From: Candidatus Aadella gelida | GTDB lineage: Bacteria > Omnitrophota > Gorgyraeia > Tantalellales > Tantalellaceae | Reading direction: 5' to 3' | Assembly: GCA_030765205.1 (NCBI GenBank) | Contig: JAVCDB010000106.1 | Span: 906-64,905 of the forward strand | DNA: 64,000 nucleotides | Part shown: piece by piece, positions 1-64,000 of the stretch | How the letters are laid out: each line of letters opens with the position of its first letter | Numbering within the stretch: the stretch's first letter is position 1 | Notes under the pieces: model-generated | What the model was told of the DNA's origin: nothing | Databases searched by the model: none | Seen by the model: only the letters and a program-made list of their open reading frames with translations | Program-made: the position numbers and the translations under genes

Positions 1-246
1 CGAGTTTATCCGCTCTGTATGCTAAAAAAACTGTAATGAAAATAACGGAGATAACGGAGATAATAACAAAAAGACCCGGCCGATCCCCGAATGACCCGAA
101 AGCGGCCCCGGTATTATGAACAAGCGTAAGATGCAGAAAATTCTCGATCACGGGACGGCTGTCTCCCGAACGTAAAAGTTTTTCGGCATGAAATTTTAAA
201 AACTGATCCAGGAAACAAATAAACAACGATGTTATATAACATGCTG

Positions 247-660
247 CTATTTGCCTGAAGATTTTTCTTCCTTTTCCTGACATTCTATACAATGCTCCGC
301 CTGCGGCATAGCTTTTATACGTTGCTTGGAGATCGCCTGTCCGCATAAATTACATGTACCGTAAATTCCTTCGTCTACACGTTTGATCGCGTCGTCCAAT
401 GAATAAAGTATCTTTCTCTCTCCCTCGGCAAGTTCGAGAGAAAATTCTCTATCATAAAGATCTGTAGCCATGTCCGCCATGTGAAATGAGTATCCCGAAA
501 GATCCCCCGAGGCATCTTTGGAAGATTTATTTAGCGTATCTCCCTTAAGATTTATGAGTTCCTGCAATATCTCGGCTTTTTCTTTAACCAGACCTTTTCT
601 TATTTTTTCAAGATCCTGTTTTTTTAAAGTCTTTCCATTAGAGCTTTTCTTATTAACCAT
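247..660 (-). CDS. DksA/TraR-family C4 zinc-finger protein (YlyA-like, located after ileS)
   Basis: C-terminal CxxC...CxxC motif (CNLCGQ...CIECQ) in a 137-aa protein with a coiled-coil N-terminus. It sits directly downstream of ileS, as ylyA does in Bacillus. Confidence 0.7.
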   Translation of the reverse strand: MVNKKSSNGKTLKKQDLEKIRKGLVKEKAEILQELINLKGDTLNKSSKDASGDLSGYSFHMADMATDLYDREFSLELAEGERKILYSLDDAIKRVDEGIYGTCNLCGQAISKQRIKAMPQAEHCIECQEKEEKSSGK

Positions 661-664
661 TGGC

Positions 665-3484
665 TTATCTCCTTTCTGCCAGGATATTATAGCATCGTTC
701 GCACAAATCCTGAAAATCTTTATTAGTCCCTACACTCCCCGCGTAGTTCCAACATCTTGCGCACTTTTCACCTTCAGCTTTTTTTATTTTCACACTCATT
801 TTAATATCCTCGATCAAGGACATCCCGTCTTCTTTTGACTCAATTACTGAGACTTTTGATACTTTAAATATTCCAGGCAAGATACCCTTGTTCTCCATAA
901 TAAATTCTTTCATATTTTTATCATCTGAGTGCATAACTACAAGAGCTTCCATAGAACTTCCAATGATCCCATTTTCTCTTTCTAGTTCAAGTGCCTTCAT
1001 AATTTTGTCCCTAAGAACAAGTATCTTTTTCCATTTCCCATCAAGTTCTTTATTGGTCCATGCATCAGTCTCACCCGAGATACCCGGCCAATCAGCCATA
1101 TGAACACTTTCAGCTTTTCCGGGAAACTCGATATAACTCCAGACTTCATCCGCCGTAAATGGCATTATAGGCGCCATGAGACGGTCTAAAACACTTAATA
1201 TGTTAAAAATAGTCGTTTGATGCGATCTTCTCTCCTCTGAATCAGGCTTAAGTATATACAAGGTATCTTTCAAGACATCTAAATAGAATGAAGAAACTTC
1301 ATAAACACAAAAGTCATAGACTTCACGGTATACGCGGTGAAATTCCCATTTGTCATAATACCCTGTAACACGTGTAACTAGCCCTGAAAGCTGTGACAAC
1401 ATCCATTTATCCATTTCTGTTAAGCTGGCCGTTTCTAGCATATCCGTATTAGCATCAAAATCATATAGATTACTTAACAAAAACCTAAAAGTATTCCTCA
1501 TTTTTCTATATCCGTCAGCAAGGCGATCCAATATTTCATCAGAAAGTTTTATGTCACCGTCATAATCGCTTGATGCTACCCATAACCTCAATATATCAGC
1601 GCCATATTTTTTGATAACTTCCTGCGGTTTTATAACATTTCCAAGCGACTTTGACATTTTTTTACCTTCACCATCAACAACAAAACCATGTGTAAGCACT
1701 TCCTTATACGGGGGTTTGCCTTCATTCGCCATAGAGGTTATCAAGGCCGACTGAAACCATCCTCTATGCTGATCGGATCCTTCAAGGTAAAGATCGGCCG
1801 GAAATTTTAAATTCTTTCTAGCTTTAAGAACGGCTCTATGACTAACTCCTGAATCAAACCATACATCCAGAATATCCTCTTCTTTTTCAAACTCTTTCTT
1901 CCCGCAACCACCACAAACCGAACCCTGTGGCAGGAGATCGGAAACTTCTTTCTCAAACCAAACATTAGAACCTTCTTCTCGAGTAAAATCTGCTGCTCGT
2001 TTGATTACCTCTGCATTCGTGAATGTCTCTCCGCAGGACGCACATTTAAAAGAAGGTATAGGTACTCCCCAAAATCTTTGACGGGAAAGACACCAGTCGG
2101 GCCTTCCTTCTACCATAGAAGCAATTCTCTCTTCTCCTCTTTCAGGGGTCCATTTTACATCGTCCTTGATGGCATCCTTTATTTTACTTCTGAGATCATT
2201 ATGATCCACATTCATAAACCACTGTTCTGTTGCTCTGAAAATTATCGGTTCCTTACATCTCCAGCAATGCGGGTATGAATGCATAACGGTCTCTGAAAAT
2301 ATTAATGTGCCAAGCTTTTTCATTGTATCTATGATCAAAGGGTTGGATTCTATAACACCTTTCCCCTCAAAATCTCCTGCCTCGTCACTAAACTTGCCTT
2401 TATCATCAACTGGCATTATTACGGGCAGGAAATATTTCTTGCCTACAATGTAGTCTTCCTGTCCATGCCCCGGAGCTATATGCACACATCCTGTCCCATC
2501 TTCTTTCGTTACATAGTCTGCAAGAACAAGCTGTGATTGTCTATCAATAAAAGGATGTTTAAGATCCTTAAATCTTCCGGGAATATCTTTACCCAGTAAA
2601 GTTTCTAGTACCGCATGGGATTCGGTACCCGTCTTTTCCATAAGGGGCTTTACTAAATCTTCAGCAAATATCAAGACTTCACTATCAGTCTCAACCGCAG
2701 CATATCTAAAATCTGGATGAACTGCTACTGCAACGTTTGCAATTAAAGTCCATGGCGTGGTTGTCCATACAGCAAAAAATGTCGATTTCCCGTTAAGCTT
2801 CTCTTTAGTCTCAAATTTTACATATATAGACGGAGACTCTTTGTCTTCATATTCAACTTCAGCTTCCGCCAAGGCTGTCTCACAGCTGCTGCACCAATTA
2901 ACCGGTTTAAGTCCTTTGTATATATATCCTTTTTCATAAAGTTCAGCTAGAGAATCCAGGATATCCGCCTCATAATCTTTTGTAAGCGTAAGATACGGAT
3001 TATCCCATTCCCCAAGTATTCCTAAACGCTTAAATTCTTCAGCCTGTATCTTTACAAATTTAGAAGCATATTTGTAAGCTTTCTTACGAAAAATAACTTT
3101 ATCGATATCATGCTTTGTAATGTTAAGTTCTTTAAAAAGCTGATGCTCGACCGGTAACCCATGACAATCCCATCCGGGAACGTAAGGAGCCTTATATCCT
3201 AACATAGTGAAATATTTGATACACATATCTTTAAGTGTTTTATTGAGAGCATGTCCCACATGTATATGCCCATTAGCATACGGAGGTCCATCGTGAAGTA
3301 TAAAGGTCTTTTCTGAATCTTTCCTCTTCTCCAGGATAGACTCGTAAAGATTCTCATCAGTCCATTTTTTCAAAGTCTCAGGCTCCCTTTGCGGAAGATT
3401 AGCCTTCATTGAAAATCCGGTTTTCGGAAGATTCAGCGTATCTTTATAGTTAGGTTTCTCAGACTTTTTACTTTTTACATCCAT
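665..3484 (-). CDS. ileS: Isoleucine--tRNA ligase (type 1, with C-terminal zinc finger)
   Basis: HIGH motif (PPYANGHIHVGHA), KMSKS motif, and a C-terminal CARCW...CERC zinc ribbon. 939 aa. Confidence 0.95.
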   Translation of the reverse strand: MDVKSKKSEKPNYKDTLNLPKTGFSMKANLPQREPETLKKWTDENLYESILEKRKDSEKTFILHDGPPYANGHIHVGHALNKTLKDMCIKYFTMLGYKAPYVPGWDCHGLPVEHQLFKELNITKHDIDKVIFRKKAYKYASKFVKIQAEEFKRLGILGEWDNPYLTLTKDYEADILDSLAELYEKGYIYKGLKPVNWCSSCETALAEAEVEYEDKESPSIYVKFETKEKLNGKSTFFAVWTTTPWTLIANVAVAVHPDFRYAAVETDSEVLIFAEDLVKPLMEKTGTESHAVLETLLGKDIPGRFKDLKHPFIDRQSQLVLADYVTKEDGTGCVHIAPGHGQEDYIVGKKYFLPVIMPVDDKGKFSDEAGDFEGKGVIESNPLIIDTMKKLGTLIFSETVMHSYPHCWRCKEPIIFRATEQWFMNVDHNDLRSKIKDAIKDDVKWTPERGEERIASMVEGRPDWCLSRQRFWGVPIPSFKCASCGETFTNAEVIKRAADFTREEGSNVWFEKEVSDLLPQGSVCGGCGKKEFEKEEDILDVWFDSGVSHRAVLKARKNLKFPADLYLEGSDQHRGWFQSALITSMANEGKPPYKEVLTHGFVVDGEGKKMSKSLGNVIKPQEVIKKYGADILRLWVASSDYDGDIKLSDEILDRLADGYRKMRNTFRFLLSNLYDFDANTDMLETASLTEMDKWMLSQLSGLVTRVTGYYDKWEFHRVYREVYDFCVYEVSSFYLDVLKDTLYILKPDSEERRSHQTTIFNILSVLDRLMAPIMPFTADEVWSYIEFPGKAESVHMADWPGISGETDAWTNKELDGKWKKILVLRDKIMKALELERENGIIGSSMEALVVMHSDDKNMKEFIMENKGILPGIFKVSKVSVIESKEDGMSLIEDIKMSVKIKKAEGEKCARCWNYAGSVGTNKDFQDLCERCYNILAERR

Positions 3485-3531
3485 TTTTTATTTTCTCGCT
3501 CCGCTTGCTAGCCTTAATGCTAGGTCTGTTC

Positions 3532-4395
3532 TTAAATAAACCCTTCTATTATGGGTTTTAGTTTATCTAATGTCTCTTGAGGCACCTGATCTTTAGGTGT
3601 GATTATTGTGTTCTCTAAAGCCTTCGAACATCCACAGGCAGAACATTCTGACATATTACTGATAGTATTGATCAACATCTTCTTGGCTGTCTCAACGTTC
3701 TTGTTCAATGTTTCTATGATCATCTCTATGGTTACGCTTTCCGATCCGTCTTCTGTCCTCCAGCAATCATAATCTGTTACCATCGCCATCGTAGAGTAAC
3801 ATATACCTGCTTCTCTTGCTAAACGTGCCTCGGGCATATTTGTCATGCCAATAATATCCATACCCCACTTTCGATAAAGTTCTGATTCCGCTCTTGTAGA
3901 AAATGCCGGACCCTCCATATTCAAATATGTCCCTCCGTCATGTATTTTCACTTCAAGGTCTTTATTGCTCCTCATAATCAGATCTTTAAGAGAAAGACAA
4001 ACCGGATCCGCAAAAGGAACATGTGCCACTATTCCATCTCCAAAAAAAGTAGTCGCGCGAGCCTGGTTTGTTCTATCAACAAATTGATCCACAAGCAAAA
4101 CGTCCAACGGACGTATCTCTTCTTTTAGGCTTCCCACAGCCGAAACTGAGATCAATTTATCCACACCCAAAACTTTAAACGCGTAAATGTTTGCTCTAAA
4201 ATTTATTTCACTAGGCATAACCCGGTGTCCGCGTCCATGCCTTGGAAGAAATACAACTTCCTGATTTCCCATCTTTCCGACAACAAATTCATCGGATGGT
4301 TCCCCGAATGGTGTCTTGACTTTTTTTCGTTCGGTAACTTCAAGACCTTCAAGATTATAAAGCGCACTTCCACCGATAATTCCTATTTTATTCAT
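3532..4395 (-). CDS. mtnP: S-methyl-5'-thioadenosine phosphorylase (PNP family)
   Basis: N-terminal IGIIGGSA...EVVFLPRHGRGH and MTAP/PNP-family motifs. 287 aa, with a short Cys-containing C-terminal tail. Confidence 0.8.
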   Translation of the reverse strand: MNKIGIIGGSALYNLEGLEVTERKKVKTPFGEPSDEFVVGKMGNQEVVFLPRHGRGHRVMPSEINFRANIYAFKVLGVDKLISVSAVGSLKEEIRPLDVLLVDQFVDRTNQARATTFFGDGIVAHVPFADPVCLSLKDLIMRSNKDLEVKIHDGGTYLNMEGPAFSTRAESELYRKWGMDIIGMTNMPEARLAREAGICYSTMAMVTDYDCWRTEDGSESVTIEMIIETLNKNVETAKKMLINTISNMSECSACGCSKALENTIITPKDQVPQETLDKLKPIIEGFI

Positions 4396-4403
4396 ATGCT
4401 TGC

Positions 4404-4625
4404 CTATTTATTTATTGCTATTACCTTATTCCTTGATGTCGTTCCCTTGATAATAGTTACATCCCTTTTTTTAACACCATATTCTTTTGCCAAGAGATCT
4501 ATAACGGCCTTGTTGGCTTTGCCTTTATCCGGGGCGGCATTTATATAGACTTTCACGATCTCTTCCGACCGTACAACCTTCTCTGTTTTCGATTTAGGAA
4601 AAACCTTTATTTCGAGTTTCATCAT
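4404..4625 (-). CDS. DUF167 (YggU-family) protein
   Basis: 73-aa protein of YggU/DUF167 type. Its coding region overlaps yggT by 4 bp, matching the conserved yggT-yggU pairing. Confidence 0.6.
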   Translation of the reverse strand: MMKLEIKVFPKSKTEKVVRSEEIVKVYINAAPDKGKANKAVIDLLAKEYGVKKRDVTIIKGTTSRNKVIAINK

Positions 4626-4918
4626 CCAAGCCTATTGGCTATTTGGTACAAAATATTTACGACAAAACTTTTCACAACATTAAGAGCTATAAAGGCTACA
4701 ATAGGTGAAAAATCTATCCCTCCCGCCTGTAAAGGAAGTCTTCTGAACGGTGCCAGTATGGGGTCCGTTACTTTGTATATAATTCTCACTATCTCATTAT
4801 ACGTATCTGCCCCTACCCAAGAGAGGATTATCCTCGCAACTAGCAGAAAATATACTATATTTAAAACTAGAGAGATCAAAAGTGCCAAACTTCTGATTAT
4901 TTCTCCAAGAATGAACAT
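4622..4918 (-). CDS. yggT: YggT-family membrane protein (Ylmg-like, cell-division associated)
   Basis: 98 aa with two hydrophobic segments. Conserved position beside proC and the division cluster. Confidence 0.65.
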   Translation of the reverse strand: MFILGEIIRSLALLISLVLNIVYFLLVARIILSWVGADTYNEIVRIIYKVTDPILAPFRRLPLQAGGIDFSPIVAFIALNVVKSFVVNILYQIANRLG

Positions 4919-4920
4919 GT

Positions 4921-5718
4921 TTACCCTCCTGATATCTCTTTGGACCGATCCTTTGCCATCAATATAGCTTCTTTAATAGCAACCCCGACCTTCTTGTCAT
5001 TAAGAACATTAAGCGCAGATTCGGTAGTACCGCCTTTCGAAGCGACTTTATCTATAAGCTCACTGGGATTTGACCCTGAAGACATTAGAAAATTCCCTGA
5101 TCCTTCAATAGTTCCAAAAACAAGTTGTTTGGCCTTTTCAGCAGAGATTCCCATCTCTACACCGGCCTCTATCATCGCTTGAGCAAGATAAAAAAGATAT
5201 GCCGGTCCCGAACCCGACAAAGCCGTAACCGCATCCATTTGAGTCTCTTCTATCTCAACTACAGTTCCTATGCTTTTGAATATCCCGATAATAGCCTCTT
5301 TATGCTCGTCAGTGATGGAATCAGAAAAAGAAATGCCCGTAACACTTCTCCCAATAAAAGCCGCCATATTGGGCATAGCTCTAACAACGGGGACTTTTCT
5401 GTCTACATACCCTAATATCCCGGAAATATTTACCCCTGCCATAACAGACACTAATACCTGTCCGTCAAGTTTCCCTCTTAATTTTTCCATAAAATCTTGT
5501 GAATCCTGGGGTTTTATAGCAATAAGAATAACATCGCAATTACCAAGGATCTCATCTAGTCCCGCCGAAAAAGCCCCGATCTCCCCTGCAAGCTTGTCCA
5601 TCTTTTCTGCAGCTGCATCGTTCAAGAACACAGAGTCCGGCAAAAGGATATTATTCTTTATTATCCCCTGTACGATAGCTCTGCCCATGTTCCCGCAACC
5701 TATGACACCCAGTTTCAT
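4921..5718 (-). CDS. proC: Pyrroline-5-carboxylate reductase
   Basis: MKLGVIGCGNMGRAI Rossmann motif. Start moved to the internal ATG at 5716-5718; the longer track ORF runs through the upstream noncoding repeat. Confidence 0.85.
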   Translation of the reverse strand: MKLGVIGCGNMGRAIVQGIIKNNILLPDSVFLNDAAAEKMDKLAGEIGAFSAGLDEILGNCDVILIAIKPQDSQDFMEKLRGKLDGQVLVSVMAGVNISGILGYVDRKVPVVRAMPNMAAFIGRSVTGISFSDSITDEHKEAIIGIFKSIGTVVEIEETQMDAVTALSGSGPAYLFYLAQAMIEAGVEMGISAEKAKQLVFGTIEGSGNFLMSSGSNPSELIDKVASKGGTTESALNVLNDKKVGVAIKEAILMAKDRSKEISGG

Positions 5719-5922
5719 TTTACCCTGCCTTGTTTGACTATTTTCATAACTCAAGTCATTATATCTACAATGCTTCCGTACCTTTTTTGTGTTTTCTTGC
5801 CCTATACGCACCTTTGCCCACGAGAAGCAATGGTTAAAATTATCATAATCTATCCATTATGTCAAATAAGATTAATATATATAGAGGAACATCCAAATAA
5901 CTGTCCCTATGATCTTTATAAC

Positions 5923-6066
5923 TGTAACCCCAAGGGGTGAGTATTCCATCTTTTTTGTCGAAAAGTCGAAACACGGAGATTTCGACACACCTCGGACATT
6001 ACGTCCTCAGCGCCTCGTCCTTCGGACTGCGGAACTCGCTGCGAATACTCACCCCTTGGGGTTACA
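5923..6066. repeat. 144-bp element bounded by perfect 23-bp inverted repeats (gtaaccccaaggggtgagtattc ... gaatactcaccccttggggttac); MITE-like, or a cruciform/structured RNA
   Basis: Read directly: copy at 5923-5945, reverse complement at 6044-6066. The interior contains nested small hairpins (gtccttcggac with a UUCG loop, ggacattacgtcc). Confidence 0.6.
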
Positions 6067-6240
6067 AAGCTAGTGCACCGGGACGGGACAGCCACAAAAT
6101 TTTTGATATAATGATTCGAAAATACAGAAATATGAGAGAGCAAAATAGGAAGCCTGGGGGATTCAGTCCGCAAAGGCGGACCTTCCAAGAAAAGATAGCA
6201 TAGCATTCGGGGTTCAACATTTATCTACATATCAATCGCA

Positions 6241-6285
6241 TATCGGTCAATATGTGTCTATAGTCAATGGTCTATAGTCTACACT
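6241..6285. repeat. Solo terminal segment of the heptad MITE-like family (tctatagtcaatggtctatagtcta)
   Basis: Matches the right terminus of the elements at 26120-26170 and 28030-28075. Confidence 0.55.
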
Positions 6286-6301
6286 GGTAACTAGGGGCCA
6301 C

Positions 6302-7345
6302 TCAAAAATATCTGTCTAGGAAAGTAGTAACGACGTGGCCGGCTCTTTTCATGATACTATCGGACCTATTATACTTTTTTCTTTCATTATACAAATGATC
6401 GATAATGCCAAGTGTTCCAATATAACCTATTCTTTCTTGCGGCAATTTTTCAAAAGGGCGTACCGCGCATATTCCGTTTTTTGCGGGTAATCCAAAAACA
6501 TCTTCAATAGCTTCGATCGTTTTGTCAGGAACATCGCTTTCAGCGGTAACAAAAATCCTTCTGACATTATCAGATCCCGGAACATCTCTTACTTTGTCAT
6601 AAAGTTTTTGCAAAGCCCCCTGATCTATTTCATTCTCATTGACAATAATATCTTTCCCTCCTACCGGAAAAACGCGGCATCCTGACAGTACTCCACCATT
6701 AAAAACCATTACCTCGCTGATATCCTTTCTGATATTCAGAAGCATCGAACCCTTTTGCATATCTTCCTCGGAAAGTATCCTGTACGATGCCGCCAAACCG
6801 GAAAAAATGAACCCAGCTGGAACAAATCCCGCGTCTGAAATGCAGTTATGTACATTGCGAACGGCAGAGGATTTTATTGTGAGGATATTTATTTGTGATT
6901 CCAGTTTTACAGCTTCAAGATTAAGTGGGTTCTTGATCCCCACTTCACCGTCCACGATAAAATCCTGTATAATCCTGTGAAGAGGCTCCCTGTCAAGAGG
7001 TATACGTATTGTCGACGCTATTTCAACACACTTCCTTATGTCCCTATCTAATATCTCATGCCCATGCTTCGATATTAAGAGAGATCCTGATCCTGCCATC
7101 GCCTCAAGAGAAACCGAGCTGATCCCTGCATATATCTCGCGTATCCCACTATTGCCAAGTTTTTTAATGGCTTTACCCACAGTACGAATAGCTTCTGTCA
7201 TATCTGAAACAGTTCCCATAGAAAACCCATCGGAAGGCACACGAGAAAACCCGTCAATGGTATAGTCTCCATTCTTATTCCACCTTACAGCAACAGCCGT
7301 TAAATACGCATCTCCAATATTGATAGCAGCAAACTCTCTATTCAT
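6302..7345 (-). CDS. ftsA: Cell division protein FtsA (compact form, 347 aa)
   Basis: Actin-like ATPase; the blocks LHRIIQDFIVDG...GIKNP and FIFSGLAASY align with E. coli FtsA. The 2B region and C-terminal tail are shorter. Last gene of the dcw cluster. Confidence 0.8.
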   Translation of the reverse strand: MNREFAAINIGDAYLTAVAVRWNKNGDYTIDGFSRVPSDGFSMGTVSDMTEAIRTVGKAIKKLGNSGIREIYAGISSVSLEAMAGSGSLLISKHGHEILDRDIRKCVEIASTIRIPLDREPLHRIIQDFIVDGEVGIKNPLNLEAVKLESQINILTIKSSAVRNVHNCISDAGFVPAGFIFSGLAASYRILSEEDMQKGSMLLNIRKDISEVMVFNGGVLSGCRVFPVGGKDIIVNENEIDQGALQKLYDKVRDVPGSDNVRRIFVTAESDVPDKTIEAIEDVFGLPAKNGICAVRPFEKLPQERIGYIGTLGIIDHLYNERKKYNRSDSIMKRAGHVVTTFLDRYF

Positions 7346-7458
7346 ATCTCCTTTCTCCCCTTAATTGCACCCTTGAGATCCTTCGATTCTCTCAGGATGA
7401 GTTCGACCATACCCCCGTCGCTTTGCTCCGCAAAGCGGAGCAGCGGGGGTGGTCTCAC

Positions 7459-8241
7459 TCACTTTGGTGAAATTACTGCGTCTTCAAACCTGAGGTCGAT
7501 ATAATTCATATCCCTAATGTCCATTTCCGGGTCAGGCATGATCTCTCTAAGGTTCTTCATCTTACTAAGATATCCATCAGAGCCCATTTTTATCTCGACT
7601 CCTTTTACCGACAATATTGTATTCCGGTTATCGGATACGTCGATATAATCAATATTCCCTTTTACTTCAGGCAATATCTTGTCTATTCCTCTCATTAAGA
7701 GAAGAGCTTTTTCCAGATTCTTGTTTTTGACAAAAGTTTCTTTTGCAGGGGATCTGAAGAAAAAAGTTATTCCTTTTATTTTTGTAAGATTTTCGGGAGT
7801 TTCCCCTACGTCGATAACAAACCCTTCTATATCTACAACAATCCCTCCCATAGCATCAATAACAGCTACAGGCTCACGCGCAGTTATATCTATCTCAAGA
7901 ACATCCGGCAAGATCCGTCGCACCTCGACGTTCCTGAAAGTACGGAAATCATTATTAATAAGATCCTCTGCTTGTTTCAAGTTCACGGTGAAAATATTTC
8001 GCCCCGCATATCGTTTTTGTATTTTTCTGTTATCAGAATCTACAATATACCCCTTAACATTGTTAATAACCACTTTTCGAATATCAAAGCCTCTACTGTT
8101 ATACACAAAGTACCTTACTAGAAATCCCATCATAACAATTAACGCTATACCCGTTATCATCAGAATCACGTTCCTGTTCTCGAAAATGGTAACAAATGAA
8201 AACGATCCTCTTTTTTTCTTTTTGTTGCGTTTCTTGGCCAC
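7459..8241 (-). CDS. ftsQ: Cell division protein FtsQ/DivIB
   Basis: Basic N-terminus followed by a single TM and a POTRA-like domain. Sits between ddl and ftsA. Confidence 0.75.
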   Translation of the reverse strand: MAKKRNKKKKRGSFSFVTIFENRNVILMITGIALIVMMGFLVRYFVYNSRGFDIRKVVINNVKGYIVDSDNRKIQKRYAGRNIFTVNLKQAEDLINNDFRTFRNVEVRRILPDVLEIDITAREPVAVIDAMGGIVVDIEGFVIDVGETPENLTKIKGITFFFRSPAKETFVKNKNLEKALLLMRGIDKILPEVKGNIDYIDVSDNRNTILSVKGVEIKMGSDGYLSKMKNLREIMPDPEMDIRDMNYIDLRFEDAVISPK

Positions 8242-8282
8242 TTTTCCCCCTATTTACATTTAACTCTTGATCTTTTTAGTAA

Positions 8283-9221
8283 TCATCCTTCTGCGGTGTC
8301 ATCAAATGCCGCAAGAAGCATTTTAACACATAGTTCGTAAAAATCCAGACCCTCTTGCCTGGCTGCCATCGGCAAAAGGCTCCTATGGGTGAGACCGGGT
8401 ATGGTATTAACTTCCAGAACATGTATGTTCTTATCGTCTTCGACTATCATATCCACTCTTGAAAACCCCTTACAACCTAACGCATCATGCGCCTTTACCC
8501 CGTATTTCTGAGCCTTTTCATAAATGTCTTTTTTAAATTCTGCCGGAACAAGATATCTTGTTTTATCTGACAAATATTTAGAATCAAAATCATAAGTCCC
8601 GCCTGACGGAACGATCTCAACGATAGGTAGGGCTCTTCCCTTTAGTATCCCCACCGTTATTTCTCGCCCGGGGACAAACCTTTCGACTATCATATCCATA
8701 CCATATTTCAGGGCTTCCTCTATAGCCTGTTCGATCTCAGTTTCCTCAAACACTACCGACAAACCCATGCTTGATCCTTCTAACCTAGGTTTCACTACAA
8801 ATGGTATTTCCATGCCAAGGGATAATACCTCTTCAAAAGATCTTGCAACCTTGTATTCCGGCGAAGGTATTCCTTCCCGGAAAAATATTCTTTTTGATTC
8901 AAGCTTGTCAAATGCAGCTCTTGAAGCTTCTGGCCCGGATCCCGTATATGGAATCTTCATTTGAGATAACATATGCTGCACCGTCCCATCCTCACCAAAA
9001 GATCCGTGCAGGGCAATAAAAGCTACATCTATTTTGGTCTGCTCGATCGATGAGGCAAGATTTACTTCGTTCACATCACAAAGGATTGCGTCAAGCCCGG
9101 CTTGTTTGAAAGCATTGAAGACTTCTTTCCCGCTTCGGAGGCTTATCTCTCTTTCACTTGATGCCCCTCCGGCCAAAATACCAATTTTGAGTTTTTTTAA
9201 TGCCTCTATCCCTTTGGACAT
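8283..9221 (-). CDS. ddl: D-alanine--D-alanine ligase
   Basis: ATP-grasp motifs; 312 aa; dcw-cluster position. Confidence 0.9.
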   Translation of the reverse strand: MSKGIEALKKLKIGILAGGASSEREISLRSGKEVFNAFKQAGLDAILCDVNEVNLASSIEQTKIDVAFIALHGSFGEDGTVQHMLSQMKIPYTGSGPEASRAAFDKLESKRIFFREGIPSPEYKVARSFEEVLSLGMEIPFVVKPRLEGSSMGLSVVFEETEIEQAIEEALKYGMDMIVERFVPGREITVGILKGRALPIVEIVPSGGTYDFDSKYLSDKTRYLVPAEFKKDIYEKAQKYGVKAHDALGCKGFSRVDMIVEDDKNIHVLEVNTIPGLTHRSLLPMAARQEGLDFYELCVKMLLAAFDDTAEG

Positions 9222-9237
9222 TATTCTTGCCTCCGAA

Positions 9238-10149
9238 TCACCATATCTCTATCTCGGGTTCCAGTTCTACCGCAAATTCTTTTTTCACTCTTCCTTTCAC
9301 ATCTTCAATAAGAGAAACAATATCAGAAGATCTTGCGGACCCAGCATTTACTATAAAATTTGCATGTTTATTCGATATAATCGCATCTCCGCATTTCTTG
9401 TTTTTCATCCCAGCAAGCTCTATCAGCTCTCCTGCCGAAAATTTATGTGCTTCAGGATTCTTAAAAATACATCCTAATGTTTTTTCGTTTAGAGGCTGTT
9501 TTTTTATTTTTTCCGAAAAACATGTTTCAATCTTTTTTTTAGCATCTATCTCATTGCACCTTGTTAGCTGAAATTCCGCACTAATTATTATCCTATCTTT
9601 ACCCAGAGAAGAACAATGATATCCAAAAATAATATCTTTCTTATCAATTTCAACTTTTTTATAAAATTCATCAATAACATTTATTTTTATCAAATTGCCG
9701 CTGATAATATCCTTGTATCCGGCATTCGTTATAACCGCCCCTCCCACAGTAGCTGGAATACCTACGAGTCCCTCAAGCCCCGAAAGACCCTGTTTTGAAG
9801 ATCTTGCAATAAGTTCTTCCAGCCATACCCCGCCTCCGGCAAATACCTTTGTCCCGTCGAACGCTATCTCCCGAAAATCACCCCTGTTCAGGATAAAAAT
9901 AACCTTATCCAGATATCCATCCGGCATCAGAACATTGCTTCCCCGGCCGATAACTCCTGTCTTCATGCCAGCACTATCAAGGAACCTCTTAGCCTCGATC
10001 ATTTCCTCAAAATTTTGCGGCATATATACTGCAAAGACAGATCCTCCTGTCTTCATAGTATTACATCTTGAAAGCTGGTATTCAAACTCTACTTTTCCGC
10101 CAAACTTATCACTTATCTCTTTCAATGTTTTCTTGATATTGTCTTTCAT
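9238..10149 (-). CDS. murB: UDP-N-acetylenolpyruvoylglucosamine reductase
   Basis: FAD-binding MurB family; 303 aa. Confidence 0.85.
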   Translation of the reverse strand: MKDNIKKTLKEISDKFGGKVEFEYQLSRCNTMKTGGSVFAVYMPQNFEEMIEAKRFLDSAGMKTGVIGRGSNVLMPDGYLDKVIFILNRGDFREIAFDGTKVFAGGGVWLEELIARSSKQGLSGLEGLVGIPATVGGAVITNAGYKDIISGNLIKINVIDEFYKKVEIDKKDIIFGYHCSSLGKDRIIISAEFQLTRCNEIDAKKKIETCFSEKIKKQPLNEKTLGCIFKNPEAHKFSAGELIELAGMKNKKCGDAIISNKHANFIVNAGSARSSDIVSLIEDVKGRVKKEFAVELEPEIEIW

Positions 10150-10150
10150 G

Positions 10151-11515
10151 CTACTTATCCTTAAGGCGATTGACTATATCGGGTCCTATTTCCCTTATAT
10201 CACCTGCTCCCAATATAAGTACAATGTCATTCTCTTTGACCATGGACGGAAGAATCCCGGGTATGTCACATTTTTCAGCAACTGTTATCTTGTCGAATTT
10301 GTTACTATCGATCTTTTTTACAATATCCTGCACAGACATTTTATCTGAATTATCTTCGTCTGCCGAATAAATATCCGTAAGTATAAGTGAATCCGCTTCG
10401 TTAAAACTTGTTGAAAATTCTTCTGCAAGATCCCGCGTTCTCGAATATCTATGGGGCTGAAATATAGCTATCACTTTACCCTCCGTGAACCTTTTTGCTG
10501 CACCTATCACGGCCTTTATCTCAGTGGGGTGATGAGCGTAATCTTCCACTACCCTAATACCCTTAATGTTTGCTATCTCCTCGAACCTTCTCTTGACGCC
10601 CTTAAAGGACCTGGCACCTTCAATAATATACTTCATGTCGATCCCTATCTCGATGCTAAGAGCTATAGCTGCCAGGAGGTTCATAGTGTTATATTTGCCC
10701 AAAAGAGGACAAACTATCCTGCCGCGATCCTTACCTTTGATCAGAATATTAAATTCAATGCCTTTGTCAAAAACCTCATTCGTACATGTAACATCACAAT
10801 TCTCGGTCATGCCGAAAGAAATTTTCCTAGAACCTTCGAATGCATTTAATATCTCTTTCGTTCCTCTATCTTCCCCGTTATACACAAGAGTACCCTCAGA
10901 GGATATCTTAGCAATAAAACTTTCATATGTTTTGACAAGATCATTCCATCCCTTATAGTTTTCCATATGTTCACGTTCGACATTAGTTATAACAGCATGA
11001 CGTGACACAATGCTGCGAAAGAATCCGTCACTTTCATCTACTTCTGCGACAAACATTTTTCCTGATCCGGCTTTTGCGTTTCCACCTATTAAATCTATCT
11101 CTCCCCCTAAAGCTATCGTAGGATCCTGCCCTGCTATTTCAGCTATGTGAGCTATAATAGCTGTCGTAGTGGTCTTTCCATGAGTTCCTGTAACAGCGAT
11201 GCTGCATTCAGTTTCGGACATTTTCATACCAAGGAATTCACTTCTTGGTATGATAGGAATAGAATTCTCCCGTGCTTTAATGATTTCAGGATTATCGTTT
11301 CTTATTGAAGATGAGGCTATGACCATATCTATTCCTGGTCTAATATTTTTTACATCATGTACCAAATTAATAACCGCACCTTTTGACAACAATCCTTCTG
11401 TTAGATTATTCGATCTAATATCTGATCCCGATACGGCATCACCCTTAGAAAGACATATATGGGCGAGTGCACTCATTCCGATCCCGGCAATCCCTATAAA
11501 ATGTATATTTTTCAT
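10151..11515 (-). CDS. murC: UDP-N-acetylmuramate--L-alanine ligase
   Basis: MKNIHFIGIAGIGMSALA N-terminus, GTHGKTTTT P-loop, Mur ligase domains. Confidence 0.9.
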   Translation of the reverse strand: MKNIHFIGIAGIGMSALAHICLSKGDAVSGSDIRSNNLTEGLLSKGAVINLVHDVKNIRPGIDMVIASSSIRNDNPEIIKARENSIPIIPRSEFLGMKMSETECSIAVTGTHGKTTTTAIIAHIAEIAGQDPTIALGGEIDLIGGNAKAGSGKMFVAEVDESDGFFRSIVSRHAVITNVEREHMENYKGWNDLVKTYESFIAKISSEGTLVYNGEDRGTKEILNAFEGSRKISFGMTENCDVTCTNEVFDKGIEFNILIKGKDRGRIVCPLLGKYNTMNLLAAIALSIEIGIDMKYIIEGARSFKGVKRRFEEIANIKGIRVVEDYAHHPTEIKAVIGAAKRFTEGKVIAIFQPHRYSRTRDLAEEFSTSFNEADSLILTDIYSADEDNSDKMSVQDIVKKIDSNKFDKITVAEKCDIPGILPSMVKENDIVLILGAGDIREIGPDIVNRLKDK

Positions 11516-11540
11516 TCACTCTCCGTTCTTCTGATAAATT

Positions 11541-12641
11541 CTACCTCTCTCCCAACAAGATAACTGCATCCGCCAGCTTACTTCCGGCCTCAGGCATGGC
11601 AAGTCTCCCTGCGGCCTGACTCATTTCCGATAGCTTGTTCTTATCTTTTAGCAGATCGTTGATCTCCCTATATAGATCGTCTCCACAAAGATCTTTCTCC
11701 TCCCGATATATCGCTGCTCCTTTATCCGAAAAATATATGGCATTCGATCTTTGGTTGTTCTTAATATTGGGATATGGGATCAATATCATCGGCTTCTTGT
11801 AATATGCTATCTCAAAGATTGCGGCTGCTCCGGACCTTGATACTATAAGATCGCTTGCCGCATAAGCCTGATCTATCCTTTCCATAAAAGAAAAAACTGC
11901 AGCCTTTATCTCGTTGTCTGCATAAAAATCCTTAATCTTATTGTGATCCTTTTTTCCGGTTATGTGCAGGAACTGTATTTTGTCCCCCAGGGATCTTTTT
12001 AGAGCCAAGGCAGCCTCCGAAGCTTTAGTATTCAAAAAAGAGGAACCCTGACTACCCCCCATTACAAGTACGGTAGTTCTTCCGGCATCCATACCCAGGT
12101 TTTTCAAAGATTTTTCCTTATCATCCGACAATATATTCAGGCGCAATGGATTTCCTGAATGTATTATACATTTTTCAGAACGTTTAAAATACGTTCCGGT
12201 CTCTTTGAACGTCACAGCCACGACATCGGCTATTCTAGACAAGATCCTATTAGCTCTTCCCGGAAAAAAATTCTGTTCATGGATTAGAACGGGAACTCTG
12301 AACATCTTTCCGATAAAAGATATTGCCCCAGAAGAGTATCCTCCGAATCCGACAATTATTGCAGGTCTTGTCCTTACCAGAATATAAACGGAAGTTATAA
12401 TATCCATCAGGAACTTAAAGACAAAGACCACCATCTTTATAGGACGGAACCGAAGTGGCATGGGATTTATTGACAAAAAATATCCTGGGAATCCGCAACC
12501 TTCCAGCATATTCCTATCTAACCGCCTTCTGCTGGACACAAAGTATATATCCTTAATACCTTTTCGCTTCAATTCGTGCGCTAAAGCGACTGACGGAAAG
12601 ATGTGCCCTCCCGAACCTCCTGCTGCAATAATAACTTTCAT
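11541..12641 (-). CDS. murG: UDP-GlcNAc:undecaprenyl-PP-MurNAc-pentapeptide GlcNAc transferase
   Basis: GT28 MurG motifs (AAGGSGGHIFP, GGSQGS). Confidence 0.9.
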   Translation of the reverse strand: MKVIIAAGGSGGHIFPSVALAHELKRKGIKDIYFVSSRRRLDRNMLEGCGFPGYFLSINPMPLRFRPIKMVVFVFKFLMDIITSVYILVRTRPAIIVGFGGYSSGAISFIGKMFRVPVLIHEQNFFPGRANRILSRIADVVAVTFKETGTYFKRSEKCIIHSGNPLRLNILSDDKEKSLKNLGMDAGRTTVLVMGGSQGSSFLNTKASEAALALKRSLGDKIQFLHITGKKDHNKIKDFYADNEIKAAVFSFMERIDQAYAASDLIVSRSGAAAIFEIAYYKKPMILIPYPNIKNNQRSNAIYFSDKGAAIYREEKDLCGDDLYREINDLLKDKNKLSEMSQAAGRLAMPEAGSKLADAVILLGER

Positions 12642-12655
12642 AATGTACTATGCCT

Positions 12656-13747
12656 TTATTTATACTCCGCTCTTCTTGCAGCATTCAGGACCAATCCTAT
12701 CGCCGCAAGATGACAAACAAGGGAACTGCCTCCATAACTTATGAACGGCAAAGGGAGTCCTTTTGTCGGCAAGACTCCGGTTGAAACCCCGACATTGACT
12801 ATGACCTCAAAAGCTAACATAGTAGCTACACCAAAAACTGCCAAGGATGAGAATCTTTCCTTTATTTTTAAAGAAATTCTAAAAGAGTACCATATAAGCG
12901 CGCTAAATAGTATTAATGTCGATGCAGCTCCCAAGAATCCGAGTTCTTCACCAATTATAGAAAAAATGAAATCTGTGTGGGACTCCGGGAGATAAAAAAG
13001 CTTTTGGCGTGATTCTCCGAGACCCACTCCTAGAATTCCTCCCGACCCAAGAGCGATAAATGATTGTATTAACTGAAACCCGGCACCTTGAGCATCCGCC
13101 CAGGGATTTATGACCGTAAATATTCTCTTGACCCTATATGGTTTACTTTTAACAGCCAGGACGAGTGCCGGTATCATGCAGAGCCCCACCGAAAATAAAT
13201 GTTTTAATTTAACCCCTGACGAAAAAAGCATCACCGTTCCTATAAAAAGGATAGCAACAAAGGTACCCATATCAGGTTCCAAAAGTACCAATCCTCCCAT
13301 TAATCCTATAACAAAAAATGACGGTATAAACCCGCGTTTAAGATCCTTTATCATCTTCCCTTTACGTACTATAAGATCAGACATATAAAGAATAAGAATG
13401 ATCTTGGCCGCTTCCGAAGGCTGAAATCCAAACCCAAAGATCTTGATCCATCTACGTGCACCGCCAGCAACCGCCCCTATCCCGGGCACCAGAACGAGGA
13501 TAAGTAATATGATCATACCGATCATAACGGGCCTTATAACTTCCCTGATCCGTTCGATCTTAACCGACATACATGCGAGAGCAACGATCAATCCGACAAA
13601 AAGGAACAAAAGATGCCTTTTGACAAAAAAAAGGCTGTCTTCATATGATCCGTGCGCATAAATGGCACTTGAAGAATATATCATCACCACTCCCAGCATT
13701 AAAAGAAGTGATGTGGATAAAAGTATTATTTTCGAATCTCTAGTCAT
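12656..13747 (-). CDS. ftsW: Peptidoglycan glycosyltransferase FtsW (SEDS family)
   Basis: Multi-TM SEDS protein with the conserved PESHTDFIFS motif. Confidence 0.85.
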   Translation of the reverse strand: MTRDSKIILLSTSLLLMLGVVMIYSSSAIYAHGSYEDSLFFVKRHLLFLFVGLIVALACMSVKIERIREVIRPVMIGMIILLILVLVPGIGAVAGGARRWIKIFGFGFQPSEAAKIILILYMSDLIVRKGKMIKDLKRGFIPSFFVIGLMGGLVLLEPDMGTFVAILFIGTVMLFSSGVKLKHLFSVGLCMIPALVLAVKSKPYRVKRIFTVINPWADAQGAGFQLIQSFIALGSGGILGVGLGESRQKLFYLPESHTDFIFSIIGEELGFLGAASTLILFSALIWYSFRISLKIKERFSSLAVFGVATMLAFEVIVNVGVSTGVLPTKGLPLPFISYGGSSLVCHLAAIGLVLNAARRAEYK

Positions 13748-13772
13748 ATTTGAATTTACTATACCCCTTTCT

Positions 13773-15131
13773 TCACGATTTAGGGGCCCTTTTCATTACC
13801 TCGCTCTGAAAAACCTCTCCTCTTTCCTTGTACCCCGAAAACATATCAAAACTTGAACACATAGGCGACAGCATCACAATATCACCGGGTTCGGCGTATT
13901 TGATCGCTTTTTCCACGGCGTCCCCCATATCTTCAGCATCTACAACCTTTGTCTCCCCTTCAAACGCTTCGACGATCCTAGTCTTGGCCTCTCCAATAAC
14001 TATTATTGTTTTCACTTTCTGTTTCACTAGAGGTACTAGAGAACCGTAATCCCCGCCTTTATCTCTTCCGCCGGCTATTAGAACCGCCTTTTTATCGACG
14101 GTTTTCAGAGCAACTCTGGTAGCGTCAATATTAGTAGCTTTAGAATCATCTATAAAAACTATACCGTTGATGATGCCTATCCGCTCGGTACGATGCCGCA
14201 AAGGAACAAATATTTTAACGGCTTCTTTAACTTTATCCGTATTTATCCCAAGTATGCCGGCCACTATGATGCTACAGGCAATATTCTCAAAATTGTGATC
14301 CCCTGAAACGGGAAGGATCTCGTCATGTCTGAAAACCGGCAGCTTTCTTTCGAGCTTCGAATTTGTATCCTCATTTTTTTTGGCAGTAACGTGTTCATCC
14401 ATCTCTTTATCAAAAAAAACAACACGGCTTCTGACGTCTTTAATTTCAGGAGAATCTCTCAAACATTCATTTATCACTGCCCAGTCTGTTTCGGTCTGAT
14501 TTTCAAATATTCGATATTTTTCCGATTTGTATCCGTCATAGGACCCATGTCTATCATAATGATCTTCTGCTATATTAAGAAGAACAGCGATATAAGGTTT
14601 GAATCTTTGAATTGTCTCTAACTGAAAAGAGCTTACTTCGACAACAGCTATACTATTTTTTGATAGACCATCCACTTCTCCTATCAAAGGATTCCCTATA
14701 TTCCCGCAGACCTTCACGTCCATCCCTGCCTCAGAAAGAATATGACCAATAAGATCAGTAACTGTACTTTTACCGTTAGTTCCCGTGATAGCTATAATAG
14801 GCGCCTCGCAATACCGTGCCCCCAGCTCTAGGGTCCCGATCACTGGAACATCTTTAGGTAATACACCCGATGAATGGCTCTTCTTGATATCAATACCCGG
14901 GCTGACAACTACTATGTCAGCTCCCGAACAGAACTCTTCAGTGTGCCCTCCCCATTCAAAATCGCACTCACCTGATTGTTTAAATTTATCTACATCACTT
15001 TTTTTGAGAGTACCATCCCCGCTATCCGATACCTTTACCTTTATTCCTCTTTTTAAAAGAAAAGAAGCGGCCGCAAGACCGCTTACTCCCATCCCTAATA
15101 TCAGTACTGTCTTATCCTTGAGTTCTGTCAT
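13773..15131 (-). CDS. murD: UDP-N-acetylmuramoylalanine--D-glutamate ligase
   Basis: Mur ligase with GTNGKST P-loop; 452 aa. Confidence 0.9.
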   Translation of the reverse strand: MTELKDKTVLILGMGVSGLAAASFLLKRGIKVKVSDSGDGTLKKSDVDKFKQSGECDFEWGGHTEEFCSGADIVVVSPGIDIKKSHSSGVLPKDVPVIGTLELGARYCEAPIIAITGTNGKSTVTDLIGHILSEAGMDVKVCGNIGNPLIGEVDGLSKNSIAVVEVSSFQLETIQRFKPYIAVLLNIAEDHYDRHGSYDGYKSEKYRIFENQTETDWAVINECLRDSPEIKDVRSRVVFFDKEMDEHVTAKKNEDTNSKLERKLPVFRHDEILPVSGDHNFENIACSIIVAGILGINTDKVKEAVKIFVPLRHRTERIGIINGIVFIDDSKATNIDATRVALKTVDKKAVLIAGGRDKGGDYGSLVPLVKQKVKTIIVIGEAKTRIVEAFEGETKVVDAEDMGDAVEKAIKYAEPGDIVMLSPMCSSFDMFSGYKERGEVFQSEVMKRAPKS

Positions 15132-15145
15132 GGTTTATTTGATTA

Positions 15146-16234
15146 CTAACGTACTTTAAGTGTCGCTATACTAACCAGAGCTAAAATAGCCGCTATTATC
15201 CAAAATCTCACGGTTATTTTGGACTCATGTAATCCCTTAATCTGAAAATGATGATGTATAGGTGACATCAAAAAAAGTCTTTTCTTGAATGTCTTAAAGT
15301 AAAATACCTGTAATATGACCGAAAGCGCTTCCGCAACCAAAACTCCCCCAGTTATGATAAGAAGCATTTCCTTCTTTATAAGCATGCTTACTATGGCTAT
15401 GGCTCCTCCCATGGCAAGTGATCCCGTATCCCCCATAAACACACTGGCAGGATGACTGTTGAACCATAGGAATCCTAAACTAGCGCCTGCAAGTGCCGCA
15501 CAAAACACTGCAAGTTCACCCGCTCCCGGAAGATAGAATATCTGGAGATACCGACTCATCTCAACATGTCCGGTAAGATAACTTATAGCGGCATAGGTAA
15601 GAGTAACGAATACCATGCATCCTGTAGCCAAGCCGTCAAGTCCGTCTGTTAGGTTTACAGCGTTAGATGCGCCTGCTATAACGATAAAAGAAAATAATAT
15701 GTAGAATACACCCAGATTACATACTGCATTCTTTACAAAAGGGAGATAAAGATCCCCTCCTATATTCCCGTTCTTCAGAACAAAAAGCCCAACTATGACA
15801 GCCAGACACATCTGCCCCAAAAGTTTACTCAAAGCTCTAATACCTTTTGCGCTTTTGTTCTTCAATTTTAATACATCGTCCATAAATCCTATCCCACCCA
15901 GCCAGACTGTCCCCGCCAAACAGAGAAGCACATAATCATTATTCAGCTTAGACCAAAAAAGCGTCGACAAAACAACGGCTACCAATATTAACACCCCACC
16001 CATGGTGGGGGTTCCCTCTTTATGCTTATGAAGGTCATATAATCCCTCTACATGTTCCTTTCGAACATATTGTCCGGCATTGAACCTTTTTAAGATGTTA
16101 ATCAGAACAGGTCCGAAAATTATACAGACAAGAAACGATGTAACAGCGGCCATGCTGGCACGGAACGTAATATACTTAAAAACATTAAAACCAAACCATA
16201 TATCCCTCAAGGGGTAGAGTATGTGGTAAAGCAT
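15146..16234 (-). CDS. mraY: Phospho-N-acetylmuramoyl-pentapeptide transferase
   Basis: MraY N-terminus (MLYHILYPL...FNVFKYITFRA). Start moved to the internal ATG; the longer track ORF overlaps murF. Confidence 0.88.
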   Translation of the reverse strand: MLYHILYPLRDIWFGFNVFKYITFRASMAAVTSFLVCIIFGPVLINILKRFNAGQYVRKEHVEGLYDLHKHKEGTPTMGGVLILVAVVLSTLFWSKLNNDYVLLCLAGTVWLGGIGFMDDVLKLKNKSAKGIRALSKLLGQMCLAVIVGLFVLKNGNIGGDLYLPFVKNAVCNLGVFYILFSFIVIAGASNAVNLTDGLDGLATGCMVFVTLTYAAISYLTGHVEMSRYLQIFYLPGAGELAVFCAALAGASLGFLWFNSHPASVFMGDTGSLAMGGAIAIVSMLIKKEMLLIITGGVLVAEALSVILQVFYFKTFKKRLFLMSPIHHHFQIKGLHESKITVRFWIIAAILALVSIATLKVR

Positions 16235-17583
16235 TTGATGATCTCCTCCAATTTTGCGGCACGTGACGCTTTTAGTAATATCAGGGACTCTTTGACCGTC
16301 CTCTTCCGGATAATCTCTGAGGCATGTTCGCACCCGTCGGCCCGTATAACATTATCCGAAGACATGCCTTCTTCCAAGGCCCCTTCTATAGTTGAGTTAG
16401 CCCAGGAACCCAAAACTATTAATTTATTGATCTTTCTTCTAGCTACACTTTTCCCTATTGCGCGATGCAAGCTCTCGCTTTCTGCCCCCAATTCCAACAT
16501 GTCCCCTGCAATGACTACGCGTTCTCCCGAGCATTCGGAATTCTCTAAAACATTCAAGGCACACTCAAAAGATTCGGGATTCGAGTTATAGGCATCATTT
16601 ATAAAATATCTTTCACAAGTTTTGATCCGTTCAAGGCGCATAGGCGGCATGGAAACATTTTTGACCCGTTCCCTTATCTTCTCATCACCAACACCCAGAG
16701 ATTGAGCCACAGCTATCGCTACAGTCACATTATACACGTTATGTATCCCTTTTTGTGGAAAAATATATTCGTTCTCGTTCACATAAAAAACATAACCTTC
16801 ATTCACACCCTCTATATCTTTTATGATAAAATCACAATTCTTGGATGATCCGTAATAATTAACATCCCCTCTATCAGACTGGATCCCCTGCAAAAAAGGA
16901 TCATCTCCGTTAAGAAAAATGCCTCCGCCTCTTTTTAGAAACTTAAGTAGTTCTATCTTCTCTTTGAATACCCCTTCTTTATTGCCAAAAAACTCAATAT
17001 GAGACTGCCCTATGTTCGTTATAATAACCACATCCGGTCTAACTATATCACCTAAAATGGACATCTCTCCGGGATGATTTGTTCCAAGTTCAAGAATAAC
17101 AATTTCATGATCATTCCGTACATCAAATAGGGTCAACCCCACACCAATAACATTGTTGAAGGATCTGCGGCTGGAGACAAGCTTATATTTGGACGACAAA
17201 ACATGTGCCAAAAGGTCCTTTACCGTGGTTTTACCGTTGGAACCGGTTATTGCTATCACGGTAGCTTTTATTCTTTTCCTTATCTCCCGGGATATATCTG
17301 CGAGGGTTCTTATAACATCTTCAACAAGAATAACATGCTTATCACCATTTAAAGCTGTAACGGACTTTTCGTCCGATACGATAAACCCTCCAGCCCCCTT
17401 CTTTGCAGCTTCATCTATAAACTTATGTCCGTCGTGATTTTTACCTTGTATAGCTAAAAAGAATTCCCCTTTATTGATCGTCCGAGAATCCGTTGAAAAA
17501 CCGCAGATCATCCCATCGGGGATATCCGTCACAAGTTTTCCTTTTATAATGTCGGTTATTTCCTTGATTCCAAGTTCAATCAT
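16207..17583 (-). CDS. murF: UDP-MurNAc-tripeptide--D-Ala-D-Ala ligase
   Basis: Mur ligase family with GSNGKTT P-loop; dcw position. Confidence 0.88.
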   Translation of the reverse strand: MIELGIKEITDIIKGKLVTDIPDGMICGFSTDSRTINKGEFFLAIQGKNHDGHKFIDEAAKKGAGGFIVSDEKSVTALNGDKHVILVEDVIRTLADISREIRKRIKATVIAITGSNGKTTVKDLLAHVLSSKYKLVSSRRSFNNVIGVGLTLFDVRNDHEIVILELGTNHPGEMSILGDIVRPDVVIITNIGQSHIEFFGNKEGVFKEKIELLKFLKRGGGIFLNGDDPFLQGIQSDRGDVNYYGSSKNCDFIIKDIEGVNEGYVFYVNENEYIFPQKGIHNVYNVTVAIAVAQSLGVGDEKIRERVKNVSMPPMRLERIKTCERYFINDAYNSNPESFECALNVLENSECSGERVVIAGDMLELGAESESLHRAIGKSVARRKINKLIVLGSWANSTIEGALEEGMSSDNVIRADGCEHASEIIRKRTVKESLILLKASRAAKLEEIIKCFTTYSTP

Positions 17584-17598
17584 ATTGTCTGATACATA

Positions 17599-19065
17599 TT
17601 ATCCGGATATACCCGGATAATATCCCATTTCCTTTAAAATTTCTTTTGATATCACTGTATCATCAAAATAATAACGTTCATTCCCTATTATCTGATAATC
17701 CTCATGTCCCTTACCTGCAATAACGACTATATCACCGTCCGTTGCGCTTTTAAAAGCTTCCCTTATAGCCTCTCCGCGGTCCTCGATCGCTATTTCATCT
17801 TTCCCGCCTTTCATGCCTTCCCTTATCTGCTTTATTATATCTGAAGAACTTTCAGTTCTGGAATTGTCCGACGTTACAACTGTCTTGTCTGCCAAGGTCG
17901 AGACTATCTTCCCCATTATCGGCCGTTTACTTTTATCTCTATCCCCTCCGCATCCGAATACGCATATCAGCCTCTTTTCGGATAGTCCTCTCAAACATTC
18001 CAATAGACCCACAATAGCAACAGGCGTGTGAGCATAATCCACAAAAACCCTGAAAGGAGCGTCACTTAACACTTCTTGGAGTCTTCCTGGAACGCCCCTA
18101 AACTCTTCCGCTCCTTTTTTTGCGATCTCTAGATCCAATCCGGCACATATCATACAACTTGCCGCTGCCATAATGTTATAAACATTATGTACCCCCATTA
18201 CTCTTGAAAAAATCTCGGTACTGCCACATTTTTTTGAAGAAAGGATGAATCTCATACGGTCATTCACATAACCTATCTTTTCTGCCTTTATATCAGGAGT
18301 GCCTTTCAATCCGAAAGTTTTAAACTTTAAACCGTTTTTTTTACTTAATATGATCTCCGATGCGGGATCGTCAGTATTAAGCACGCCTATCCCGTCATCT
18401 TTCAGTGCATTAAATATTTTCATCTTATCATTCAGATAAGATCCCATATCCTTATGATAATCCAGATGTTCGGGTGTAATATTGGTAAAAACAGCCTGAT
18501 CAAGTCCTATTCCCGCCATCCTGTTCTGGCTCAAGGCATGAGACGAGATCTCAATAACTGCCGCCTTTCCCTTTAACTCCACCATCTTGGCTAAAAGTCT
18601 GTTAATCGAAACTACATCAGGAGTGGTCATTACGGCATCTTCAAGGTCCCCGTTTATGCCTTTAAGAGCAACTGTGCTGATAAACCCTGAACTGATACCG
18701 GCCGCGCTGAACATGCTGTCAATTAGATATACAGTTGTTGTCTTCCCGTTAGTACCGGTAACTCCGCAGGTTAAAAGTTTTTTGGAAGGATCGCAGAACG
18801 CGGTCTTGGTCATCTCTGCCAATGACAGGCGGCTGTCCTTGACACAAATTATCTTTTTCTTTTCTTCGTCTGTGGCGTTATATGAAGCATCTTCGCACAC
18901 AACGAATTCAGCCCCTCTTCTCAATGCCTCTCCCGTATATATATGACCATCCTCATTGTACCCTTTTATTGCGACAAAAATGTCTCCGGGTAGAACAGAC
19001 CGAGAATCTGTCTTTATTTTTTCGGGGCTCTTTGTAACTTTTTGAATTATTGTGTTTAGGTTCAT
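17599..19065 (-). CDS. murE: UDP-MurNAc-L-Ala-D-Glu--2,6-diaminopimelate ligase
   Basis: Mur ligase with GTNGKTTT P-loop; 488 aa. Confidence 0.88.
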   Translation of the reverse strand: MNLNTIIQKVTKSPEKIKTDSRSVLPGDIFVAIKGYNEDGHIYTGEALRRGAEFVVCEDASYNATDEEKKKIICVKDSRLSLAEMTKTAFCDPSKKLLTCGVTGTNGKTTTVYLIDSMFSAAGISSGFISTVALKGINGDLEDAVMTTPDVVSINRLLAKMVELKGKAAVIEISSHALSQNRMAGIGLDQAVFTNITPEHLDYHKDMGSYLNDKMKIFNALKDDGIGVLNTDDPASEIILSKKNGLKFKTFGLKGTPDIKAEKIGYVNDRMRFILSSKKCGSTEIFSRVMGVHNVYNIMAAASCMICAGLDLEIAKKGAEEFRGVPGRLQEVLSDAPFRVFVDYAHTPVAIVGLLECLRGLSEKRLICVFGCGGDRDKSKRPIMGKIVSTLADKTVVTSDNSRTESSSDIIKQIREGMKGGKDEIAIEDRGEAIREAFKSATDGDIVVIAGKGHEDYQIIGNERYYFDDTVISKEILKEMGYYPGISG

Positions 19066-19066
19066 A

Positions 19067-20731
19067 TTAATTATTAGAGTCTAAATACTGCAAAGTCCTT
19101 TCGACTATGTTCTTGAATGCTGGAGCTGCAACAGTGCCTCCGTAATAAGCCGGATGAGGATTACTGGCAGTTACAACTACACTTATAGCAGGCTTTTCTG
19201 CCGGAGCAAATCCAATAAAAGTCGCATTGAATTTACGATCAAAATATCCGCCTTCAGGATTTACCATTTGAGCTGTTCCTGTCTTACCGCATATTTCGCA
19301 ATTCTTAGATCGCGCCCGTTTACCCGAACCGTGCGTAACCACCCTCCTTAAGACATCTTTCATTTTATCACAAGTTTCTTTTTTTAGAACCTTACGTTTA
19401 ACATTTGGTCTAAATTCTTTATCAACGTCTCCTTCCCACGTAATGATCCTATCAACAACATACGGTGTCATAAGATATCCCCCGTTCGCTATAACACTCA
19501 CAGCGGAAACAAGCTGTATAGGTGTTACAGCTATCCCTTGACCTATCGGGATAGTGGTCATGTCACTCCTCGCCCATTTTGAAGGCACCCTGCTTATACC
19601 CGCGCTCTCACCCGGAAGACCTATCCCAGTTTTTTCTCCGAACCCGAACCTGCGGATATAATCATAAAACTTTTTCTTGCCAATTTTCTGAACCGCTTTA
19701 ACTGTCCCTATATTGCTTGACTTTGCTATAACATCACGAAATTCCAGAGTACCATAACCGTGTGAATCATGTAATACTCTACCTGCTATCTTATATTTAC
19801 CTTTCTCACAATATATTTTATCATCTAATGCAACTGCATTCTCGTTTATAACAGCACTCGCTGAAACTATCTTAAACACACTTCCGGGTTCATACATCTC
19901 AGAAATAGAGATATTCTTAATATCTTCCTTCCGGGCCTCATTAAAAACTTTCAAGTCATAATCGGGATAGTTAGCTATCGCCAATATCTTGCCCGATGAG
20001 GGATCCATTACAATCGCAGAGGCCTTATCAGGGTTGTATTTCTTCACCATCGCGAGAAGTTCTTCTTCAACTATGTACTGAATAACACTATCAATAGTTA
20101 AAATGATGTTTGAACCATTCTTTGGAGGTACATACCCTCTTTCATCCAGAAAAACCGTTCTTTGCTTAGCATCCCTAACAAAACTTCTTCGCCCGGCTTC
20201 GCCTTTAAGATAGGGATCCAGCTGAAGCTCGAGTCCTTCAAGGCCGTTATTGTCTATCCCCGCAAACCCAATTATATGTGAAGCAAGTTTGCCGTTGGGA
20301 TAGTTTCGTTTGCTTTCCTCAACAATATATATTCCCTTGAGCCGGGCATCCCTAACCTCATCCGCCTGTTTCTCATCTATCTTGCGTTTTATCCACACAA
20401 ACGCCTTGTCCCGGGAGAGCCGGTCTTTAAGAAGGTCTTTATCTATATCAAGGATATTGAATAGCTTCTCAGTCACTCCTTCAACATCCTTAATCTCTCT
20501 GGGATTAGAATAGATACTGGGGACATCAAGATTTATAGCCAGAGGGTCCATATGACTGTCAAATATGGACCCTCTTCTGGGTTCGATCTTTTGAGCGGAA
20601 GAATGCTGTTCTTCCGCCATCTTAATGAAGCGTTCACTCACGAGTATTTGAAGGTAAAATAATCTTATAAAAAGAAAAAAGAGCAGGGACATTGCCCCAA
20701 GGACAATAAAATATCGGCGGGTTTTATACAT
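19067..20731 (-). CDS. ftsI: Penicillin-binding protein (PBP3-type transpeptidase)
   Basis: N-terminal TM, PBP dimerisation domain, transpeptidase motifs (SxxK in SVFK, KTGTA). Confidence 0.88.
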   Translation of the reverse strand: MYKTRRYFIVLGAMSLLFFLFIRLFYLQILVSERFIKMAEEQHSSAQKIEPRRGSIFDSHMDPLAINLDVPSIYSNPREIKDVEGVTEKLFNILDIDKDLLKDRLSRDKAFVWIKRKIDEKQADEVRDARLKGIYIVEESKRNYPNGKLASHIIGFAGIDNNGLEGLELQLDPYLKGEAGRRSFVRDAKQRTVFLDERGYVPPKNGSNIILTIDSVIQYIVEEELLAMVKKYNPDKASAIVMDPSSGKILAIANYPDYDLKVFNEARKEDIKNISISEMYEPGSVFKIVSASAVINENAVALDDKIYCEKGKYKIAGRVLHDSHGYGTLEFRDVIAKSSNIGTVKAVQKIGKKKFYDYIRRFGFGEKTGIGLPGESAGISRVPSKWARSDMTTIPIGQGIAVTPIQLVSAVSVIANGGYLMTPYVVDRIITWEGDVDKEFRPNVKRKVLKKETCDKMKDVLRRVVTHGSGKRARSKNCEICGKTGTAQMVNPEGGYFDRKFNATFIGFAPAEKPAISVVVTASNPHPAYYGGTVAAPAFKNIVERTLQYLDSNN

Positions 20732-20761
20732 ACCAAAAATACCTTATTAGGGTTAGCGATA

Positions 20762-21121
20762 CTAGCGGGTTTCAGCTACGGCATCTGACGTGAAAACATC
20801 AAAAACCTTATCGAAGACATTCTCACTCGAAGCGTGACCATTCATATCGGCTAGTGCAAGCTTATAATTATCCGTCTGAATACTCCTATGCTTAGCAAAC
20901 ACTATTTCTTCCCCATTAAGGGAAGTAAGCAAGTATCGTGGAGATTCGAATTTGGATAGATTATACATTAACTTGGAGTTGCGGTCAATCAGGTGGGATA
21001 TATGTTTTATGTTTTCCTGCAGCATGTATGCGGACTTCAGTGTCTCAACTCTTTGATGGACATAGCATGACGCAAGAGATGTAATCATAAGGCTTATTAT
21101 TATGGTTTTACGTATTCTCAT
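20762..21121 (-). CDS. ftsL: Small bitopic membrane protein in the FtsL position
   Basis: 119 aa with an N-terminal TM segment; sits between rsmH and ftsI. Called by position only. Confidence 0.45.
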   Translation of the reverse strand: MRIRKTIIISLMITSLASCYVHQRVETLKSAYMLQENIKHISHLIDRNSKLMYNLSKFESPRYLLTSLNGEEIVFAKHRSIQTDNYKLALADMNGHASSENVFDKVFDVFTSDAVAETR

Positions 21122-22002
21122 ATTATTTTTTCCACTACTCTAAGTTTTGCGCTTCTTGCTCGCGGATTTTCTAATGTCTCCTTACGGGAAGGAGTTACCG
21201 GTTTTTTTGTGATTATACTTACCTCTGCACGTCCCGCCATATCTTTAAAAACATTTTTGGCAATGCGATCCTCTAAAGAATGAAACGAGATCACACACAT
21301 ACGTCCTCCGGGAGCCAAATAACGGCTAGCCCCTTTCAGGGCTTCTTCTTCTGCGCCTAATTCATCGTTAACGAATATCCTGAGACCCTGGAACGTACGG
21401 CAAGCCGGGTTAATTCTCTGTCTTTTATATTTTCTTCCGACAGCCTTAAAAATAATATCCGAAAGATCTTTTGTAGTCCTAATACGGTTTTTTCTTCTTT
21501 CCGAACAAATAACATTAGCTAAATGTTTAGCATGTCTCTCTTCACCGTACTTCCGTATAATATCCTCAATTTCTTCTTTCCCGAAATCGTTCACTACATC
21601 CGCGGCTGATAGTCCTTTATCCGGATTGTATCTCATATCAAGAGGACCATCTTTCATAAAGCTAAACCCTCTTTCCTCATCATCTACCTGAAAAGATGAC
21701 ATCCCTAGATCGAAAATTACTCCGTTAACCATCTTTTCTCCGGATATCTCCATTATTCTGTCGATATCTCGAAAATCTTCGTTCACCAAAATTATATTTT
21801 CCTTGTACTCTCTAAACTTTATAGCATTCCTCTCGATAGCTTCTTTATCCCTGTCTACAGCTATGATCTTCCCGTCCGGAAGTATACGTTTTAATATTTC
21901 AGAAGAGTGTCCCCCTCCTCCTAATGTCGCATCTATCACTGTATCGCCTTGTTTAGGAGACAAGTACCCGATAACTTCCTCCAACAAGACTGGACAATGC
22001 AA
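21118..22002 (-). CDS. rsmH: 16S rRNA (cytosine1402-N4)-methyltransferase RsmH/MraW
   Basis: The conserved N-terminus HCPVLLEEV starts at a TTG preceded by AAGGAG. The longer track ORF (to 22095) reads into the repeat element, so the start is uncertain. SAM motif DATLGGGGHS. Confidence 0.85.
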   Translation of the reverse strand: MHCPVLLEEVIGYLSPKQGDTVIDATLGGGGHSSEILKRILPDGKIIAVDRDKEAIERNAIKFREYKENIILVNEDFRDIDRIMEISGEKMVNGVIFDLGMSSFQVDDEERGFSFMKDGPLDMRYNPDKGLSAADVVNDFGKEEIEDIIRKYGEERHAKHLANVICSERRKNRIRTTKDLSDIIFKAVGRKYKRQRINPACRTFQGLRIFVNDELGAEEEALKGASRYLAPGGRMCVISFHSLEDRIAKNVFKDMAGRAEVSIITKKPVTPSRKETLENPRARSAKLRVVEKII

Positions 22003-22015
22003 TGTAATGTTCTCC

Positions 22016-22301
22016 TTTTGATTCGTGATTCGTAAGTCGTGACTCGTGAACAGTAAACGGTGAATAGTTATCTGTTGACCATAGACTATTGACAATTGAC
22101 TATTGACCTTTCAATTTTCACAGCAGTCGATCTCTACCTTTTAGACTGTTCCCCGCATCAGTCCAACCTAACATTTAAACCTTTAAAACTTTTTACCCTT
22201 TTAAACTCATCATCACATCAGTCACTCTAGACTACCCTCTACCTTCTAGCTTCTACCAACTGCCCTCTATCCCCTAAAACCTATAACCTAACACCTACTT
22301 C
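22016..22301. repeat. Heptad MITE-like element, copy in orientation A. It has a tcgtgaN/cagtRaa heptamer array, a TTGACNA terminal inverted repeat, a conserved core (ccgcatcagtcc) and a cctaNaa heptamer array
   Basis: Read directly. The inverted copy lies at 23336-23577. Confidence 0.75.
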
Positions 22302-22492
22302 CCGCTCTTAAAAACTTTTTCCATTACATTAGTTTGATTTTTGTAGAAACGGCTATATTCACTTATAAGATTATTTCCGGATTTGGACACGCCTTTAGGG
22401 GGCGCATTCTTTTTTGAAGTTGTGCGGTTCTTTCCATATATGGATTCGCCTATTTCGCAGGCCTGTATATACTTTTTCATCGTATTATTCAC
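22295..22492 (-). CDS. Hypothetical small Lys-rich protein (65 aa)
   Basis: ORF only. It lies inside the segment bracketed by the inverted repeat copies and overlaps the next ORF by 8 nt. Confidence 0.25.
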   Translation of the reverse strand: MNNTMKKYIQACEIGESIYGKNRTTSKKNAPPKGVSKSGNNLISEYSRFYKNQTNVMEKVFKSGK

Positions 22493-22676
22493 AATCCTTT
22501 ATTGTTAAATATGATCTTTTACCCAGACCGGAAGATGAAACAACATACCTTTTTACTCCGAGATGTTCTATCCCTGCAGGCAGAGCTCTCGCCTTTTTGA
22601 TCCTTTCTACCATGTTCACACAATTTATGAACTCCATCTGCTTTTTGTGAAATTTTATCGCGTATCTTCTATACAT
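22485..22676 (-). CDS. Hypothetical small protein (63 aa)
   Basis: ORF only; sits between mraZ and the repeat. Confidence 0.25.
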   Translation of the reverse strand: MYRRYAIKFHKKQMEFINCVNMVERIKKARALPAGIEHLGVKRYVVSSSGLGKRSYLTIKDCE

Positions 22677-22705
22677 GTTGCCCTCCCTTTTTACTAAAAT
22701 ATTGT

Positions 22706-23143
22706 TTATAGTTCGATCAAGCCCTCGGCAATTTCTTCATAATTCTGCTTTGAGCTTTTATAAAATTCGTCCCATTTCTTTTTGTCCCATATCTCTATAC
22801 GGTTTGATACCCCTATTATCATTATGCTCTTTGATAGCTTCGCATAATCCTTAAGATAATCCGGGACCAAGATCCTCCATTGTTTATCCGGCATAGCTTC
22901 AAATGCTCCTGAAAAGAAAAGTCTCTTAAATTTTCTGACCTCTCTCTTTGTAAAAGACAAGCTCTTGAACTTGCTTTCCTGCACAAGCCATTCGCTCTCC
23001 GTAAAAACAAAAAGGCATTCATCCAACCCACGTGTAAGGTACAACTTTTCCTCGCCGGAATCCTTAATAGGCTTACGGAAACGGGCCGGAATTATCAGCC
23101 TGCTCTTCTTGTCTAGACTATGTGCGTACTCACCGTAAAACAC
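22706..23143 (-). CDS. mraZ: Transcriptional regulator MraZ
   Basis: Two MraZ repeats (GEYAHSLDKKSRLIIPARFR and the second half). The likely start is the GTG at 23141-23143, preceded by GGAGGTAAGTGGA. Confidence 0.85.
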   Translation of the reverse strand: MFYGEYAHSLDKKSRLIIPARFRKPIKDSGEEKLYLTRGLDECLFVFTESEWLVQESKFKSLSFTKREVRKFKRLFFSGAFEAMPDKQWRILVPDYLKDYAKLSKSIMIIGVSNRIEIWDKKKWDEFYKSSKQNYEEIAEGLIEL

Positions 23144-23335
23144 TCCACTTACCTCCACTTTAATCCACCAACATATGCAAGTATACACACAAACAGGGAT
23201 CTTGTCAAATATGTAACTTTCGGGATTTTTAAATTTTACGAAATTTTACGCAATATATAGTGGTATGTGGTATTGAATGGCTTATATCTTGTGGATAAAA
23301 ATAGTTAAAAAAGTTTACCGCCGAGACTCTGCAAA

Positions 23336-23577
23336 GGGGCGTTATTAGACTATAACCATTGACCATAGACAGAGAATGACCTATGTAGGATGAGTTTAAA
23401 AAGTTTTAAAGGTTTAAAGGTTAGGTTGGACTGATGCGGGGAACAGTCTAAAAGGTAGGGATCGACTGCTGTGAAGATTGAAAGGTCAATAGTCAATTGT
23501 CAATAGTCTATGGTCAACAGATAACTATTCACCGTTTACTGTTTACTGCTTACTGTTCACGAATCACAAGTCACGAC
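23336..23577. repeat. Heptad MITE-like element, copy in orientation B (inverted relative to 22016-22301)
   Basis: Its core is the reverse complement of the 22081-22200 core; it ends in a cagtaaa/cgtgaat heptamer array. Confidence 0.75.
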
Positions 23578-23580
23578 AAT

Positions 23581-23620
23581 AAAAAAGGGGATGCGAAATA
23601 ATTCGCATCCCCTTTTTTTT
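23581..23620. terminator. Bidirectional rho-independent terminator (ggggatgcgaa-ataa-ttcgcatcccc with A6 and T8 flanks)
   Basis: 11-bp GC-rich stem with T-runs on both sides; immediately after the stop of the 23637..24074 gene. Confidence 0.8.
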
Positions 23621-23636
23621 ATTGTAAATTACAATC

Positions 23637-24074
23637 TTATGCTGCTTTTTCTTCTTGCGCCTTTTTCTGCTCTTCCTGAATCTTTCTTTTGTAACATTTT
23701 TTTGTGCAATAGAACGAGCCATTACGATAGTACCACAGCTTCTTCAGCAGGGCTTTTGCACATGCCGCACATTCCTCCGGCTTCTGAGGCTTTGTAGCTT
23801 TAGGTTGCCGGGCAGGCCCCTTCTTTACTTCTTCTTTGACCTCTTCCTTAGGAGCCTCGGGCTCTTTTACCGCTTCCTCTTTCGCCGGTTCTTTTTTTGC
23901 CGGTTCCTCTTTTGCCGGTTCTTCTTTTGCCGGTTCTTCCTTCGCCGGTTCTTCCTTCGCCGGTTCTTCTTTTGCCGGTTCTTCCTTCGCCGGTTCTTCC
24001 TTCGCCGGTTCTTCCTTTGCTGCTTCTTCAGCGGGCTCTACTTTTTCTTCTTTCTTTTCTTCTTCCTTACCCAT
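23637..24074 (-). CDS. Lys/Glu/Pro/Ala tandem-repeat protein, (AKEEP)x9, with a C-terminal C-x2-C-x18-C-x3-C tail
   Basis: The protein has about 9 perfect pentapeptide repeats encoded by a 15-bp DNA tandem array, followed by CAAC...CTKKC. No family recognised. Confidence 0.5.
   Translation of the reverse strand: MGKEEEKKEEKVEPAEEAAKEEPAKEEPAKEEPAKEEPAKEEPAKEEPAKEEPAKEEPAKKEPAKEEAVKEPEAPKEEVKEEVKKGPARQPKATKPQKPEECAACAKALLKKLWYYRNGSFYCTKKCYKRKIQEEQKKAQEEKAA
23878..24025. repeat. 15-bp tandem repeat array (gccggttcttcYttY x ~9-10) inside the coding region
   Basis: Read directly; it encodes the AKEEP repeats on the minus strand. Confidence 0.85.
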
Positions 24075-24099
24075 ATCTCCTCCGTTCTTCCATGTTTTA

Positions 24100-24444
24100 T
24101 TATTTTTCTTTTGCAGTTATCCACTTCTTATATATGTATTCGAGTATTCTTCCTCTATCCTCGCTTTTGATCTTTTTAAATTTGATACCACCCTGATGAT
24201 CTGCCTCCCCAGGAAGGGTTCCTCCGACCCAAGCTATCTGCCCTTCGAATATTATTGGAATATTATCTCCCGGGATCATCATCTCAAGTTCCAGATCCTC
24301 ACCCTGGTCCAAAGCCTCATCGCTTAACACGCCCACACCATCTCTGCAGAAATTATTCACCTTAAGTTTCTTTAAAGATCCTTTTCTCCGGCATATCGCA
24401 TCTAATAAAATATCAAAACGTATAAACCTTCTTTTCTCGCTCAT
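24100..24444 (-). CDS. PilZ-domain protein (c-di-GMP receptor)
   Basis: RRFIRF (RxxxR) and DGVGV (D/NxSxGG-like) motifs; 114 aa. Confidence 0.65.
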   Translation of the reverse strand: MSEKRRFIRFDILLDAICRRKGSLKKLKVNNFCRDGVGVLSDEALDQGEDLELEMMIPGDNIPIIFEGQIAWVGGTLPGEADHQGGIKFKKIKSEDRGRILEYIYKKWITAKEK

Positions 24445-24545
24445 TCATCCTCCCATAAACAACAACTCAAATCTATCTCACAAAATGTAAAGCCATATAA
24501 AGCGACACTAAAACATAAACTGCTGACCCGATAAAATAGAAAGGG

Positions 24546-24584
24546 AACGACGCGAAATCGTTCCCTTTCTATTTAAACTTCACA
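24546..24584 (-). terminator. Rho-independent terminator after the TIGR04073-like gene (agggaacga-cgcgaaa-tcgttccct + T-run)
   Basis: 9-bp stem followed by a T-rich tract on the minus strand. Confidence 0.55.
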
Positions 24585-24597
24585 TCAATTATATAAA

Positions 24598-24927
24598 TTA
24601 GTCGCTAAATACATATTCCGGCTCTATAACTGGCTGATAATCTTCAGGTATTGGGAACGGGAACGTTACGGTTTCATAAACGCCTGCACCTGTTCTTACT
24701 ATCGTCATACCTATACCTTTTGCTAGCCCCATTGTCAGACCAGAAAGTACATTTTCTTCAACGCTTGTTTCGTAAATATTTTTAGGAAGTTCAACCCATC
24801 CTGTTAAAACATTAGCAATACCTCTGCCTAGTTTCTTTGCAGGATCCTGAGCATAACACTGTGTGGTCATACCTACCATTCCTATGATAACACAACATAC
24901 GAATAACACCTTAAATGTCTTCTTCAT
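24598..24927 (-). CDS. Small secreted protein resembling the exosortase-system-associated TIGR04073 family
   Basis: Signal peptide followed by the motif KKLGRGIANVLTGWVELPKNIY...TFPFP; 109 aa. Family assignment made from memory of that motif. Confidence 0.5.
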   Translation of the reverse strand: MKKTFKVLFVCCVIIGMVGMTTQCYAQDPAKKLGRGIANVLTGWVELPKNIYETSVEENVLSGLTMGLAKGIGMTIVRTGAGVYETVTFPFPIPEDYQPVIEPEYVFSD

Positions 24928-25001
24928 AATTCTGTTTCACCTCCTCCTCTTATATACATTCTCAAAATTCTAATGAAGTATATCATGCGATTTTTACCAT
25001 G

Positions 25002-25370
25002 TCAAGTATCTGACCTTATTATATCATTAACCAATTTCCTTATTCTTCCCTTGTCTTCTTTCTGGAGATCTATAAATTCAATCCCTGTATCGTACAAAAC
25101 GGCACTCAGATCCTTATCTGAGCCCCCTTTTACCACCCATACCACTTTACCTCTACACCTTACTGGTTGCTGCCCTTCCCCTATGAAAACTTCCAGATTA
25201 ACCTTATCAAAGATCTTTATCTCCTCGGTCAGGGAAACACAAATACCGCCCTGCCCTATATTCTCAATGCAGGTATCGATCAAGCTTTCTTTATCGTCCC
25301 TACACACTAATATACGACATTTATAACTAACTCTCGGAAACTTTCTGCCGTTCATTCCGTCCCATATCAT
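25002..25370 (-). CDS. PilZ-domain protein (c-di-GMP receptor)
   Basis: RKFPRV (RxxxR) and NIGQGGICV (NxSxGG-like); 122 aa. Confidence 0.65.
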   Translation of the reverse strand: MIWDGMNGRKFPRVSYKCRILVCRDDKESLIDTCIENIGQGGICVSLTEEIKIFDKVNLEVFIGEGQQPVRCRGKVVWVVKGGSDKDLSAVLYDTGIEFIDLQKEDKGRIRKLVNDIIRSDT

Positions 25371-25409
25371 AATAATATACTATACACGAGTAAAAATGTA
25401 AAAACAAGA

Positions 25410-25946
25410 CTATCTGAGCTTTAATTCAAACTCATTCCCCTTTGGGGACATCATAAGCACTTTATCCTGGAATACCTCAAGCACGGTAAACCCATCGACT
25501 ATCTCTCCCCTAGAAACTACTGCATCGTTAATAATAGCTTGAGGATCCTGGGCCGAATACATTATCCCATTCAGCTCAGGCAAGTTTTCCAATATCCCTG
25601 TTCCCTTGGGTCTCTTTATAGAAACAAATTCTTCCATAACAGTTTGCTTTCTAGAACTGCTCTCATCTGCAGAATTTCCTGCCCCGGGAACAGATATAAC
25701 CCGGGAACTCTTTATCGTCTCATCCTTCGAAACTAAACTCTTAGATATAACACCTACGGCAACTACAACACAAATAACAGTTAACGCACCGACTATAACG
25801 CTCTTGGGTATCTTTATCCTGCTGAATATACTGGGACTAGGATTAGCCGGAACGGATGAGGTATAAGTAAAAACAGTATCATCTTTTGTCTGTTTTTTAG
25901 ACCTGTCCTCTTGTGCTTTTTTTAATGCTTTCGCTATTATACTCAT
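25410..25946 (-). CDS. GspB/ExeB-like bitopic membrane protein (partner of the ExeA-like ATPase)
   Basis: Basic N-terminus, one TM, a Ser-rich linker, and a C-terminal beta-rich domain. Directly downstream of the ExeA-like gene. Confidence 0.4.
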   Translation of the reverse strand: MSIIAKALKKAQEDRSKKQTKDDTVFTYTSSVPANPSPSIFSRIKIPKSVIVGALTVICVVVAVGVISKSLVSKDETIKSSRVISVPGAGNSADESSSRKQTVMEEFVSIKRPKGTGILENLPELNGIMYSAQDPQAIINDAVVSRGEIVDGFTVLEVFQDKVLMMSPKGNEFELKLR

Positions 25947-25975
25947 ATGAATTTTTATACGATAAGAAGAATGAA

Positions 25976-26170
25976 CCGTTATCTGTTGACCATTGACTAT
26001 TGACTATTGACCTTTCAATTTTCACAGCAGTCGATCCCTACCCTTTAGACTGTTCTCCGCATCAGTCCAAACTGACCTTTAAACCTTTAAAACTTTTTAA
26101 CCTTTTAAACTGTCCTCACATCTGTCATTCTCTGTCTATAGTCAATGGTCTATTGTCAATAGTCTAATAA
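25976..26170. repeat. Heptad MITE-like element; complete compact copy (orientation A) with both terminal inverted repeats
   Basis: Left terminus gttgaccattgactattgactattgacc; right terminus, as reverse complement, ttattagactattgacaatagaccattgac. Core contains ccgcatcagtcc. Confidence 0.8.
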
Positions 26171-26199
26171 GGTCCTTTTTCTTTCTACCTTCTATTCTC

Positions 26200-27042
26200 C
26201 TATACATCTGCCGTCTGACCCATCTCTGTGTAATTAAACTGTCCCTCGGTCTCCTCTATACTTTTCCTCACTACATCTTCATCTATAACATGCGCTTCTT
26301 GAACAAACCCCAACAGCAATGCCTTGTCGCATATTATGTTCACTACTCTGGGGATACCCCTGGAATATTCATAAAGATCTAAAATAGCCTTATCCGAAAA
26401 ATCGGGACCGTTTTCTGAACCAGCAACGGATAGCCTGTGCTCGACATATCCTCGAAGTTCGGTCTCATCAAGTGCTCTAACATGAAACCTAACTCCTATA
26501 CGCTGACGAAGCTGCAATAAACCCGGAGCATTAAGTTTATCCTTAAGTTCCGGTTGTCCTACCAGGACGATTTGCAGAAGTTTCTCTTTCTCGGTTTCCA
26601 AATTAGACAACATCCGTATTGTTTCCAGAGTTGCTTTACGAAGATTTTGAGCCTCGTCGATTATTAAAACCGCATTGTTCCCTAAAGATAATTGCTGAAG
26701 AAGAAATTCATTAAGCTGCCGTATAAAGGCTCCTTTGCTTTTCCTCTTGACCTCTATCCCAAAATCGTTCAATACAGCCTCAAGTAGCTGTGTTTCAGGA
26801 AGGCTAGGATTAAAGATTAGAGAAGTTTTTGTCCTGGAATCGAACTGATTAAGGAGAGCCCGGCAGAGTGTAGTCTTCCCGGCTCCAACCTCTCCAGTTA
26901 TCTCTACAAACCCTTTTCTCTGTTCTATACCATACGAAAGATGCGCAAGAGCCTCACGATGGGTATGACTGAGATACAAAAAGTTCGGATCACTAGTTAC
27001 ATTGAAAGGGTTTTCCCTTAAACCATAGAAATCAAGATACAT
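26200..27042 (-). CDS. ExeA/GspA-like AAA ATPase (MSHA MshM / PEP-CTERM-locus ATPase type)
   Basis: ExeA-type N-terminus (LDFYGLRENPF), Walker A GEVGAGKT, Walker B LIIDEAQ. Confidence 0.8.
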   Translation of the reverse strand: MYLDFYGLRENPFNVTSDPNFLYLSHTHREALAHLSYGIEQRKGFVEITGEVGAGKTTLCRALLNQFDSRTKTSLIFNPSLPETQLLEAVLNDFGIEVKRKSKGAFIRQLNEFLLQQLSLGNNAVLIIDEAQNLRKATLETIRMLSNLETEKEKLLQIVLVGQPELKDKLNAPGLLQLRQRIGVRFHVRALDETELRGYVEHRLSVAGSENGPDFSDKAILDLYEYSRGIPRVVNIICDKALLLGFVQEAHVIDEDVVRKSIEETEGQFNYTEMGQTADV

Positions 27043-27094
27043 ATATTCCGTTTCTCCTCGGCAATATTATACTATTAAAGAATAAGGCAGTAAA

Positions 27095-27475
27095 GGGATA
27101 TAAGGTTTTAGGTTTTAGGTGCTAGGTTTTAGGGGTTAACATTGACCGATGAGTTGTTAGGGGCTAGGGTTCAGGGGAGAAAAAGTCACCAGGTCACCGG
27201 TGATTGGGGCGTTATTAGACCATTGACAATAGACCATTGACTATAGACAGGGAATGACCGATGTTATAATTGAATAATAGAAAAAAGAGAGAAATGACGG
27301 TAGACTATGGAGTAATATTTTTTGTTAAGAGATCTTTAAAGGTCAATAGTCAATGGTCAATGGTCAATGGTCAACAGATAACTATTCACTATTTACTGTT
27401 CACTTTATACTACACTCTATATTCTAAAACTACAAACTATGAACTACCCACTACTAACTATCATCCTACATATCT
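27095..27475. repeat. Heptad MITE-like element (orientation B), with a ggttttA/ggtgctA heptamer array, terminal inverted repeats and an actaNNa array
   Basis: Segments at 27095-27262 and 27335-27475. The internal segment is the reverse complement of the 27935-28010 interior. Confidence 0.7.
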
Positions 27476-27855
27476 CTTACTTTGGAAGGAACGGGAACGA
27501 CCTTTCCGGCTTTATCTATGAAAGCATGTTTAGTATATCCCATTGAGGTAGTCTTTCCCTCTTTGGTGACTTCATATTCAAAAGTTATACGTGACTTTCT
27601 TATGTCTGTCATTATGGCTTTCACTTTTACAATATCATCATATCTGACAGGAGAACGGTAACGGCATTGAGCCTCCGTTACAGGAAGAAAAAGACCTTCC
27701 TCTTCTAGACCTTTATAACACATGCCGTTTGCTCTGAACATCTCCGTTCTTGCTATCTCGAACCAGACAAGATAATTCGCATAATATACAAATCCCATCT
27801 GATCGGTTTCTTTGTAGTTTACTCTATGCTCTATAGTGTGCTCCCTCATGATCAT
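27466..27855 (-). CDS. Acyl-CoA thioesterase (hotdog fold, YbgC/4HBT family)
   Basis: HRVNYKETDQMGFVYYANYLVWFE motif. Start moved to an internal Met (27853-27855) because the longer ORF N-terminus is encoded by the repeat. Confidence 0.75.
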   Translation of the reverse strand: MIMREHTIEHRVNYKETDQMGFVYYANYLVWFEIARTEMFRANGMCYKGLEEEGLFLPVTEAQCRYRSPVRYDDIVKVKAIMTDIRKSRITFEYEVTKEGKTTSMGYTKHAFIDKAGKVVPVPSKVRDM

Positions 27856-27887
27856 CCTTTTGTCGTATAGCGTAACTAGTAATCTGC

Positions 27888-28075
27888 GATCAGTAAACAG
27901 TGAACGGTTATCTGTTGACCACAGACAATTGACTATTGACAATTGACTTTTAAAGATCTCTCAACGAAAAATATTGTCCATAGTCTACTGGCATTTCTCT
28001 CTTTTTTCTACTCTTCAATCCCAACATCGGTCATTCTCTGTCTATAGTCAATGGTCTATTGTCTATAGTCTAACA
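27888..28075. repeat. Heptad MITE-like element (orientation A); forms an inverted pair with 27095-27475 around the thioesterase gene
   Basis: cagtaaa heptamers, TTGAC terminal inverted repeat, ...tctgtctatagtcaatggtctattgtctatagtcta. Confidence 0.75.
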
Positions 28076-28089
28076 TAGCTAGCCTACTT

Positions 28090-28506
28090 TCAGCTTGCTA
28101 TGATCTTTACATAAACTTTTCTTTTTCTGGGCCCGTCAAACTCACAAAAGTATATACCCTGCCATGTTCCTAAAAGAAGTTTTCCCTCTTCTACTATAAT
28201 GTGTGACGAGGCGCCTATAATGGATGCCTTGATATGCGCTGGGGAATTCCCTTCGGCATGCTTATATCCTAGTTTTTCTGATACTACATCTTCGAGCCCT
28301 TTTATCATATCAGTTTTGACATCGGGATCAGCATTTTCATTTATGGTAAGAGCGGCGGTCGTATGAGGGGTAAAAACATGACAGACCCCCTCTCCCGCAT
28401 TAGATGAGGTAACCAAGGATGTTACTTTTTCGGTTATATCAATAAATTGTATCTTATCGGAGGATATTACATCAATAATGAAAAGATTTTTATTCGACAT
28501 ATTCAC
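28090..28506 (-). CDS. YjbQ/UPF0047-family protein (secondary thiamine-phosphate synthase-like)
   Basis: Family-typical 138-aa protein (VFTPHTTAALTINENADPDV). Confidence 0.7.
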   Translation of the reverse strand: MNMSNKNLFIIDVISSDKIQFIDITEKVTSLVTSSNAGEGVCHVFTPHTTAALTINENADPDVKTDMIKGLEDVVSEKLGYKHAEGNSPAHIKASIIGASSHIIVEEGKLLLGTWQGIYFCEFDGPRKRKVYVKIIAS

Positions 28507-29581
28507 TAAGGGCAGATCTTACCGGAAGCTCGGGAATGTCCTCGACGACTTCCACTTTTCCAATGCGGCGAGGAAGAATCAACCTGGTTGTTCCGGAAAC
28601 GAATTTTTTGTCATAGGAATAGGCCTTCATAACCTCTTCTACCCCCACCTTTTGAATACGTTCCGGCAGACCTATCTTTTTAAGAAGAGCCTTCATTCGT
28701 ATGAACTCTTTTTCTTTTAGCATATCGAACCTTAACGCTATCTCCCCGGCAAGGATCATGCCCAGAGCCACAGCTTCTCCATGATTATATTTTTTCGAAT
28801 AACCCGCAGCGGCCTCAATCGCATGACCTAAAGTGTGTCCGAAATTCAACATTATCCTGACGTCTTTCTCATCCCTCTCGTCTTTTTCAACTATCCGGGC
28901 CTTCATTTTCACACAATCATAAATGATCTTCTCAATAGCTTGTTTATTGAGCTTCAATATTTTTTCTGTATTACCTTCGAGAAAAGTAAAAAATTCTTTA
29001 CTTGATATCATTCCATATTTTACAACTTCTCCCATCCCATTGCATATCTGCCGTTTTGGCAGGGTTTTCAGAAAATCTGTATCAGCAATAACTATTTTAG
29101 GCTGATAAAATGCTCCTACGAGATTTTTCGCTTCAGGGAGATCCACTCCAACCTTTCCTCCTACTGAAGAATCAACCTGCGCCAATAAAGTGGTAGGAAT
29201 CTGTACTAAAGGCACTCCCCGCCTATATGTAGAAGCAACAAAACCGGCCAAATCGCCGATAACTCCTCCGCCTATGGCAACCACCAGGGGACGGTGTCTC
29301 TTGGTCCTTTTTCCTATCTTTTGAATAACATCACGGAAGACATCAATAGATTTTGATTTCTCCTCTCCGGGAACAGTTATGCTAAACTGATCATTTGGCA
29401 GTTTATTCAATACGGGACATATCTTATGTTTAGCCTTTTTCCAAACCGTCCTATCAGCCACTATAGCTATAGGACCCTTGAAATTCATTTCTTTAATGAC
29501 TTCAGGCAAGTGAGCAAACGAATTGGATCCTATGATAATATCATACGATCTCTTTTTTAATTTGAGTATTATCTTCTTCAT
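28490..29581 (-). CDS. aroB: 3-dehydroquinate synthase
   Basis: GGGVIGDLAGFVA NAD-binding glycine motif and metal-binding His residues; 363 aa. Confidence 0.88.
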   Translation of the reverse strand: MKKIILKLKKRSYDIIIGSNSFAHLPEVIKEMNFKGPIAIVADRTVWKKAKHKICPVLNKLPNDQFSITVPGEEKSKSIDVFRDVIQKIGKRTKRHRPLVVAIGGGVIGDLAGFVASTYRRGVPLVQIPTTLLAQVDSSVGGKVGVDLPEAKNLVGAFYQPKIVIADTDFLKTLPKRQICNGMGEVVKYGMISSKEFFTFLEGNTEKILKLNKQAIEKIIYDCVKMKARIVEKDERDEKDVRIMLNFGHTLGHAIEAAAGYSKKYNHGEAVALGMILAGEIALRFDMLKEKEFIRMKALLKKIGLPERIQKVGVEEVMKAYSYDKKFVSGTTRLILPRRIGKVEVVEDIPELPVRSALSEYVE

Positions 29582-29641
29582 AGTAAGTGAAATATAGCAT
29601 ATAACCGGTAAAAAGGCAAAAAAATCACCATTGACATGATG

Positions 29642-30373
29642 TTACTGGTAAGATTGGATCAAGGCTGCGGGAAACCCAATGTCTTTAATGCTTATCTCTC
29701 CCGACACTTCCGGCCCATCGCCACAAAAGAACCCTATTTTAGGTAAACCAAAAGTTATGGTTTTATGGGCCTCTATACATCCTGGAGCTGCATATCCAGT
29801 AGTCGCATCCAACCCTGAAGGAATGTCTACCGCATAAAGCCTTGAATTTGAACTATTTATCCTAGAAAAGACAGTCCTGTATTCCTCAGGCAGCTCTCCC
29901 CTGAACCCTGTCCCAAAGACAGAATCGATAGCTATGGTAAAATTCGCTTCTTTATCCGCTCTTGAGGTAAAATTTTCTATAGGCTTGATCTTTATTCCCA
30001 TGTTTTTTGCAAGAATAAGATTATCTTCTGCTGATCCCGCCCTAATGCTTCCCTGATATATCGTGTATACCACCAAGTCACCGACCCCATGGTTAGCAAG
30101 ATGTCTTGCCGCCACAAAACCGTCTCCACCGTTATTTCCCTTACCGCAAAAAACAGCTATTCTTTCATTCTCTAGTGACTCAATGTCGGTTATAACGGCT
30201 TCAGCAACCGCACGGCCCGCATTTTCCATGAGAAAGGCTTGTTCTATCCCAAACTCTTCTTGGGCCCGCCTGTCTATCTCAGACATTATTTCCGCAGAAA
30301 CCGGTTTCATCATGCTCCTGATACTAGGATAAAAGAAATTGACCAGCTCCGTAATTCCGGACCTGGTCAACAT
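29642..30373 (-). CDS. NAD(P)H-hydrate epimerase (YjeF N-terminal domain)
   Basis: GKGNNGGDG motif. Confidence 0.8.
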   Translation of the reverse strand: MLTRSGITELVNFFYPSIRSMMKPVSAEIMSEIDRRAQEEFGIEQAFLMENAGRAVAEAVITDIESLENERIAVFCGKGNNGGDGFVAARHLANHGVGDLVVYTIYQGSIRAGSAEDNLILAKNMGIKIKPIENFTSRADKEANFTIAIDSVFGTGFRGELPEEYRTVFSRINSSNSRLYAVDIPSGLDATTGYAAPGCIEAHKTITFGLPKIGFFCGDGPEVSGEISIKDIGFPAALIQSYQ

Positions 30374-30401
30374 TATACGCTTTGAAACATTTTAGATCTG
30401 T

Positions 30402-30722
30402 CTATTTAACTGGAGCTCCTGCCACTACATCAGGTCCCGGAGAAAGAAGAACTGGACCGTTTTCTCCGCTAACCGCCAGAAGCATACCATTCGAACTTTC
30501 TCCTCTTATGACCGCTGGCTCCAGATTGTTCACAATGATTATTTTCTTACCAATAAGATCACTTTCAGAATACGTACCGCGAATGCCAGCTACTATTTGT
30601 TTTTCCTCATCCCCCACGTCAATACGAAGAACATACAACTTGTCCGCATCAGGATGTTCTTTAACTTCTTTGATCTCGGCAATTCTCAAGTCAATATCTT
30701 TAAAATCCTTAAAACTTATCAT
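30402..30722 (-). CDS. tRNA-binding protein (CsaA / EMAP-type OB fold)
   Basis: DLRIAEIKEVKEHPDADKLYVLRIDVG motif; 106 aa. Confidence 0.75.
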   Translation of the reverse strand: MISFKDFKDIDLRIAEIKEVKEHPDADKLYVLRIDVGDEEKQIVAGIRGTYSESDLIGKKIIIVNNLEPAVIRGESSNGMLLAVSGENGPVLLSPGPDVVAGAPVK

Positions 30723-30724
30723 TA

Positions 30725-31018
30725 TTAAGCCTTTTTACCGGCTCCCTTCTTTTCGGCAGCTGGTGCAGCAGCTGTATCCTTTGCAGGAGCACCTGCTTCA
30801 GCTTCTGGAGTCTCTGCTCCTTCTTCTCCCTCTGCGGGATCTTTAGCCTTTTTGACCTTAAACTTGATACGTTTTACTTTGGGAATCTTATACACGGAAT
30901 CCTTCTCAAAATCCCATTTTTCTTTTTCTGTAAGCTCCTTGATCTTTTCAAATCGCTTAAGTACAGATCGAAATTTCCCACTCAAACTGCTTCCCTTTAA
31001 ACTAGGATGTTGACTCAT
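30725..31018 (-). CDS. Possible divergent ribosomal protein bS21 with an Ala/Lys/Glu-rich C-terminal extension
   Basis: Weak match to bS21 (KFRSVLKRFEK...FEKDS versus ALRRFKR...FYEKPS); the tail is low-complexity. Confidence 0.35.
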   Translation of the reverse strand: MSQHPSLKGSSLSGKFRSVLKRFEKIKELTEKEKWDFEKDSVYKIPKVKRIKFKVKKAKDPAEGEEGAETPEAEAGAPAKDTAAAPAAEKKGAGKKA

Positions 31019-31199
31019 TTTTTCTCCTTATTGAACGTACAGATACCGCTTCTAAAAACATCCTGAATGTTCCTGACGTCGGTTACTGTCTTTTTTATCT
31101 CTCTCTCTCTTTTCTTCGTGCTTTGTCTTTTCCCTCGCAAGCCCCACTATGGGTAGTGTTAGATTGTAATTGAAAAACCCTGCTTGGTCAAGCACGATT

Positions 31200-31880
31200 T
31201 TATCGATTGGTCTTTTTTATATAACAATCCTTATACTCTTCAGTAAGAGTTTTCTGCGCCTCTTTTGCTTCATCTATTGTACGGTAGCCTTCCGTATAGA
31301 CCTGATACCATCCTCCACGTTTAGCCATATTAGCAACTAGACCTCTCTCTTTTAGATCTTTGGCCTCATCTTTTGCAGTCCCTTCATTCTTAAAAGACGC
31401 TAGCTGCAGCGTGTAAACTGTTTCAGATACATCACTTACCTCGCCAAGAGAAGGTTCTACCTCAAGCGGGCTTTTCTCCTCATTTGCAAGATTTACATCT
31501 TTCTCTTCCTGCAGAGGAGTCTGTTCGGAATTCATTTCATCCTTTTTAAAACCCACACTTTCCCCGCCGCTGCCTTGAACCTCATCCCAAAGTTGTATGG
31601 GAATATCTCTCCCAACTCCCGCATCTTTTACCCTGACCCTTTTGCCTGTTTCCACCCCAACAGCATATGCTACTACCACAAACAAAAGTACACCGATCGA
31701 GATTATTACCGTATATTCCAAAGGAATTCGTATAACCGGAAGAAATCTTTGCCGAGGATACTGTTTAAACCTTCTCAGCATCTTACTCTTTTCTTTCTCG
31801 AAATCCTGATCAAATAGATCTATTTTAATTTTGTCTTCACTCATGAGTTTATATTTTAGTTTGCCACACACAAATTGCAA
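31200..31880 (-). CDS. SPOR-domain membrane protein (septal peptidoglycan-binding; DedD/FtsN-like)
   Basis: TM segment plus a C-terminal SPOR motif (YTLQLASFKNEGTAKDEAKDLKERG...GWYQVYTEGY). Start codon uncertain. Confidence 0.7.
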   Translation of the reverse strand: MQFVCGKLKYKLMSEDKIKIDLFDQDFEKEKSKMLRRFKQYPRQRFLPVIRIPLEYTVIISIGVLLFVVVAYAVGVETGKRVRVKDAGVGRDIPIQLWDEVQGSGGESVGFKKDEMNSEQTPLQEEKDVNLANEEKSPLEVEPSLGEVSDVSETVYTLQLASFKNEGTAKDEAKDLKERGLVANMAKRGGWYQVYTEGYRTIDEAKEAQKTLTEEYKDCYIKKTNR

Positions 31881-31889
31881 ATATAAGAA

Positions 31890-32564
31890 TTATTTCGATG
31901 TGAGTTTATATATAGCAAATAAGAAAGCCGGGTTTCCCTTATAATCGATTACAGTTGAATACCATCCGTCCTCGTCCTCGGAAAGAACATTGTCTCTGAC
32001 GCCTTCCTCTAACTGATCGGTTATTTCAGGAGAGAACGATATCGTAATATCTACTTCTATTTCATCCCTGGTGTCATAATACTCATATTTCCCTCCAATA
32101 CGAACATCGTCGGAATCCGCCTTGAAATCATAAATCTTGATCTTGTTCTTACTCAAGTAGAAAGAGAAGAATATTTCTTTGTACTTCCTGTTGCAATCAA
32201 ACGGCATGAAGAACAAGTTTTCCAGAGACTTTTCCTGCGAAGCTTCTTCCTTCCCGAATAAGAACGAAACTCCTCTCATCCTGCAATAACCCTCTACCTT
32301 TTCATTCTTTATGATACTTTTTGTTGAGACTCCGTACTCGACACTATCCGCACTCACAGTTAGATCTTTTACCGGGAGAGTAACTTCAATGTTATTAAAA
32401 CGTCCTTTGCCGACGGATTCAATATCAAACCCGGAATAAGATACCTGATAATCAGTAAAACGATTAACAGAGAATTCTATTATATCCCCAAGGAAGATCA
32501 CACCGCAACATACAATAGACAATAAAATAATGAAAATAGCAGCGATTATAACTATTTTTTTCAT
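31890..32564 (-). CDS. Hypothetical membrane-anchored or secreted protein (224 aa)
   Basis: N-terminal hydrophobic segment; no recognised family. Confidence 0.4.
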   Translation of the reverse strand: MKKIVIIAAIFIILLSIVCCGVIFLGDIIEFSVNRFTDYQVSYSGFDIESVGKGRFNNIEVTLPVKDLTVSADSVEYGVSTKSIIKNEKVEGYCRMRGVSFLFGKEEASQEKSLENLFFMPFDCNRKYKEIFFSFYLSKNKIKIYDFKADSDDVRIGGKYEYYDTRDEIEVDITISFSPEITDQLEEGVRDNVLSEDEDGWYSTVIDYKGNPAFLFAIYKLTSK

Positions 32565-34060
32565 CTGACGCCAAGCTCTTTATCCAGCAATTTTCGAACA
32601 TCTTTCCTGTTTATAGCCTCACACAGGGCTTGTACTATTGCAGGATCGAATTGTTTTCCTGCGCTGTTTCTTATTTCTTTTATAGCATTATTGAGAGGAC
32701 GTGCCTTTCTATAAGGTTTTTCAGTTATAAGCACCTCAAACACGCTTATAACCGCAAGCATACGCGCAGCCAACGGAATATCTTTCCCCTTTAGACCTTT
32801 AGGGTACCCCTTACCGTCAAATCTTTCATGATGATATAGAATTATAGGCACAATAGGTTTGAGTGGTTTAAATTTCGAGAGTATTGCCGCTCCTGTCATA
32901 GGATGCTTCTTTATAATATCGTATTCATTCCCTGTAAGTTCCCCTTTCTTCATCAAAACCCGTTCCGGGATCCCTATCTGGCCGGCATCATGTAACATAG
33001 CCGCATACTGCAACATCAGTATCTCCCTTTCGTTCATCTTGAACTTAGGTCCGATAATACTTATCAGTTTTCCGAACGAAGCTTCGGCTCTCTGCGTTCC
33101 ATGGGGCCGGTTCTGCAATAATCTTGCGATACATTTTATACTACTTGTAGTAAGATCCGCTTGCTCTTTATACAGTTGTGCGTTCTTTATAGCGACTGCA
33201 GCTTGTTCCGCTAACGTCTTCATTATCTCCTGATCCGGCAATGTGAATTCCTTGTCTTCAAACTTATCATATAAAGTTATGACCCCGACAACATCTTCAT
33301 CTATCATAGGAACAGCAAGATAATTCTTTGACCGGACGGGCCCTCCTTTTTTAACGGCCCTTCCCGGAGCGTACTTCCCTATCTGGACCTTCTTCAATTT
33401 GGTCTTTTCTTTTCTGAGATCAATAGTTGTTTTAGGAATCAGTGCTTTTCTCTTTTTATCCACGAGTTTTATAGAACATCTGTTAGCCTTTATTACTTGT
33501 AAAGATAGGCGAGCTATACGCGGCAGAAGTTCGTTGAGATCGAGTGCGGATGTCATCAGTCTGTGCAGAGTATGTACCGTAGAAAGCGCCACGGCTCTTG
33601 GGCGGATATTCTCGTTAGCTTCTTCCAAATCAAAGTTTCTTCTGCTGTCTCGGACAAATGCATCCGTAATAGTAGTGAATATTTTCCCCAAGTCTTTAGT
33701 TAATTTTTTTTCTAATCCACACATAAACACGAATCCGAATATACTTTTATCCGCTATAAGAGGATAACATGCACCGTAAGAACGCCTGCCACATTTAAAA
33801 TATTTCAGACTTCTTGAATCTCTTGTATCTCTTATTGTTTTGATAAGACCGAAAATCTCTTTGCGTATATTCTTTTTATCCGTTCCTGCTCTTTCCAAGC
33901 ATTTGGATATACCTGTCTCTTTAACTCCCTTATAAGTCACAATAGATGCAGCAGACATTAGGATCCAATCGGGTCCCCCGAGATAAGCGCCTAAAGCTTT
34001 TATTTCTTCTCGAGAACACCACCGATTTTTAATTACATCAAATAATTCGTTATATTCCAT
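32561..34060 (-). CDS. HD-GYP c-di-GMP phosphodiesterase with an N-terminal GAF-like sensor region
   Basis: HDAGQIGIP...HHERFDGKGYPKGL motifs. Confidence 0.85.
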   Translation of the reverse strand: MEYNELFDVIKNRWCSREEIKALGAYLGGPDWILMSAASIVTYKGVKETGISKCLERAGTDKKNIRKEIFGLIKTIRDTRDSRSLKYFKCGRRSYGACYPLIADKSIFGFVFMCGLEKKLTKDLGKIFTTITDAFVRDSRRNFDLEEANENIRPRAVALSTVHTLHRLMTSALDLNELLPRIARLSLQVIKANRCSIKLVDKKRKALIPKTTIDLRKEKTKLKKVQIGKYAPGRAVKKGGPVRSKNYLAVPMIDEDVVGVITLYDKFEDKEFTLPDQEIMKTLAEQAAVAIKNAQLYKEQADLTTSSIKCIARLLQNRPHGTQRAEASFGKLISIIGPKFKMNEREILMLQYAAMLHDAGQIGIPERVLMKKGELTGNEYDIIKKHPMTGAAILSKFKPLKPIVPIILYHHERFDGKGYPKGLKGKDIPLAARMLAVISVFEVLITEKPYRKARPLNNAIKEIRNSAGKQFDPAIVQALCEAINRKDVRKLLDKELGVR

Positions 34061-34081
34061 ACAATATCCTATCTCTTTTCT

Positions 34082-35236
34082 TTACACCCTCTCGTACGGT
34101 TCAAAAAACATCTTATATTGATCCAGAGCATATCTGTCGGTCATACCAGCCATATAATCACATATTACCCTAAACTTATCCTCACCCTTGACTCTCTCCA
34201 AATATTGAGGCGGTAACTGTTCGGGATTATTAAGGTACTCCCCGAATAGGCTTGTTAAAAACCGAGAAGCTTTTTTCGACATTTTTATGACCCTGTAATG
34301 TTTATACAATTTTTCTTCGAGATTCTTCTTAAATTCTATACGTTTTGTATTAAGCTCTCCGCTGAACGCTATTACATTCTCCTCAATTTTATCTATATCC
34401 TCAACTTCTCTGATGCCAAACTCTTCAATTCTTTTAAATGATGTGTCAATAATGTCGGATACCTGCTTATTGATAAGATACCGCACTATTTGGGCCCTTC
34501 CGGTACTTTTATCAATATCCGGAGGTGAGTTCTTTTCGTTAAAAAGAACGGCTTCATCCCACATAGCCGTTCCTGCAAGATCTTTCCCTGACAATAATCC
34601 GCTTTTGAGTCCGTCATCCAGATCATGATTATCATATGCTATTTCATCAGCAATATTTACTACCTGTATCTCTAAAAGATTAGGACCCGGAACGTTCTGA
34701 TCTCCCATACGTTTTTGATCGAACGGTGTGGAATGACGTATGATCCCCCTCCGAACTTCTTCTGAAAGGTTAAGTCCGCAAAATTTTGGATACCTCTTTT
34801 CCAGTTTATCAACTACACGTAATCCATGTGTATTATGATCGAATCCCCCATGATCTTTCATGAGCTTTGCAAGCGTATCTTCCCCGGAATGCCCGAAAGG
34901 TGTATGCCCCAGATCATGCGCTAAAGCGATAGCCTCTACAAGGTCTTCATTCAATTTTAATGTGCGTGCAATAGTACGCGCGATCTGCGCGACCTCTAAA
35001 GTATGAGTGAGTCTCGTGCGGTAATAGTCACCTTCGTGATTAACAAATACCTGCGTCTTATACTCCAACCTACGGAAAGCTGTAGAATATACTATCCTAT
35101 CCTTATCCCTCTGATATGCAGAACGATAAGGATGCTCCTCTTCGTCATATTGCCGTCCTCTTGTATTGCTACTCTTCATAGCATAGGACGCGAGGATTAA
35201 ATTTTCTTTTTTTTCTATCTCATTTCTATAAATCAT
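34082..35236 (-). CDS. dgt: dGTP triphosphohydrolase-like HD-domain protein
   Basis: HSLEVAQIAR...HDLGHTPFGH motifs. Confidence 0.85.
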   Translation of the reverse strand: MIYRNEIEKKENLILASYAMKSSNTRGRQYDEEEHPYRSAYQRDKDRIVYSTAFRRLEYKTQVFVNHEGDYYRTRLTHTLEVAQIARTIARTLKLNEDLVEAIALAHDLGHTPFGHSGEDTLAKLMKDHGGFDHNTHGLRVVDKLEKRYPKFCGLNLSEEVRRGIIRHSTPFDQKRMGDQNVPGPNLLEIQVVNIADEIAYDNHDLDDGLKSGLLSGKDLAGTAMWDEAVLFNEKNSPPDIDKSTGRAQIVRYLINKQVSDIIDTSFKRIEEFGIREVEDIDKIEENVIAFSGELNTKRIEFKKNLEEKLYKHYRVIKMSKKASRFLTSLFGEYLNNPEQLPPQYLERVKGEDKFRVICDYMAGMTDRYALDQYKMFFEPYERV

Positions 35237-35269
35237 CTTATAAAAAAATATCAGTTCCTTTCCCTATTA

Positions 35270-36247
35270 TTATTTTACAAAGTATAATATCACAAACCCT
35301 ATGAAACCAATAGCAAAAATTAAACCTGTATCCCAGTTAATTCTCCTGTTTTTAGCCTTTTTACTCAATAGTCCTACAACAGCAATAGCTGAAAGAACAA
35401 GCACAAGAATAGTAGCTATCACCTGTCCCGTTGTCAAAAGACATAATATGGGACTATCTGTCAGGAAATCCAGTAAAGGAATAATACAAACATCGAACAA
35501 ATTGCTACCTAACACATTCCCCACAGCCATATCCACGGATCCTGCACGAAAAGCCGCAAAAGAAACTATTATCTCCGGCAATGAAGTGGCAACTCCAAGT
35601 ATCAATGTCCCTGTAAAGGTCTGAGATAAATTTGTACTGGAAACTATGCCGTCCCCGATCTTAGCCATCCATACACCCAAAAGGATAACCATCCCAAGAA
35701 ACAAAGTGAACTTTGCCCATACTTTCCATAACGGATCACTCGTTACTCTTCCTTCGCCCACATGACCCGGCGGATGAGCTCTACGCACTTTTTCAAGATA
35801 AGCAAAGTATATGAGGATTATAATAACACTTTCGATCCCGATCTTCCCGAAGACAGAAAATCCGATATTCGACAAATGCATTCCCGCGCCTACCAAAATC
35901 ACAAAACTGACTATAAGCGCAAAAATACCGGTAAGACCGGTAAGGTATGATACCTCTTTTAGTAAACGCCCCTTCTTATAGCATACATCCAGAGCAAACA
36001 ATATCATGAGATTAACAATAACGGACCCCATGATATCCCCGTATCCGAGACCTATCCTCCCGAAAGAACAAACAGCAGTCGTAGATGTGATTATCTCGGG
36101 AAAAGAAGTGGCAACAGCAAGAAAAAACATCCCGATAAGCCCTTCTGAGATCTTGGTCTTCTCGGAGACAATCGCTCCTTCCTTGCATAAATGGTAGGCA
36201 AAATAAGTCAGAAGCGAAGCGCATAAAAGAAATTCAATCCAGATCAT
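35270..36247 (-). CDS. Ca2+/cation antiporter (CaCA family, YrbG-like)
   Basis: Two alpha-repeat GTSFPE/ATSLPE motifs; 10 TM segments. Confidence 0.8.
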   Translation of the reverse strand: MIWIEFLLCASLLTYFAYHLCKEGAIVSEKTKISEGLIGMFFLAVATSFPEIITSTTAVCSFGRIGLGYGDIMGSVIVNLMILFALDVCYKKGRLLKEVSYLTGLTGIFALIVSFVILVGAGMHLSNIGFSVFGKIGIESVIIILIYFAYLEKVRRAHPPGHVGEGRVTSDPLWKVWAKFTLFLGMVILLGVWMAKIGDGIVSSTNLSQTFTGTLILGVATSLPEIIVSFAAFRAGSVDMAVGNVLGSNLFDVCIIPLLDFLTDSPILCLLTTGQVIATILVLVLSAIAVVGLLSKKAKNRRINWDTGLIFAIGFIGFVILYFVK

Positions 36248-36364
36248 AATCTATGTAAAACTTGATTCCCGGGTTGGTTGTATCAATAATGTTATACATG
36301 TTCCAGAACAGATCAAAAAACCTATAAATCGCGACGATCTTCCCTATCTACTATCACAAACAGA

Positions 36365-36856
36365 TTAATCGGCGCAACTGATTATTTCCGCATGAATATC
36401 GTCACCGTCTATTTCGATCATACCGAACGAACATCCCTTCGTACATACCCTGTCGGTTGCGCTTCCGGGATTAAAAAAAAGAACACCATCTATGACTTTG
36501 TTGACAGGCTCGTGTGAATGACCGAATATGATTATATCCGGCTTAGGCGAAAATTCCGTAGCAACATTATCTAACACTTTCAGAGGATGTCCCGATCCGT
36601 GTATAACCCCTATCTTTTTACCAGCTGCCTTAAATGTCAATTTTTTAGAGTAACGATTCTTTATCTCGGAACTATCCATGTTACCCTGAACGACCTTGGT
36701 CTCTGCCATAAGATTTAATTTCTCTATTACGGACTCCTCAACTATATCTCCGGCATGGACTATCAGATCACAATCCTTAAACCGATCGTAAACCTTAGCC
36801 GGCAGATCAAAAGTATTTATTGGTATATGTGTATCGGAGATTACGCCTATTTTCAT
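36365..36856 (-). CDS. YfcE/MJ0936-family metallophosphoesterase
   Basis: MKIGVISDTH...GDIV...GHSH motifs. Confidence 0.8.
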   Translation of the reverse strand: MKIGVISDTHIPINTFDLPAKVYDRFKDCDLIVHAGDIVEESVIEKLNLMAETKVVQGNMDSSEIKNRYSKKLTFKAAGKKIGVIHGSGHPLKVLDNVATEFSPKPDIIIFGHSHEPVNKVIDGVLFFNPGSATDRVCTKGCSFGMIEIDGDDIHAEIISCAD

Positions 36857-38490
36857 TTTACTATTTCAAATTTACCGAAAAGACGCAGGACCACATTGAG
36901 TTGCTTTTGGTCCCAAACCCAGACATTTTGTTCTTTTGCTAAAAGATATGCGTTCTGTTCTATTCCCTTAAGAGGAACAAATATCTTCCTCATGATCTTG
37001 ATATCCTTGTCGGGGAACTTCATGCTCCAAATATCGTGAATATCCTTATCATCAGAAATATCGTTCTGCTTTACATTACAAACCCAAGCTCTCTTGCCTT
37101 TTTTTCCTATGATCTGAAACACCGTATCAGACAATTTCTTTTTCTCAACACTGTCAAATTTAGGCATTTTTTTCATATTCATATTGATCTGCATTTTTTC
37201 GCCGCTAAAACTTTTGAACAGATCATAGATTATATCAGCTGCTTTTTTCTGACTAAAAACACAATATCTTCGGTAGTCATCTGATACTTCCTTCTTAAAC
37301 TCCAGATACTTGATCCCCATATCATCTATCACAGATCGACTCTTCAGATCATAAACATGTTTCAACCAATACTCAAAAAGTTTATCGGCAACGTAATAAA
37401 ATGTCCCGCTATTAAGGACAAGATCCATATCCTGCAATTTTTGAAGATTAAGCCCGGTATCCTTATCAGTTTTCCCGATATGGGCCTGAATGTCCTTAAT
37501 TGTCTGTTTCCCATGTGAGAGCGCCACAAGAATAGGGAGGAACTTCTTCCGGTTTTTTTTCTCAAGAAAAAAGTTAACGTTATTCATGAAATACTGATTA
37601 AGTACTCCGTTGGATTCATATAAAATGTAGGCTAAAGAATCTAAAAGATATTCCTCGTCGTTCTTCTCTCTCGTACTTTCTTTTCTTTTTATCTCCGACA
37701 CTTTCGAAGCCAGGTTCTCTAGATAGAAAGGATTGCCTTGAGTTATTTGGATAAGATAGCTCTTTATATCTTCGGCAATATCTACATCCTTGATTTTCTC
37801 GGACACAAAAGAACGAGCTGTCTGATTATCAAAACCGTCGATCTCAAGAACCTCAAAATTCCCAAAAAGAAGCGACAGTTTTTTAGTCAATATATCTTTT
37901 AGTAAGGATTTCTGAGAACTAGAAACTATATACATGGTATTTTTCTGTACCATGATAAATTTTCCAAAAACCTGAAAAGGTCTTCTAAGCTTGAAATTTG
38001 ACAGATTATGAAACTCGTCAAGAATGACCACACAATTCTTACCGGTCTCCTGTTTGAAAACAGAAGTTATTTCCAAAAGAGTCCCGTAAGCTTCCTCATT
38101 CTTCTTCCCGTCAAGACAGGTTGAGACCTTATCCATAGCACTAACGGTTTTGGGTATCATCCCTTTGGCTTTCATTCTGAGTGATTCAAAATCGTTTTCC
38201 GCCTTTTCCCCTTCAGACCGCAGGTAACGATACATCAAAGCTGCCATGAATTGAGTACAGAAAAAACGAAAATCCACCCCGTCCATTTCAATATACAACG
38301 GAATAACATCGGGGTCTTTGATACTTTTAAGAAAATGTCTTAATATGGAGGATTTACCGGCAAGCATAGGACCCGTAAGAGCGAGATTTTGTCTATACCC
38401 GCCTTTAAGGTCTGTAACTCTCTTCTGTAAAGTTCCGACCACTTCTTCCCGGCCGAACAACTTTTTACCGAAAACTGGTTCAATAAACAT
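36853..38490 (-). CDS. AAA+ ATPase of archaeal ATPase (Arch_ATPase) type with a C-terminal DUF234-like region
   Basis: Walker A GPMLAGKSS, Walker B VVILDEFH; 545 aa. Overlaps the esterase gene by 4 bp. Confidence 0.6.
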   Translation of the reverse strand: MFIEPVFGKKLFGREEVVGTLQKRVTDLKGGYRQNLALTGPMLAGKSSILRHFLKSIKDPDVIPLYIEMDGVDFRFFCTQFMAALMYRYLRSEGEKAENDFESLRMKAKGMIPKTVSAMDKVSTCLDGKKNEEAYGTLLEITSVFKQETGKNCVVILDEFHNLSNFKLRRPFQVFGKFIMVQKNTMYIVSSSQKSLLKDILTKKLSLLFGNFEVLEIDGFDNQTARSFVSEKIKDVDIAEDIKSYLIQITQGNPFYLENLASKVSEIKRKESTREKNDEEYLLDSLAYILYESNGVLNQYFMNNVNFFLEKKNRKKFLPILVALSHGKQTIKDIQAHIGKTDKDTGLNLQKLQDMDLVLNSGTFYYVADKLFEYWLKHVYDLKSRSVIDDMGIKYLEFKKEVSDDYRRYCVFSQKKAADIIYDLFKSFSGEKMQINMNMKKMPKFDSVEKKKLSDTVFQIIGKKGKRAWVCNVKQNDISDDKDIHDIWSMKFPDKDIKIMRKIFVPLKGIEQNAYLLAKEQNVWVWDQKQLNVVLRLFGKFEIVK

Positions 38491-38659
38491 AAGAAGGAAA
38501 TCTCAAATAATTATGAATAATAACGAATAAAATACCGCAATAAATAAACGGGTTAGTTATTAAAAACCAAGAACACATCTTATATTATCCCCCCACCCAA
38601 GTCAATATATATATTAAAATAAATGCCACACTTTCAAGCCCAATTTCCCTTGACAAAAT

Positions 38660-39300
38660 AATAGCCCCTTCGTCCGAATTTATTGTCACTACCATTATCG
38701 GAAACCGAGGCAAAGCCAAGGTTTCAAGAACGTCTGGGGCCACCTTTAAACACAAAAAAGGGGACAGTTGCCCTCACAAATTCGCAAACGGTACAAAATA
38801 GGGACATATGCTGAGTAATTGAACCTTTGTCAGAGTTTATTGTCGTTATTATTATCGGAAACCGAGGCAAAGCCAAGGTTTCAGGGTAGTTCCGTGTACA
38901 GCAAGGGGAAACCGAGGGCGAAGCCCAAGGTTTTAAGATAGTTCACGTGTACGGTGAGGGGATACCGTGTTACTCTTCCCTGCTACACTTACAGGTTCCC
39001 ACGAGCTCGCTCCGATGTTTGCGAGGAAAACTTTCTGGAAAGCTCGGTTTTCAGAAAGTTTGACGACCAAACATCAAAAAAAGGCAACTGTAAACAGTTG
39101 CCTTTTTGCCATAATTTTTCGAAGAAAAATTATGGAACGAGTGAGGGGAAACCGAAGCCACAGGCTGAGGTTCCCACGAACTCGCTGATAATGTTTGCGA
39201 GGAGAAATTTTAGAAAAGCTTGCTTTTCTAAAATTTTGACGACCAAACATTAAAAAACCCAAGTGCAAACCACTTGGGTTTTACCAACTTTTCCCTGAAA
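38660..39300. repeat. Array of degenerate direct repeats derived from the 3' half of the adjacent tRNA-Gly. It includes a 60-bp duplication (38668-38727 and 38824-38887) and two tandem ~150-bp paralogous units (38951-39110 and 39137-39282), each ending in a hairpin plus T-run
   Basis: Read directly: cgagtgaggggaaaccgaagccacaggctgag versus the tRNA's cgagtgaggggaatcgaacccccgtagccagc. Terminator hairpins at 39083-39108 and 39257-39282. Confidence 0.65.
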
Positions 39301-39303
39301 AGT

Positions 39304-39377
39304 TGGAGCGAGTGAGGGGAATCGAACCCCCGTAGCCAGCTTGGGAAGCTGATGTACTACCATTGTACTACACTCGC
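39304..39377 (-). tRNA. tRNA-Gly (anticodon CCC), CCA encoded
   Basis: Hand-folded: acceptor GCGAGTG/CACTCGC, D-stem GTAC/GTAC, anticodon stem TCAGC/GCTGG with loop TTCCCAA, T-arm GGGGG-TTCGATT-CCCCT, discriminator U, CCA. Confidence 0.8.
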
Positions 39378-39399
39378 CCACTACTCTCTTTATCGGCAG

Positions 39400-40302
39400 T
39401 TATCTATAAAACTTAGTAAGCCTCTCAAAATGCCGATACCTTTTATCAAAATCTTCTCTTTTAACTTTAGCCAAGTTCTCCGCACTAAACTTCTCAACCG
39501 CGAACGAGGCCAATATAGTACCGTACACTAAAGATCTCCTCAATATCTTATCACTGATCTTTTTATGTCTCGAAAGGTATCCCATCATCCCGCCGGCAAA
39601 AGTATCTCCGGCACCCGTAGGATCCTTGATCTTCTCCAAAAGATATGCCGGCACGACAAACTGTAACTTCGGCGAAAAGAATAGCGCGCCATGCTCGCCC
39701 TTTTTTATAACTATCATTTTCGCGCCTTTATCGGCAATATATCTCGCAGCTTCGAACAGGTTCTTTTCTCCGGATAACTGACAAGCTTCAGCATCATTCA
39801 GCAGAAAAATATCGACTTTTTTAAGTAACTTTTCAAGCTCTTTCTTCTTGTGTGTGATCCACAAATTCATCGTATCACATGCTACGATCCCTTTAGGATT
39901 CATCTTCTTAAATATCCATCCCTGCAGCTCCGGATCGATATTCGCCAACAGTAAATTGCTTTTCCGATTGATTGTATCGGGAATATTAGGCAGGAACCCT
40001 TCAAAAACGTTTAGATGCGTGCTTAGGGTCTCCGCATGACTTATATCACGATACCGCGCTTTCCACCTAAAAGTCTCGCCTTCCTTTATCTCTAGCCCGG
40101 AGACACCTATTTTCCTTCTCTTCATCATGACTATATGTTTTTTAGGAAAATCAGTTCCTACCACACTGATAAGCTCGACAGGAGAAAAAAACGAAGCACT
40201 AACCGACGCATAGGTCGCCGATCCACCAAGTATATCTTCATTTTTCCCGAAAGGCGTCTCAATGTTATCCAATGCCACAGAACCGATAATGTTCAACCCC
40301 AT
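39400..40302 (-). CDS. PfkB-family carbohydrate/nucleoside kinase
   Basis: C-terminal DPTGAGDTFAGG motif. Start moved to the internal Met so that it no longer overlaps thiC. Confidence 0.75.
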   Translation of the reverse strand: MGLNIIGSVALDNIETPFGKNEDILGGSATYASVSASFFSPVELISVVGTDFPKKHIVMMKRRKIGVSGLEIKEGETFRWKARYRDISHAETLSTHLNVFEGFLPNIPDTINRKSNLLLANIDPELQGWIFKKMNPKGIVACDTMNLWITHKKKELEKLLKKVDIFLLNDAEACQLSGEKNLFEAARYIADKGAKMIVIKKGEHGALFFSPKLQFVVPAYLLEKIKDPTGAGDTFAGGMMGYLSRHKKISDKILRRSLVYGTILASFAVEKFSAENLAKVKREDFDKRYRHFERLTKFYR

Positions 40303-40304
40303 AC

Positions 40305-41573
40305 TTAAGCCTTCTTCGCCATTTTTTTTATAGACTCTTCCGTGACCTTGATAGAGCAATATTCCGAACACATAGTACACACATCCTCTATTTTAGGCTC
40401 TTCTTCCTTACGCATCTTTTCAGCGGTAGTAGGATCTAAAGATAACTCAAACTGTTTTTTCCAATCGCGTTTGGCCCTAGCCTTTGAAATATCATCATTA
40501 CGTTTGATCGCTGAAGGGATACCTTTAACTATATCCGCGGCGTGTGCGGCTATTTTAGACGCCATGACGCCAAGCCTTACATCATCATCATCGGGAAGGC
40601 GAAGGTGTTCTGCCGGAGTAACATAACACAGAAAATCCGCTCCATGCCATGCGGCGATAGCTCCTCCAATAGCTCCCGTTATATGATCATATCCCGGCGC
40701 AATATCTGTTACCAGCGGCCCAAGAACGTAGAATGGAGCACCATTACACAACGACTTCTGCAATTTAACATTAGTCTCTATCTGATCTAAAGGAACATGA
40801 CCCGGCCCCTCTATGATAACCTGTACTCCCTTATCCAGAGCACGTTTCTGAAGATCGCCGAGAATAAGAAGTTCTGTTATCTGCAGCCTATCAGTAGCAT
40901 CGGATATGGCTCCAGGTCTTAAACTGTCCCCCAAACTCAAAGTCACTTCATATTCTTTGCAAATATCCAAAATATCATCAAAACGCGATAAAAACGGGTT
41001 CTCTTTTCCGTTTTCTATCATCCATGATCCGAGTAATGCTCCGCCGCGGCTGACAATATTCATTATACGTTCGTCACGTTCGACTATTTTCATAGCGTCC
41101 AAAGTTATCCCGGAATGTATAGTAAAAAAATCCACTCCTTCTTCGGCCTGTTTCTGTACTACGTCAACAAAATCATTCTCTTTCATGGAAAGAAATTTCT
41201 TTTCTTTCATACAGGCAAGCTCATATACGGGAACCGTACCTAAGGGAACCTGGCATTCCTCGATAACTTTTTTACGCAGCGTGTTCAGGTCCGGACCGGT
41301 TGAAAGATCCATAACCGCGTCCGCTCCGTAAGCTACGGCAGTTTCCATCTTTTTTATTTCCCTCTGAATAGTAGAACTTTCCACTGATAAACCTATGTTA
41401 GCATTAACTTTAGTGGTCAGCCCCTTACCTACCGCACAGGGTTTGGAGATATTATGGTTTTTGTTTTTAAGTAAAACTGCATGACCCTTTTTCACCGTCT
41501 CACGGATCACGTCTGCCGCAGCATCTTCTTGTTTTAGGACACTTTCTAGAAGCGCCTCATTTACCTCTATCAT
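40305..41573 (-). CDS. thiC: Phosphomethylpyrimidine synthase
   Basis: ThiC radical-SAM-like family with a C-terminal CTMCSEYCS cluster; 422 aa. Confidence 0.9.
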   Translation of the reverse strand: MIEVNEALLESVLKQEDAAADVIRETVKKGHAVLLKNKNHNISKPCAVGKGLTTKVNANIGLSVESSTIQREIKKMETAVAYGADAVMDLSTGPDLNTLRKKVIEECQVPLGTVPVYELACMKEKKFLSMKENDFVDVVQKQAEEGVDFFTIHSGITLDAMKIVERDERIMNIVSRGGALLGSWMIENGKENPFLSRFDDILDICKEYEVTLSLGDSLRPGAISDATDRLQITELLILGDLQKRALDKGVQVIIEGPGHVPLDQIETNVKLQKSLCNGAPFYVLGPLVTDIAPGYDHITGAIGGAIAAWHGADFLCYVTPAEHLRLPDDDDVRLGVMASKIAAHAADIVKGIPSAIKRNDDISKARAKRDWKKQFELSLDPTTAEKMRKEEEPKIEDVCTMCSEYCSIKVTEESIKKMAKKA

Positions 41574-41593
41574 TTTTTCCCTTCCTGATCACA

Positions 41594-42016
41594 TTATTTA
41601 ATGCGGCTCAAAACTTTGACCGCGGATTTTTCAATACCATACAATTTAAATCTGAAATTTTTAAACTGTTGAGAAAGATCTTTATCGAATAACTTCAAAA
41701 CTTCTTCCAGCACTCTTAACGACTCTTTTCCTCTTTGCGTATTTGCCAGGAAAAGGTCCACAAGGTTCTCTTTATTCTTTTCAGATTCAGTAGTCTTCAC
41801 TCCAACATCATTAATATCCCTGGCCGATACCAACTCATCTATATGTTCTTTTCTGAGTTCCTTGATGGCATTGAATATGTCATGCCGCAGAACCTTCAGT
41901 TTAGCTGTCATTTCCTCATTATCTGAAGCAAACCTTAAAATATCTTCAGATACCCTGATCCCTTCCATAACACGATTAAGATTCGCATCTATTATCCTGT
42001 ATACACCTGTATCCAT
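41594..42016 (-). CDS. Hypothetical protein; possibly thiamine-biosynthesis associated (YRIIDANLNR motif)
   Basis: Adjacent to thiC; the motif is remembered from ThiE-associated N-terminal domains. Weak. Confidence 0.3.
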   Translation of the reverse strand: MDTGVYRIIDANLNRVMEGIRVSEDILRFASDNEEMTAKLKVLRHDIFNAIKELRKEHIDELVSARDINDVGVKTTESEKNKENLVDLFLANTQRGKESLRVLEEVLKLFDKDLSQQFKNFRFKLYGIEKSAVKVLSRIK

Positions 42017-42032
42017 TTGAGTTTATACCCTC

Positions 42033-42509
42033 CTATCCTTTCATTCTTTTTATTGTATTTGTCGTTGAATATCCTTCTTCATACCCGATTATCTTGACCC
42101 TGCCACCGTTTTTCTTAACATACGCAGCTCCCGCGATTTCATCCTCTTTCCAATCTCCGCCCTTGAACAAGATATCCGGCCCCAGTTCTTCAATAAGTTT
42201 TTGAGGAGTATCCTCTTCAAAAAGAGTTATAAGATCCACACATTCCAGTGCGGCAAGAACTTCCATCCTATCATGCTCTAAATTGACCGGCCGGGAATCA
42301 CCTTTTATGCTCCTAACTGAGCTGTCACTATTCATCCCCACGATTAGAATATCGCATTCATCTTTGGCTGATCTCAAATATCTCACATGACCCGCATGAA
42401 TAATATCAAAACATCCGTTAGTGAACCCAACCTTATTACCTTTTTCCTTTGCGTCTCGGGCCACTCCCAGAAGTTCCGAACGGTTCTTTATCTTATCATT
42501 TTTCGTCAT
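42033..42509 (-). CDS. rfaE2: D-glycero-beta-D-manno-heptose 1-phosphate adenylyltransferase (RfaE domain II)
   Basis: Cytidylyltransferase motif GCFDIIHAGH. Confidence 0.85.
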   Translation of the reverse strand: MTKNDKIKNRSELLGVARDAKEKGNKVGFTNGCFDIIHAGHVRYLRSAKDECDILIVGMNSDSSVRSIKGDSRPVNLEHDRMEVLAALECVDLITLFEEDTPQKLIEELGPDILFKGGDWKEDEIAGAAYVKKNGGRVKIIGYEEGYSTTNTIKRMKG

Positions 42510-43090
42510 GCTAAAGAATCCTCTATAATTTTACACAAAATGTGTATAACAGCAATATGGACCTCTTGTATGCGAGCCGTATTTTCAGCTTTGACATTTA
42601 TTGTCACATCGGCTTCTGTAGCTAAAGTGCCACCCTCGTGACCTGTCAAAGCAACGACCGGGACCCCTTTCTTTTTAGCAGCAAGAACACCTTCGATCAC
42701 ATTCTCTGAATTACCACTTGTCGATATAGCCACGACAATATCATTTTCGGCTGCAAGAGCCTCCACCTGACGGCTGAAGATCTTTTTAAACTCATAATCA
42801 TTACCAGATGCTGTTATGATAGATGTATCCGTAGTAAGCGCCACAGCGGGTAATGCACGCCTTTCCTTTTCAAATCTGACCATCAGTTCTGCCGCAAAAT
42901 GCTGACTATCGGCCGCACTGCCACCGTTACCGAAAACAAGGACTTTCCCGCCCTTACCATAACTTTCTATTATTGCCGAAGCCGCTTTCTTAATGGCTTC
43001 TATGTTATCATTATCAGCAAAGAATTTTTCTTTGATCTTAACGCTTTCTTCTGCAAACTTCTTGATCATCATATCTATATCCATAATCAT
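42506..43090 (-). CDS. gmhA: Phosphoheptose isomerase (SIS domain)
   Basis: GNGGSAADSQHFAAEL motif. Confidence 0.88.
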   Translation of the reverse strand: MIMDIDMMIKKFAEESVKIKEKFFADNDNIEAIKKAASAIIESYGKGGKVLVFGNGGSAADSQHFAAELMVRFEKERRALPAVALTTDTSIITASGNDYEFKKIFSRQVEALAAENDIVVAISTSGNSENVIEGVLAAKKKGVPVVALTGHEGGTLATEADVTINVKAENTARIQEVHIAVIHILCKIIEDSLA

Positions 43091-43120
43091 TCACTCCTGA
43101 TAAATTAGCGTGCGATGCGT

Positions 43121-43723
43121 CTACCGCCTATACGGCACGGTATCCGAAGCAGTAGGCTTTTCCTCTCCATCAACCGGGATACCTTCAACCTGCGCGCCTT
43201 TAATGATCTTTTTTATGTTCATACTGATATTAACGCCTTCTTCTATCCCCAGCATACTTTGAACCTTATTCTTAACTTCCATCTGTATCTGTTCGGTAAC
43301 TTCAGGAATGCTGGCAGATGCTGAAATAGTAACATCTGTTGTAACATTTATACCCTTTTTCCCGGAACGAACACTAGACTTAACGTCTTTTATACCCCCG
43401 ATACTTTTCGCTATCTTTTGTATATAATCTTCCACTGCGGAAAGAGATATGGTTACTTCGCCATCAGGATTCTGAAAAGAAATGAACCTCGATCTTTTTA
43501 GTCTCTTGGCTAAACGGTACGGCGCGATGATCCCGATAAGGATTATCACTATTCCGGCAACCGCTCCCGCTATCTGATAGCCCGTATCTGCCACGATCAT
43601 GTTCATAATCTCAGCACATTTCTCCGGAGACAACAGGTTCAATGACGCCAATACAAGAAACCCTCCCAAAGAAACCATCAGTAACATATAAAGAAATACT
43701 ACTAATCTTCTAAAAAAATTCAT
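43121..43723 (-). CDS. Asp23/Gls24-family protein with an N-terminal membrane anchor
   Basis: Two TM segments then an Asp23-like domain (ISLSAVEDYIQKIAKSIGGI). Confidence 0.5.
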   Translation of the reverse strand: MNFFRRLVVFLYMLLMVSLGGFLVLASLNLLSPEKCAEIMNMIVADTGYQIAGAVAGIVIILIGIIAPYRLAKRLKRSRFISFQNPDGEVTISLSAVEDYIQKIAKSIGGIKDVKSSVRSGKKGINVTTDVTISASASIPEVTEQIQMEVKNKVQSMLGIEEGVNISMNIKKIIKGAQVEGIPVDGEEKPTASDTVPYRR

Positions 43724-43747
43724 GTTCCCTCCTTAGGGTCATACAAA

Positions 43748-45094
43748 TCACTCTTTTACTGGAAAATATTTTTCTATGAAATGAGTTGAATAGTCTCCTT
43801 TACGGAAATCCGGATTCAGAAGCACCTCTTTGTGGAAATCAACAGTAGTTTTAATCGGGGATATAAGGAATTCTTCTAAAGCCCTGCGCATGATCGTAAT
43901 AGCTTCATCCCTGTCCTTGCCGTAGGCGATGATTTTTGCCATCATGGAATCATAAAACGGAGGTATTTCATAACCTGCGTATATGTGCGTATCCACACGT
44001 ATCCCGGGACCACCCGGAATACTGAGAGCCTCTATGGTGCCGGGTGACGGTCTGAAATTATTCTCGGGGTCTTCAGCGTTTATACGGCATTCTATGGCAT
44101 GTCCCGCAAACTTTATATCTTTCTGCTCGAACGAAAGTTTTTCACCAGCGGCTATCCTAATCTGTTCCTTTATTAGATCTACACCAGTTATCATTTCCGT
44201 TACAGGATGCTCAACCTGTATACGAGTATTCATTTCCATGAAATAAAAATTATCCCCATCAAGCAAAAATTCTATCGTCCCTGCGCCCTTATATTTTACA
44301 GCTTTTGTGGCCTTAACGGCTATTTCACCCATCAGCTTTCGACGATCCTCATTCAGAAAAACCGAAGGAGACTCTTCTATAAGTTTCTGATGCCTTCTCT
44401 GAATAGTGCAATCCCTTTCTCCTAGATGTACGACATTCCCGTGTTCATCTGCAAGTACTTGAACTTCGACATGCCGAGGAGATTCAATATATTTTTCCAT
44501 ATAGACATCGGAATTCCCAAAAGCCGCTTCGGCTTCGCTCTGTGCTGTAAGCATCGCTCCGATAAGTCTGACATCATTATGACACACCCTCATGCCTTTT
44601 CCTCCACCACCGGCCGATGCTTTTATGATAACGGGATAACCTATCCGTTTCGCTTCCTTGAGAGCATGTTCCTGATCCTTTATCAGACCATCCGATCCGG
44701 GAGTTACGGGAACTCCTATCTTTCTCATAGTATCTTTAGCGGCAATTTTATTCCCCATCAGCCTCATGTTTTCGGGAGACGGACCGATAAATTTTATCTG
44801 GCAAGATTCACATATTTCAGCAAAATGCGCATTTTCCGCTAAAAATCCATATCCGGGATGTATGGCTTCGACATCGGTTATTTCAGAGGCACTAATTATC
44901 GCTGGAACGTTAAGGTAACTATCCGCAGGCATCGCTTTCCCGATGCATATGGCTTCATCAGCCAATCTGACATGAAGAGACTTCGCATCCGCTTCGGAAT
45001 AAACGGCTACAGTCTTCACTCCGAGCTCCCTACAAGCACGTATTATTCTAAGCGCTATTTCGCCTCTATTTGCTATTAATATTCTGGAAAACAT
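43748..45094 (-). CDS. accC: Acetyl-CoA carboxylase biotin carboxylase subunit
   Basis: ATP-grasp biotin carboxylase motifs; 448 aa. Confidence 0.92.
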
Positions 45095-45109
45095 AATTAA
45101 CGGGTTTCT

Positions 45110-45544
45110 TTATGCCGGTTCTACGAGGAACAATGTTTGCCCAAATTCTACCGCTTCGGCATTTTCTATAAGTATTTCGGATATCTTGCCGCCGAATTCA
45201 GCTTTGATCTCGTTCATCAATTTCATAGCTTCAATTATACAGAGCACATCACCTTTTTTCACTACATCCCCGACACCCACAAAAGGAGCCGCTTCCGGCG
45301 AAGACGCCCCATAGAACGTTCCAACCATAGGAGACTTCACTTCTTTTCCGTTACCGGCAGCTTGCTCTTGACCCGGAGAAGAACCCTGCGGAGTAGCAGC
45401 GGCAGGCGCGGTAACGATCTGTTCGACCATCCCACTTGCCTTCTTTGAAAGCTTTATCTTTTTACCCTCTTCTTCGACCTCAACTTCCGTGAGACCATTT
45501 TCTTTCATGAGATCGATCAATTCTTTAATCTTTTTAATGTTCAT
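45110..45544 (-). CDS. accB: Biotin carboxyl carrier protein
   Basis: EAMKLMNEI biotinylation motif. Confidence 0.9.
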
Positions 45545-45560
45545 ATTTTTTCTCCTGTAG

Positions 45561-45747
45561 TCGTGATTCGTAATTCGTGAACAGTAAACAGTGAACAGTG
45601 ACCTGTTGACTATTGTCTATTGACAATTGACCTTTTTAACCCGTTCTCCGCATCAGTCCGATCTGACTTTTAAACCTTTAAAACTTTTTAACCTTTTAAA
45701 CTGTCCCCATATCGGTCATTCTTTGTCTATTGTCAATAGTCTAATAA
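45561..45747. repeat. Heptad MITE-like element; the cleanest copy (orientation A) showing 7-nt periodicity from end to end
   Basis: tcgtgat tcgtaat tcgtgaa cagtaaa cagtgaa cagtgac ctgttga ctattgt ctattga caattga ... attgtca atagtct aataaca. Confidence 0.8.
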
Positions 45748-45802
45748 CATCCCCCGTCTTTCTTCCTTCTGATCTCTATAACCTATACCCTGAACCCTAT
45801 TA

Positions 45803-46360
45803 TTACGCTCTCTCTATATACTCCCCAGTACGGGTATCAACCTTTATTTTCTGATGCTGTTCCACAAATAAAGGAACTTTTACGATCTTACCCGTTTCCA
45901 ATGTAGCCGGTTTAGTGGCACCTGAAACCGTATCACCTTTCATTCCCGGTTCCGTATGCACCACTTCTAAAATAACATGTATCGGAGGATCCACCGACAG
46001 TACCTTACCATCATATATCTTGGCCGTTACGGACATACCTTCTTTAAGATATTCGGCTTTTTCACCTATTTTCTCTTCAGACAGATGTATTTGTTCGTAA
46101 TTAGCCTCATCCATCAAACAGAATCCCATATCATCCTTATAGAGATACTGCATCTGTTTATTTTCTATAAAGGCCTGTTCCAAGGTATCTTCCGGTCTCA
46201 TCGTTTCAGACATTATGGCCCCGGTAGTCAAATTCCTGAGTTTTGCTTTGATAAACGCTCCACCTTTGCCCGGTTTATTGTGTCTAGCCTCAACAACCTC
46301 ATGCAACTGACCGTTAAACAGAATAACGGCTCCCTGTCTCACCTGTCCCGCTTTTATCAT
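45803..46360 (-). CDS. efp: Elongation factor P
   Basis: EF-P family (KPGKGGAF loop); 185 aa. Confidence 0.92.
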   Translation of the reverse strand: MIKAGQVRQGAVILFNGQLHEVVEARHNKPGKGGAFIKAKLRNLTTGAIMSETMRPEDTLEQAFIENKQMQYLYKDDMGFCLMDEANYEQIHLSEEKIGEKAEYLKEGMSVTAKIYDGKVLSVDPPIHVILEVVHTEPGMKGDTVSGATKPATLETGKIVKVPLFVEQHQKIKVDTRTGEYIERA

Positions 46361-47430
46361 ACCGTTAACACCTCACATCCTTTATCCGTTACCAGAATCA
46401 TATCCTCTTCCCTAATACCGCCTAATCCTTCTACGTATAGTCCGGGTTCGATCGTAATGACCATCCCCTTTTTTAGTTTTTCCCGCGACCCAACCCGCAG
46501 GAAAGGCCTCTCATGAACCTCTATACCTATCCCGTGACCGAGCCCGTGAAGAATATTGCCGCCTAGATCCGCATCGAGAAACCTCTTATTTACCATACTT
46601 CCAAGCATCCCGATACACGTTCCATTCTTGACCATTCCTATGGCTTCATCATGTGCTTTGTGGACATGATCAATAAGCCCGCGAATTTGTCGGTCTATTC
46701 TACCGTTGAGGTATACTCTTGTCAAGTCTGAACAGTATCCCTTGTATCTAACCCCGAAGTCTACAAGCACATGTTCGTTTTCCTTCAGCCTACGAGAAGT
46801 AGGTATAGCATGAGGATATGCCGTATTTTCAGCTATTGCGGCTATGGTCGGAAAAGAATTTACGCATCCTGCCTGCCTTATTAGTACGTCTACCACAACG
46901 GCTATCTGCTTCTCGGTCATCCCTGTCCGGATCTCTCTTCGTACCTTTCTCCAGATACCCGTCGTTATCTTTGCAGCCTTGCGTATAATATCTATTTCCT
47001 GCTCACTCTTGATCTTTCTCATGTCAGCAAGAATACCTGGAACCGGGACACCCCCTTGAGATGATACGAATTTTATCCCGGGTATTATCCTTTTAAGACT
47101 ATTGTAGGCCGAAACTGAAACATATTCATCTGAATACGCTATGATCTTTATTCCTGATTCTTTAACATATTTTTTCAGACCATTCCTTACTGTTCCCGGA
47201 ACCAATAAAATGTCGGATTTTATCTCCCTCATTAGATCTTCTGCCAGGGCGTGGTTCATCGTATCTATAAGACAGATCGGTTTCCCTTTGCGTGGCACTA
47301 AAAGTACCATACCTGAAAAATAAAACCCTATGAGGTAACGCAGGCTCCGCTCATCCGCAAGATACAAAGCATCCGCTCCGATCCTGCTTATTTTAGCTTT
47401 TATTACTCTGAAATGTTTTTCGGCATACAT
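46357..47430 (-). CDS. pepP: Xaa-Pro aminopeptidase (M24B)
   Basis: M24 metal-binding residues (HGLGHGIGIEVHE). Confidence 0.85.
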   Translation of the reverse strand: MYAEKHFRVIKAKISRIGADALYLADERSLRYLIGFYFSGMVLLVPRKGKPICLIDTMNHALAEDLMREIKSDILLVPGTVRNGLKKYVKESGIKIIAYSDEYVSVSAYNSLKRIIPGIKFVSSQGGVPVPGILADMRKIKSEQEIDIIRKAAKITTGIWRKVRREIRTGMTEKQIAVVVDVLIRQAGCVNSFPTIAAIAENTAYPHAIPTSRRLKENEHVLVDFGVRYKGYCSDLTRVYLNGRIDRQIRGLIDHVHKAHDEAIGMVKNGTCIGMLGSMVNKRFLDADLGGNILHGLGHGIGIEVHERPFLRVGSREKLKKGMVITIEPGLYVEGLGGIREEDMILVTDKGCEVLTV

Positions 47431-47431
47431 G

Positions 47432-47872
47432 CTATTCTCGGCCCGCAGTTTTCATTATTCCTGATAAAGCTTTGATTCCTAGGATATAACTTTTCTTCCC
47501 GAATCCGCTTATCTGGCCGGTAACAACAGGCGCTATGAGAGACTTATGTCTGAACTCTTCTCTGGCATGTATATTTGAAAGGTGCACCTCAACAGAAGGA
47601 ACAGGCTTAGCTTTAAGAGCATCATGTATTGCTACGCTTGTATGAGTATATGCCGCTGGATTTATCAGTATTCCGTCTGCTTTGGTCCCGTTTATTTTAT
47701 CCACAATATCGCCTTCATGATTAGACTGATAACAGTCAATTTCAAGGTTTTCTTCTTTAGCCGCCTCGGCCATTGCGGAATTAATCGCCTCTATAGTCTC
47801 TTCCCCGTAAATATCCGTCTCTCTTTTTCCAAGAAGGTCCAGATTAGGACCATGGATCACAAGAACTTTCAT
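47432..47872 (-). CDS. aroQ: 3-dehydroquinate dehydratase, type II
   Basis: [19 protein letters not shown]-terminus. Confidence 0.9.
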
Positions 47873-47884
47873 ATTAGGATCCTC

Positions 47885-48835
47885 CTATTTAAATTCACCT
47901 TTAATATTGCACCAAAAATACATTATTCCTCCTATTAAGCTTGCAAAGATCAAACCTGCCAACATAAGAAGGCTTGCGGCAAATGCGATCTCTTTTCCGA
48001 CTATCGGGGTAAAAAAAGCCAGGATAGCCCCTTCCCTTACTCCCAGACCGCCCAGAGACGGTACCATGCTTATCAATACCACGATCGGCATGATAAGGAC
48101 TATATCCCCAAGAGGTACTACTTTTCCTAATGACAAAAAGAACAAGGATACTACATAAAAATAAAGGCACTGCGCTAGCGCTGACGTAACTAACGATTTT
48201 ACTACAACCTCTTTCCTGTTCTTATAGTCATGCACTATTTTGTAAACTTCGTTAAGTTTCTTACCTAACCCGAACATCTTTATCTTAGAAAATACATTCT
48301 CAAGAAAAACCTCTACATTCTTATGGGTTACCACAAAATACCCCAATATCCCCAATATGCTCAAACCCATAACAATAGGCTTTGTTCCCGGAAGATCTAC
48401 ATCCCCTCGATAGAACATCAAAGATATAGCGGCTATCGCGAGAAATGTGTACAACCCTATAAAACGGTCCATAAACACGCTAGCATAAGACTTTAATTTT
48501 TCACCATTTATTTTTGAAGCATAATGCGCTTTAATAATATCTCCACCAACCGCCGTGGGCATAAAATTGTTGAAAAAATATCCCATGAATGTAAGCCGCA
48601 CGGAGTTCTTAAGTGTCAGGTCCAGATCCTCACCCCTGAATATTATTTTCATGCGGTATGCCTGCATACTTACATTTATAAGCAGCAGAAACATCGCCAG
48701 AGATATAATTTGTCTGTTAACACTTTTTAATGTTCCCCCTATCTTTCCCAGATCATCCTTCATCACCCACACTAAAAGACCCAAAAGACTAAAACTAACA
48801 AGAATGCGTATCAAGGTTGAAATATTTTTTTTCAC
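47885..48835 (-). CDS. UPF0104 / lysylphosphatidylglycerol-synthase-TM-like (flippase-like) membrane protein
   Basis: About 8 TM segments; family recalled by topology and size. Confidence 0.4.
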   Translation of the reverse strand: MKKNISTLIRILVSFSLLGLLVWVMKDDLGKIGGTLKSVNRQIISLAMFLLLINVSMQAYRMKIIFRGEDLDLTLKNSVRLTFMGYFFNNFMPTAVGGDIIKAHYASKINGEKLKSYASVFMDRFIGLYTFLAIAAISLMFYRGDVDLPGTKPIVMGLSILGILGYFVVTHKNVEVFLENVFSKIKMFGLGKKLNEVYKIVHDYKNRKEVVVKSLVTSALAQCLYFYVVSLFFLSLGKVVPLGDIVLIMPIVVLISMVPSLGGLGVREGAILAFFTPIVGKEIAFAASLLMLAGLIFASLIGGIMYFWCNIKGEFK

Positions 48836-49638
48836 TATCTGCCTCTCTTTCCGAGTTTTCGTTCAAGCCTACTCATCTGCTGTTCTGATGCTTTGTATCC
48901 TTCCAAGATAATCTCTTTCGATTTATCAAAATCAAACTGATCAACATTTCTAAGAACTGGTTTTATGCTCAAATCGGCTATTTTAGACTGATAAGAATTA
49001 AGTTCCTCTCCCATTATCTGAACAGACTGGATCAGAGCCGTTATCACGTTATTAATTTTCTGGGTTTTCACACAAAAACCCGGATCTACTGCTACAATGA
49101 ACGTTGCTCCGAATTTCCTCGCCGCTTTAGTCGGAATACTGTTGCGAACCCCTCCGTCTACCAAAAGTCTGCCGTCGATCTCGACCGCTGAAAATATACC
49201 CGGCCAAGAACAGCTTGCACGTATAAGCTTCACCATATCGCCTGAATCATGCGCTTTTTCTTCTCCCGCCTCAAGGTCTGTCGTGGTCAACGCAAATGGT
49301 ATCTTTAAATCGTCAAATCCCTTATCTCCTATTATGCCGGATATTATGTCCTCGAATTTGTTGCCCCTGATAAGCCCTGTTGAAAATAACCCCAGATCGA
49401 CTATATTAGGCCAAGTGAACTCAGATGCTTTTTTTTCTATATCTTCTGGAGAAATGCCCATACAATACGCTGCGCCTATGAGGCTTCCTATACTCGTTCC
49501 TACGATCATGTCAAAAGGCATATTATCAGCCCCGAAATGGTCCTCCAGCGCTTTAAGTACCCCTATATTGGATAACCCCCTAGCTCCTCCCCCTCCTAGG
49601 GCCAATATTACCTTTTTCTTTTTTTTTGAAAACCACAT
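48835..49638 (-). CDS. Patatin-like phospholipase
   Basis: GGGGARG oxyanion loop, GTSIGS nucleophile, DGG motif. Confidence 0.85.
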   Translation of the reverse strand: MWFSKKKKKVILALGGGGARGLSNIGVLKALEDHFGADNMPFDMIVGTSIGSLIGAAYCMGISPEDIEKKASEFTWPNIVDLGLFSTGLIRGNKFEDIISGIIGDKGFDDLKIPFALTTTDLEAGEEKAHDSGDMVKLIRASCSWPGIFSAVEIDGRLLVDGGVRNSIPTKAARKFGATFIVAVDPGFCVKTQKINNVITALIQSVQIMGEELNSYQSKIADLSIKPVLRNVDQFDFDKSKEIILEGYKASEQQMSRLERKLGKRGR

Positions 49639-49658
49639 GCTCGCCCTGCCTTTCTTTA

Positions 49659-50462
49659 TCAGTATGAGATAATTATCCCGGCATACCCCACTACATTATC
49701 TGTCTCCCCAGTAGTATACCCGGAGTCCGTATATTTGACCAGTTCTGCTTTTTTAGCACACAGTTTATTCACACACATTAGCATTATAGCTGCGGGTATA
49801 TACCCGCACATTGAAATATTATTCTCTTCTACAACATCAATTAGCCCTTCAGGATCAAGAGAAATAATTTTTTGTATTGCAATATCATCTTTCATCCGTG
49901 CCTTACCGCGAGCTTCATAATGCGTCATATCGCTGGACGCTATGATAGCAAACTCTTTCCCGGATTCCTTTATCGCGGAACAAATAGCTTCGGTGACTTC
50001 ATACATCTCTTTCTTTGACGCGTATTTGACCGATATGGGAACTATTTTAGCAGAAGAAGCGATACTTTTAATAAAAGGCAATTGTACTTCTATGGAATGT
50101 TCGTCAATATGAGCAGCCCTGTCATCTTCTATCTTTCCATCGCCTTTTTTGATAAAATCCAGAAGATCCATATCTATGTCAAGTGTGCCTAAAGGCGTTT
50201 CCCAGGCTTCATTTGACGAAGCGAAAACAGGTCCATTCCCGACATGATTCGGACCTATGATTATGTAGGTATCCTTTACACCTACTTTTGCATAGGTCTC
50301 TCCTGCCACTAATCCTGAATACATGTAACCAGCATGAGGAACTATGGCCCCTATAGTACGAGTTCTACCGTCACATTCGGGAAGGATACCGTCAATCTCA
50401 ATCCTTAACGCATCCTCTTCTTTTGGATAGAATTGTCCCGCAACCGCAGGATACCTGACCAT
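49659..50462 (-). CDS. AmmeMemoRadiSam system protein B (MEMO1 family)
   Basis: MVRYPAVAGQFYP N-terminus and conserved His motifs. Confidence 0.8.
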   Translation of the reverse strand: MVRYPAVAGQFYPKEEDALRIEIDGILPECDGRTRTIGAIVPHAGYMYSGLVAGETYAKVGVKDTYIIIGPNHVGNGPVFASSNEAWETPLGTLDIDMDLLDFIKKGDGKIEDDRAAHIDEHSIEVQLPFIKSIASSAKIVPISVKYASKKEMYEVTEAICSAIKESGKEFAIIASSDMTHYEARGKARMKDDIAIQKIISLDPEGLIDVVEENNISMCGYIPAAIMLMCVNKLCAKKAELVKYTDSGYTTGETDNVVGYAGIIISY

Positions 50463-50539
50463 TTCATTCCCCTTCGTACTGTTAATAGTGCACTAGTATG
50501 GATATGATTATTATATGGTAACGTGGTGCGGAGGTAAAG

Positions 50540-50760
50540 AAATATTCGTACAATAAGATTGTAAGCAGTAGGCGGGGTTCTAACCCAGCCTACCATCAGT
50601 AAATGACTACGTACGAGTAGCCGGGGTTTAAACCCCGGCTACTGTTGTGGATAACTACGAACAAGGCAGCTCCCCTTAATACTGTTAACAATAAATGGGT
50701 TATAGTTACGAGTATTATATGACAACGCAGTGCAGAGGTAAAGAAATAAAGGTGTAGATA
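50540..50760. repeat. Noncoding region with two paralogous palindromes (gtaggcggggttctaacccagcctac and gtagccggggtttaaaccccggctac) bracketed by a direct repeat (atggtaacgtggtgcggaggtaaagaaata...)
   Basis: Read directly. No ORF. GC-rich relative to its surroundings. Confidence 0.55.
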
Positions 50761-51035
50761 TGTTCTTTTTTAGGAGGCGCCGAGAACGCGACCGAGGGAC
50801 ACCGTTCCCGAGGAAGTGCAGAGGGTAGAGATTCTCTGCTAATGTCCGAGACGAATGAGGATATAACTTATGGAGCTATAGCGAACATAAGTTATAAATC
50901 CGAATTTGGATCGAAATCTCCCGATTTCGACGTTTTGAAAGTCAGATTGATTTGAACCTTTGGGCATTTCCCCTGGGGACAGGTTTGGGAACAATTTCGG
51001 AAACGTCCCTATCTCTACGCCTATCTTTATGTTCC

Positions 51036-53843
51036 CTAATATTCGGTTCCGTCAGAATGGACGACAACTACCGCACTTTTATCTGGATCCAGCATATCCT
51101 TTGCCACGCTGACGATGTCTTCCCCTGATACCTTCTTTATCTTACTGGGATACGATAGATAATCATCGTATCCTAAACCATAAAGTTCATCGAGAGCCAT
51201 CCTTAGAGATATTGAGCTGTTTGTCTCTACCGAAAGAGCATTTTGTGTCACTAGTCGGTTCTTTGAAGATTCTATATCATATTCATCAATTTTTCCCTCG
51301 CGTACCATTCCAATGACTTCATCAACTGCCTCTCCCGCCTCGTTTAGATTCTCTTCTGTAGTTGCAATGTATATGGCAAAAAACCCGGGATCCACTGCCG
51401 GCACATTTACCGCACCTGAAGTGTAGGCAATCCCTTGTTTTTCTCTAGCCGTAAAGAACAATAATCCGTCCGATCCCGACAATAAGGCGCTTATTACGGA
51501 AAGAGGATATTTCCTGCTATCTCTGATCGTCACACCCCGAAACCCTGCAAGAAGTAAGGCCTGCTGTTTAGACATCTTTGTCTCAAACATTCTCTTTTTT
51601 TCAATAGGCAGAGAATCTTTTCCTTCCATTATCATTGAAGATCCTTTCCAGCCGGAAAATCTTTTTTCAAGATCTTTCAATTCGTTTTCTATATCAATAT
51701 CTCCACAAACGGTTATAACAGACCCTGCCGGGACGATACGTTCTCTGTAGAAGGACAATATCTCCTCTCTGGAGACCCTACCCACAGTATCTACTCTGCC
51801 TGATATTTTCATGCCATAAGGATCATTTCCGTAAAGAAGTTTTCTCAAATGATTTGTACCATTCTCAAAAATGTCTTTATCACTCTCATCTATTCCGGCA
51901 ATGATTTTCTTTTTAAGCTTTATAATTTCTTCTTCCGGAAAGATACTGTTCTTCAGTATATCTTCTATAATATCTATCCCCATACCTGCCTGTTCTGAAA
52001 GAAGGTCTAAAGTTACTCCTATACTGTTCATTCCGCTGAACGTATTTATCATTCCTCCGTACTCTTCAATTTCAGAAACTATTTCTTCTCCCGACCTTGA
52101 AGAGGTTCCTTTTAATAAAAGGGCCGCCGTAAGATTAGATATCCCGTTATTCTCTATATTTTCCGCTCTTAATCCTCCCTTGGCAGCAAAAGTAATAGAA
52201 ACCAGAGGAAGCCTGGCTTGTTTTCTAAAAATTATCTTGAGCCCGTTTTTAAGTGTAACTGCCTTTTCCTCAGCAGGCGGAGCTCCTTCTAACCGGACAG
52301 TTCGTTCTTCCGAAATCTTCCCGGGATCTGATTTGAAAAATTCTTTTATTCGTTCTACCCCTTCCGTGATCCCTTTTGCTATCTTTGAGGTCCTTCTCTC
52401 GTCCTTCTTCTTTTTATCCTTCGTCTTTTCGTTCTTTTCGTCAGGATCGCCTTTTAATTTTAACTCGGTCTTGATTATGTCTCGCTGTTCATTAGGCATA
52501 AGAAAAACCGTTGTAGACTTTTTTTCTGAAAAATATTTTGGAAGCATACTTTCGACATCGTCTTTCTTCACTTCCTGTATCTTGTTGACATATTTTCTGA
52601 AAAATAATGGATCATTCATCAGCATCTCAGAATTTGTCATAGCAGAATCTATATCTATTATCTTCTCATTAGAATGAAGATATTCTGATACAACAAGGTT
52701 CTTGGCGCGCTGCAATTCGTTCTCCAATACACCGTTATATTTAAGATCATCTATGATCTTAAATATTTCGTCCCTTGCTTCTTTTATTTTTTCGGGTTCT
52801 CCTATACCTGTTATAATGAACACTCCGGGATATTTAGGCGTATAATTGAAACTGGACACGTCATATAAAAGTTCTTTATCTTCTACCAGGCTTTTATACA
52901 ACCGGGAATCCTTACCGTTACCCAATAGAACGCTTAAAACATCCACAGGGTAAAGATCTTCCGAATAGAGACTGGTTGTATTAAACCCCATGGCCAGATA
53001 CCCCAGGGTAATATCCGCGCCGAACTCGGCCTCTCTAACTTCTTTCTGCGAAGGTTCACGCGGGATATCCGTTACATTTTTTCTCCCGCCCGTATATTCT
53101 CTTAATATTGCCGCAGACATAGGAACACTCTCTTCAAGCGGCACCCCGCCTACTACCCCCACTACCATTCCGCCGGCACCATAAGCAAGGGAATGATACG
53201 ACATGAGATCTTCACGGGTTAATTTCTTTAACCTCTCTTCCCATCCTATTATGGGATACCCGTAGACATGAGTTTTATATACTTCCGAGAACAACAACGA
53301 TATTCTTTTGTCTGCGGGATCGTCTTCCTTTAGCCTTATCTCTTTAAGGATAACTTCCCGTTCCATTTCCATTTCCTCATCCGTAAAGACAAGTTGCGTG
53401 ACCATATCCAAAAGTAATCTCAAAGCTGTCTCAAGCTGATCATTGGGAACCATCATATAGTAGTAAGCTGAGTCAAGCCCCGTAGCACCGTTTACCACGC
53501 CACCCATATGCTTTATTTTTTTGCGTAAATCTTCCGAATTGTATTTATCGGTACCTTTGAAAAGAAGATGTTCCAGGAAATGAGATATCCCGGTGCCGGC
53601 ATACTCCCCTTCATTTGATAATCCTGATAATACTCTAACTTGGACAGCTACAAGGGATGATTCCGGGATATATCCGCATATCAGTTTAGCTCCGTTATCA
53701 AGTTCGGTCTTCTCATAATCCAGAAAAGGTTTCTCGGCAAACGTGGTATGTGGAACACCTAGGAGTGTTAACATAAAAAAGCATGACACAAAAAATTGTC
53801 CCATGCTTTTCTTTGAAATAATAGCTGTAGATATTCGCTTCAT
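51036..53843 (-). CDS. M16-family zinc peptidase (tandem insulinase-like halves, secreted)
   Basis: Signal peptide and HFLEHLLF (HxxEH) motif; 935 aa. Confidence 0.85.
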   Translation of the reverse strand: MKRISTAIISKKSMGQFFVSCFFMLTLLGVPHTTFAEKPFLDYEKTELDNGAKLICGYIPESSLVAVQVRVLSGLSNEGEYAGTGISHFLEHLLFKGTDKYNSEDLRKKIKHMGGVVNGATGLDSAYYYMMVPNDQLETALRLLLDMVTQLVFTDEEMEMEREVILKEIRLKEDDPADKRISLLFSEVYKTHVYGYPIIGWEERLKKLTREDLMSYHSLAYGAGGMVVGVVGGVPLEESVPMSAAILREYTGGRKNVTDIPREPSQKEVREAEFGADITLGYLAMGFNTTSLYSEDLYPVDVLSVLLGNGKDSRLYKSLVEDKELLYDVSSFNYTPKYPGVFIITGIGEPEKIKEARDEIFKIIDDLKYNGVLENELQRAKNLVVSEYLHSNEKIIDIDSAMTNSEMLMNDPLFFRKYVNKIQEVKKDDVESMLPKYFSEKKSTTVFLMPNEQRDIIKTELKLKGDPDEKNEKTKDKKKKDERRTSKIAKGITEGVERIKEFFKSDPGKISEERTVRLEGAPPAEEKAVTLKNGLKIIFRKQARLPLVSITFAAKGGLRAENIENNGISNLTAALLLKGTSSRSGEEIVSEIEEYGGMINTFSGMNSIGVTLDLLSEQAGMGIDIIEDILKNSIFPEEEIIKLKKKIIAGIDESDKDIFENGTNHLRKLLYGNDPYGMKISGRVDTVGRVSREEILSFYRERIVPAGSVITVCGDIDIENELKDLEKRFSGWKGSSMIMEGKDSLPIEKKRMFETKMSKQQALLLAGFRGVTIRDSRKYPLSVISALLSGSDGLLFFTAREKQGIAYTSGAVNVPAVDPGFFAIYIATTEENLNEAGEAVDEVIGMVREGKIDEYDIESSKNRLVTQNALSVETNSSISLRMALDELYGLGYDDYLSYPSKIKKVSGEDIVSVAKDMLDPDKSAVVVVHSDGTEY

Positions 53844-53873
53844 GATAAAGACATTATATACCGTACCGCTGAT

Positions 53874-56800
53874 TTATTCTACCTTTACACTTCGTATCAT
53901 ACTGGTATGATGCGTTATTTTAATAGCAATATCGTCCACTATAGAATAAATGCAAGGTATAACTATGAGAGTGAGAAGCGTAGCGAAAGCTATCCCCCAG
54001 CATACAGCGAGCGCCATAGGAACAAGAAAAGGATCCTTTCCCCCGATGCCGTATGCTACGGTAGAGAGCCCCCCTACAGTTGTTATAGTTGTTAAAAGTA
54101 CCGGCCTGAGCCTCATTTGACCGGCCTTCACTATGGATTCATATCTCTCGCTCCCATCATTTCGAAGTTTATTTATGAAACTTACAAGAACAATAGAATC
54201 ATTAACAACTATCCCATTAAGACCTACTATACCTAAAATGGCCATAAAAGAGAACGGCATTCCATGCACAAGAAAAGCAAATACCACGCCTATGAGCCCG
54301 AAGGGGATAGCCAGCATGACTATCAGCGGCTGGATAAGAGATCTAAAGAAAGACGACAATATGAGATATATAAAAAGAAACGCGAACATAAAAGCTTTTA
54401 ACAGGCTTAAAAGCGATTCCATTGTCTCTTCCTGTTCTCCTCCATATTTTACGGAGTATCCCATGTACCGTTCGGAAAGATCCTTGAATTTTTCTGAAAG
54501 CATTCTATTAATTTCTACAGGCGTTATTTTGCTAGCATCCACATTACATGAAACCGTTACCACGCGTTTCCCGTCCAGATGACTGATAGTCGTACTCCCG
54601 GGAACTTTTTCTATTTCAGCCACGGTTTTTAGAGGTATCAGATTCCCGTATTTGTTCCTGATAAAGATATCTTCAAAAACCGATATATCTTTACCGAATC
54701 CTTCCGGGAACATGATAGTAACATCTGTTTCTTCTTCCGCCTTAACAGGTTTTATCCTGGTAGCTACATTGCCTTCAAATACACTTCTGACCGTTTTGGC
54801 TACTTGTTGTATGGTTATCCCCGCTAAAGCGGCCTGATTGTGATCCACTTTTACCAGGATCTCTTCTTTTCCTGGCTTATGGTCCCATGTCACATCAGTA
54901 GTACCGTCAATACTCTTTAAAAAGTCCATATATTCAGCGGATATCGTGTCAAGAACTTCGAAATCCTCTCCTCTTATTCTGGCCTCAACAGCCTTCCCCA
55001 CAGGAGGCCCGGACTCGGCTTCTTCAAACCGGAATTCAGTAAATCCCTGTATATCTTTTGTTTTCGCGCGCAGTTCTTCTATTATGTCACTGGCTTTCCT
55101 TTTTCGGTCCTGTTCGGGAGTCAGGTATACCGCTATCTGTACCATATAGCTCGCAACACCCGAAAATGGATCATGCCTGTCTTCAGATATGCTCCCGACA
55201 GAAGTCACGAAGGTATCAAGTTCTTCTTCCGGAAGCTGAGCAACGATCCTTTCAACCGGCTCGATCAGATCATTGGTCTTCTCAAGCGGAGTCCCTATAG
55301 GCGCTTCGGCTCTGACAAAAAAGTAATTAATTCCGGCACTCGGAAAAAGCCTGAACTTCATTACGTTCCCTGCCAGAAAGACACATAGGATAAGGATCAT
55401 AGAGAATGTAAAAAGAACTTTATATCTTCTCTTTATAGCCCCTTCCACTACCCAGGTATATCCCTTGACCAGTTTCTCGAACCAGGGAACCTTTTTTGCT
55501 ACTCCCAATGATTTCCCTTTGACATCAACTTTTACTTTCACAAAATCCGCCAGATGACTCGGCAATATTATCAAGGCTTCCGCAAGAGATGCCAGAAGCG
55601 CAACAATAAGCACCAGAGGTATATCTCGTATGAATTTACCGATGATCCCTGTCATAAAAAGAAGAGGTGAGAATGCCGCGACAGTGGTAAATACCGCTGT
55701 GGTGACCGCTCCCATGACCTCTTCCGCCCCCTTAACAGCGGCTTCTCTGGGCGGCATACCTTTTTCTAGATACCTAAAAATATTCTCTGCAACGATTATC
55801 CCGTCATCAACGATCATTCCAAGAACGATGATCAGACCAAACATACTTATAAGATTTATGGTTATACCCATCACACTCATCACTATGAATGTCGTAAAAA
55901 ACGCTATTGGGATACCCAGTATAGCCATCATCGCGACACGTTTTTCAAGGAACAGCATCATCGAAAAAATTACAAGCACCAATCCGAACCATCCATTATT
56001 CTTGAGAACATTGAGCCTTCGCCTTGTAAAAAAAGAATAATCATTTACATACGATATTTCAAGATCATCCGGGCATCTCTTCTCAAAAGCTTCGGATACT
56101 TCACGTATTTTATCGACACAATCTATAGCATCCCCTGACTCCTTTTTCTGAACAACGAGATTAATAGATCGTGTTTCACGCGTTTTGTAGATAATACTCT
56201 CTTTTTTAAAGGTATCCTTAACCTCGGCAACATCCTTTATCTTGAGCCAGTTTCCGGAATCATTCGCTCTGATTATCACTTCCTCGACCTCAGCGGCTGT
56301 ATCGAATTCCCCTGTAGTCCTTACGCTATATTCTGTATCTGCGGTATTCATTTCTCCCGCAGGTATACTTATATTCCTTGAAGCCAGGGCTTCTTCAATT
56401 TCATCAACGGAAACATAATACTCCTCAAGTTTTTCGGGTATAACACGTACTTGTATCTCCCTATCCCTGTACCCCGACTTAGTTATTTTAGCCACCCCGT
56501 CGATATCCTCTATTTCATCTTCCAGCGCCTCGGCATACCCCTGCAATGTATGTTCGTCCATCTCCCCCGACAATGACACCTCAATAATGGCATATTGCTT
56601 TGACGTCATCTCTTCGACAATAGGATCCTCGTCTATAGCGTCCGGAAGCCCTTTGACCCTCTTCGCAGCACTTTCGATATCCCTTATGACACGTTGTTTA
56701 TTATCTTCATCCGGATCAAGCTTTATCTGTATCAAGGATATCCCGGCAGTCGAAGATGAACTTATTTCATCTATCCCGTCTACCTCTCTGATCTCTTTTT

Positions 56801-57002
56801 CCAAAGGTACTGTTATAAGTTTCTCTACATCCGCGGGAGTAGATCCAGGATAGGTTGTAGTTACGGTCACTCTATCAAAATCCACATTCGGGAATATCTC
56901 TCTGCTCATTCCAAATAATACCGTTACCCCCACTATCAAAATAATAGCGGATATCAGATTCACAAAAAGAGATTGATTAACACTAAATTTAGGTAAGCTC
57001 AT
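53874..57002 (-). CDS. RND efflux transporter permease (AcrB/CusA superfamily)
   Basis: 12-TM RND architecture; 1042 aa. Confidence 0.88.
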   Translation of the reverse strand: MSLPKFSVNQSLFVNLISAIILIVGVTVLFGMSREIFPNVDFDRVTVTTTYPGSTPADVEKLITVPLEKEIREVDGIDEISSSSTAGISLIQIKLDPDEDNKQRVIRDIESAAKRVKGLPDAIDEDPIVEEMTSKQYAIIEVSLSGEMDEHTLQGYAEALEDEIEDIDGVAKITKSGYRDREIQVRVIPEKLEEYYVSVDEIEEALASRNISIPAGEMNTADTEYSVRTTGEFDTAAEVEEVIIRANDSGNWLKIKDVAEVKDTFKKESIIYKTRETRSINLVVQKKESGDAIDCVDKIREVSEAFEKRCPDDLEISYVNDYSFFTRRRLNVLKNNGWFGLVLVIFSMMLFLEKRVAMMAILGIPIAFFTTFIVMSVMGITINLISMFGLIIVLGMIVDDGIIVAENIFRYLEKGMPPREAAVKGAEEVMGAVTTAVFTTVAAFSPLLFMTGIIGKFIRDIPLVLIVALLASLAEALIILPSHLADFVKVKVDVKGKSLGVAKKVPWFEKLVKGYTWVVEGAIKRRYKVLFTFSMILILCVFLAGNVMKFRLFPSAGINYFFVRAEAPIGTPLEKTNDLIEPVERIVAQLPEEELDTFVTSVGSISEDRHDPFSGVASYMVQIAVYLTPEQDRKRKASDIIEELRAKTKDIQGFTEFRFEEAESGPPVGKAVEARIRGEDFEVLDTISAEYMDFLKSIDGTTDVTWDHKPGKEEILVKVDHNQAALAGITIQQVAKTVRSVFEGNVATRIKPVKAEEETDVTIMFPEGFGKDISVFEDIFIRNKYGNLIPLKTVAEIEKVPGSTTISHLDGKRVVTVSCNVDASKITPVEINRMLSEKFKDLSERYMGYSVKYGGEQEETMESLLSLLKAFMFAFLFIYLILSSFFRSLIQPLIVMLAIPFGLIGVVFAFLVHGMPFSFMAILGIVGLNGIVVNDSIVLVSFINKLRNDGSERYESIVKAGQMRLRPVLLTTITTVGGLSTVAYGIGGKDPFLVPMALAVCWGIAFATLLTLIVIPCIYSIVDDIAIKITHHTSMIRSVKVE

Positions 57003-58495
57003 AACATATCCTTGTATTTATCGAGAGTAACGTTCATTGTCCGGTTAAGATCGATCACCGCACTATTATATTTTTGAATGAACACAGCGTTCTCTAATTT
57101 AACATTCAGTATGTCTCTTTGATAATCAATTATTTTTTTAGTGTTGCTCCGGCCGTACTTAAACCGTTTTTCTTCTTCGGCAAGTTTTTTTTCTTCTAGC
57201 TCAACTGCCTTGTCAGAATACAGGATACTTTCCTTCAAGGCCTTCATGTCACCGAAAGCGTTTCCTATTTCAGTAATTATAGCGCGTTCTGTCTCCTTTA
57301 GAGTAATTAGGGCTTTTTCTTTCTCATGCTCGGCCTTAATTTTCTGGCTGAGTGCATCTCTATTATCGAGAGGTATTTCTACTTCTATCCCTGCGAGATA
57401 ATAAGTATTATCACCTCCTGTTGTTTTTCTTACAGCTTCGGTCAAGTCGCCTTCCAATCCGTTGACAGCCATACTTAAACTAACATCTACTTCCGGCAAG
57501 GTGTTATTCTTTTTGATCTTGAGATTCAATCCTTTTATCTCTATCTCTTTTTTTGCAACAAGATAATCCCTTCTTCTCATAAAGGCTTCTTTAAGGCATC
57601 CCTCGAGATCGACATGAGGCTCTTTCAACCTAATACCTTCTATTGCCTCCAGACCCTTCTCTGATCCTATATTCATCAACAATTTAAGATTAGCCCTAGC
57701 CTTTTCAAGATCGTTTTCAGAAATATTATATTCAGCTTTTATCCTTAAAAGATTAGCTTCCGAAGCTATCAGATCCACTTTTTCTGTGAGCCCTATCTCA
57801 AGATTCTTCTTATCAGTCTCATTCAGTTCTTCTGATCTTTTAAGCATCTCCTTGTATATATTCAAAGATTCTGTAGCGTGAACAAGGCCAATATATGCCT
57901 TTTCTACTTGAGAAATGACCCCCTCTATCCTGTCCTGCTCGTCAAGTCCAGCATTCTCTATAGACATTCTAGTTAAAGAAAGATTCCCCCTATCAATATA
58001 CCCCAATCCGTTTTTCGCTAAAGGCTGCACAAGCGTAACCATGCCTTCGACCTCATGTGCGGGATTTTTTGACGTAAATTCCGTATTATTCCACGACCTT
58101 TGGTCCGACAATTCCGCTGAAACTTCCGTTCCCGTGAGAAAGGTCTTTTTAAGACCTGCATAATACGAATTGGTCTGGTTGTCGTCAGAAGCAAAAACCG
58201 ATAATTGCTGACGTTTATCGTCTAAATAGGACGCTCCTCCGTACAAAACAGTATCGAAAACCGCTTCAGAATACATTCGATCTGTTTCCGCTATATAAAG
58301 ATCAAGCTTTGCCTTCTTCACTTCAAAACTATTTTTTAACGCGACCGTTACACATTCTTCTAGAGAAAAAGTTTCAATGGCATCCTCTTTACCTTCGAGC
58401 GTCATTCCCGAAACACATAGAAGTAAGGTAAGAGCGCAACATACCTTCAGAACTCTTAATCCCTTCTTCCTATTTTTAGAGCTGATAGATCTCAT
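56999..58495 (-). CDS. Outer-membrane efflux protein (TolC family)
   Basis: Signal peptide and tandem OEP repeats; 498 aa. Overlaps the RND gene by 4 bp. Confidence 0.8.
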   Translation of the reverse strand: MRSISSKNRKKGLRVLKVCCALTLLLCVSGMTLEGKEDAIETFSLEECVTVALKNSFEVKKAKLDLYIAETDRMYSEAVFDTVLYGGASYLDDKRQQLSVFASDDNQTNSYYAGLKKTFLTGTEVSAELSDQRSWNNTEFTSKNPAHEVEGMVTLVQPLAKNGLGYIDRGNLSLTRMSIENAGLDEQDRIEGVISQVEKAYIGLVHATESLNIYKEMLKRSEELNETDKKNLEIGLTEKVDLIASEANLLRIKAEYNISENDLEKARANLKLLMNIGSEKGLEAIEGIRLKEPHVDLEGCLKEAFMRRRDYLVAKKEIEIKGLNLKIKKNNTLPEVDVSLSMAVNGLEGDLTEAVRKTTGGDNTYYLAGIEVEIPLDNRDALSQKIKAEHEKEKALITLKETERAIITEIGNAFGDMKALKESILYSDKAVELEEKKLAEEEKRFKYGRSNTKKIIDYQRDILNVKLENAVFIQKYNSAVIDLNRTMNVTLDKYKDML

Positions 58496-58497
58496 TC

Positions 58498-58938
58498 TTA
58501 CCCTCTCAGTTTTGTATATACTTTAGTCAATAATCTCAAATATTCTTTTTTTTCATCATACGTAAACACGGAAAAAACATCGTTGACGACATCTATCTTC
58601 ATGCGATAGGTCTTTTCCACAATTCTTTTCCCTTTGGGGAGCATTAATACCATTACTACTCTGCGGTCCGTACCTGACCTTTCTCTCTTAACAAGCTTCA
58701 TTTCGGTCATCTTGTCGATAATCCCGGTAACAGCGCTCAAAGTTATCCCCAGAAGATCCGCAATATCACCCATACGACATGCACCTCTCTCTTTCAGCAT
58801 ATCCAATATCGCAATATGTGTCAGGCTTAAGTTATCCCTTCCCATTACCTTCATCTGTTTTACTACTATTTCCCGTAAGATAAGCGGGTGTATCTTAGCG
58901 AACTCTTCCCCTATATTTATCGTATTTTTCTTTTCCAT
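58498..58938 (-). CDS. MarR-family transcriptional regulator
   Basis: Winged helix-turn-helix (LSLTHIAILDMLKERGACRMGDIADLLGITLSAVTGIIDKM). Confidence 0.85.
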   Translation of the reverse strand: MEKKNTINIGEEFAKIHPLILREIVVKQMKVMGRDNLSLTHIAILDMLKERGACRMGDIADLLGITLSAVTGIIDKMTEMKLVKRERSGTDRRVVMVLMLPKGKRIVEKTYRMKIDVVNDVFSVFTYDEKKEYLRLLTKVYTKLRG

Positions 58939-59048
58939 GATCCATCCTTAAAATAAACTTAACCTACAAAATACTTAACTTACTTAACTATTTCTCCAGT
59001 AAAGTATATTCCTGTAAGGCAAATATGTCAAGTGTAATAGTTTGTAGT

Positions 59049-59340
59049 TGGGGGATGTTATTAGACTATTGACTATAGACCATCACTATAGACAGAGAAT
59101 GACCGATCCTTCTTCGCTGCTTGAAGACTAAAAAGAGGGTACAGCTTCGAAGAGACAAGTGTTTAAGAACAGTTTAAAAGGTTGAAAAGTTTTAAAGGTT
59201 TAAAATTCAGATTGGGCTGATGCAGGAAACGGTCTAAAAGGTAGGGATTGACTGATGTGAACAGTGAAAGGTCAATAGTCAATAGTCAATTGTCAAGGGT
59301 CAACAGATGACCTTTCACTATTCACTTTTACTGATCGTGC
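59049..59340. repeat. Heptad MITE-like element (orientation B), the longest interior variant
   Basis: ttattagactattgactatagac...cagattgggctgatgcaggaaacggtc...ggtcaatagtcaatagtcaattgtcaagggtcaacag. Confidence 0.75.
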
Positions 59341-59378
59341 TATACGCTATACTACATATTCTATACTAATTGCGACCT

Positions 59379-59867
59379 CTACCCTGCTAGGATTTCCTTA
59401 CCGGCTAGGCTCAATGCTAGAACTATTAGGCCAGCTATTAGTACTCCTGCGATTATTGCGGGAAGAGCGTATCTGAACCTTATTTTGAAAAGGGTGGCTG
59501 CCACGCATCCTGTCCAGGCACCTGTGATCGGAAGCGGAACAGCAACAAAAAGTATAAGGCCTAATGCTTCGAATTTTTCTATCAGACCGGCTTTTTTTCT
59601 TGTTCTTTCGAATAGCCAAGTAAAGAACTTTTCAAATACAGGAAGATGCCTTAACCTTTCCGAAACAGGCTTAAGCATTAAAAGTAGAGGAACAACCGGA
59701 ACCAGATTACCAAAGACACCCAAAAAATAGGCTTTTATCGGAGTGAAATCCATGGCTATTGCCAAAGGGATTGCTCCTCTCAATTCTGAGATAGGAAGTG
59801 CGGCCAAAATCATTACCCCGGCTTCCTTATTAAAAGATATTAATGTATCTGCTATCCTTTCCACCAT
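59379..59867 (-). CDS. Small multidrug-export-like membrane protein (COG2426 type)
   Basis: 4 TM segments and a PISELRGAIPLAI motif. Confidence 0.4.
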   Translation of the reverse strand: MVERIADTLISFNKEAGVMILAALPISELRGAIPLAIAMDFTPIKAYFLGVFGNLVPVVPLLLMLKPVSERLRHLPVFEKFFTWLFERTRKKAGLIEKFEALGLILFVAVPLPITGAWTGCVAATLFKIRFRYALPAIIAGVLIAGLIVLALSLAGKEILAG

Positions 59868-59868
59868 A

Positions 59869-60561
59869 TCATCCCCTTCCAGTGCGATGCCGCAGGATTA
59901 GCCATAAAAATTTCAGAGCATCTCTTAAAGGTCTTATTTTGGACGTTTCTTCTCCGTATATGGTCTGTACGGGAACTGATTTTATCATCATACCCTTAGC
60001 CGAAGCTTCCATAAGCATTTCCGAATCTATATCATATTTTTTTGATGTAAGCTCAAGTTTCGCCAATGAACTTATTTTTATTATCCTATATCCGCATTGA
60101 GTATCGGGGATATGCTGCCTACATATACCCGATACCACCCAAGACATAAATCTGTTCGTCAAATAACGTATGAGCGGCATGGATTTAGCGTTTTTCATCC
60201 TGTTTCCGATAACTATATCCGGTTCTTTCCAGTCTCCTTTAGTTGCGTCTATCAGGACGGGTATATCTTCCGTAGGATGCTGTCCGTCAGCATCCATTAT
60301 GATCATCCATTCAAAAGTTGTCTTTTTGAGAACATATTTTATCCCTTCTCTTACGGAAAAACCTTTCCCGAAATTTTTACGGTTCCTCATGACCATGGCA
60401 CCCGCGTCAAGCGCCACACGTTCGGTATTATCAGAAGAACCGTCATCTATCACCAAAACGCTTACCCCCATTCCGGCTATTTTTCTGACGATCGTCCCTA
60501 TCGTTCGCGCTTCGTTATACGAAGGCATTATAACTATTGTGTTTTCTGTTCTTGCGGCCAT
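59869..60561 (-). CDS. GT2 glycosyltransferase (polyprenyl-phosphate sugar transferase-like)
   Basis: VIMPSYNE...VIDDGSSDNT DXD-type motifs. Confidence 0.8.
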   Translation of the reverse strand: MAARTENTIVIMPSYNEARTIGTIVRKIAGMGVSVLVIDDGSSDNTERVALDAGAMVMRNRKNFGKGFSVREGIKYVLKKTTFEWMIIMDADGQHPTEDIPVLIDATKGDWKEPDIVIGNRMKNAKSMPLIRYLTNRFMSWVVSGICRQHIPDTQCGYRIIKISSLAKLELTSKKYDIDSEMLMEASAKGMMIKSVPVQTIYGEETSKIRPLRDALKFLWLILRHRTGRG

Positions 60562-61406
60562 ATTCTCCTAAAAGCGTACCATTGATCAGGATATTTTCTG
60601 ATATATTTTTCAAATATCTTGATATAATTTTTCATGATACTCTCTTCGTCAACTTTCGGGTCACCCGTAATAATGCTTTTATCGGGTCTTTCAAAAACAA
60701 AATCAAAAGTATCGTCAGTTTTTCTTATTCCGCTGCAAAACACTACCTGAGCACCTGTTCTTAAAGCTAAAGCTGCCGGGCCTCTGGGCATTATCGCCTT
60801 TTTTCCAAAAAATGTTATAGGAACGCCTACCGACGTATAGACTTTATCCCCCACAACTCCCACTACCTCATTCCTCGAAAGCGCCCTGAAACACTCTTTC
60901 ATCTTACTGCCTATGGGTATTGATTTAAATCCATTGAGGGCTCTTTGCCTTACAAAAAAATCATTTACCTTTTTGTCGGCATGTGTGAGAACTATCCCGC
61001 TTATAGGATATCCCAGACTTCCTATAACAGCCCCCCCAAGTTCCCAATTACCCAGATGCAGGGAAACAAGTACTAAACCCTTTCCCTCAGAAAGACATTC
61101 ATCAAAGTCCTTTTTACCTATGATATTGACGTTCGAATCTATATATTCACTAGTGAACTTGCGAAATCTGAAAAAATCGGCTAGATATTTAGAAAAGTTC
61201 CTGAAAACCTTAAAAACAAGCTTATCCAAGGTCTTATTGTCTGTGCCCTCTCCCAAGACTATCTTAAGATTCTCTTTTAGTTCCTTCTTATCTTGAACCG
61301 AGAATAGAAAAAAAATACGCGCTGTCCATCCTGCTATCAGATAACATACTTTTAGAGGTAAGTGAGCTGTTAAGAAAAATCCTATCCTATAAGCTAGATA
61401 TAACAT
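60534..61406 (-). CDS. Lysophospholipid/lipid A acyltransferase (LpxL/HtrB-like)
   Basis: N-terminal TM and an LPLAT-type HxxxxD region (LHLGNWE). Confidence 0.65.
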   Translation of the reverse strand: MLYLAYRIGFFLTAHLPLKVCYLIAGWTARIFFLFSVQDKKELKENLKIVLGEGTDNKTLDKLVFKVFRNFSKYLADFFRFRKFTSEYIDSNVNIIGKKDFDECLSEGKGLVLVSLHLGNWELGGAVIGSLGYPISGIVLTHADKKVNDFFVRQRALNGFKSIPIGSKMKECFRALSRNEVVGVVGDKVYTSVGVPITFFGKKAIMPRGPAALALRTGAQVVFCSGIRKTDDTFDFVFERPDKSIITGDPKVDEESIMKNYIKIFEKYIRKYPDQWYAFRRIWPQEQKTQ

Positions 61407-61488
61407 ATTATACCAGTTTCATTAATTAATTTATCCTTTTACAGTGGCCTTGCCGCATAAAACCATTTTTTTGCATATGCTATAGCAG

Positions 61489-61572
61489 GTTTTAGGTTCT
61501 AGGTGCTAGGTTGTAGGGTTATATTACCTTCCCTATAACCTAAAACCTAGCACCTAGCACCTAACACCTAAA
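61489..61572. repeat. Imperfect palindrome of ggtNNta heptamer arrays (ggtttta ggttcta ggtgcta ggttgta ... tataacc taaaacc tagcacc tagcacc taacacc)
   Basis: Read directly. Related to the heptamer array at 27100-27140 and to the 22270-22300 end. Confidence 0.7.
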
Positions 61573-61607
61573 CTAATTAATACAATTGGTATTAAGTGTT
61601 TCCGCGG

Positions 61608-62726
61608 TCATTTTATAAAAGCAAGGCGAGCGATATCCAAGGTGCTTGCTGGTCTGGCTATCTTTTTAGCCTGCTCTCTCATTTGGTTTAACTTTTTTCC
61701 TTTGTCAAACAAATCATCCAACTTTTCGTGTAGTTTGGTCTCATCCTCTACCTCAACAGCCGCACCATGCATAACCAAGTAATCCGCGTTCATACGTTCG
61801 TGACCCGGGATAGGCTTCATTATTATCATAGGAAGGTTTTTGACCAATGCTTCGGCGACAGTCATTCCTCCCGGCTTCGTGATAATAACATCCGCAATAT
61901 CCATTATTTCGTCGATATTGTCAACGAACGGCAGAACCTTGAGACTTCCGCTAGTTTTTTTATCCTCGATTTTTTGTAGTTTTGTGTATAACTTTTTATT
62001 CGACCCCGTGATCACTACAAGCTGGTAAAAATGTTCATCATCATTTAATATTGATTCTACGGCAGCTTCGATGCTTCCCAGGCCTTGATTTCCTCCCATT
62101 ATCAGTACCACCGGATGATCCTTGGATATACCCATCTGTTTTTTAAGGATATCCGCAGGTTGACTCTTCGTGAATTTTGGATCTACGGGAATACCATACG
62201 TTCTTATTTTTTCGGCAGCAACACCTTTTTTTGCAAGCATCTCAGATGTTTCTTCTGACGGTGTTATGTAAAGATCGACTTCATCGTACAACCAGTAAGA
62301 ATGAGGAGCATAATCCGTCAAAACTCCGACCAACATCAGCTCTTTTCCTGAGACTCTCTTATAATCAGCTACCATTCCACACGGAAAAGCTTGCGTACAA
62401 AATATTATATCCGGGGAAAATCCGTCCAGCAACTTTTTCATCTTGGACATATTGAACTTATGAAGGGTCTTACGTGCTTTCTCGGTCTTCTTCATGACTT
62501 CCGGGTTATCGTATATGTTTCCCCAGAATTCGGGTTTCTTCTTAATCACTTCATGGTAGGCTGAGATTATTATCTTTCCCAGTATGGGATTTGTATATTC
62601 GGGCGTGTTTATCATCTCCACTTGAATATTCTTATCCAGCTCAAAGAGCCCTTTTTCAATTGCTCTAGCTGCATGAAAATGTCCGGATAACTTTGAAATA
62701 TAGAATATAAGGACTTTTTTGTTCAT
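61608..62726 (-). CDS. Diacylglycerol glycosyltransferase (MGDG-synthase-like N-terminus + GT28 C-terminal domain)
   Basis: MurG-like GT-B fold with an MGDG_synth-type N-terminus. Confidence 0.65.
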   Translation of the reverse strand: MNKKVLIFYISKLSGHFHAARAIEKGLFELDKNIQVEMINTPEYTNPILGKIIISAYHEVIKKKPEFWGNIYDNPEVMKKTEKARKTLHKFNMSKMKKLLDGFSPDIIFCTQAFPCGMVADYKRVSGKELMLVGVLTDYAPHSYWLYDEVDLYITPSEETSEMLAKKGVAAEKIRTYGIPVDPKFTKSQPADILKKQMGISKDHPVVLIMGGNQGLGSIEAAVESILNDDEHFYQLVVITGSNKKLYTKLQKIEDKKTSGSLKVLPFVDNIDEIMDIADVIITKPGGMTVAEALVKNLPMIIMKPIPGHERMNADYLVMHGAAVEVEDETKLHEKLDDLFDKGKKLNQMREQAKKIARPASTLDIARLAFIK

Positions 62727-62758
62727 ATGGTAAAGATAGCGCTGTAAGAAAGTTTACA

Positions 62759-63949
62759 TTAGATCTTCATGTCCAATACTCTCTTAATACGTTTTGCGGC
62801 CTCAAGAAGCCTTTCCTCTTTTTCGACCAAAGCAAACCTTACAAATCCTTCCCCACCCTCACCAAAACCAGTTCCGGGAGAAAGGACCACCCCTTCTTCT
62901 TTTATGAGGAGTGATACAAATTCCATAGAGGTCAAAGAACTGTATTTTTCGGGGATACGTGCCCAAAGATAGAACGTAGCTTTGGGTTTCGGCACTTCCC
63001 ATCCTATGTCGGAAAGAGCCTTTACCATCACATCTCTTCTGCTCTCATATATCTTTACCTGCTCATTAACACAATCCTGCGAACCCGAAAGTGCCTTGAT
63101 AGCGGCATATTGGATAGGCTTGAATATACCAAAATCCATATACCCTTTTGTTTTAGCAAGAGAGCTAAGCAGTTTCGCGTTACCTACAGCAAACCCTATT
63201 CTCCATCCCGCCATGTTATAAGATTTACTCAATGAATGAAATTCGATCGCAACATCTTTAGCGCCCGGTATTTCCAGAACACTGGGAGCTCTATATCCAT
63301 CAAAGGCTATATCGGAATACGCCAGGTCGCTTATGAGCATAATATCGTTCTTTTTTGCGAAAGAAACAGCTTTCTCATAGAACTCTTTTGTCGCAACTGC
63401 GGTCGTAGGATTATTCGGATAACTCAAAAATATCATTTTAGATTTTTTAAGTATGTCTCCCGGGATATTATCCAGATCAGGCATGAACCCGTTTTCGGCA
63501 CTTACAGGAAGATTATGAAGCATCCCTCCTGCTATAAGGACTCCGTTAAAATGTACAGGATATGCCGGATTAGGGACTAATGCTATATCATCATTGTTAA
63601 GGAACGCAAGAGAGACATGCGCTATCCCTTCTTTCGAGCCGATAAGAGGCACTACTTCAGTACCAGAATCTAGTTTCACACCGAATTTTTTTTGATACCA
63701 GTTCGCAATGGTCCTTTTAAGTTCGTGCTCTGATTTGTCTATAGTTCTGGAATATCTATGGTTTTCCGGTTCTTTTGCTCTACTGCACAGCTCTTCTACA
63801 ATATGATCTGGCGTAGGAACATCTGGATTCCCCATACCAAGATCAAGGATATCCAGTCCCTTGCTTATCGCGTCTCTTTTAAGATCGTCTATGATCGTAA
63901 AAAGATATCTCGGTAACCGTTTCATTCTGTCAGCTTCTTCTATCATCAT
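62759..63949 (-). CDS. PLP-dependent class I aminotransferase (DapL/AlaT-like)
   Basis: SLSKSYNMAGWRIGF with the PLP-binding lysine. Confidence 0.8.
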   Translation of the reverse strand: MMIEEADRMKRLPRYLFTIIDDLKRDAISKGLDILDLGMGNPDVPTPDHIVEELCSRAKEPENHRYSRTIDKSEHELKRTIANWYQKKFGVKLDSGTEVVPLIGSKEGIAHVSLAFLNNDDIALVPNPAYPVHFNGVLIAGGMLHNLPVSAENGFMPDLDNIPGDILKKSKMIFLSYPNNPTTAVATKEFYEKAVSFAKKNDIMLISDLAYSDIAFDGYRAPSVLEIPGAKDVAIEFHSLSKSYNMAGWRIGFAVGNAKLLSSLAKTKGYMDFGIFKPIQYAAIKALSGSQDCVNEQVKIYESRRDVMVKALSDIGWEVPKPKATFYLWARIPEKYSSLTSMEFVSLLIKEEGVVLSPGTGFGEGGEGFVRFALVEKEERLLEAAKRIKRVLDMKI

Positions 63950-64000
63950 TTCTCCTGTTCTTCTATTTCTGCAAGGGTCTCCCCGGCAAGAACTTCTTCA

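Follow-up and report, generated by a model that had tools for sequence, protein, structure and literature searches.

The window analysed here is a stretch of DNA of 64,000 nucleotides, which protein searches place in the metagenome-assembled genome of Candidatus Aadella gelida, a member of the Omnitrophota from an Antarctic lake, itself uncultured. The dcw genes are generally conserved in the Omnitrophota, as reported in a published survey (PMC12283558). In Aadella the cluster runs from mraZ to murC-murB-ddl-ftsQ and its last gene codes for a short FtsA-like protein (347 aa; 6302-7345), downstream of which there is a spacer of 490-572 bp and then proC-yggT-yggU-PNP-ileS; the genes flanking the spacer are all on the - strand. 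In this clade the FtsA-like protein is short and ftsZ is missing from its customary place in the dcw cluster, and no tubulin signature is found within the window. Three related genera (L019, L020 and L021; FtsA 46-57% identical) keep the same arrangement of ftsA, a 376-481-bp spacer, and proC. The label "ex-ftsZ site" given to the spacer by the initial annotation is thus apt purely as a positional description, with ftsA directly followed by proC here and in the relatives.

The spacer contains a large palindrome, referred to below as copy A, which lies 236 nt past ftsA and ~35-60 nt ahead of the conserved proC promoter, in an orientation opposite to that of its flanking genes. That promoter (TTGACAT...TATGATAATTTTAACCATT; window 5865-5829, - strand) is the sole conserved piece of the ftsA-proC spacers in the relatives, and the palindrome has no homologue in the orthologous spacers of L019, L020 and L021. 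Within Aadella, the spacer is identical across five metagenome contigs; the interior of the palindrome has the same orientation in six independent assemblies, and there is no empty-/filled-site polymorphism among the six, all of which are identical. A scan finds no canonical terminator between ftsA and the proC promoter, and the genome uses canonical terminators elsewhere.

The palindrome in the ftsA-proC spacer

All family sequences are given in the orientation of the window + strand, and the features are collected in Table 1. The perfect terminal inverted repeat reported in the initial annotation is real, and the 23-mer described there is lengthened by one T/A pair to give arms of 24 nt that are complementary at all 24 positions and 96 nt apart. 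When up to three mismatches are allowed, the 23-mer is found only at the two arm positions in the window, and no occurrence is expected from 100 shuffles. For a 161-nt region including the arms, the folding energy is -74.4 kcal/mol (+ strand) or -77.8 kcal/mol (- strand), far below that of shuffled controls (z about -10 and -9, respectively). The interior is GC-rich, as had been noted (53%, with 52% for the whole element, 32-43% for the rest of the spacer and 41% for the window), as is the extra GC relative to its surroundings. Three details of the first description are corrected: folded alone, the interior is only modestly structured (z of -2.2 for the + strand, -1.0 for the - strand); the centre of each arm, CCCCAAGGGG, is not itself palindromic, as its reverse complement is CCCCTTGGGG, and is rather an interrupted palindrome of CCCC and GGGG around an AA spacer; and the supposed UUCG tetraloop, in the string GUCCUUCGGAC, forms a UUC triloop closed by a stem of 4 bp, the closing pair of a C(UUCG)G loop meeting a C.A mismatch.

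The two mirrored open reading frames (96 aa and 88 aa) are artefacts of the symmetry, as previously suggested, and have no Pfam match. Two very large protein searches also give no homologue: the element translated in six frames, which would also pick up spurious frames over other copies, matches nothing among 5.8 billion proteins, and the 96-aa frame gives only one spurious tandem-repeat match among 1.84 billion representative proteins. The 88-aa frame shows no similarity to an 86-aa frame at the equivalent place in L020.

Table 1. Features of copy A and of the related sequences. Coordinates are those of the window unless a contig is named.
Feature	Location	Strand	Description
Conserved left flank, outside the arms	5881..5922	+	Has counterparts in the left flanks of B, C and D (alignments); A-B homology begins at 5881
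5' arm of the long closing stem P1, copy A	5923..5946	+	TGTAACCCCAAGGGGTGAGTATTC; 24/24 complementary to its own partner, 6043-6066; covaries with the 3' arm across copies
CATCT, start of the conserved 5' core	5947..5951	+	CATCT in copy C, CAGCT in copy D (alignments)
Insertion of ~55 nt defining the long form	5952..6005	+	Present in A and B; absent from C, D and E
Conserved core	6006..6042	+	CTCAGCGCCTCG (6006-6017); P2, GTCC-TTC-GGAC (6017-6027); CTGCGGAACTCGC (6027-6039); TGC (6040-6042)
3' arm of the long closing stem P1, copy A	6043..6066	+	GAATACTCACCCCTTGGGGTTACA; complementarity and covariation
Conserved right flank	6067..6091	+	AAGCTAGTGCACCGGGACGGGACAG; aligns with copies C and D
Putative promoter-like site	6085..6112	+	GGGACA-16-TATAAT with TG extension; promoter scan, 10/12
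Further stretch homologous to copy D (rluD/murA)	6113..6181	+	Ends in hairpin GTCCGC-AAAG-GCGGAC (6166-6181)
Possible degenerate long-form relic, "copy 2"	50909..50994	-	Just after the M16-peptidase gene; without the long stem
Copy B	L025 19849-19942		Directly after rodA; cut by the contig end; nhmmer E 2e-14
Copy C	L025 18482-18640		Between mrdA and rodA; nhmmer E 5e-12
Copy D	L025 12595-12670		Between rluD and murA; nhmmer E 8e-10
Copy E	L019 3886-3984		Between ftsQ and ftsA in the nearest relative, another Omnitrophota genus; profile from the preceding copies, E 1e-6
5' arm, copy C			TGTAACCCAAGGGTACGAGTGTTC; pairs 21/24 with its own partner
5' arm, copy D			TGTCACTCAAGGGTGCAAGTGTTC; pairs 24/24 with its own partner
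5' arm, copy E			CCAGACAAGTTCTATGGTATTC; pairs 21/22 with its own partner

The sequences immediately outside the arms contribute further elements. In the left flank, CTGTCCC (5901-5907) can pair with GGGACAG (6085-6091) in the right flank to form an outer helix that is predicted by folding, and the -10-like hexamer TATGAT (5908-5913) lies exactly 9 nt ahead of the stem. The extended -10 box reported downstream at 6104-6112 is present, with TATAAT preceded by TG and spaced 16 nt from GGGACA, a right-flank hexamer that doubles as the -35-like element. This promoter-like site is directed away from the hairpin and is antisense to the 3' end of ftsA, and only its -35 part lies within the conserved flank. 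No promoter is found by the scan in the interior of copy A.

Further copies and their shared anatomy

The initial annotation took a 23-mer occurring nowhere else, together with the lack of a transcript, as the mark of a probable single-copy relic; the 23-mer is indeed unique, yet four more diverged copies exist. Exact searches with the 18-mer arm core of 185,579 reference genomes, the JGI metagenome set and IMG/VR, all collections without the window's own contig, give at most single chance matches with flanks that do not match, and BLAST against phages and plasmids gives nothing relevant. The copies were found instead using nhmmer with window positions 5896-6095 as the query and a target that includes 9.3 kb of the same genome adjoining the window (L025, the contig carrying the window's first gene). 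No arm 18-mer is common to two copies. An exact search with the arms is the wrong test of copy number for palindromes whose arms covary; a covariance model, or the core motifs TGCGGAACTCGC and CAGTCCTCG, is the right probe. A covariance model built from the four-copy alignment described below and run over 133 kb of Omnitrophota DNA recovers copies A, C, D and E and nothing further; the long-form insertion of copy A enters the model as a local insertion of 65 nt. Viral contigs scanned for the core motif give at least 120 matches, which is the chance level, and none of these has the 5' core.

All of the copies are extragenic. Copies B, C and D begin no more than 10 nt after the preceding stop codon and have the same orientation as the genes beside them (sense), and A and E are antisense to theirs. 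The four clear Aadella copies all lie within one 15-kb stretch, with none in the other 58 kb of the window, and they are already 20-35% diverged from each other, a level of divergence between copies of one genome that gives no sign of recent bursts. Aadella has a copy between ftsA and proC and none between ftsQ and ftsA, and the reverse is true of L019, so copies have been gained and lost and not inherited in place.

The repeat unit in Aadella is ~190-290 bp long and is organized as a conserved left flank, the 24-bp stem, the conserved core with its tip hairpin, the stem's second strand, a conserved right flank, and sometimes a tail. The closing stem of the complete copies is 22-29 bp, with 24 bp in A, C and D, 22-27 bp in E, and some further pairs extending it. 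Within it, the complete copies share a core consisting of CTCARACAGTCCTCG, a short tip hairpin, and CTGCGGAACTCGC, for which the consensus is CA(T/G)CTCA(A/G)ACAGTCCTCG, a short hairpin, and CTGCGGAACTCGC(TG). Every complete copy (A, C, D and E) has the 12-mer TGCGGAACTCGC unchanged, and these copies come from two genera whose FtsA proteins are 57% identical. The long form, with its extra insertion containing a GTCGAAA...TTTCGAC hairpin and a GGACATTACGTCC hairpin, is common to A and B only. The 3' arm of copy B is predicted to be the reverse complement of TGTCACCCAAAGGCGGGAGCATTG. The Aadella arms also have small internal palindromes (CCCC-AA-GGGG, ACCC-AA-GGGT and CACTC-AA-GGGTG).

Within Aadella the homology extends outside the arms for 25-40 bp on the left (AACWGTCCCTAWRAT......AAC) and for ~115 bp on the right, where the flank has the consensus RAGCTAKTGC..GGGACGGGACA and the homology between A and D runs on to window position 6181. 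The alignment of window 6013-6181 with L025 12596-12774 has 68% identity over 183 nt (E 7.5e-15), and a second small hairpin of copy A covaries with GTCTGC/GCAGAC in copy D. Homology thus runs past the 24-bp arms, which do not mark the ends of the repeat unit. In A, B and C a -10-like hexamer (TATGAT, TAAAAT or TATAAT) precedes the base of the stem by exactly 9 nt; the left flank of copy C has a promoter match of 10/12, and A, B and D have poor -35 elements.

A further candidate is "copy 2", which carries CTGTCCC, CCCAAAGG and GTCGAAATCGGGAGATTTCGAT, followed by the exact 11-mer CTCGGACATTA (50850-50840). It aligns with copy A by BLAST at 72% over 57 nt, a score that is equalled by 2 of 500 shuffled queries, and its nhmmer E-value is 0.03-0.04. 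In the relative L024 there is a 172-bp spacer at the same place, and the relic is missing from it. We note that this weak collinear similarity at 50994-50909 (- strand), which lies in a second long spacer, gave the first hint of further copies. On its sequence, "copy 2" is a marginal candidate for a degenerate family member and is best treated as a lead.

Covariation of the stem

An unusual feature of the family is that the arms are its most variable part, with 25-60% of positions differing between copies (5-13 of 22-24 columns), and yet each arm pairs with its own partner. Between A and D, for example, eight paired columns differ, and each of these differs on both sides and none on one side only. 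Covariation was assessed in an alignment of the four complete copies (A, C, D and E) from which the insertion in A was removed and whose register was set by hand to fit the stems. In this alignment 95.1% of cells are standard pairs, compared with 78% when shuffled and 33-43% when the partners are slid, and 17 of the 37 pairs have changes on both sides, a number reached in none of 500 shuffles with the same four copies and hand-set register. The tip hairpin P2 covaries also, as GTCC/GGAC, GACC/GGTC, GTCCC/GGGAC and CCCCC/GGGGG, at alignment pairs 43-80 and 44-79.

Since the arms vary jointly on both sides while staying paired, the stem acts as a nucleic-acid hairpin. Judged from these comparisons, it is constrained as a stem, in folded RNA or in single-stranded DNA, and not as a pair of terminal repeats recognized by a protein. 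Perfect pairing had been regarded initially as atypical of an RNA helix, a view that does not survive the comparison, because across the copies the stem behaves as a structure-constrained helix, of RNA or of single-stranded DNA. G-U pairs are essentially absent from the stems and are too few to distinguish the strands; the covariance model scores the family strand above its reverse by 37-63 bits in C, D and E and by 12 bits in A.

Known palindromic repeats and competing readings

Several groups of palindromic intergenic repeats are reminiscent of the Aadella family. REPINs are doublets of REP sequences that form hairpins and are mobilised by RAYT tyrosine transposases (PMC3116915), and compensatory changes are reported to be frequent in their hairpins (Bertels & Rainey 2011, PMC3116915). 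The two are alike in being extragenic, in being built of a pair of inverted arms that fold into a long hairpin as single-stranded DNA or mRNA (REPINs are ~100-150 nt and occur many times per genome), in the compensatory changes without target-site duplication, in having more than one copy per genome and persisting in a lineage, and in the small internal palindrome present in each arm of the Aadella copies. They differ in that the ends of REPINs (the REP 16-mers) are invariant and the spacer varies, whereas in the Aadella family the arms vary and the central core is invariant; the Aadella copies are also far more diverged and have conserved flanks outside the hairpin.

The Correia elements of Neisseria (CREE/NEMIS) are 70-157 bp long, with inverted repeats of ~26 bp and a directional conserved core, occur in long and short forms that differ by an internal segment, and are found in spacers beside genes, including those of the dcw cluster (PMC2649163). 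They are reported to be able to create promoters at their ends, and the hairpins in their transcripts to be cleaved or bound by RNase III (PMC2649163). Copy A similarly supplies the -35-like GGGACA to the TG-TATAAT promoter-like site. There is no sequence similarity between the two families, however, and for the Aadella family we only infer RNase III action; moreover, the sequence of the Correia repeats is conserved over hundreds of copies, with a flanking TA duplication, whereas the Aadella arms are variable and the TA is ambiguous. The conservation pattern of the Aadella family is therefore the reverse of that in both REPINs and Correia elements. The REP/BIME and ERIC sequences of enterobacteria are imperfect palindromes in 3' untranslated or intercistronic regions, where they stabilise upstream mRNA or attenuate read-through. 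REP stems are much shorter, ERIC is conserved in sequence, and both are without a conserved asymmetric core inside a variable 24-bp stem. The Aadella family is so far undescribed, and it belongs among the palindromic intergenic repeats but outside every named family.

Could the family instead be a functional structured RNA, either a multi-copy small RNA or a cis-regulatory element, in which the core and tip are the functional site, such as a protein-binding platform, and the stem is a scaffold? This is the main alternative to the explanation preferred below, and less likely than it; such an RNA may have its own promoter in the left flank and may be tied to envelope and division genes. Stems that vary and covary around a conserved core are classically the mark of such RNAs; the core is the same in two genera despite the divergence of their FtsA proteins, the -10-like hexamers and the promoter match in copy C are suitably placed, and both the fold of the interior of A and the covariance model favour the family strand. 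All five copies adjoin genes for peptidoglycan synthesis or division (ftsA, ftsQ/ftsA, murA, mrdA/rodA and rodA). Against this, perfect 24/24 Watson-Crick stems with near-zero G-U are unusual for evolving RNA helices, the strand preference of the model is expected anyway from an asymmetric conserved core, the -35 elements of three copies are poor, the orientations are mixed, and the gene association may reflect sampling, as the 15 kb is a cell-wall gene neighbourhood. The copies resemble structured RNAs of Rfam 15 in their conserved loops and covarying stems, but A, C, D and E match no family there at the gathering score or at E<5-10, and the conserved flanks and the long homology between A and D are more suggestive of DNA segments that were duplicated. 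The narrower proposal of a new Omnitrophota RNA class, a long perfect-stem hairpin made by transcription or processing as a discrete RNA, with the conserved loop and tip CUCARACAGUCCUCG / CUGCGGAACUCGC, acting on the expression of divisome and elongasome genes (ftsA, murA and mrdA-rodA), is doubtful. A role for copy A as the terminator or insulator of the dcw operon, with an unusually large hairpin and with the other copies as terminators of other operons that share its ancestry, would suit its position, as it lies between ftsA and the proC promoter where L021 has a canonical terminator, there is no other terminator-like site in the spacer, B, C and D directly follow stop codons, and UUAUUUGG comes after the outer helix when the gene strand is read. 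We consider it unlikely, since a U-tract adjoins the 24-bp stem on neither strand (the nearest T-runs are 9-30 nt off), the scan gives no terminator-like site at copy A, C or D, and the terminators of the genome are otherwise canonical, with an A-run, a stem and a T-run. Copies are also found inside the mrdA/rodA and ftsQ/ftsA pairs, which are normally co-transcribed, and termination needs neither a conserved asymmetric core nor conserved flanks.

The initial annotation favoured a recently transposed MITE or a recombinase site. Part of this stands, in that copy A is a repeat element and not a gene, but neither specific form fits. A classical MITE would be a deletion derivative of an insertion sequence with a DDE transposase, its arms being the transposase-binding repeats of a recent insertion, possibly at a TA site. 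The element has several of the expected attributes, being small, non-coding, AT-flanked and multi-copy (four in 15 kb, plus the possible relic), with ends that read TG...CA, a TA at 5925-5926 and 6063-6064 that could be a TA duplication hidden within the palindrome, and no counterpart in the orthologous spacer of the relatives. The variable arms around a conserved core are nonetheless the opposite of protein-recognized repeats; the flanks (...TATAAC/TGTAAC...GTTACA/AAGCTA) have no direct repeat of 2-10 bp and only the ambiguous TA inside the palindrome, and no parent insertion sequence was found with the 18-mer arm core in collections without the host genome. The stem covaries, there is no target-site duplication, and homology runs past the arms; together these points argue for excluding a classical DDE-type MITE, which we regard as very unlikely. 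A substrate for site-specific recombination, either an invertible segment or an integron-type attC, is more improbable still: inverted repeats do bound a short segment, and attC sites likewise have variable, complementary arms downstream of open reading frames, but no recombinase or integrase gene is nearby, the interior has one orientation in all six assemblies and no promoter, and the flanking genes are core housekeeping genes and not cassettes. The RYYYAAC/GTTRRRY core sites of attC are also not matched, with CTGTAAC/GTTACAA in A and CTGTCAC/GTGACAG in D. A retron non-coding RNA was considered and rejected, as the neighbours are ftsA and proC and no reverse transcriptase adjoins; tRNA/tmRNA, retron, attC, inverton and LacI-type operator were all rejected on anatomy.

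The explanation that we prefer, with roughly even confidence, is that the palindrome makes up the hairpin body of copy A in a family of intergenic hairpins that is dispersed and restricted to its lineage, non-autonomous and duplicating, of the REP/REPIN or Correia kind. Such an element would settle in spacers at the ends of genes and operons, presumably by some form of mobility, and the sequence of its stem would be free to change provided that both arms change together. Selection on the hairpin may keep the arms perfect, as may template-switch (quasipalindrome) correction during replication, or the two may act together. No target-site duplication is seen around the arms or the wider unit, and no transposase of any kind, RAYT (Y1/HUH) included, was noticed in the ~80 kb of the genome examined; with four clear copies within 15 kb, local segmental duplication fits at least as well as transposition. 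A transcribed element would form at least 24 bp of perfect double-stranded RNA, and as there is no canonical terminator between ftsA and copy A, a read-through dcw transcript would include one such helix. Perfect double-stranded RNA of 24 bp is a substrate for RNase III and a barrier to exonucleases. From its position, the folded RNA could be an operon-boundary structure, acting as a processing site for RNase III (no gene for which is present in the DNA examined) or as a barrier to 3'-exonucleases or read-through.

The Omnitrophota are uncultured, and the non-coding DNA of the phylum is nearly uncharted. The family is a clean natural example of the arms of a 24-bp helix co-evolving while still perfectly paired, and it is relevant to whether palindromic repeats persist through selection on a hairpin or through template-switch correction. 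Mobile elements of this type would point to an unrecognized hairpin-dependent mobilisation system in the Omnitrophota, and elements that function as RNA, to regulation at the boundaries of cell-division and cell-wall operons.

Repeats and palindromes elsewhere in the window

A second dispersed family of intergenic repeats, about 130–230 bp long and unrelated to the hairpin family, has at least eight copies within the 64-kb window and members in another Omnitrophota genus. Copies share 70–91% identity and carry arrays of 7-nt units (GTCWATR) at their borders, such as GTCTATAGTCAATGGTCTATAGTC.

Coordinates of the second repeat family and of the promoter-like block upstream of proC
Feature	Sequence	Position	Strand
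Second repeat family, copy	Window	22096-22230	
Second repeat family, copy	Window	23346-23500	
Second repeat family, copy	Window	25960-26160	
Second repeat family, inverted pair around ORF 27466-27942	Window	27225-27420 and 27870-28070	
Second repeat family, copy	Window	45545-45802	
Second repeat family, copy	Window	58939-59378	
Second repeat family, copy	Window	61407-61607	
Second repeat family, partial copy about 155 bp from the palindrome	Window	6220-6293	
Second repeat family	L019	3819-3852 and 5376-5408	
Second repeat family	L027	4188-4226 and 10986-11022	
proC promoter-like block	Window	5829-5865	-
proC promoter-like block	L019	5433-5473	
proC promoter-like block	L020	about 5420-5460	
proC promoter-like block	L021	about 5368-5405	

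The spacer that precedes the Memo-like (AmmeMemoRadiSam B) gene (50463-50760) carries a promoter and 5'-leader module in duplicate (50497-50544 and 50701-50748, 81% identical) and a pair of related hairpins, of which one is a perfect 28-bp palindrome (50616-50643). In the relative L024 the corresponding spacer is 172 bp long with a single module. A long non-coding stretch (38491-40304) surrounds the single tRNA (39307-39377, minus strand). Its direct repeats are about 169 nt (76%) and 68 nt (85%) long, and it also includes several palindromes and terminators with an A-run, stem, and T-run at 39078-39107 and 39254-39282.

Long-form copies of the hairpin family

The 31-kb Logan contig of the same genome that adjoins the window (L025) ends at 19942, inside copy B and within the long-form insertion that it shares with copy A. 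Such an end fits a break in the assembly at a repeat and gives a hint that the Aadella genome has more long-form copies in other places. A weak match to the long-form profile (E 9e-4) in the GTCGAAA...TTTCGAC hairpin region lies at 2401-2441 of L024 (minus strand), in coding sequence within the M16-peptidase gene, and is probably due to chance.

The ftsA–proC region in four genera

The FtsA-like proteins (6302-7345 in the window, and relatives) are short, at 347–350 aa versus about 410–440, with the SHS2_FTSA insert domain as the only Pfam match. In four genera the gene following ftsA is proC rather than ftsZ, and no tubulin signature is present within the 64-kb window. Upstream of proC there is a promoter-like block, TTGACAT-N13-TATGATAATTTTAACCATT, that is near-invariant in the four genera, in which FtsA identity is only 46–57%. 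The conservation runs past the hexamers (TTTTAACCATT), which suggests either that a regulator binds here or that the 5' end is conserved. The called proC start, GTG 5811, is probably wrong; translation from ATG 5729 gives 269 aa, similar in length to the proC products of relatives at 264–265 aa.

In L021, one of the relatives, the spacer between ftsA and proC (5157-5307, fold z -5.3) resembles a small RNA gene, with a strong canonical terminator, CCGGACTGTCC...GGGCAGTCCGGTTTTTTTT, about 135 nt past an extended -10 (TGTTATAAT). The spacer in L020 (5045-5240), another relative, is full of GC-rich tandem units (GGCAAGCCCTTCGGCTTCGCTCAGGGCAAGC...), over which a spurious 86-aa ORF has been called. 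The ftsA–proC spacer seems to gather different repeats in different lineages.

Follow-up and report, generated by a model that had tools for sequence, protein, structure and literature searches.

Dispersed intergenic hairpin repeats with heptanucleotide-array arms in Candidatus Aadella gelida (Omnitrophota)

The intergenic spacers of Candidatus Aadella gelida, an uncultured bacterium of the Omnitrophota from Antarctic Ace Lake, contain a real family of non-coding hairpin repeats of ~100-300 bp, the arms of which are made of slowly changing 7-base units. In the 64,000-nt stretch of DNA that was analyzed (the window), at least seven full copies, one solo arm and one bare heptad array are found. 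Together these total ~1.9 kb, i.e., 3% of the window, in agreement with the share given in the first-pass annotation, and ~30% of its intergenic DNA. We consider it probable that these elements are a lineage-specific, MITE/BIME-like mosaic hairpin family, non-coding and intergenic, composed of STRR-type heptanucleotide arrays shaped by replication slippage. The family is a variant, in a new phylum, of the heptanucleotide repeats long known from cyanobacteria, and does not represent a new kind of system. No description of heptad arrays in Omnitrophota was found in the literature.

The nine loci reported in the first-pass annotation are all present at its positions, and all are still intergenic once the starts of two over-extended ORFs are corrected (rsmH to ~22005; the thioesterase to 27852). 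The features are as follows, in window coordinates:

Element A, 22019-22301, + strand: subfamily 1, without right arm; outer-left heptads 22019-22066 (TGATTCG > TGAACAG > TGAATAG); left arm 22067-22109 (GTTATCTG + TTGACCA TAGACTA TTGACAA TTGACTA TTGACCT); core 22110-22207; degenerate heptads 22208-22301 (CCCTCTA/CCTTCTA > CCTAAAA/CCTATAA)
Element B, 23336-23577, - strand: subfamily 1, complete (nhmmer 224.9 bits); right arm 23336-23385; core 23386-23483; left arm 23484-23525; outer-left heptads 23526-23577
Element C, 25978-26172, + strand: subfamily 1, complete (nhmmer match); left arm 25978-26013; core 26014-26125; right arm 26126-26172
Element D with flanking arrays, 27095-27460, - strand: subfamily 2 (239 bits to the subfamily 2 profile); AGGTTTT array and GGTGACC palindrome 27095-27206; right arm 27207-27250; core 27251-27340; left arm 27341-27382; outer-left heptads 27383-27460
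Element E, 27888-28075, + strand: subfamily 2 (nhmmer match); outer-left heptads 27888-27906; left arm 27907-27947; core 27948-28035; right arm 28036-28075
Element F, 45561-45800, + strand: subfamily 1, core with 29-nt deletion, in the efp-accB spacer; outer-left heptads 45561-45602; left arm 45603-45635; core 45636-45715; right arm 45716-45748; outer-right heptads 45749-45800
Element G, 59055-59340, - strand: subfamily 1, core with insert of ~55 nt (nhmmer 208.8 bits); right arm 59055-59100; core 59101-59265; left arm 59266-59311; outer-left heptads 59312-59340
Fragment H, 6235-6285, + strand: solo right arm, without core or left arm (profile search E 5e-5, 8e-9); ATCGGTCA... TCTATAG TCAATGG TCTATAG TCTAC
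Array I, 61487-61572, no strand: bare hairpin of inverted AGGTTNT/CCTAAAA heptads that lacks both TTGAC arms and core; AGGTTTT/AGGTTCT/AGGTGCT/AGGTTGT units, 19 nt of spacer and an inverse CTATAAC/CTAAAAC/CTAGCAC array

A full copy consists of two inverted arms around a variable core, each arm beginning with GTTAT and carrying 3-5 T(T/A)GACNA heptads; two arm strings quoted earlier are located at 25984 (gttgaccattgactattgac) and 27343 (gtcaatagtcaatggtcaa). Cores are swappable between the same arms: there are two unrelated cores of ~90-110 nt, and short palindromic cores in mini copies of ~100 nt. The subfamily 1 core, ccgcatcagtcc ... tttaaacctttaaaac, is 83-92% conserved among copies. The claim that all nine loci share this core applies to A, B, C, F and, in diverged form, G; D and E combine the same arms with an unrelated core and thus constitute a second subfamily, and H and I have no core. 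Likewise, TTGACNA arms had been ascribed to every locus and are present in A to G, with A retaining only the left and H only the right arm, but array I has none. The arm-core-arm unit is nested inside additional arrays of degenerate heptads, the order of which recurs, and the number of heptads varies among copies both in the arms and in the outer arrays. Elements A and B are 92% complementary along 177 nt, and A, D and F are flanked by the heptad types of array I. Element A separates the rsmH start from two small ORFs located downstream of mraZ, the outer-left heptads of B adjoin a terminator hairpin (23581-23618), and C fills the spacer from the ExeA-like ATPase gene to the next gene. Copies remain alike beyond the inverted arms, in the heptad arrays that flank them, so that a mobile unit, if there is one, has no defined ends; this counts against the favored reading.

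The 7-nt periodicity is well beyond chance. Across all 6,383 intergenic nt, self-match at lag 7 was 0.344, compared to 0.273 +/- 0.0056 in 1000 shuffles (z = 12.6), with harmonics at lags 14, 21 and 28; coding DNA of the window showed period 3 only. A segment scan (35-nt window, self-match >= 74%) returned nine segments at lag 7, whereas lags 3-6 and 8-13 gave none. The first-pass annotation had also described 'morphing' of the units, and the series that it quoted, tcgtgat > tcgtaat > tcgtgaa > cagtaaa > cagtgaa > cagtgac > ctgttga > ctattga > caattga, is element F in 7-nt register. Neighboring units differ by a mean Hamming distance of 1.9-2.5, and this climbs to ~3-5.7 for units eight positions apart, as local duplication followed by mutation predicts; relative to 20,000 permutations, unit order was significant in all six arrays (p <= 2e-4 in five, 0.013 in the remaining one). 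Independent assemblies (JGI 3300025669 and 3300005918; Logan SRR5581654 and SRR5458845; ENA ERZ27315476) match the window at 99.97-100% identity, heptad number being unchanged, and the repeats are thus not an assembly or chimeric artefact. Among these same assemblies no polymorphism in element presence or heptad number was observed, so that they offer no sign of ongoing mobility or ongoing slippage, a point against the favored reading.

Further copies occur in the same population, on contigs L086, L094, L105 and L087. Mini copies are located at L087 600-745, L094 2795-2995 and L115 4185-4286; contig L115 also has a fragment that consists of core alone (5583-5640). Logan contig L116 terminates inside element G, and in the sister genus one contig end carries a TTGACNA arm whose outer heptads are the same; breaks within elements are expected of multi-copy repeats. 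In sister genomes, where synteny is perfect, the family is missing from the orthologous spacers, which measure 24-106 nt compared to 253-300 nt in Aadella: ~300 nt against 37/36 nt in two sister genomes for the A spacer, 253 nt against 24 nt (L113) and 84 nt (L114) for C, and 258 nt against 106/90 nt in two sister genomes for F. In 25 other Omnitrophota loci the efp-accB spacer is 0-137 nt long. Locus L006 has TTCACGAATTACGAAT heptads adjoining accB in common with Aadella, but without a TTGAC element, and the L114 spacer orthologous to that of D is filled by GGTGACC and ACCCTNA heptads.

Absence from orthologous sites in sister genomes, intergenic dispersal in both orientations, the shared GTTAT start of the inverted arms, subfamilies that combine unrelated cores with the same ends, and the occurrence of mini forms and solo ends would all suit a MITE in the classical, strict sense, i.e., a deletion derivative of an insertion sequence. 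It would be mobilized in trans, by a transposase encoded elsewhere in the genome and binding to the iterated T(T/A)GACNA units of both arms. We regard this as possible but rather doubtful. No target-site duplication was seen at any copy, and no autonomous copy, transposase or recombinase was present in ~81 kb of contiguous sequence (the window and ~17 kb of flank) or beside copies on other contigs; the lack of such duplications, transposases and recombinases weighs against the favored reading also. In addition, phage, plasmid and viral collections gave no match; and sequence outside the arms is conserved among copies just as the arms are. The earlier description as MITE-like is supported in that the family is dispersed and non-coding, has inverted arms and subfamilies, and is absent at orthologous spacers. 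Orientation alternates across five neighboring copies, a further point against the favored mosaic-hairpin reading.

Several arrays abut ribosome-binding sites (those of rsmH, accB, accA in L086, mnmE in L094 and accB in L009), a sister genus keeps related heptads beside accB, and an unrelated organism of 55% GC has a TTGACGA array in its rpsE-rplO spacer. These observations could be read as in-register sites, hairpins included, for an RNA-, ssDNA- or dsDNA-binding protein that tunes translation or transcript fate of the adjacent genes. A cold-shock, S1 or CsrA-type protein would be an example of such a binder, and TAACTGA repeats have been proposed as binding sites for just these types (PMC4679880). 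We judge this reading unlikely: of 40 arrays in co-directional spacers, 28 are closer to the upstream stop and only 12 to the downstream start, elements face either way relative to transcription, and no candidate binding protein was identified. Moreover, units drift within arrays and their sequences vary from genome to genome among Omnitrophota loci, a pattern that fits poorly with a single sequence-specific binder.

The units TTGACA, TTGACT and TTGACC had been likened to the sigma-70 -35 box. The likeness is literal, with TTGAC(A/T/C) hexamers in each arm, and positions 21900-28200 hold 28 promoter-like matches compared to 14.5 +/- 3.7 in shuffles; that they form promoter clusters driving the neighboring genes has nonetheless next to no probability in our assessment. 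Within elements, matches reach only 9/12 positions and no acceptable -10 hexamer follows, the TTGAC units of the two ends face inward, and elements take either orientation relative to genes. The best gene-strand sites (TTGACA-17-TATACT, 11/12; at 23208 upstream of mraZ, and at 25005) lie outside elements.

The elements fold into hairpins with stems of ~35 bp in which the arms are paired, at z of -2.7 to -4.4 (C, -2.9 and -4.4; E, -2.7). Folding better than shuffles, together with conservation of the subfamily 1 core, could indicate that the cores are structured small RNA genes with the arms as mere flanking stems. This is very improbable: Rfam returned no family at E <= 1 save chance matches on a nearby terminator, the consensus fold of ten copies is the arm stem only, without covariation, cores are interchangeable or nearly missing across subfamilies and mini copies, and both orientations relative to transcription are represented. 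Two results also tell against the favored mosaic-hairpin reading: the 17 predicted pairs of the arm stem, mostly invariant, showed no compensatory changes, and arm matching was only marginally higher within copies than between them (19.3 versus 18.5, p = 0.04).

The architecture had been described as not a known one, which is correct with respect to REP/BIME, CRISPR and ERIC, but intergenic heptanucleotide arrays were already on record (PMC4692102, PMC4679880, PMC3488679). PMC4692102 reports them from Calothrix, and PMC4679880 names heptamers as the most frequent type of simple repeat in many bacteria; the heptamer 'long simple sequence repeats' of Mrazek 2007 are cited in this literature, and polymerase slippage is the origin proposed in both papers. 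Like the Aadella arrays, cyanobacterial STRR (Calothrix/Nostoc) and heptamer repeats are intergenic tandem 7-nt units at many loci per genome, over-represented compared to other unit lengths. The STRR differ in their cyanobacterial rather than Omnitrophota host and in having near-perfect units, whereas Aadella units drift along the array, and the Aadella arrays form inverted arms around cores and recur as a dispersed family. The STRR3 unit CAACAGT, reportedly described by Mazel and colleagues in 1990, is a reverse-complement cyclic permutation of TTGACTG, and their STRR2 unit, said to be TTGGTCA, is one base off the window unit ATGGTCA. Small dispersed repeats reportedly treated by Elhai and colleagues in 2008 are also close to the family.

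PMC3488679 describes Nostoc hairpins (2002 work) in which the heptanucleotide repeats are degenerate and interrupted by elements outside the heptad motif: two complementary degenerate-heptad runs pair, as in Aadella, and variants differ in repeat copy number and inserted elements. Arm-core-arm logic and inferred slippage dynamics are the same; however, unit sequences differ, and the Nostoc case is a single locus in a group I intron, whereas the Aadella elements are dispersed and intergenic, fall into subfamilies and have conserved GTTAT termini. In marine Beggiatoaceae, cyanobacteria and Bacteroidetes, TAACTGA direct repeats (MacGregor 2015, PMC4679880) are likewise short intergenic heptamer arrays, often just upstream of starts and inside ribosomal-protein operons, mixed with other heptamers and varying between strains by indels in 7-nt steps. 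A link to them is seen on metagenome contig L095, where TTGACTG morphs into ATAACTG. Their units differ from those of Aadella, they are not reported in that paper as inverted arms around a core, and their start-codon bias is not reproduced in Omnitrophota arrays. Correia/NEMIS, ERIC, RUP, BIME and REPIN elements share with the Aadella family small size, lack of coding capacity, multiple intergenic copies in either orientation, inverted ends that give long hairpins upon co-transcription, and subfamilies and mosaics. These bacterial MITEs and mosaic hairpin repeats have a unique terminal inverted repeat or REP palindrome in place of tandem heptads, and in Aadella neither a target-site duplication nor a cognate IS or RAYT gene was seen.

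Under the favored reading, slipped-strand mispairing would duplicate and delete 7-nt units locally, so that arrays arise and are remodeled, and subsequent point mutation would leave similarity that decays with distance. Arm-core-arm units may then be copied to new spacers by a trans-acting transposase, as for a MITE, or by array-to-array recombination or gene conversion. Because all genes are co-directional and spacers short, the elements are probably carried along in polycistronic transcripts, where their stems could alter RNA processing, stability or read-through by analogy with Correia, ERIC and REP elements. Heptad arrays are enriched in Omnitrophota more widely, with 19 lag-7 segments compared to 2-4 at other lags in 80 loci (930 kb).

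All nine loci of the first-pass annotation read as it had described them, and the period-7 and period-14 arrays found by Tandem Repeats Finder, many in number, were confined to these loci. A sliding self-match scan recovered nine segments at lag 7; lags 3–6 and 8–13 yielded none. Relative to shuffled sequences, in which the lag-7 self-match was 0.273 ± 0.0056, the intergenic DNA (6,383 nt) matched itself at 0.344 (z = 12.6), with harmonics at lags 14, 21 and 28; coding DNA showed period 3 only. The 7-nt periodicity is thus significant, and it is a property of the intergenic DNA. Neighbouring units read in the 7-nt register differ by 0–3 bases over up to 23 consecutive units, in arrays of 4–23 units, compared to 5–7 differences when the non-heptad cores are read in the same way. 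The distance between units rises steadily with their separation along the array, and the natural order of units beats permutations (p ≤ 2e-4 in five of six arrays), which bears out the earlier description of the heptads as ‘morphing’ from one unit into the next. Contigs from independent assemblies are 99.97–100% identical to the window, every heptad included, so that the repeats are not the assembly artefacts that had been considered. Paralogous copies vary in how many units their arms and outer arrays contain; at the same locus, no polymorphism in heptad number or presence was found among the population assemblies compared.

Alignment of the copies resolved a modular unit of 100–300 bp, the parts of which are listed here in order.

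Parts of the modular unit, in the ‘+’ orientation of element C
Part 1: variable outer heptads, TCGTGAT > CAGTRAA
Part 2: GTTATCTG
Part 3: left arm, 3–5 T(T/A)GACNA units
Part 4: core, non-heptad DNA between the arms
Part 5: CATCGGTCATTCTCTG
Part 6: right arm, TCTATAG/TCAATGG units, with the end TCTAATAAC
Part 7, in many copies: additional array, GTCYCTC/TCTTCC > TCTACCY > CCTAAAA/CCTATAA

The reverse complement of the right arm likewise opens GTTAT-TAGACNA-TTGACNA, and both ends of the unit begin with GTTAT followed by 3–5 T(T/A)GACNA units. The window holds at least seven full copies, further copies lie on four other contigs of the same population, and no element contains a long or Pfam-matching ORF. 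Two subfamilies have arms and a subterminal box in common and differ in their unrelated cores (elements A, B, C, F and G in subfamily 1, D and E in subfamily 2). The claim that all nine loci share arms and core therefore stands for the arms of both subfamilies, but it fails for the core of D and E and for three loci that are incomplete, namely A, H and I.

Variant, partial and additional copies
Element A, window: right arm absent
Element F, window: 29-nt deletion in the core
Element G, window: insertion of ~55 nt
Locus H, window 6235–6285: solo right arm
Locus I, window 61487–61572: inverted AGGTTNT/CCTAAAA array only
Contigs L086, L094 and L105, same population: subfamily 2 copies
Contig L087, same population: subfamily 1 copy
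L087 600–745, L094 2795–2995 and L115 (contig covering a window flank) 4185–4286: mini copies of ~100 nt with a short palindromic core
L115 5583–5640: core-only fragment
L087 8036–8215: single-register tract of 180 nt, running from TCGTGAT via TCTACCC into the right arm

The orientation of five neighbouring copies alternates. All full copies form a hairpin in which the arms are paired over ~35 bp, and this hairpin folds better than shuffled sequences (z −2.7 to −4.4). A consensus fold of ten copies recovered the arm stem alone and no compensatory change in the arm pairs; arm matching within copies barely exceeds that between copies. These elements most likely belong to a dispersed family of mosaic repeats, which are non-coding, form hairpins and are built on STRR-type heptanucleotide arrays.

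The first-pass annotation had likened the elements to MITEs, which in the strict sense would be modules moved by a transposase acting in trans. With such elements they share a size below about 500 bp, a non-coding and multi-copy nature, and terminal inverted repeats in the form of the paired arms. However, target-site duplications are lacking: no direct duplication was found beside the GTTAT termini in ten copies, and the flanks of these termini are conserved heptad arrays. The search for a cognate enzyme, made with Pfam on all neighbours of the elements in the window and on L086, L087, L094 and L105, returned housekeeping genes only; neither a transposase or recombinase nor an autonomous, transposase-encoding partner element with the same ends was found in the 64-kb window, in ~17 kb of extra flank, or beside the copies on those four contigs. 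The AAA_22 ATPase encoded between elements C and D, considered as a TniB-type transposition protein, was rejected as an ExeA/XrtA-associated ATPase in a syntenic position. BLAST against phages and plasmids and two viral-contig scans gave no element matches. Movement by a transposase in trans is, in our estimate, rather unlikely, and the modules could instead have spread by recombination between the ubiquitous heptad arrays.

Other readings of the mosaic repeat family were set aside. The TTGAC units had been compared with the –35 box of sigma-70 promoters; they face inward without a usable –10, promoter matches inside the elements reach only 9/12, and none of the 11/12 sites on the gene strand is located within an element. 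A known RNA family was rejected, as Rfam 15 contained nothing relevant for the elements at the gathering threshold or at E ≤ 1 and covariation was not seen. The earlier statement that the architecture is neither REP/BIME nor CRISPR was upheld: the arm is a direct heptad array and not a palindrome as in REP, BIME or REPIN elements, and the units are 7 nt long, contiguous and degenerate, which excludes a CRISPR array. No Y1-transposase-like (RAYT) gene was present among the annotated neighbours. A likeness to half-parS sites and MraZ boxes, noted by eye, was discarded on account of unsuitable spacing and length. A preference of the arrays for positions just upstream of start codons was not supported, since 28 of the 40 arrays in co-directional spacers are nearer to the upstream stop and 12 nearer to the start, by crude gene calls.

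In cyanobacteria, heptanucleotide repeats were recognised decades ago. Tandem heptanucleotides are documented in Calothrix (PMC4692102), heptamers are over-represented in many bacteria, with polymerase slippage as a hypothesis (PMC4679880), and the origin and function of these over-represented repeats are still unsettled (PMC4692102, PMC4679880). TAACTGA arrays, found in Beggiatoaceae, cyanobacteria and Bacteroidetes, are like those of Aadella in being intergenic and mixed with other heptamers, and show 7-nt indels between strains (PMC4679880). As in STRRs and heptamer LSSRs, the Aadella arrays consist of several head-to-tail 7-nt units in intergenic DNA at many loci, with copy-number steps of 7 nt between paralogous copies. 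The closest structural precedent is the P6b hairpin of the Nostoc tRNA-Leu intron, in which degenerate heptanucleotide repeats base-pair and variants differ in repeat number and in inserted non-heptad elements (PMC3488679). What is new here is the host phylum, the arrangement in a multi-copy family whose GTTAT termini are conserved, whose cores can be exchanged and which includes mini forms, and an order of heptad types that is conserved on both sides. We found no paper that mentions heptad arrays in Omnitrophota, and the paper on Candidatus Aadella gelida, an Omnitrophota MAG from Ace Lake, makes no mention of repeats, transposases or heptamers (PMC8542988).

Two sister MAGs (JBDRKO and JBDRBI) were compared with Aadella. 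Both keep the gene order from yjbQ to murF, at a protein identity of 82–86%.

Orthologous spacers in the two sister MAGs and in Aadella
ATPase to next gene: sisters 24 and 84 nt; Aadella 253 nt, element C
Small ORF to rsmH: sisters 37 and 36 nt; Aadella ~300 nt, element A
efp to accB: sisters 106 and 90 nt; Aadella 258 nt, element F

Across 25 Omnitrophota loci the efp–accB spacer measures 0–137 nt. The element is absent from the short orthologous spacers of the sister genera, at a divergence too great for a base-precise empty site. Judged from these short spacers, the arm-core-arm units at the C, A and F sites were either acquired by the Aadella lineage or lost in others.

The heptad background is older and wider than the arm-core-arm units. 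In JBDRKO, the same TTCACGAATTACGAAT heptads as in Aadella are kept beside accB without a TTGAC element, and a contig breaks off within a TTGACNA arm that follows TCGTTAA/ACGTGAA units. In JBDRBI, the 531-nt spacer between the 4HBT and ATPase genes is full of the GGTGACC and ACCCTNA heptads that are also seen on the flanks of element D. Among 80 Omnitrophota accC loci (930 kb), there were 19 arrays at lag 7, compared to 2–4 at any other lag, and their unit sequences vary from genome to genome. The exact 27-mer arm pattern had no match in 185,579 species genomes, among which the source genome is apparently not included; conservation of the arm junction does not extend even to the sister genus, and in the spacer upstream of mraZ in JBDRBI the core motif GGTTGGACYGATG was found at 3/18 mismatches, about the level of chance in 1.24 Mb. 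Inverted arrays of GGTGACC and AGAGTCA/TGACTCT occur in JBDRBI (contig L114, 4128–4658 and 7863–8482). In another Omnitrophota genome (L009), one module occupies two loci (5369–5504 and 7983–8130) and combines GTGACGN and AAGGTTAAA motifs, a GC hairpin and ACGACGA arrays. As these sister Omnitrophota carry heptad-armed modules of their own, each genome seems to have a separate family that evolves along a common plan.

An arm-junction scan of metagenomes found TTGACNN arrays in unrelated contigs of 32–60% G+C, a likeness that the pattern itself enforced in part; one of these arrays morphs into the ATAACTG (= TAACTGA) unit. Another of these contigs (L091, 55% G+C) carries, at 2283–2348 between rpsE and rplO, an array running from ATCGTAC/ATCGTGA/ATCGTAA through ATCTG into five TTGACGA units and stopping 14 nt short of the rplO start codon. 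Its unit order resembles the left side of the Aadella elements.

We propose that 7-nt units would be duplicated or deleted by slipped-strand mispairing and then mutated; this would be expected to yield the pattern observed, in that neighbours are most alike, paralogous copies differ in unit number and units turn over between genomes. In this reading the arm-core-arm modules have spread to new spacers. Since the genes on either side of these spacers run in the same direction, the modules are probably transcribed and would fold into long stems; if they act like Correia, ERIC and REP elements, these stems might affect RNA processing or read-through. Far more speculative, and in our judgement improbable, is the idea that heptad arrays and hairpin modules constitute a functional intergenic layer common to several phyla (Omnitrophota, cyanobacteria, Beggiatoaceae, Bacteroidetes and others), in which a protein would read nucleic acid in a 7-nt register and the arrays would serve as insulators or as tuners of translation or stability between co-directional genes. 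The order TCGTRAA > ..CTG > TTGACNA, seen here and in the unrelated rpsE–rplO contig, would then reflect a common grammar instead of shared descent or chance. If a binding protein or mobilising enzyme were found, the long-standing question ‘why seven?’ would become testable.

Heptad arrays are abundant in Omnitrophota, a phylum for which metagenomes and single cells are the only sources. The present case shows with unusual clarity such arrays organised into dispersed arm-core-arm elements, complete with subfamilies and mini forms, and it links simple-repeat dynamics to MITE-like dispersal. The elements also have practical consequences: they break short-read assemblies, with contigs ending inside them, they inflate ORF calls, and they could serve as strain markers. 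Two gene starts in the window had been over-extended into elements.

Exact protein matches put the window in Antarctic-lake metagenomes (JGI 3300025669 and 3300005918, with further assemblies from Logan and ENA), and the identical ExeA-like ATPase is listed at NCBI under Candidatus Aadella gelida. The window has a G+C content of 40% and a strong, uniform GC skew of about –0.2, and its credible genes all lie on the minus strand. They are housekeeping genes, including a dcw cluster (mraZ, two small ORFs, rsmH, ftsL, PBP and mur genes, to ftsA), ileS, efp-accB-accC, aroB, thiC, an acrB-type pump, lpxL and one tRNA-Gly; AccC and its counterparts in other Omnitrophota MAGs share no more than 85% identity. 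With the flanks covered by contigs L109 and L115, all of the ~64 genes over ~81 kb lie on one strand, at a GC skew per 2 kb of –0.11 to –0.34, a co-orientation that is extreme for a diderm bacterium. The 400 nt from mraZ to element A (22302–22705) are devoid of any ORF of at least 90 aa; since both sister genomes have two small ORFs (63 and 64–69 aa, no Pfam match) between mraZ and rsmH, two small conserved genes are probably located here as well. At 23637–24074 on the minus strand, adjoining two PilZ-domain genes, the (K)EEPA pentapeptide is repeated about ten times in a row in a 145-aa protein that has a Cys-rich tail at its end and no Pfam match. A 15-nt tandem repeat of 10.9 copies encodes this run, and the ORFs at the position of the gene in the sister genomes encode 114 and 170 aa.

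Further repeats were observed in and near the window. A second, unrelated hairpin family of ~95–145 nt has no Rfam match.

Copies of the second hairpin family
Window 5923–6066: arms 5923–5946 and 6043–6066
L109 (contig covering a window flank): 12558–12650, 18506–18622 and ~19850–19942

The sequence of its arms varies between copies, complementarity within a copy is 100%, 100% and 88%, a pattern that looks like compensatory change, and the loops have ACAGTCC...GCGGAACTCGCTG in common. The 96-aa ‘ORF’ at 5916–6206 is probably this hairpin element and not a gene, because no gene is called there in L109. Upstream of tRNA-Gly (39304–39377), a gene-free stretch of 813 nt (38491–39303) contains internally duplicated modules, namely 68-nt units 157 nt apart, 67-nt units 176 nt apart and a 53-nt tandem with a GGAAACCGAGGC...GCCAAGGTTTC hairpin; its Rfam matches are all sub-threshold (ylbH leader, 33 bits, for a gathering score of 50). 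The 573-nt intergenic region at 50463–51035 has no Rfam match at E ≤ 0.1 and contains a 48-nt repeat with a spacing of 204 nt (50497–50544 and 50701–50748, 81% identical). Just past the high-coordinate end of the window, near aconitase-type and lipoate-ligase genes, the intergenic DNA of L115 contains three copies (~2710, ~5545 and ~5680) of a third dispersed repeat, which is short and reads ttaca[gt]aacac[tc]aagtaaaaaagaacacaacag.

Follow-up and report, generated by a model that had tools for sequence, protein, structure and literature searches.

A tandem-repeat spacer and a putative treble-clef finger in a small Omnitrophota protein encoded next to stand-alone PilZ genes

The window analyzed here, a stretch of 64,000 nucleotides of contig JAVCDB010000106.1 of Candidatus Aadella gelida (assembly GCA_030765205.1; Omnitrophota), carries on its minus strand a complete gene for a protein of 145 amino acids (23637..24074), which starts with ATG, is present in the open reading frame (ORF) list, and has homologues elsewhere. 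An identical gene has been called in JGI contig Ga0208904_1000089. The protein consists of a disordered KE/PA-rich spacer followed by an FCS-like zinc finger; it lacks a signal peptide and is predicted to be cytoplasmic. A Shine-Dalgarno sequence, GGAGGAG, can be read 2 nt 5' of the start codon (24077..24083, minus strand), and relatives are present in at least 66 species-level genomes, of which 46 are titled Omnitrophota or Omnitrophica; the finger gene is, therefore, a real gene. A GC-rich symmetrical hairpin with an A-run and a T-run at its sides (23581..23618) begins 19 nt past the stop codon and could be used as an intrinsic terminator in both directions. It has the make-up of a Rho-independent terminator, with an 11-bp G+C-rich core stem and a 4-nt loop followed on the minus strand by UUUUUUAUU, and its minus-strand RNA folds with −29.7 kcal/mol (z = −7.3; none of 200 shuffled sequences was equally stable), which bears out, by sequence, the bidirectional terminator proposed in a preliminary description of this DNA. 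Rfam matches to mir-627 and the L20 leader at the same position were far below the gathering score and were rejected as hairpin noise.

Tandem Repeats Finder detected a 15-bp array in the gene (23866..24029, minus strand) comprising 10.9 copies with 87 % matches and no indels (score 209), as well as a second, higher-order period of 45 bp (3.6 copies, score 236). The core of the array (23886..24020, minus strand), specifying residues 19-63, reads A B B C B B C D E at the level of DNA units. The first eight units (A B B C B B C D) represent four DNA variants that all encode AKEEP and differ at third codon positions only (GCA/GCG, AAG/AAA, GAA/GAG). The preliminary description of the array as coding and in frame was correct in that the 15-bp unit stays wholly within the ORF, without indels. 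The nine AKEEP copies that it counted are eight exact ones, as the ninth unit is AKKEP and is followed by the degenerate units AKEEA, VKEPE, APKEE, and VKEEV. The array had also been called old, a view that had to be abandoned because the two closest species-level relatives sharing the PilZ_b-finger-mraZ synteny have either no array (L037) or an unrelated one with a period of 18 bp (L032); moreover, the window array holds a 45-bp internal duplication. It is judged, by sequence comparison, to be a young in-frame expansion within a disordered spacer and is, in itself, an ordinary, recently expanded low-complexity stretch. In-frame tandem arrays were present in 16 of the 25 long-form genes, that of the window included; their units are unrelated, and their periods lie between 12 and 96 bp. 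Presumably, the spacer has repeatedly gained lineage-specific repeats through replication slippage or unequal recombination. Since the units differ among the long-form arrays, the composition of the spacer is kept while its sequence turns over, which makes it a clear case of sequence turnover by repeated independent in-frame expansions.

The protein starts with the motif MGKEEEKKEEK (24042..24074, minus strand), the local version of a family-wide M-x-E-E-K-K-E-E sequence with which most long and intermediate members of the family begin. AlphaFold2 predicted residues 1 to approximately 98 (23781..24074, minus strand) to be disordered, with pLDDT values of 49-59 across residues 1-90. Residues 1-84 have an FCR of 0.62, an NCPR of −0.17, and a kappa of approximately 0.02, i.e., the charges are well mixed, in agreement with the charged polyampholyte linker that had been proposed beforehand. 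The net charge of the window spacer is −14 over these 84 residues, whereas the N-termini of the long forms have a mean net charge of just −2.4. Among 258 family members, the length of the N-terminal part ranges from 5 to 178 amino acids, and the short forms, of 50-66 amino acids, are almost devoid of it. Both the length and the sequence of the spacer thus vary freely between species.

The C-terminal module is built around a finger core, CAACAKALLKKLWYYRNGSFYCTKKC (23694..23771, minus strand), in which four Cys residues are invariant in two alignments. Their spacing is C-x2-C-x17-C-x3-C and not, as first reported, with 18 residues between the pairs; in all 61 complete genome relatives examined, the 26-residue motif is free of indels and the spacing is always 17. 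Around the third Cys, the motif in these 61 relatives is (F/Y)C(T/S/N)KxC, FCS itself being absent. The core is preceded by a basic Pro-rich segment, KGPARQPKATKPQKPEE (23772..23822, minus strand), with the alignment consensus xKGxAxQPKxTKPxKPTE. AlphaFold2 modeled residues 100-145 at a pLDDT of approximately 90 and placed a β-hairpin at residues 115-122; a charged C-terminal helix was assigned by DSSP to residues 125-144, from the C-x3-C knuckle onward (23643..23702, minus strand; pLDDT 86-96). In the window protein, the 61 residues of the module carry a net charge of +11; the mean for the long forms is +9. In at least two family members, P0148 and P0161, three of the four Cys residues have been replaced while the remainder of the motif has been kept. 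The putative zinc ribbon of the preliminary description can be retained as a conserved four-Cys zinc-binding module, but the fold appears to be that of a treble clef resembling FCS, TRASH, and LIM fingers rather than a classical two-hairpin ribbon, and the model of the tail shows one such finger, with its four Cys residues. Overall, the protein has three parts: at its N-terminus the short, conserved acidic/basic motif MxEEKKEE, then the disordered spacer rich in K, E, P, and A, and finally the C-terminal module, which is strongly conserved and very basic.

A profile search yielded 698 relatives after clustering at 90 %, none of which carries a Pfam domain, and an exhaustive HMMER search gave 355 clusters at 50 % identity. 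The full-length query produced 19 full-length matches, while the C-terminal 61 amino acids alone found no match in a word-indexed protein database. Eukaryotic C2H2 arrays with good profile scores (e.g., P0138) were discarded as spurious since only their knuckle, KPxECxxCGKA, was matched, many times over. The finger protein passed no threshold in Pfam and NCBIfam, and single-sequence searches of the PDB and Pfam returned zinc-finger matches at noise level only. Sub-threshold Pfam matches among 124 members were to LIM (123), zf-FLZ (85), prokaryotic metallothionein (51), and zf-FCS (8). The earlier statement that no family could be recognized, therefore, holds for curated libraries, but a large uncharacterized family does exist, and it is essentially confined to Omnitrophota. 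Searches of the literature for PilZ together with zinc fingers, for TIGR04073, and for PilZ in Omnitrophota returned nothing on this finger family, which is undescribed.

The finger gene is the last of a cassette on the minus strand. At 25 nt upstream of it lies PilZ_b, the gene of a stand-alone PilZ protein (24100..24444; Pfam PilZ 35.3 bits, cutoff 22.5), preceded by genes for a TIGR04073 exosortase-system-associated small secreted protein (24598..24927; NCBIfam 110.5 bits, cutoff 50, and synteny) and for another stand-alone PilZ protein, PilZ_a (25002..25370; Pfam PilZ 47.8 bits, and synteny). Further upstream are genes for a GspB/T2SSB-like single-pass membrane protein (25410..25946), recognized by synteny and by weak precomputed PF16537 T2SSB matches in its orthologues, and, next to it, for an ExeA/GspA-like AAA_22 ATPase (26200..27042; 1.7e-29). 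The ATPase is closest to the XrtA/PEP-CTERM-associated family TIGR03015, scoring 320.7 bits, just under the cutoff of 324.5. The cassette of long-form members thus consists of the ExeA-like ATPase and GspB-like protein followed by PilZ, TIGR04073, PilZ, and the finger gene; its four-gene part recurs in five metagenomic contigs, with relatives down to approximately 40 % identity, and in approximately 25 genomes. The mraZ neighbor is lineage-specific.

The preliminary description had raised the question of whether homologues cluster with PilZ proteins elsewhere, and this proved to be so. In the window and in all 61 assessable loci, a PilZ gene on the same strand lies directly beside the finger gene (50 upstream, 11 downstream); two remaining loci, cut by a contig end, were left out of the count. 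The median gap of the 50 upstream loci is 19 nt, and several 4-nt overlaps were observed; the finger gene is probably cotranscribed with the adjacent PilZ gene. All ten sampled PilZ neighbors scored above the Pfam PilZ threshold. The partner genes encode PilZ-only proteins of approximately 110-130 amino acids in which RxxxR and (D/N)xSxxG are conserved, the PilZ_b orthologues being invariant for RxxxR and N-x-(S/C)-x-x-G; in PilZ_b itself, Cys replaces the Ser of the DxSxxG motif. The 150 representatives listed included no natural fusion of PilZ and finger. One candidate, P0202 (227 amino acids), combines the finger with a fragment of a membrane protein, not with PilZ.

The Omnitrophota, a phylum of uncultured bacteria that are often ultra-small and may depend on a host, encode proteins to which, for the most part, no function has been assigned. 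Their genomes stand out for small PilZ genes, and a preprint on the giant genes of this phylum mentions conserved pilZ genes beside these (10.1101/2023.11.21.568195).

Taken as a whole, the locus is best explained as a young in-frame array in the tether of a finger protein that partners the adjacent stand-alone PilZ protein, an explanation that we regard, on balance, as probable. The finger module would bind the neighboring PilZ protein, as its partner or its target, and the c-di-GMP occupancy of the latter would be relayed to an output through the finger protein. The spacer would act as a flexible, expanded tether of which the length matters and not the sequence, so that gain or loss of repeats would alter the reach of the tether alone and would not switch the gene off. 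To our knowledge, no zinc-finger protein has been recognized as a PilZ partner, and full-text literature searches combining PilZ with zinc ribbons or zinc fingers returned nothing relevant. The conserved adjacency could also reflect coregulation instead of binding. More tentatively, finger and PilZ protein might together form an unrecognized two-component c-di-GMP effector module across Omnitrophota, connected in the long-form lineages to the ExeA/XrtA-associated-type ATPase, the GspB-like protein, and TIGR04073, with the repeat-containing spacer setting its reach. As these partners are an ATPase, a GspB-like membrane protein, and an envelope protein, the process controlled would then be one of the cell surface or of secretion.

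The basic, aromatic-rich finger would suit contact with nucleic acid equally well as contact with PilZ. The protein might thus be a nucleoid- or RNA/ribosome-associated binder of which the finger and the Lys/Pro-rich lead-in touch DNA or RNA, the acidic spacer serves as a modulating or autoinhibitory tail, and the PilZ adjacency reflects control of binding by c-di-GMP. Some eukaryotic proteins bind nucleic acid through FCS fingers, and the charges of the finger (+11, long-form mean +9) and of the window spacer (−14) are as such a binder would have them. The family profile also matched archaeal L24e weakly (E = 0.027), and compositional matches were obtained to the histone H1-like HC2 and Rv3852 models. 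All of these matches are, however, far under threshold, and the HC2, H1, and Rv3852 matches were rejected as a matter of composition. In addition, the acidity of the spacer is not conserved, as seen from the long-form mean of −2.4, the short forms have nearly no tail that could modulate anything, and the conserved neighborhood lacks genes related to DNA or RNA, the mraZ neighbor being lineage-specific. Nucleic-acid binding is, consequently, considered somewhat unlikely.

A role as metal sensor or metallochaperone, in which the four Cys residues reversibly bind Zn or Cu as has been proposed for TRASH/YHS domains, is very improbable. The Cys pattern is TRASH-like, the top single-domain PDB match was deposited as "TRASH domain of ZMYM5," and the weak prokaryotic metallothionein matches in 51 of the 124 members point in the same direction. 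Against this, the conserved neighborhood contains no metal transporter, P-type ATPase, or HMA gene, the x17 spacing is fixed, and the loss of three Cys residues from P0148 and P0161 with retention of the motif fits a structural site and not one used in metal trafficking. Metal binding of this kind would, moreover, leave the pairing with PilZ unexplained.

The near-perfect state of the array could indicate a contingency locus, kept for the sake of phase or antigenic variation, in which slippage would switch the product or vary it from cell to cell. Assemblies do differ: eight AKEEP copies are present in three JGI assemblies and four in four ENA MEGAHIT assemblies, and several contigs end within the array. 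Nevertheless, this difference follows the assembler exactly and is wholly confounded with it, so that the variation in copy number anticipated in the preliminary description is present but inseparable from the assembler used; the collapse to one or two copies, named there as a sign of misassembly, was seen in no assembly. The flanks of the array are 100 % identical between the two forms, the four-copy form (A B C D E) is a loop-free path through the repeat graph, and no flanking SNPs are linked to it, all mismatches residing inside the array as a product of ungapped alignment. These observations fit an assembler collapse. An exact-pattern scan of metagenome contigs found no further contigs spanning the array, and an mraZ-based look-up yielded no extra information on copy number. 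A unit of 15 or 45 bp keeps the frame upon any gain or loss, as in the eight- and four-copy forms, both of which are in frame, and a change in copy number can, therefore, not switch expression in the way that a shift of frame or promoter spacing does in phase-variable loci. Nor would the finger protein be an exposed antigen, since it is without a signal peptide and its predicted location is the cytoplasm. A contingency function is, for these reasons, hardly to be expected. Although long ORFs are present on both strands here, the plus strand having ones of 171 and 163 amino acids, and tandem repeats are mishandled by short-read assemblers, the idea of a spurious ORF on low-complexity DNA or a misassembled repeat deserves practically no credence and is already refuted by ORF conservation, the lack of which would have spoken against the gene: only the minus-strand frame leads into a conserved domain, which hundreds of proteins share, and it has a Shine-Dalgarno site, a terminator, and conserved synteny, and three independent JGI assemblies share the identical eight-unit array with the same order of variants.

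The array matters less than the finger family, which is suitable for addition to domain databases and provides, being always adjacent to PilZ, a concrete and testable candidate partner for stand-alone PilZ proteins. The array serves as a caution that copy numbers of such repeats in short-read assemblies are untrustworthy.

The spacer can be compared with the Glu-Pro/Lys-Pro region of TonB and the C-terminal linker of FtsZ, in which composition and length are conserved while the sequence is free. All three are Pro-punctuated, highly charged, of variable length, and join two functional ends. The spacer of the finger protein differs in that it is cytoplasmic, has no sequence kinship with the other two, and has the MxEEKKEE motif and the finger as its ends.

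Of the known fingers, the zf-FCS/MYM/TRASH type (PF06467) shares with the finger protein a single C-x2-C…C-x3-C site, an aromatic-rich hairpin just before the third Cys (GxFYC(T/S)KxC in the family and FCSxxC in PF06467), and, as far as the finger protein is modeled, a helix that begins at the second Cys pair. The MYM/TRASH finger of ZMYM5 (PDB 2das) was the top single-domain PDB sequence match (E = 1.2e-3) and was also found by Foldseek. The TRASH signature is C-x2-C-x(19-22)-C-x3-C with FCS at the third Cys, whereas the family has YCT in place of FCS and, in all 61 relatives, exactly 17 residues between the Cys pairs. The best E value for zf-FCS among the 124 members was 0.0048, with none at the gathering score, and the family, unlike zf-FCS/TRASH, is restricted to Omnitrophota and paired with PilZ.

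The finger of plant FLZ (DUF581) proteins is likewise small, of the FCS type with a C2-C2 site, and leads into a helix. It has been described as a protein-protein interaction module (PMC4047054). The window protein scored 13.2-15.8 bits against zf-FLZ (PF04570), below the cutoff of 23.4, and the best E value among the 124 members, all of which were under the cutoff, was 7.8e-5. FLZ is plant-specific while the finger protein is bacterial, and nothing argues for common descent beyond the treble-clef superfamily.

The second finger of LIM domains gave the best local superposition (TES LIM3, rmsd 0.9 Å over 30 residues) and the most consistent weak Pfam match. LIM domains consist of a tandem pair of treble-clef fingers with eight ligands and serve in protein binding. 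The finger protein, modeled likewise as a treble clef, has four Cys residues only, and its match is limited to positions 29-56 of the 58 in the LIM profile.

YacG, which binds gyrase, and L24e are proteins of 55-65 amino acids with one C-x2-C…FCSxxC finger, by which each binds a macromolecular partner, and their four Cys residues align with those of the family. The hhalign probability was only 10.5 % against an approximate E. coli YacG sequence, and no Pfam YacG match was obtained; the profile scored 17.6 bits (E = 0.027) against a PDB L24e chain, with no Pfam L24e match. Both proteins have other gene neighborhoods, and neither is linked to PilZ.

With respect to the proposed pairing itself, stand-alone PilZ proteins act through a partner, as in the MapZ-CheR1 and YcgR-motor systems, in which the PilZ protein binds a separate target. 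The genes next to the finger gene encode proteins of this kind, consisting of PilZ only and with intact motifs.

The finger gene (23637-24074, minus strand) starts with ATG, is preceded by a Shine-Dalgarno sequence GGAGGAG whose 3' end lies 2 nt before the start codon, and encodes a protein of 145 aa. An identical 145-aa gene is called on the 79-kb JGI metagenome contig Ga0208904_1000089, which matches the window. A hairpin terminator (23581-23618), set between an A-run and a T-run, begins 19 nt past the stop codon; folded as minus-strand RNA, its energy is -29.7 kcal/mol (z = -7.3). The open reading frame, in-frame array, cysteine tail and hairpin of the preliminary description were thus all recovered, with a correction to the spacing between the cysteine pairs: the tail contains CAACAKALLKKLWYYRNGSFYCTKKC (23694-23771, minus strand), which is C-x2-C-x17-C-x3-C and not C-x2-C-x18-C-x3-C.

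Searching with the full-length protein retrieved small proteins from Omnitrophota metagenome-assembled genomes, all named "hypothetical protein." They share a block resembling KGxAKQPKSTKPxKPTECAACxKALxKKLWYYRNGAFYCTKKCYKRK, while the K/E-rich N-termini preceding it differ strongly in sequence. A profile of this block (A1) was used for database and genome searches and matched 698 proteins of a 90%-clustered database at E ≤ 0.1, none of which (0/698) carries a precomputed Pfam domain. When 1.84 billion representatives were searched exhaustively with HMMER, 355 clusters matched at E ≤ 0.001; some of these are spurious, being eukaryotic C2H2 arrays whose match is restricted to the knuckle. Among species-representative genomes, 66 contain matches to A1; 46 bear Omnitrophota or Omnitrophica in their titles, and most of the others are TPA bins labelled "uncultured Planctomycetia/Planctomycetales." The 26-residue cysteine motif is free of indels in all 61 complete genome-encoded relatives. 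All four cysteines are fully conserved across the alignments, with near-invariant K, W, Y, Y, R, N, G, F, Y, and T residues around them. A short form of 50-66 aa, essentially the finger alone, is found in genomes outside the roughly 25 that carry the cassette described below. The finger proteins constitute an undescribed, phylum-restricted family which, together with its invariant pairing with PilZ, is the worthwhile result of this analysis.

AlphaFold2, run on a 124-sequence family alignment, left residues 1 to about 98 without secondary structure (pLDDT about 50-55) and modelled residues 100-145 with a pLDDT of about 90, as a β-hairpin (115-117/120-122) and a helix (125-144) that begins at the C-x3-C pair. 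This predicted arrangement corresponds to that expected for a treble-clef zinc finger. No curated family model reached its threshold with the window protein, in agreement with the earlier statement that no family was recognised. When the 124 members were scanned singly, the closest families were LIM (second finger; 123 members), Zn_ribbon_RRN7 (93), zf-FLZ (85; best 7.8e-5), VATC treble clef (26), and zf-FCS (8). Because curated thresholds were missed and the nearest weak matches accompany a treble-clef layout, the module is probably best described as an FCS/TRASH/LIM-like finger forming a family of its own, without assignment to FCS, TRASH, or LIM. Two members, P0148 and P0161, have three of the four zinc ligands replaced (ECASTGK...YFANKKAY and ECAATGK...YYMNKKAY) and retain the WY(Y/F)R(N/D)G hairpin and the basic residues; in such lineages the fold may survive without metal.

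A 114-aa PilZ protein, PilZ_b (24100-24444, minus strand), is encoded 25 nt upstream of the finger gene. To score PilZ adjacency elsewhere, an HMM derived from the adjacent PilZ ORFs was applied to the 63 loci where a finger ORF was found. A PilZ gene lies immediately upstream on the same strand in 50 of these (median gap 19 nt, with several 4-nt overlaps) and immediately downstream or overlapping in 11; at the remaining two, the contig ends just upstream of the finger gene. Setting those two aside, the finger gene is PilZ-adjacent at 61/61 assessable loci, which answers affirmatively the earlier question of whether homologues cluster with PilZ genes. Ten of ten sampled PilZ neighbours, five per side, score above the Pfam PilZ gathering score (36-48 bits). 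The partners retain the c-di-GMP-binding motifs RxxxR and (D/N)-x-S-x-x-G, with Cys for Ser in the clade of the window. This Ser is replaced in the two PilZ proteins of the window (NNFCRDG in PilZ_b, NIGQGG in PilZ_a); it is kept, as the canonical residue, by most PilZ_b orthologues. Adjacency that survives rearrangement is a classical signature of a functionally, usually physically, linked pair, and such a linkage is suggested here because the adjacency outlasts inversion of the gene order and a fully changed outer neighbourhood.

Upstream of PilZ_b follow, in order, genes for a TIGR04073 "exosortase system-associated" secreted protein, PilZ_a (25002-25370, minus strand), a GspB-like membrane protein, and an ExeA-like AAA_22 ATPase, the last scoring 320.7 bits against the XrtA/PEP-CTERM-associated ATPase model TIGR03015, just below the cutoff of 324.5. 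The PilZ-TIGR04073-PilZ-finger cassette stands beside the ATPase pair on five metagenomic contigs, with homologues down to about 40% identity and variable genes 3' of the finger gene, and was found again in about 25 species genomes. In the cassettes that recur across Omnitrophota (window 24100-27042; loci L017-L046), the ATPase pair runs in some cases divergently from the PilZ genes and in others in the same direction. A 499-aa protein (32561-34060) encoded about 8 kb from the cassette scores 128.9 bits on a model for c-di-GMP phosphodiesterases of the response-regulator type, short of the cutoff of 400, and may be a c-di-GMP turnover enzyme.

All substantial ORFs of the window (1-64000) are on the minus strand; among them is a complete dcw cluster (mraZ, rsmH, ftsI, mur genes), which immediately follows the finger gene. 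The finger-gene terminator is abutted by one copy of a dispersed intergenic repeat of about 150-180 nt that occurs at least seven times, in either orientation and with 80-92% identity (22019-22207, 23393-23573, 25966-26116, 27207-27412, 27871-28073, 45557-45704, and 59166-59340). It is made of heptamer runs (GTCAATA, GTTTACT, GTGAACA), yields spurious ORFs such as "MTIDLSIFTAVDPYLLDCSPHQSNLTFKPLKLF," matches nothing in Rfam, and looks like a MITE/REP-like element. A stretch of about 800 bp (38490-39300) next to tRNA-Gly(CCC) (39304-39377, minus strand) lacks a convincing ORF and contains two close direct-repeat pairs, one of 68 nt (38659/38816) and one of 67 nt (39015/39191) whose repeat encloses a palindrome; the region has no match in Rfam.

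Residues 1-84 of the finger protein are 62% charged, with a net charge per residue of -0.17 and a kappa of about 0.02 (charges almost perfectly mixed), and contain proline at about every seventh position, or every fifth inside the array; an expanded, non-collapsing chain is expected from this composition. Among 258 family members, the segment preceding the first Cys measures 5 to 178 residues (median 53; 101 in the window protein) and has a pooled composition of 18% K, 20% E, 18% A, and 13% P. The extreme N-terminus, M-x-E-E-K-K-E-E, is kept position by position in most long and intermediate members, which suggests a short linear motif capping the far end of the spacer. In-frame tandem DNA arrays occur in 16/25 long-form genes, that of the window included, with unrelated units and periods of 12, 15, 18, 21, 30, 36, 45, 48, 84, and 96 bp; L032, for instance, carries (EAPKAA) x 8.7 at 99% identity, L027 a 15-aa unit x 5.9, and L039 EEPK x 12.5. 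Arrays thus appear to have expanded repeatedly and independently, with selection probably acting on frame and composition only.

The window array (23866-24029, minus strand) comprises 10.9 copies of 15 bp in Tandem Repeats Finder (87% matches, 0 indels, score 209); a 45-bp period also scores (3.6 copies). Eight exact AKEEP units are followed by AKKEP, AKEEA, VKEPE, APKEE, and VKEEV. The eight fall into four DNA variants, differing at third-codon positions only and arranged A B B C B B C D, so the 45-bp block B-B-C was itself duplicated. These synonymous-only differences fit coding constraint, yet are few. The array had been considered old; the closest genomes, by PilZ_b scores and the mraZ gene shared after the finger gene, carry an array of a different unit (L032) or none (L037), and it is therefore a recent, lineage-specific expansion, an ordinary young low-complexity one within a disordered linker. 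Eight AKEEP units are present in three JGI assemblies (contigs L001/L003, L002, L008) and four in four ENA MEGAHIT assemblies (L004, L005, L007, L009; product of 125 aa), while three more contigs stop within the array or shortly before it; further searches brought up no additional spanning contigs. Beyond the array the contigs show 100% identity, with no flanking SNP tied to either form, and the four-unit form (A B C D E) corresponds exactly to the repeat-graph path that omits the B-to-B and C-to-B loops. Since four and eight units separate strictly by assembly pipeline, we regard assembler collapse as more probable than true polymorphism. The preliminary description had named shrinkage to one or two copies, or an unconserved ORF, as telling against it; the fewest units seen are four, and relatives exist.

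The finger protein is small and, on inspection by eye, has no signal peptide; it is therefore presumably cytoplasmic. It combines a basic, conserved module with a predicted treble-clef fold, a variable disordered spacer and a conserved N-terminal cap, its gene is invariably paired with a stand-alone PilZ gene, and the 15-bp array alters spacer length always in frame. With roughly even confidence, we infer that the neighbouring PilZ protein binds the finger module as its partner or target and that c-di-GMP occupancy of PilZ would be relayed through it; in long-form lineages its target would be the ExeA-like/GspB-like/TIGR04073 envelope machinery, the spacer serving as an entropic tether. The main competing explanation, suggested by the very basic and aromatic-rich module, is binding of nucleic acid under PilZ regulation, which we hold to be possible and distinctly less probable. 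Metal trafficking is unlikely in view of the genomic context and of the members that retain just one of the four cysteines. A phase-variation switch was ruled out, as the array unit stays in frame, and so was an artefact, as the gene is conserved.

Full-text literature searches yielded nothing on a PilZ-associated zinc-finger protein, TIGR04073, or the finger family. Conserved small pilZ genes have been described beside the giant genes of Omnitrophota in a preprint (10.1101/2023.11.21.568195), and FCS-like fingers are documented as protein-interaction modules (PMC4047054).

Follow-up and report, generated by a model that had tools for sequence, protein, structure and literature searches.

Hairpin modules, tRNA-like minihelix arms and a transposon end stacked behind a tRNA-Gly(CCC) gene in Omnitrophota

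Results

A tRNA-Gly(CCC) gene and its long non-coding flank

The stretch of DNA analysed here, referred to as the window, is 64 kb long and consists of minus-strand housekeeping DNA, with a dcw cell-wall cluster, a class I (isoleucyl-type) tRNA synthetase, thiamine genes and an RND efflux system. The tRNA-Gly(CCC) gene starts 22 nt after the stop codon of pfkB, and the homologs closest to this pfkB are all found in Candidatus Omnitrophota MAGs. An earlier note on this DNA had identified the tRNA, and both ARAGORN and the Rfam tRNA model agree with it, with the CCA encoded. Between the tRNA and the AAA_16 ATPase ORF there is a non-coding gap of 813 nt. The variable zone extends distally as far as the promoter-like site in front of the ATPase operon, and the motif of this site is also visible in a related locus (L253; handles of this type denote the loci and contigs compared). 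An ATPase with identical protein sequence is present in JGI 3300025669 Ga0208904_1000089 (79 kb) and in contigs of three other samples.

The gap is modular. On the minus strand, the order is tRNA-A1-T1-H1-M1-A2-T2-H2-M2-M3-M4-MITE end-M5, then the promoter-like site and the ATPase gene (Table 1). M4 is found inside copy 1 of a 68-nt direct repeat and M5 inside copy 2, with an 89-nt piece carrying the transposon end between them. The repeating module order and the transposon-end module had escaped the earlier note, as had the complementary upstream arm of the M hairpins described below.

Table 1. Features of the tRNA-Gly(CCC) locus, listed in the minus-strand reading direction (positions in the window)
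Feature	Position	Strand	Evidence
tRNA-Gly(CCC) gene, CCA encoded	39304..39377	minus	ARAGORN; Rfam tRNA model, 67.7 bits
A1, small hairpin directly 3' of the tRNA CCA, aacttttcagggaaaagtt	39285..39303	minus	read from sequence
T1, intrinsic-terminator-like hairpin, A-run before the stem, T-run after	39252..39282	minus	terminator scan, 12 pairs + T-run; inverted repeat I8
H1, long hairpin, conserved 7x7 internal loop GTCGTCA / CTCCTCG	39189..39252	minus	fold; model R1, 75.3 bits
M1, mini-tRNA hairpin: 5' acceptor-like arm AGCGAGTTCGTGGG, inner hairpin, tRNA-like T-loop + 3' acceptor strand ending TCCA	39133..39186	minus	tRNA match; fold
A2, perfect 12-bp palindromic hairpin	39109..39135	minus	inverted repeat I11
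T2, terminator-like hairpin	39076..39107	minus	terminator scan, 13 pairs; stem recurs in L088 and L255
H2, second copy of hairpin H	39014..39075	minus	repeat D2; fold z = -3.96; model R1, 70.4 bits
M2, decayed mini-tRNA hairpin	38953..39011	minus	repeat D7; 91% identical to L088 6154-6213
M3, M-type core hairpin AAAACC-TT-GGGC-TTC-GCCC-TC-GGTTT, then CCCCTTGC	38901..38935	minus	repeats D4, D6; fold z = -2.3
Direct-repeat copy 1 (68 nt), holds core hairpin M4 (38857-38882)	38816..38883	minus	repeat D1, 85% identity; fold z = -4.1
Solo left end of TIR-MITE / transposon family: TTTGTACCGTTTGCG, 16 nt, TGTCCCC, 17 nt, TGGCCCC	38736..38797	minus	dispersed copies elsewhere
Direct-repeat copy 2 (68 nt), holds core hairpin M5 (38700-38725)	38659..38726	minus	repeat D1
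Promoter-like site TTGACT-17-TAAGAT for the downstream ATPase operon	38577..38605	minus	promoter scan
AAA_16 / ATPase_2 gene, conserved syntenic neighbour	36853..38490	minus	Pfam; synteny in eight related loci

Hairpins A, T and H

In terms of the small and terminator-like hairpins, a T1-like copy is found in L085 (6011-6043, 79% identity), T2 is 88% identical to its counterpart in L255, and A2, whose first three bases are the last three bases (CCA) of M1, is 96% identical to L088 5969-5995. Terminators were called solely in the tRNA direction. Module T runs into H directly, with 0 to 2 nt at the junction, in all five cassettes found in four species. The unit is thus natively small, and not the deletion remnant of a large island.

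Hairpin H measures 62-64 nt, with an 8-bp outer stem, a 7x7 internal loop and an inner stem of 10-14 bp. H1 folds at -20.1 kcal/mol (z = -6.65). Across six copies from different species, compensatory changes are seen at 14 of the 20 pairs, and the sequences of the internal loop are conserved. The strand antisense to the tRNA is more stable by 4-9 kcal/mol in each of the four copies folded on both strands. Read in this antisense direction, both the H internal loops and the 2x2 loops in M turn into tandem G.A patterns, with (G.A)(A.G)(C-G) x3 in L255.

These properties of H are consistent with a selected RNA. The cassettes could be functional structured RNAs or cis-acting RNA elements, and this is an unlikely explanation in our judgement. 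RNase P, RNase Z or the CCA-adding enzyme might, for instance, process them as tRNA-like minihelices, or they might give a small RNA that runs towards the tRNA and stops at the bidirectional terminators. The compensatory changes, the conserved loop and the better antisense fold point this way, as do the A-runs that every terminator of the cassettes carries in addition to its T-run. Against it, the units are placed after strong terminators and before the next promoter, where neither strand offers a consistent promoter. A single antisense promoter-like site was seen; it is part of A2, and transcription from it in L088 would enter the real tRNA. Copy number also varies from 0 to 3, with many close relatives having no unit, M2-M5 are visibly decaying, and no Rfam family matches. 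Antisense small-RNA genes as such were rejected, since the antisense strand folds better but a consistent promoter was not found.

The mini-tRNA hairpins

The earlier note had proposed that at least four decayed copies of the tRNA 3' segment follow the gene, a claim that is partly confirmed. A local alignment of the tRNA against the 813-nt gap gave one significant match only, in M1 (39159-39133), where 27 nt correspond to the tRNA from the T-loop through CCA with a score of 32. In 500 shuffles the 99th percentile was 23 and the maximum 30. M1 folds at -22.9 kcal/mol (z = -3.9). The other copies, M2 to M5, have only 7-9-mers in common with the tRNA, such as TCCCCTCAC in M2 and TTCCCCT in M3, and do not exceed the shuffle null. 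For M2 the evidence comes from its ortholog in L088, which reads GTGTCCCCTCACTCGCT and matches the tRNA end at 15 of 17 positions; since the ortholog retains this match, M2 is a genuine decayed copy. Its inner motif GTAAGTGTAGCAGGGAAGAGTAACACGG is kept in L088 and L085.

The M copies are related to M1 and to one another (repeat families D4, D6, D7 and D8), and the weaker ones are closer to M1 than to the tRNA. They share the derived core GGGGAAACCGA, and not the GGGGAATCGAA of the tRNA. The weaker copies therefore derive from a founder M hairpin and are not separate captures of the tRNA end.

All M copies follow one layout, with a conserved 5' arm, a variable GC-rich inner hairpin and a 3' tRNA-like arm ending ...TCCCCTCACTCG(TTCCA). 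They form hairpins because the upstream arm, AGCGAGYTCGTGGG, is complementary to the tRNA-like end and pairs with it. The 5' arm resembles tRNA positions 1-6 joined to the variable loop and the 5' strand of the T-stem. Judged by sequence, M looks like an internally deleted tRNA-Gly, that is, an acceptor/T-arm “minihelix” in which an extra hairpin has replaced the T-loop. The CCA is kept in M1 and in the third M of L085. This, together with the maintained acceptor/T-arm type helix, is a further point for the structured-RNA explanation. As tRNA genes, M1 and M2 are not called by ARAGORN or by Rfam RF00005, even at E <= 10, with 39304-39377 being the only call.

The 3' arms of M match the local tRNA in each genome, with CACTCG in the window and in L088, and CGCTCG in L085. 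This is what exchange at a shared segment would produce.

Direct duplications

The 60-bp direct duplication reported earlier is real, and there are two of this kind. The first links 38659-38726 with 38816-38883 (68 nt, 85%), and an exact 26-mer is present twice. The second covers the H1 and H2 regions, 39015-39081 and 39191-39257 (67 nt, 84%).

Such repeats raise the question of whether mobility or function is needed at all. Replication slippage or unequal crossing-over at a hairpin-rich tRNA end could leave tandem duplicates that decay neutrally, and besides the two duplications of the window this would suit the 266-nt H-M-MITE unit that is duplicated in L085. A plain tandem duplication of about 107 nt, starting inside the tRNA-Gly T-loop, is also found in an unrelated planctomycete contig (L023). 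We nevertheless regard this explanation as improbable. H1 and H2 are 84% identical and the 5' arms of M1 and M2 95% identical, whereas A1/T1 and A2/T2 are not homologous, despite their equivalent positions. With the A and T modules unrelated and the H and M arms homologous, the units are related cassettes and not simple tandem duplicates. Moreover, change in H is compensatory, not random.

A solo transposon end

The segment at 38736-38797 is a member of a dispersed TIR-MITE family. In 56 metagenome contigs, 70 copies of the motif TTTGTACCGTTYGCG-N16-TGTCCC were counted, in addition to the tRNA-Gly loci, and always with different flanks. Of the 70, 26 belong to complete elements, which are non-coding, 78-402 bp long and have inverted ends. 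The terminal inverted repeats read TGTACCGTTTGCG...CGCAAACGGTACA, and each end has two internal ...GTGTCCCC sites. The flanks are mostly TT...AA, which extends the inverted repeat, with two copies having TT...TT.

The copy in the window consists of a left end only, with no right end, and is 96.6% identical to a copy in another contig of the same metagenome (L276). Other copies follow the CCA of a different tRNA at a distance of 0 nt (L292) or 9 nt (L288/L314), or follow M at 4 nt (L085); in L089 and L319 a copy is found downstream of tRNA-Gly(CCC). No transposase was found beside the longer copies in L280 and L285, where the ORFs are a 2732-aa giant protein and unannotated ORFs.

The earlier note had also considered that its tRNA-like segments might belong to a MITE family. 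This is the case for the segment at 38736-38797 and not for the tRNA-like hairpins. An origin of the latter from a heptad or other MITE was rejected, as neither H nor M is present in the rest of the window, or at other sites in 519 kb of related DNA.

Related loci in Omnitrophota

The arrangement of pfkB followed by tRNA-Gly(CCC) is conserved in Omnitrophota. Downstream of the tRNA, the distance to the next gene ranges among relatives from 52 nt to more than 1 kb: it is 52 nt in L317 (to the ATPase start codon), about 700 nt in L255 and more than 1 kb in L085, next to the 813 nt of the window. As proposed in the earlier note, comparison of the locus among relatives finds the segment present in some and absent in others, with cassettes in 4 of the 14 related Omnitrophota loci examined. 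L253 and L258 have a short gap without H and M modules. These modules are also absent from L257, where the gene after the tRNA differs, and L319 has a solo MITE end in the gap. The locus breaks assemblies, and several related contigs end inside it.

The three other species with the same modules have pfkB proteins 74-78% identical to that of the window. L088 has the order tRNA-A-T2-H-M1'-M2'. In L255 the order is tRNA-A-T2-H, followed by an inverted tRNA-end hairpin and M-like copies. As for L085, it reads tRNA-T0-T1-H-M-MITE end, then one more repeat, then H-M(CCA)-terminator-inverted tRNA 3' end. Its third M ends in CCA and is followed by its own terminator, which suggests that an event like the one described below for the window took place there independently.

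The comparison with L088 is the most informative. Window positions 39150-39077, comprising the M1 3' end, A2 and T2, are 94.6% identical to the real tRNA 3' end of L088 with its A and T, so that M1 sits where the real tRNA end sits in L088. From this match it follows that M1 stands where a functional tRNA end once stood. The old tRNA 3' end has been displaced downstream by inserted material, and this is the geometry of an att-type exchange. Elsewhere, the identity between window and L088 is 74-76% for pfkB and ThiC and 90.5% for the tRNA. Both A2-T2 (94.6%) and M2 (91%) thus exceed the coding genes and the tRNA in conservation across species. This favours the structured-RNA explanation. It speaks against neutral decay of tandem duplicates, since neutral sequence should be unalignable at 74-76% gene identity, and yet these parts are 91-95% identical.

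The earlier note had read the locus as scars of tRNA-targeting integration and excision. The displaced tRNA end, the hot spot and the variable gap bear this out in part, and our data support the tRNA 3' flank as a hot spot of recombination and insertion. The part that does not stand is the succession of large islands. In its full form, the locus would hold attR/attL scars from serial integration and excision by integrase-bearing islands, with the ATPase/esterase pair as leftover cargo. A direct-orientation copy of the tRNA 3' end downstream of the gene, a displaced end that retains its old terminator and a locus that varies among relatives would all be expected from such a history. We still find it very doubtful, as an identical direct T-to-H junction, seen five times, is unexpected from independent deletions of large islands, and the M copies have a conserved complementary 5' arm and shared derived changes. 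No integrase was found in the window, in the annotation of the parent contig or in the related loci examined.

The cargo claim in particular fails. ATPase, Metallophos_2, Na_Ca_ex and HD genes follow the tRNA in the same order in eight relatives (L005, L007, L253, L255, L258, L316, L317 and L319), and the synteny of the AAA_16/Metallophos_2 pair, called YfcE-esterase/Arch_ATPase in the earlier note, also holds in genomes with a nearly empty gap, including the 52-nt gap of L317. The ATPase pair beside the locus should not be annotated as island cargo.

Searches for related elements and enzymes

A Pfam scan of the 38 ORFs of the window and the annotation of the parent contig revealed no recombinase, integrase or transposase family, in agreement with the earlier remark that no integrase remains. 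No recombinase was found among the ORFs downstream in L085 or L088 either.

Hairpins H and M are specific to this locus. When 519 kb of DNA, mostly from Omnitrophota, was searched with a covariance model of H (R1), every match fell at a tRNA-Gly(CCC) locus. The pattern of the M 5' arm, searched as a regular expression, was likewise found only at tRNA-Gly(CCC) loci among the loci collected at that stage, and the 64-kb window has no further copy of either.

With Rfam 15, only the tRNA passes the gathering score in the window, L085, L088, L255, L318 and L089. The best match below threshold is the ylbH leader, with 33 bits against a cut-off of 50, and is driven by the terminator. Known RNA families (GOLLD/ROOL-type tRNA-adjacent RNAs, group II intron domains, Y-RNA-like RNAs and tmRNA) were rejected for lack of an Rfam match. 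A phage or plasmid origin was also rejected: the M pattern and the tRNA 3' end have 0 matches in viral contigs, and blastn against phages and plasmids was empty. Two 15-mer viral scans gave chance matches only, with no extension.

Reading H as an integron attC site was rejected because its outer arms are 5'-ATGTTTG ... CAAACAT-3' on both strands, the opposite of RYYYAAC ... GTTRRRY. By inspection, REP-like, IS200/IS605-like and bridge-RNA-like readings of H were discarded too, with end motifs that do not fit or a partner gene that is absent. The papers searched contain no description of this array or of this MITE in Omnitrophota.

Discussion

A proposed history of the locus

Our preferred reading, at somewhat less than an even chance, is that gene-less T-H-M cassettes have piled up at tRNA-Gly(CCC) by recombination within its last ~17-27 nt. 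Local duplication, deletion and decay would have followed, along with the addition of a MITE end. The gap from the tRNA-Gly(CCC) to the promoter would then be a hypervariable landing pad filled by small gene-less cassettes. Each cassette, of about 150-175 bp, consists of a T hairpin, sometimes with a small A before it, an abutting H and then the mini-tRNA hairpin M. The 5' arm of M would mimic the acceptor and T-stem 5' strands of the tRNA, and its 3' arm would be the segment from T-loop to CCA.

The comparison shows new cassettes entering by recombination within the last ~17-27 nt common to the tRNA and M. The incoming block provides the tRNA with a fresh 3' end and a terminator, and the previous 3' end and its old terminator move downstream, fused to the H and the 5' arm of the cassette. 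M1-A2-T2 in the window is such a displaced end, with a gene-less block of about 170 bp (new 3' end, A1, T1, H1 and 5' arm) having been exchanged in upstream of the 3' end of M1. A site-specific recombinase, with its gene at another place, might carry out the exchange on a non-autonomous cassette that bears an att site; alternatively, the tRNA and M might recombine by unequal homologous exchange. The data show the geometry of displacement, the modular build, the restriction to this locus and the pattern of presence and absence, whereas the enzyme and any mobility of the 170-bp unit as such are inferred.

Later reshaping could have produced M2-M5, through tandem duplication (the 68-nt repeat and a block of H plus 5' arm), deletion between M repeats and decay. 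Independently, a MITE family prone to land beside hairpins and tRNA ends would have inserted and left one solo end.

Some observations weigh against accretion of cassettes. No recombinase was found in the window or beside the related loci, and none of the phage, plasmid or viral sequences searched has M, the tRNA end or the region. Ordinary integrative elements are larger than 170 bp, and none of the loci examined has a full-size element with cargo between T and H. The compensatory evolution of H, its conserved loop and the conservation of A2-T2 and M2 above that of the tRNA agree with selection for a function no less well than with recent transfer. Cassettes were found in only four species, so the history is drawn from few genomes.

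Comparison with known systems

Islands of tyrosine integrases target the T-loop or the 3' end of tRNA genes, which leads to direct repeats of the att site and to tandem accretion, including gene-less att-flanked derivatives of the CIME type. The tRNA-targeting islands were reportedly covered by Williams in NAR in 2002, and CIMEs are said to be known from Streptococcus thermophilus. As in such accretion, the window has a tRNA 3'-end copy in direct orientation downstream of the gene, with several units stacked at one tRNA. Here, too, the incoming DNA would rebuild the tRNA end and bring a terminator, displacing the older end with its own flank, and the segment is present or absent among relatives. 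Unlike integrase islands, the units of the window are only ~170 bp long, gene-less and joined at a fixed terminator-H junction. In them the att-like copy takes the form of a conserved hairpin, in which the 5' acceptor strand is imitated as well, and neither an integrase nor a large parent element was seen for them. The feature can be described as the scars of tRNA-end recombination in miniature, in a hairpin-forming and gene-less form.

With MITEs, the window shares the segment at 38736-38797, which belongs to a dispersed non-coding family of 78-402 bp with terminal inverted repeats. It differs from them in having one end only, and in that the H and M hairpins are not dispersed, occurring at tRNA-Gly(CCC) loci only in the 519 kb searched.

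Acceptor/T-arm minihelices are substrates of RNase P and of the CCA-adding enzyme, and processing signals of the mascRNA type are comparable. M resembles them in its acceptor-like stem on a GGG/CCC T-stem-like helix, with a discriminator base and CCA in two copies. It departs from them in the extra hairpin in place of the T-loop and in being called neither by ARAGORN nor by the Rfam tRNA model.

Clusters of REP/BIME-type palindromes are a further comparison, with REP elements being dispersed in hundreds of copies. The window is similar in having stacked imperfect hairpins after the terminator of a gene, in a copy number that is variable between relatives. It is different in that H and M are confined to one locus and no RAYT-type transposase was seen.

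Significance

It is unusual to find conserved tRNA-mimic cassettes at one tRNA locus only, here in an understudied phylum. A bolder reading, which we hold to be unlikely, is that T-H-M is a previously undescribed element specific to tRNA-Gly(CCC) in Omnitrophota. It would be either a gene-less integrative cassette, mobilised in trans and with a minihelix-mimic att site, or a family of tRNA-mimic small RNAs whose H, with its G.A-type antisense loop, binds a dedicated protein. If H and M are RNAs, they would form a new tRNA-mimic family.

The dispersed MITE tends to insert next to tRNA ends and terminators, and can serve as a marker for its transposase in Omnitrophota. Should the accretion of cassettes prove true, tRNA 3' ends would collect, besides large islands, tiny gene-less and self-similar units with an acceptor/T-arm mimic. 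On a miniature scale, such units would relate to integrative elements as MITEs do to transposons, and they would offer a handle on the recombination systems of a phylum known almost only from metagenomes.

Copies of the tRNA 3' end and variability of the locus

The arrays of hairpin modules downstream of tRNA-Gly(CCC) also hold the tRNA 3' end in inverted form, as TGGAGCGAGCGAGGGAAATCGA (one mismatch) and AGCGAGTGAGGGGG, in two of the metagenome loci compared with the window (L085 6781-6800 and L255 5120-5136). The copies therefore occur in both orientations. Two contigs from outside Omnitrophota carry tRNA-Gly(CCC) after pfkB, with its 3' 17-20 nt copied exactly about 105 nt downstream. One of them (L041) has what looks like a repeat-flanked, hairpin-rich insert of about 90 nt; the other (L023) has a simple tandem duplication of about 107 nt, beginning in the T-loop.

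Variability extends to the DNA upstream of the tRNA: in one relative, pfkB and tRNA-Gly are separated by an inserted pair of genes of the nucleotidyltransferase / substrate-binding (MNT/HEPN-like) type (L316 4964-5660). Downstream, three related contigs (L089, L318 and L085) terminate within or just past the array, a pattern compatible with assemblies having broken at repeats or in DNA that varies between strains.

Elsewhere in the window, coding sequence is sparse at 22100-27050, where there are several small ORFs lacking a Pfam match and one gene for an ATPase-like protein (Table).

Locations of the features discussed
Feature	Location	Strand	Remark
tRNA-Gly(CCC) with downstream 3'-end repeat	L041 5028-5230
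	L023 3792-4023
MITE/transposon-end copy	window 38736-38797	-	solo left end
	L276 1769-1826
MITE/transposon-end family, metagenome copies	contigs L260-L315
28-nt motif GTAAGTGTAGCAGGGAAGAGTAACACGG	window 38963-38990	-
	L088 6173-6200
	L085 6920-6947
Antisense promoter-like site	window 39106-39133	+
	L088 5998-5971	-
280-aa AAA_22/AAA_16/nSTAND-like ATPase	window 26200-27042	-

The MITE family and its insertion sites

The MITE/transposon-end family is dispersed, with 70 copies on 56 contigs and two to three copies on several single contigs. Its ends are laid out as TGTACCGTTTGCG, 16 nt, GTGTCCCC, about 17 nt and a second GTGTCCCC, and right ends are inverted. Copies lie 0-9 nt past the CCA of tRNA-Met and tRNA-Gln (L292 1569; L288 ~645; L314), 4 nt past the mini-tRNA hairpin M (L085 6172 and 6438), or directly after a terminator hairpin (L290 ~77). 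This adjacency suggests that hairpins or tRNA ends are preferred neighbours for MITE insertion.

A 2732-aa ORF also adjoins MITE copies (L280 229-8427, minus strand). Omnitrophota are reported to encode giant proteins typically (bioRxiv 10.64898/2026.06.07.730766).

Conserved elements within the array

The decayed hairpin copy M2 contains the 28-nt motif, which is near-invariant across three species whose genes are only about 75% identical. The module formed by the palindromic hairpin A2 and the terminator-like hairpin T2 has a promoter-like site, TTGCCA-16-AATTAT, antisense to the tRNA and kept in the window species and in that of L088. In the latter, the tRNA gene would receive antisense transcription from this predicted site.
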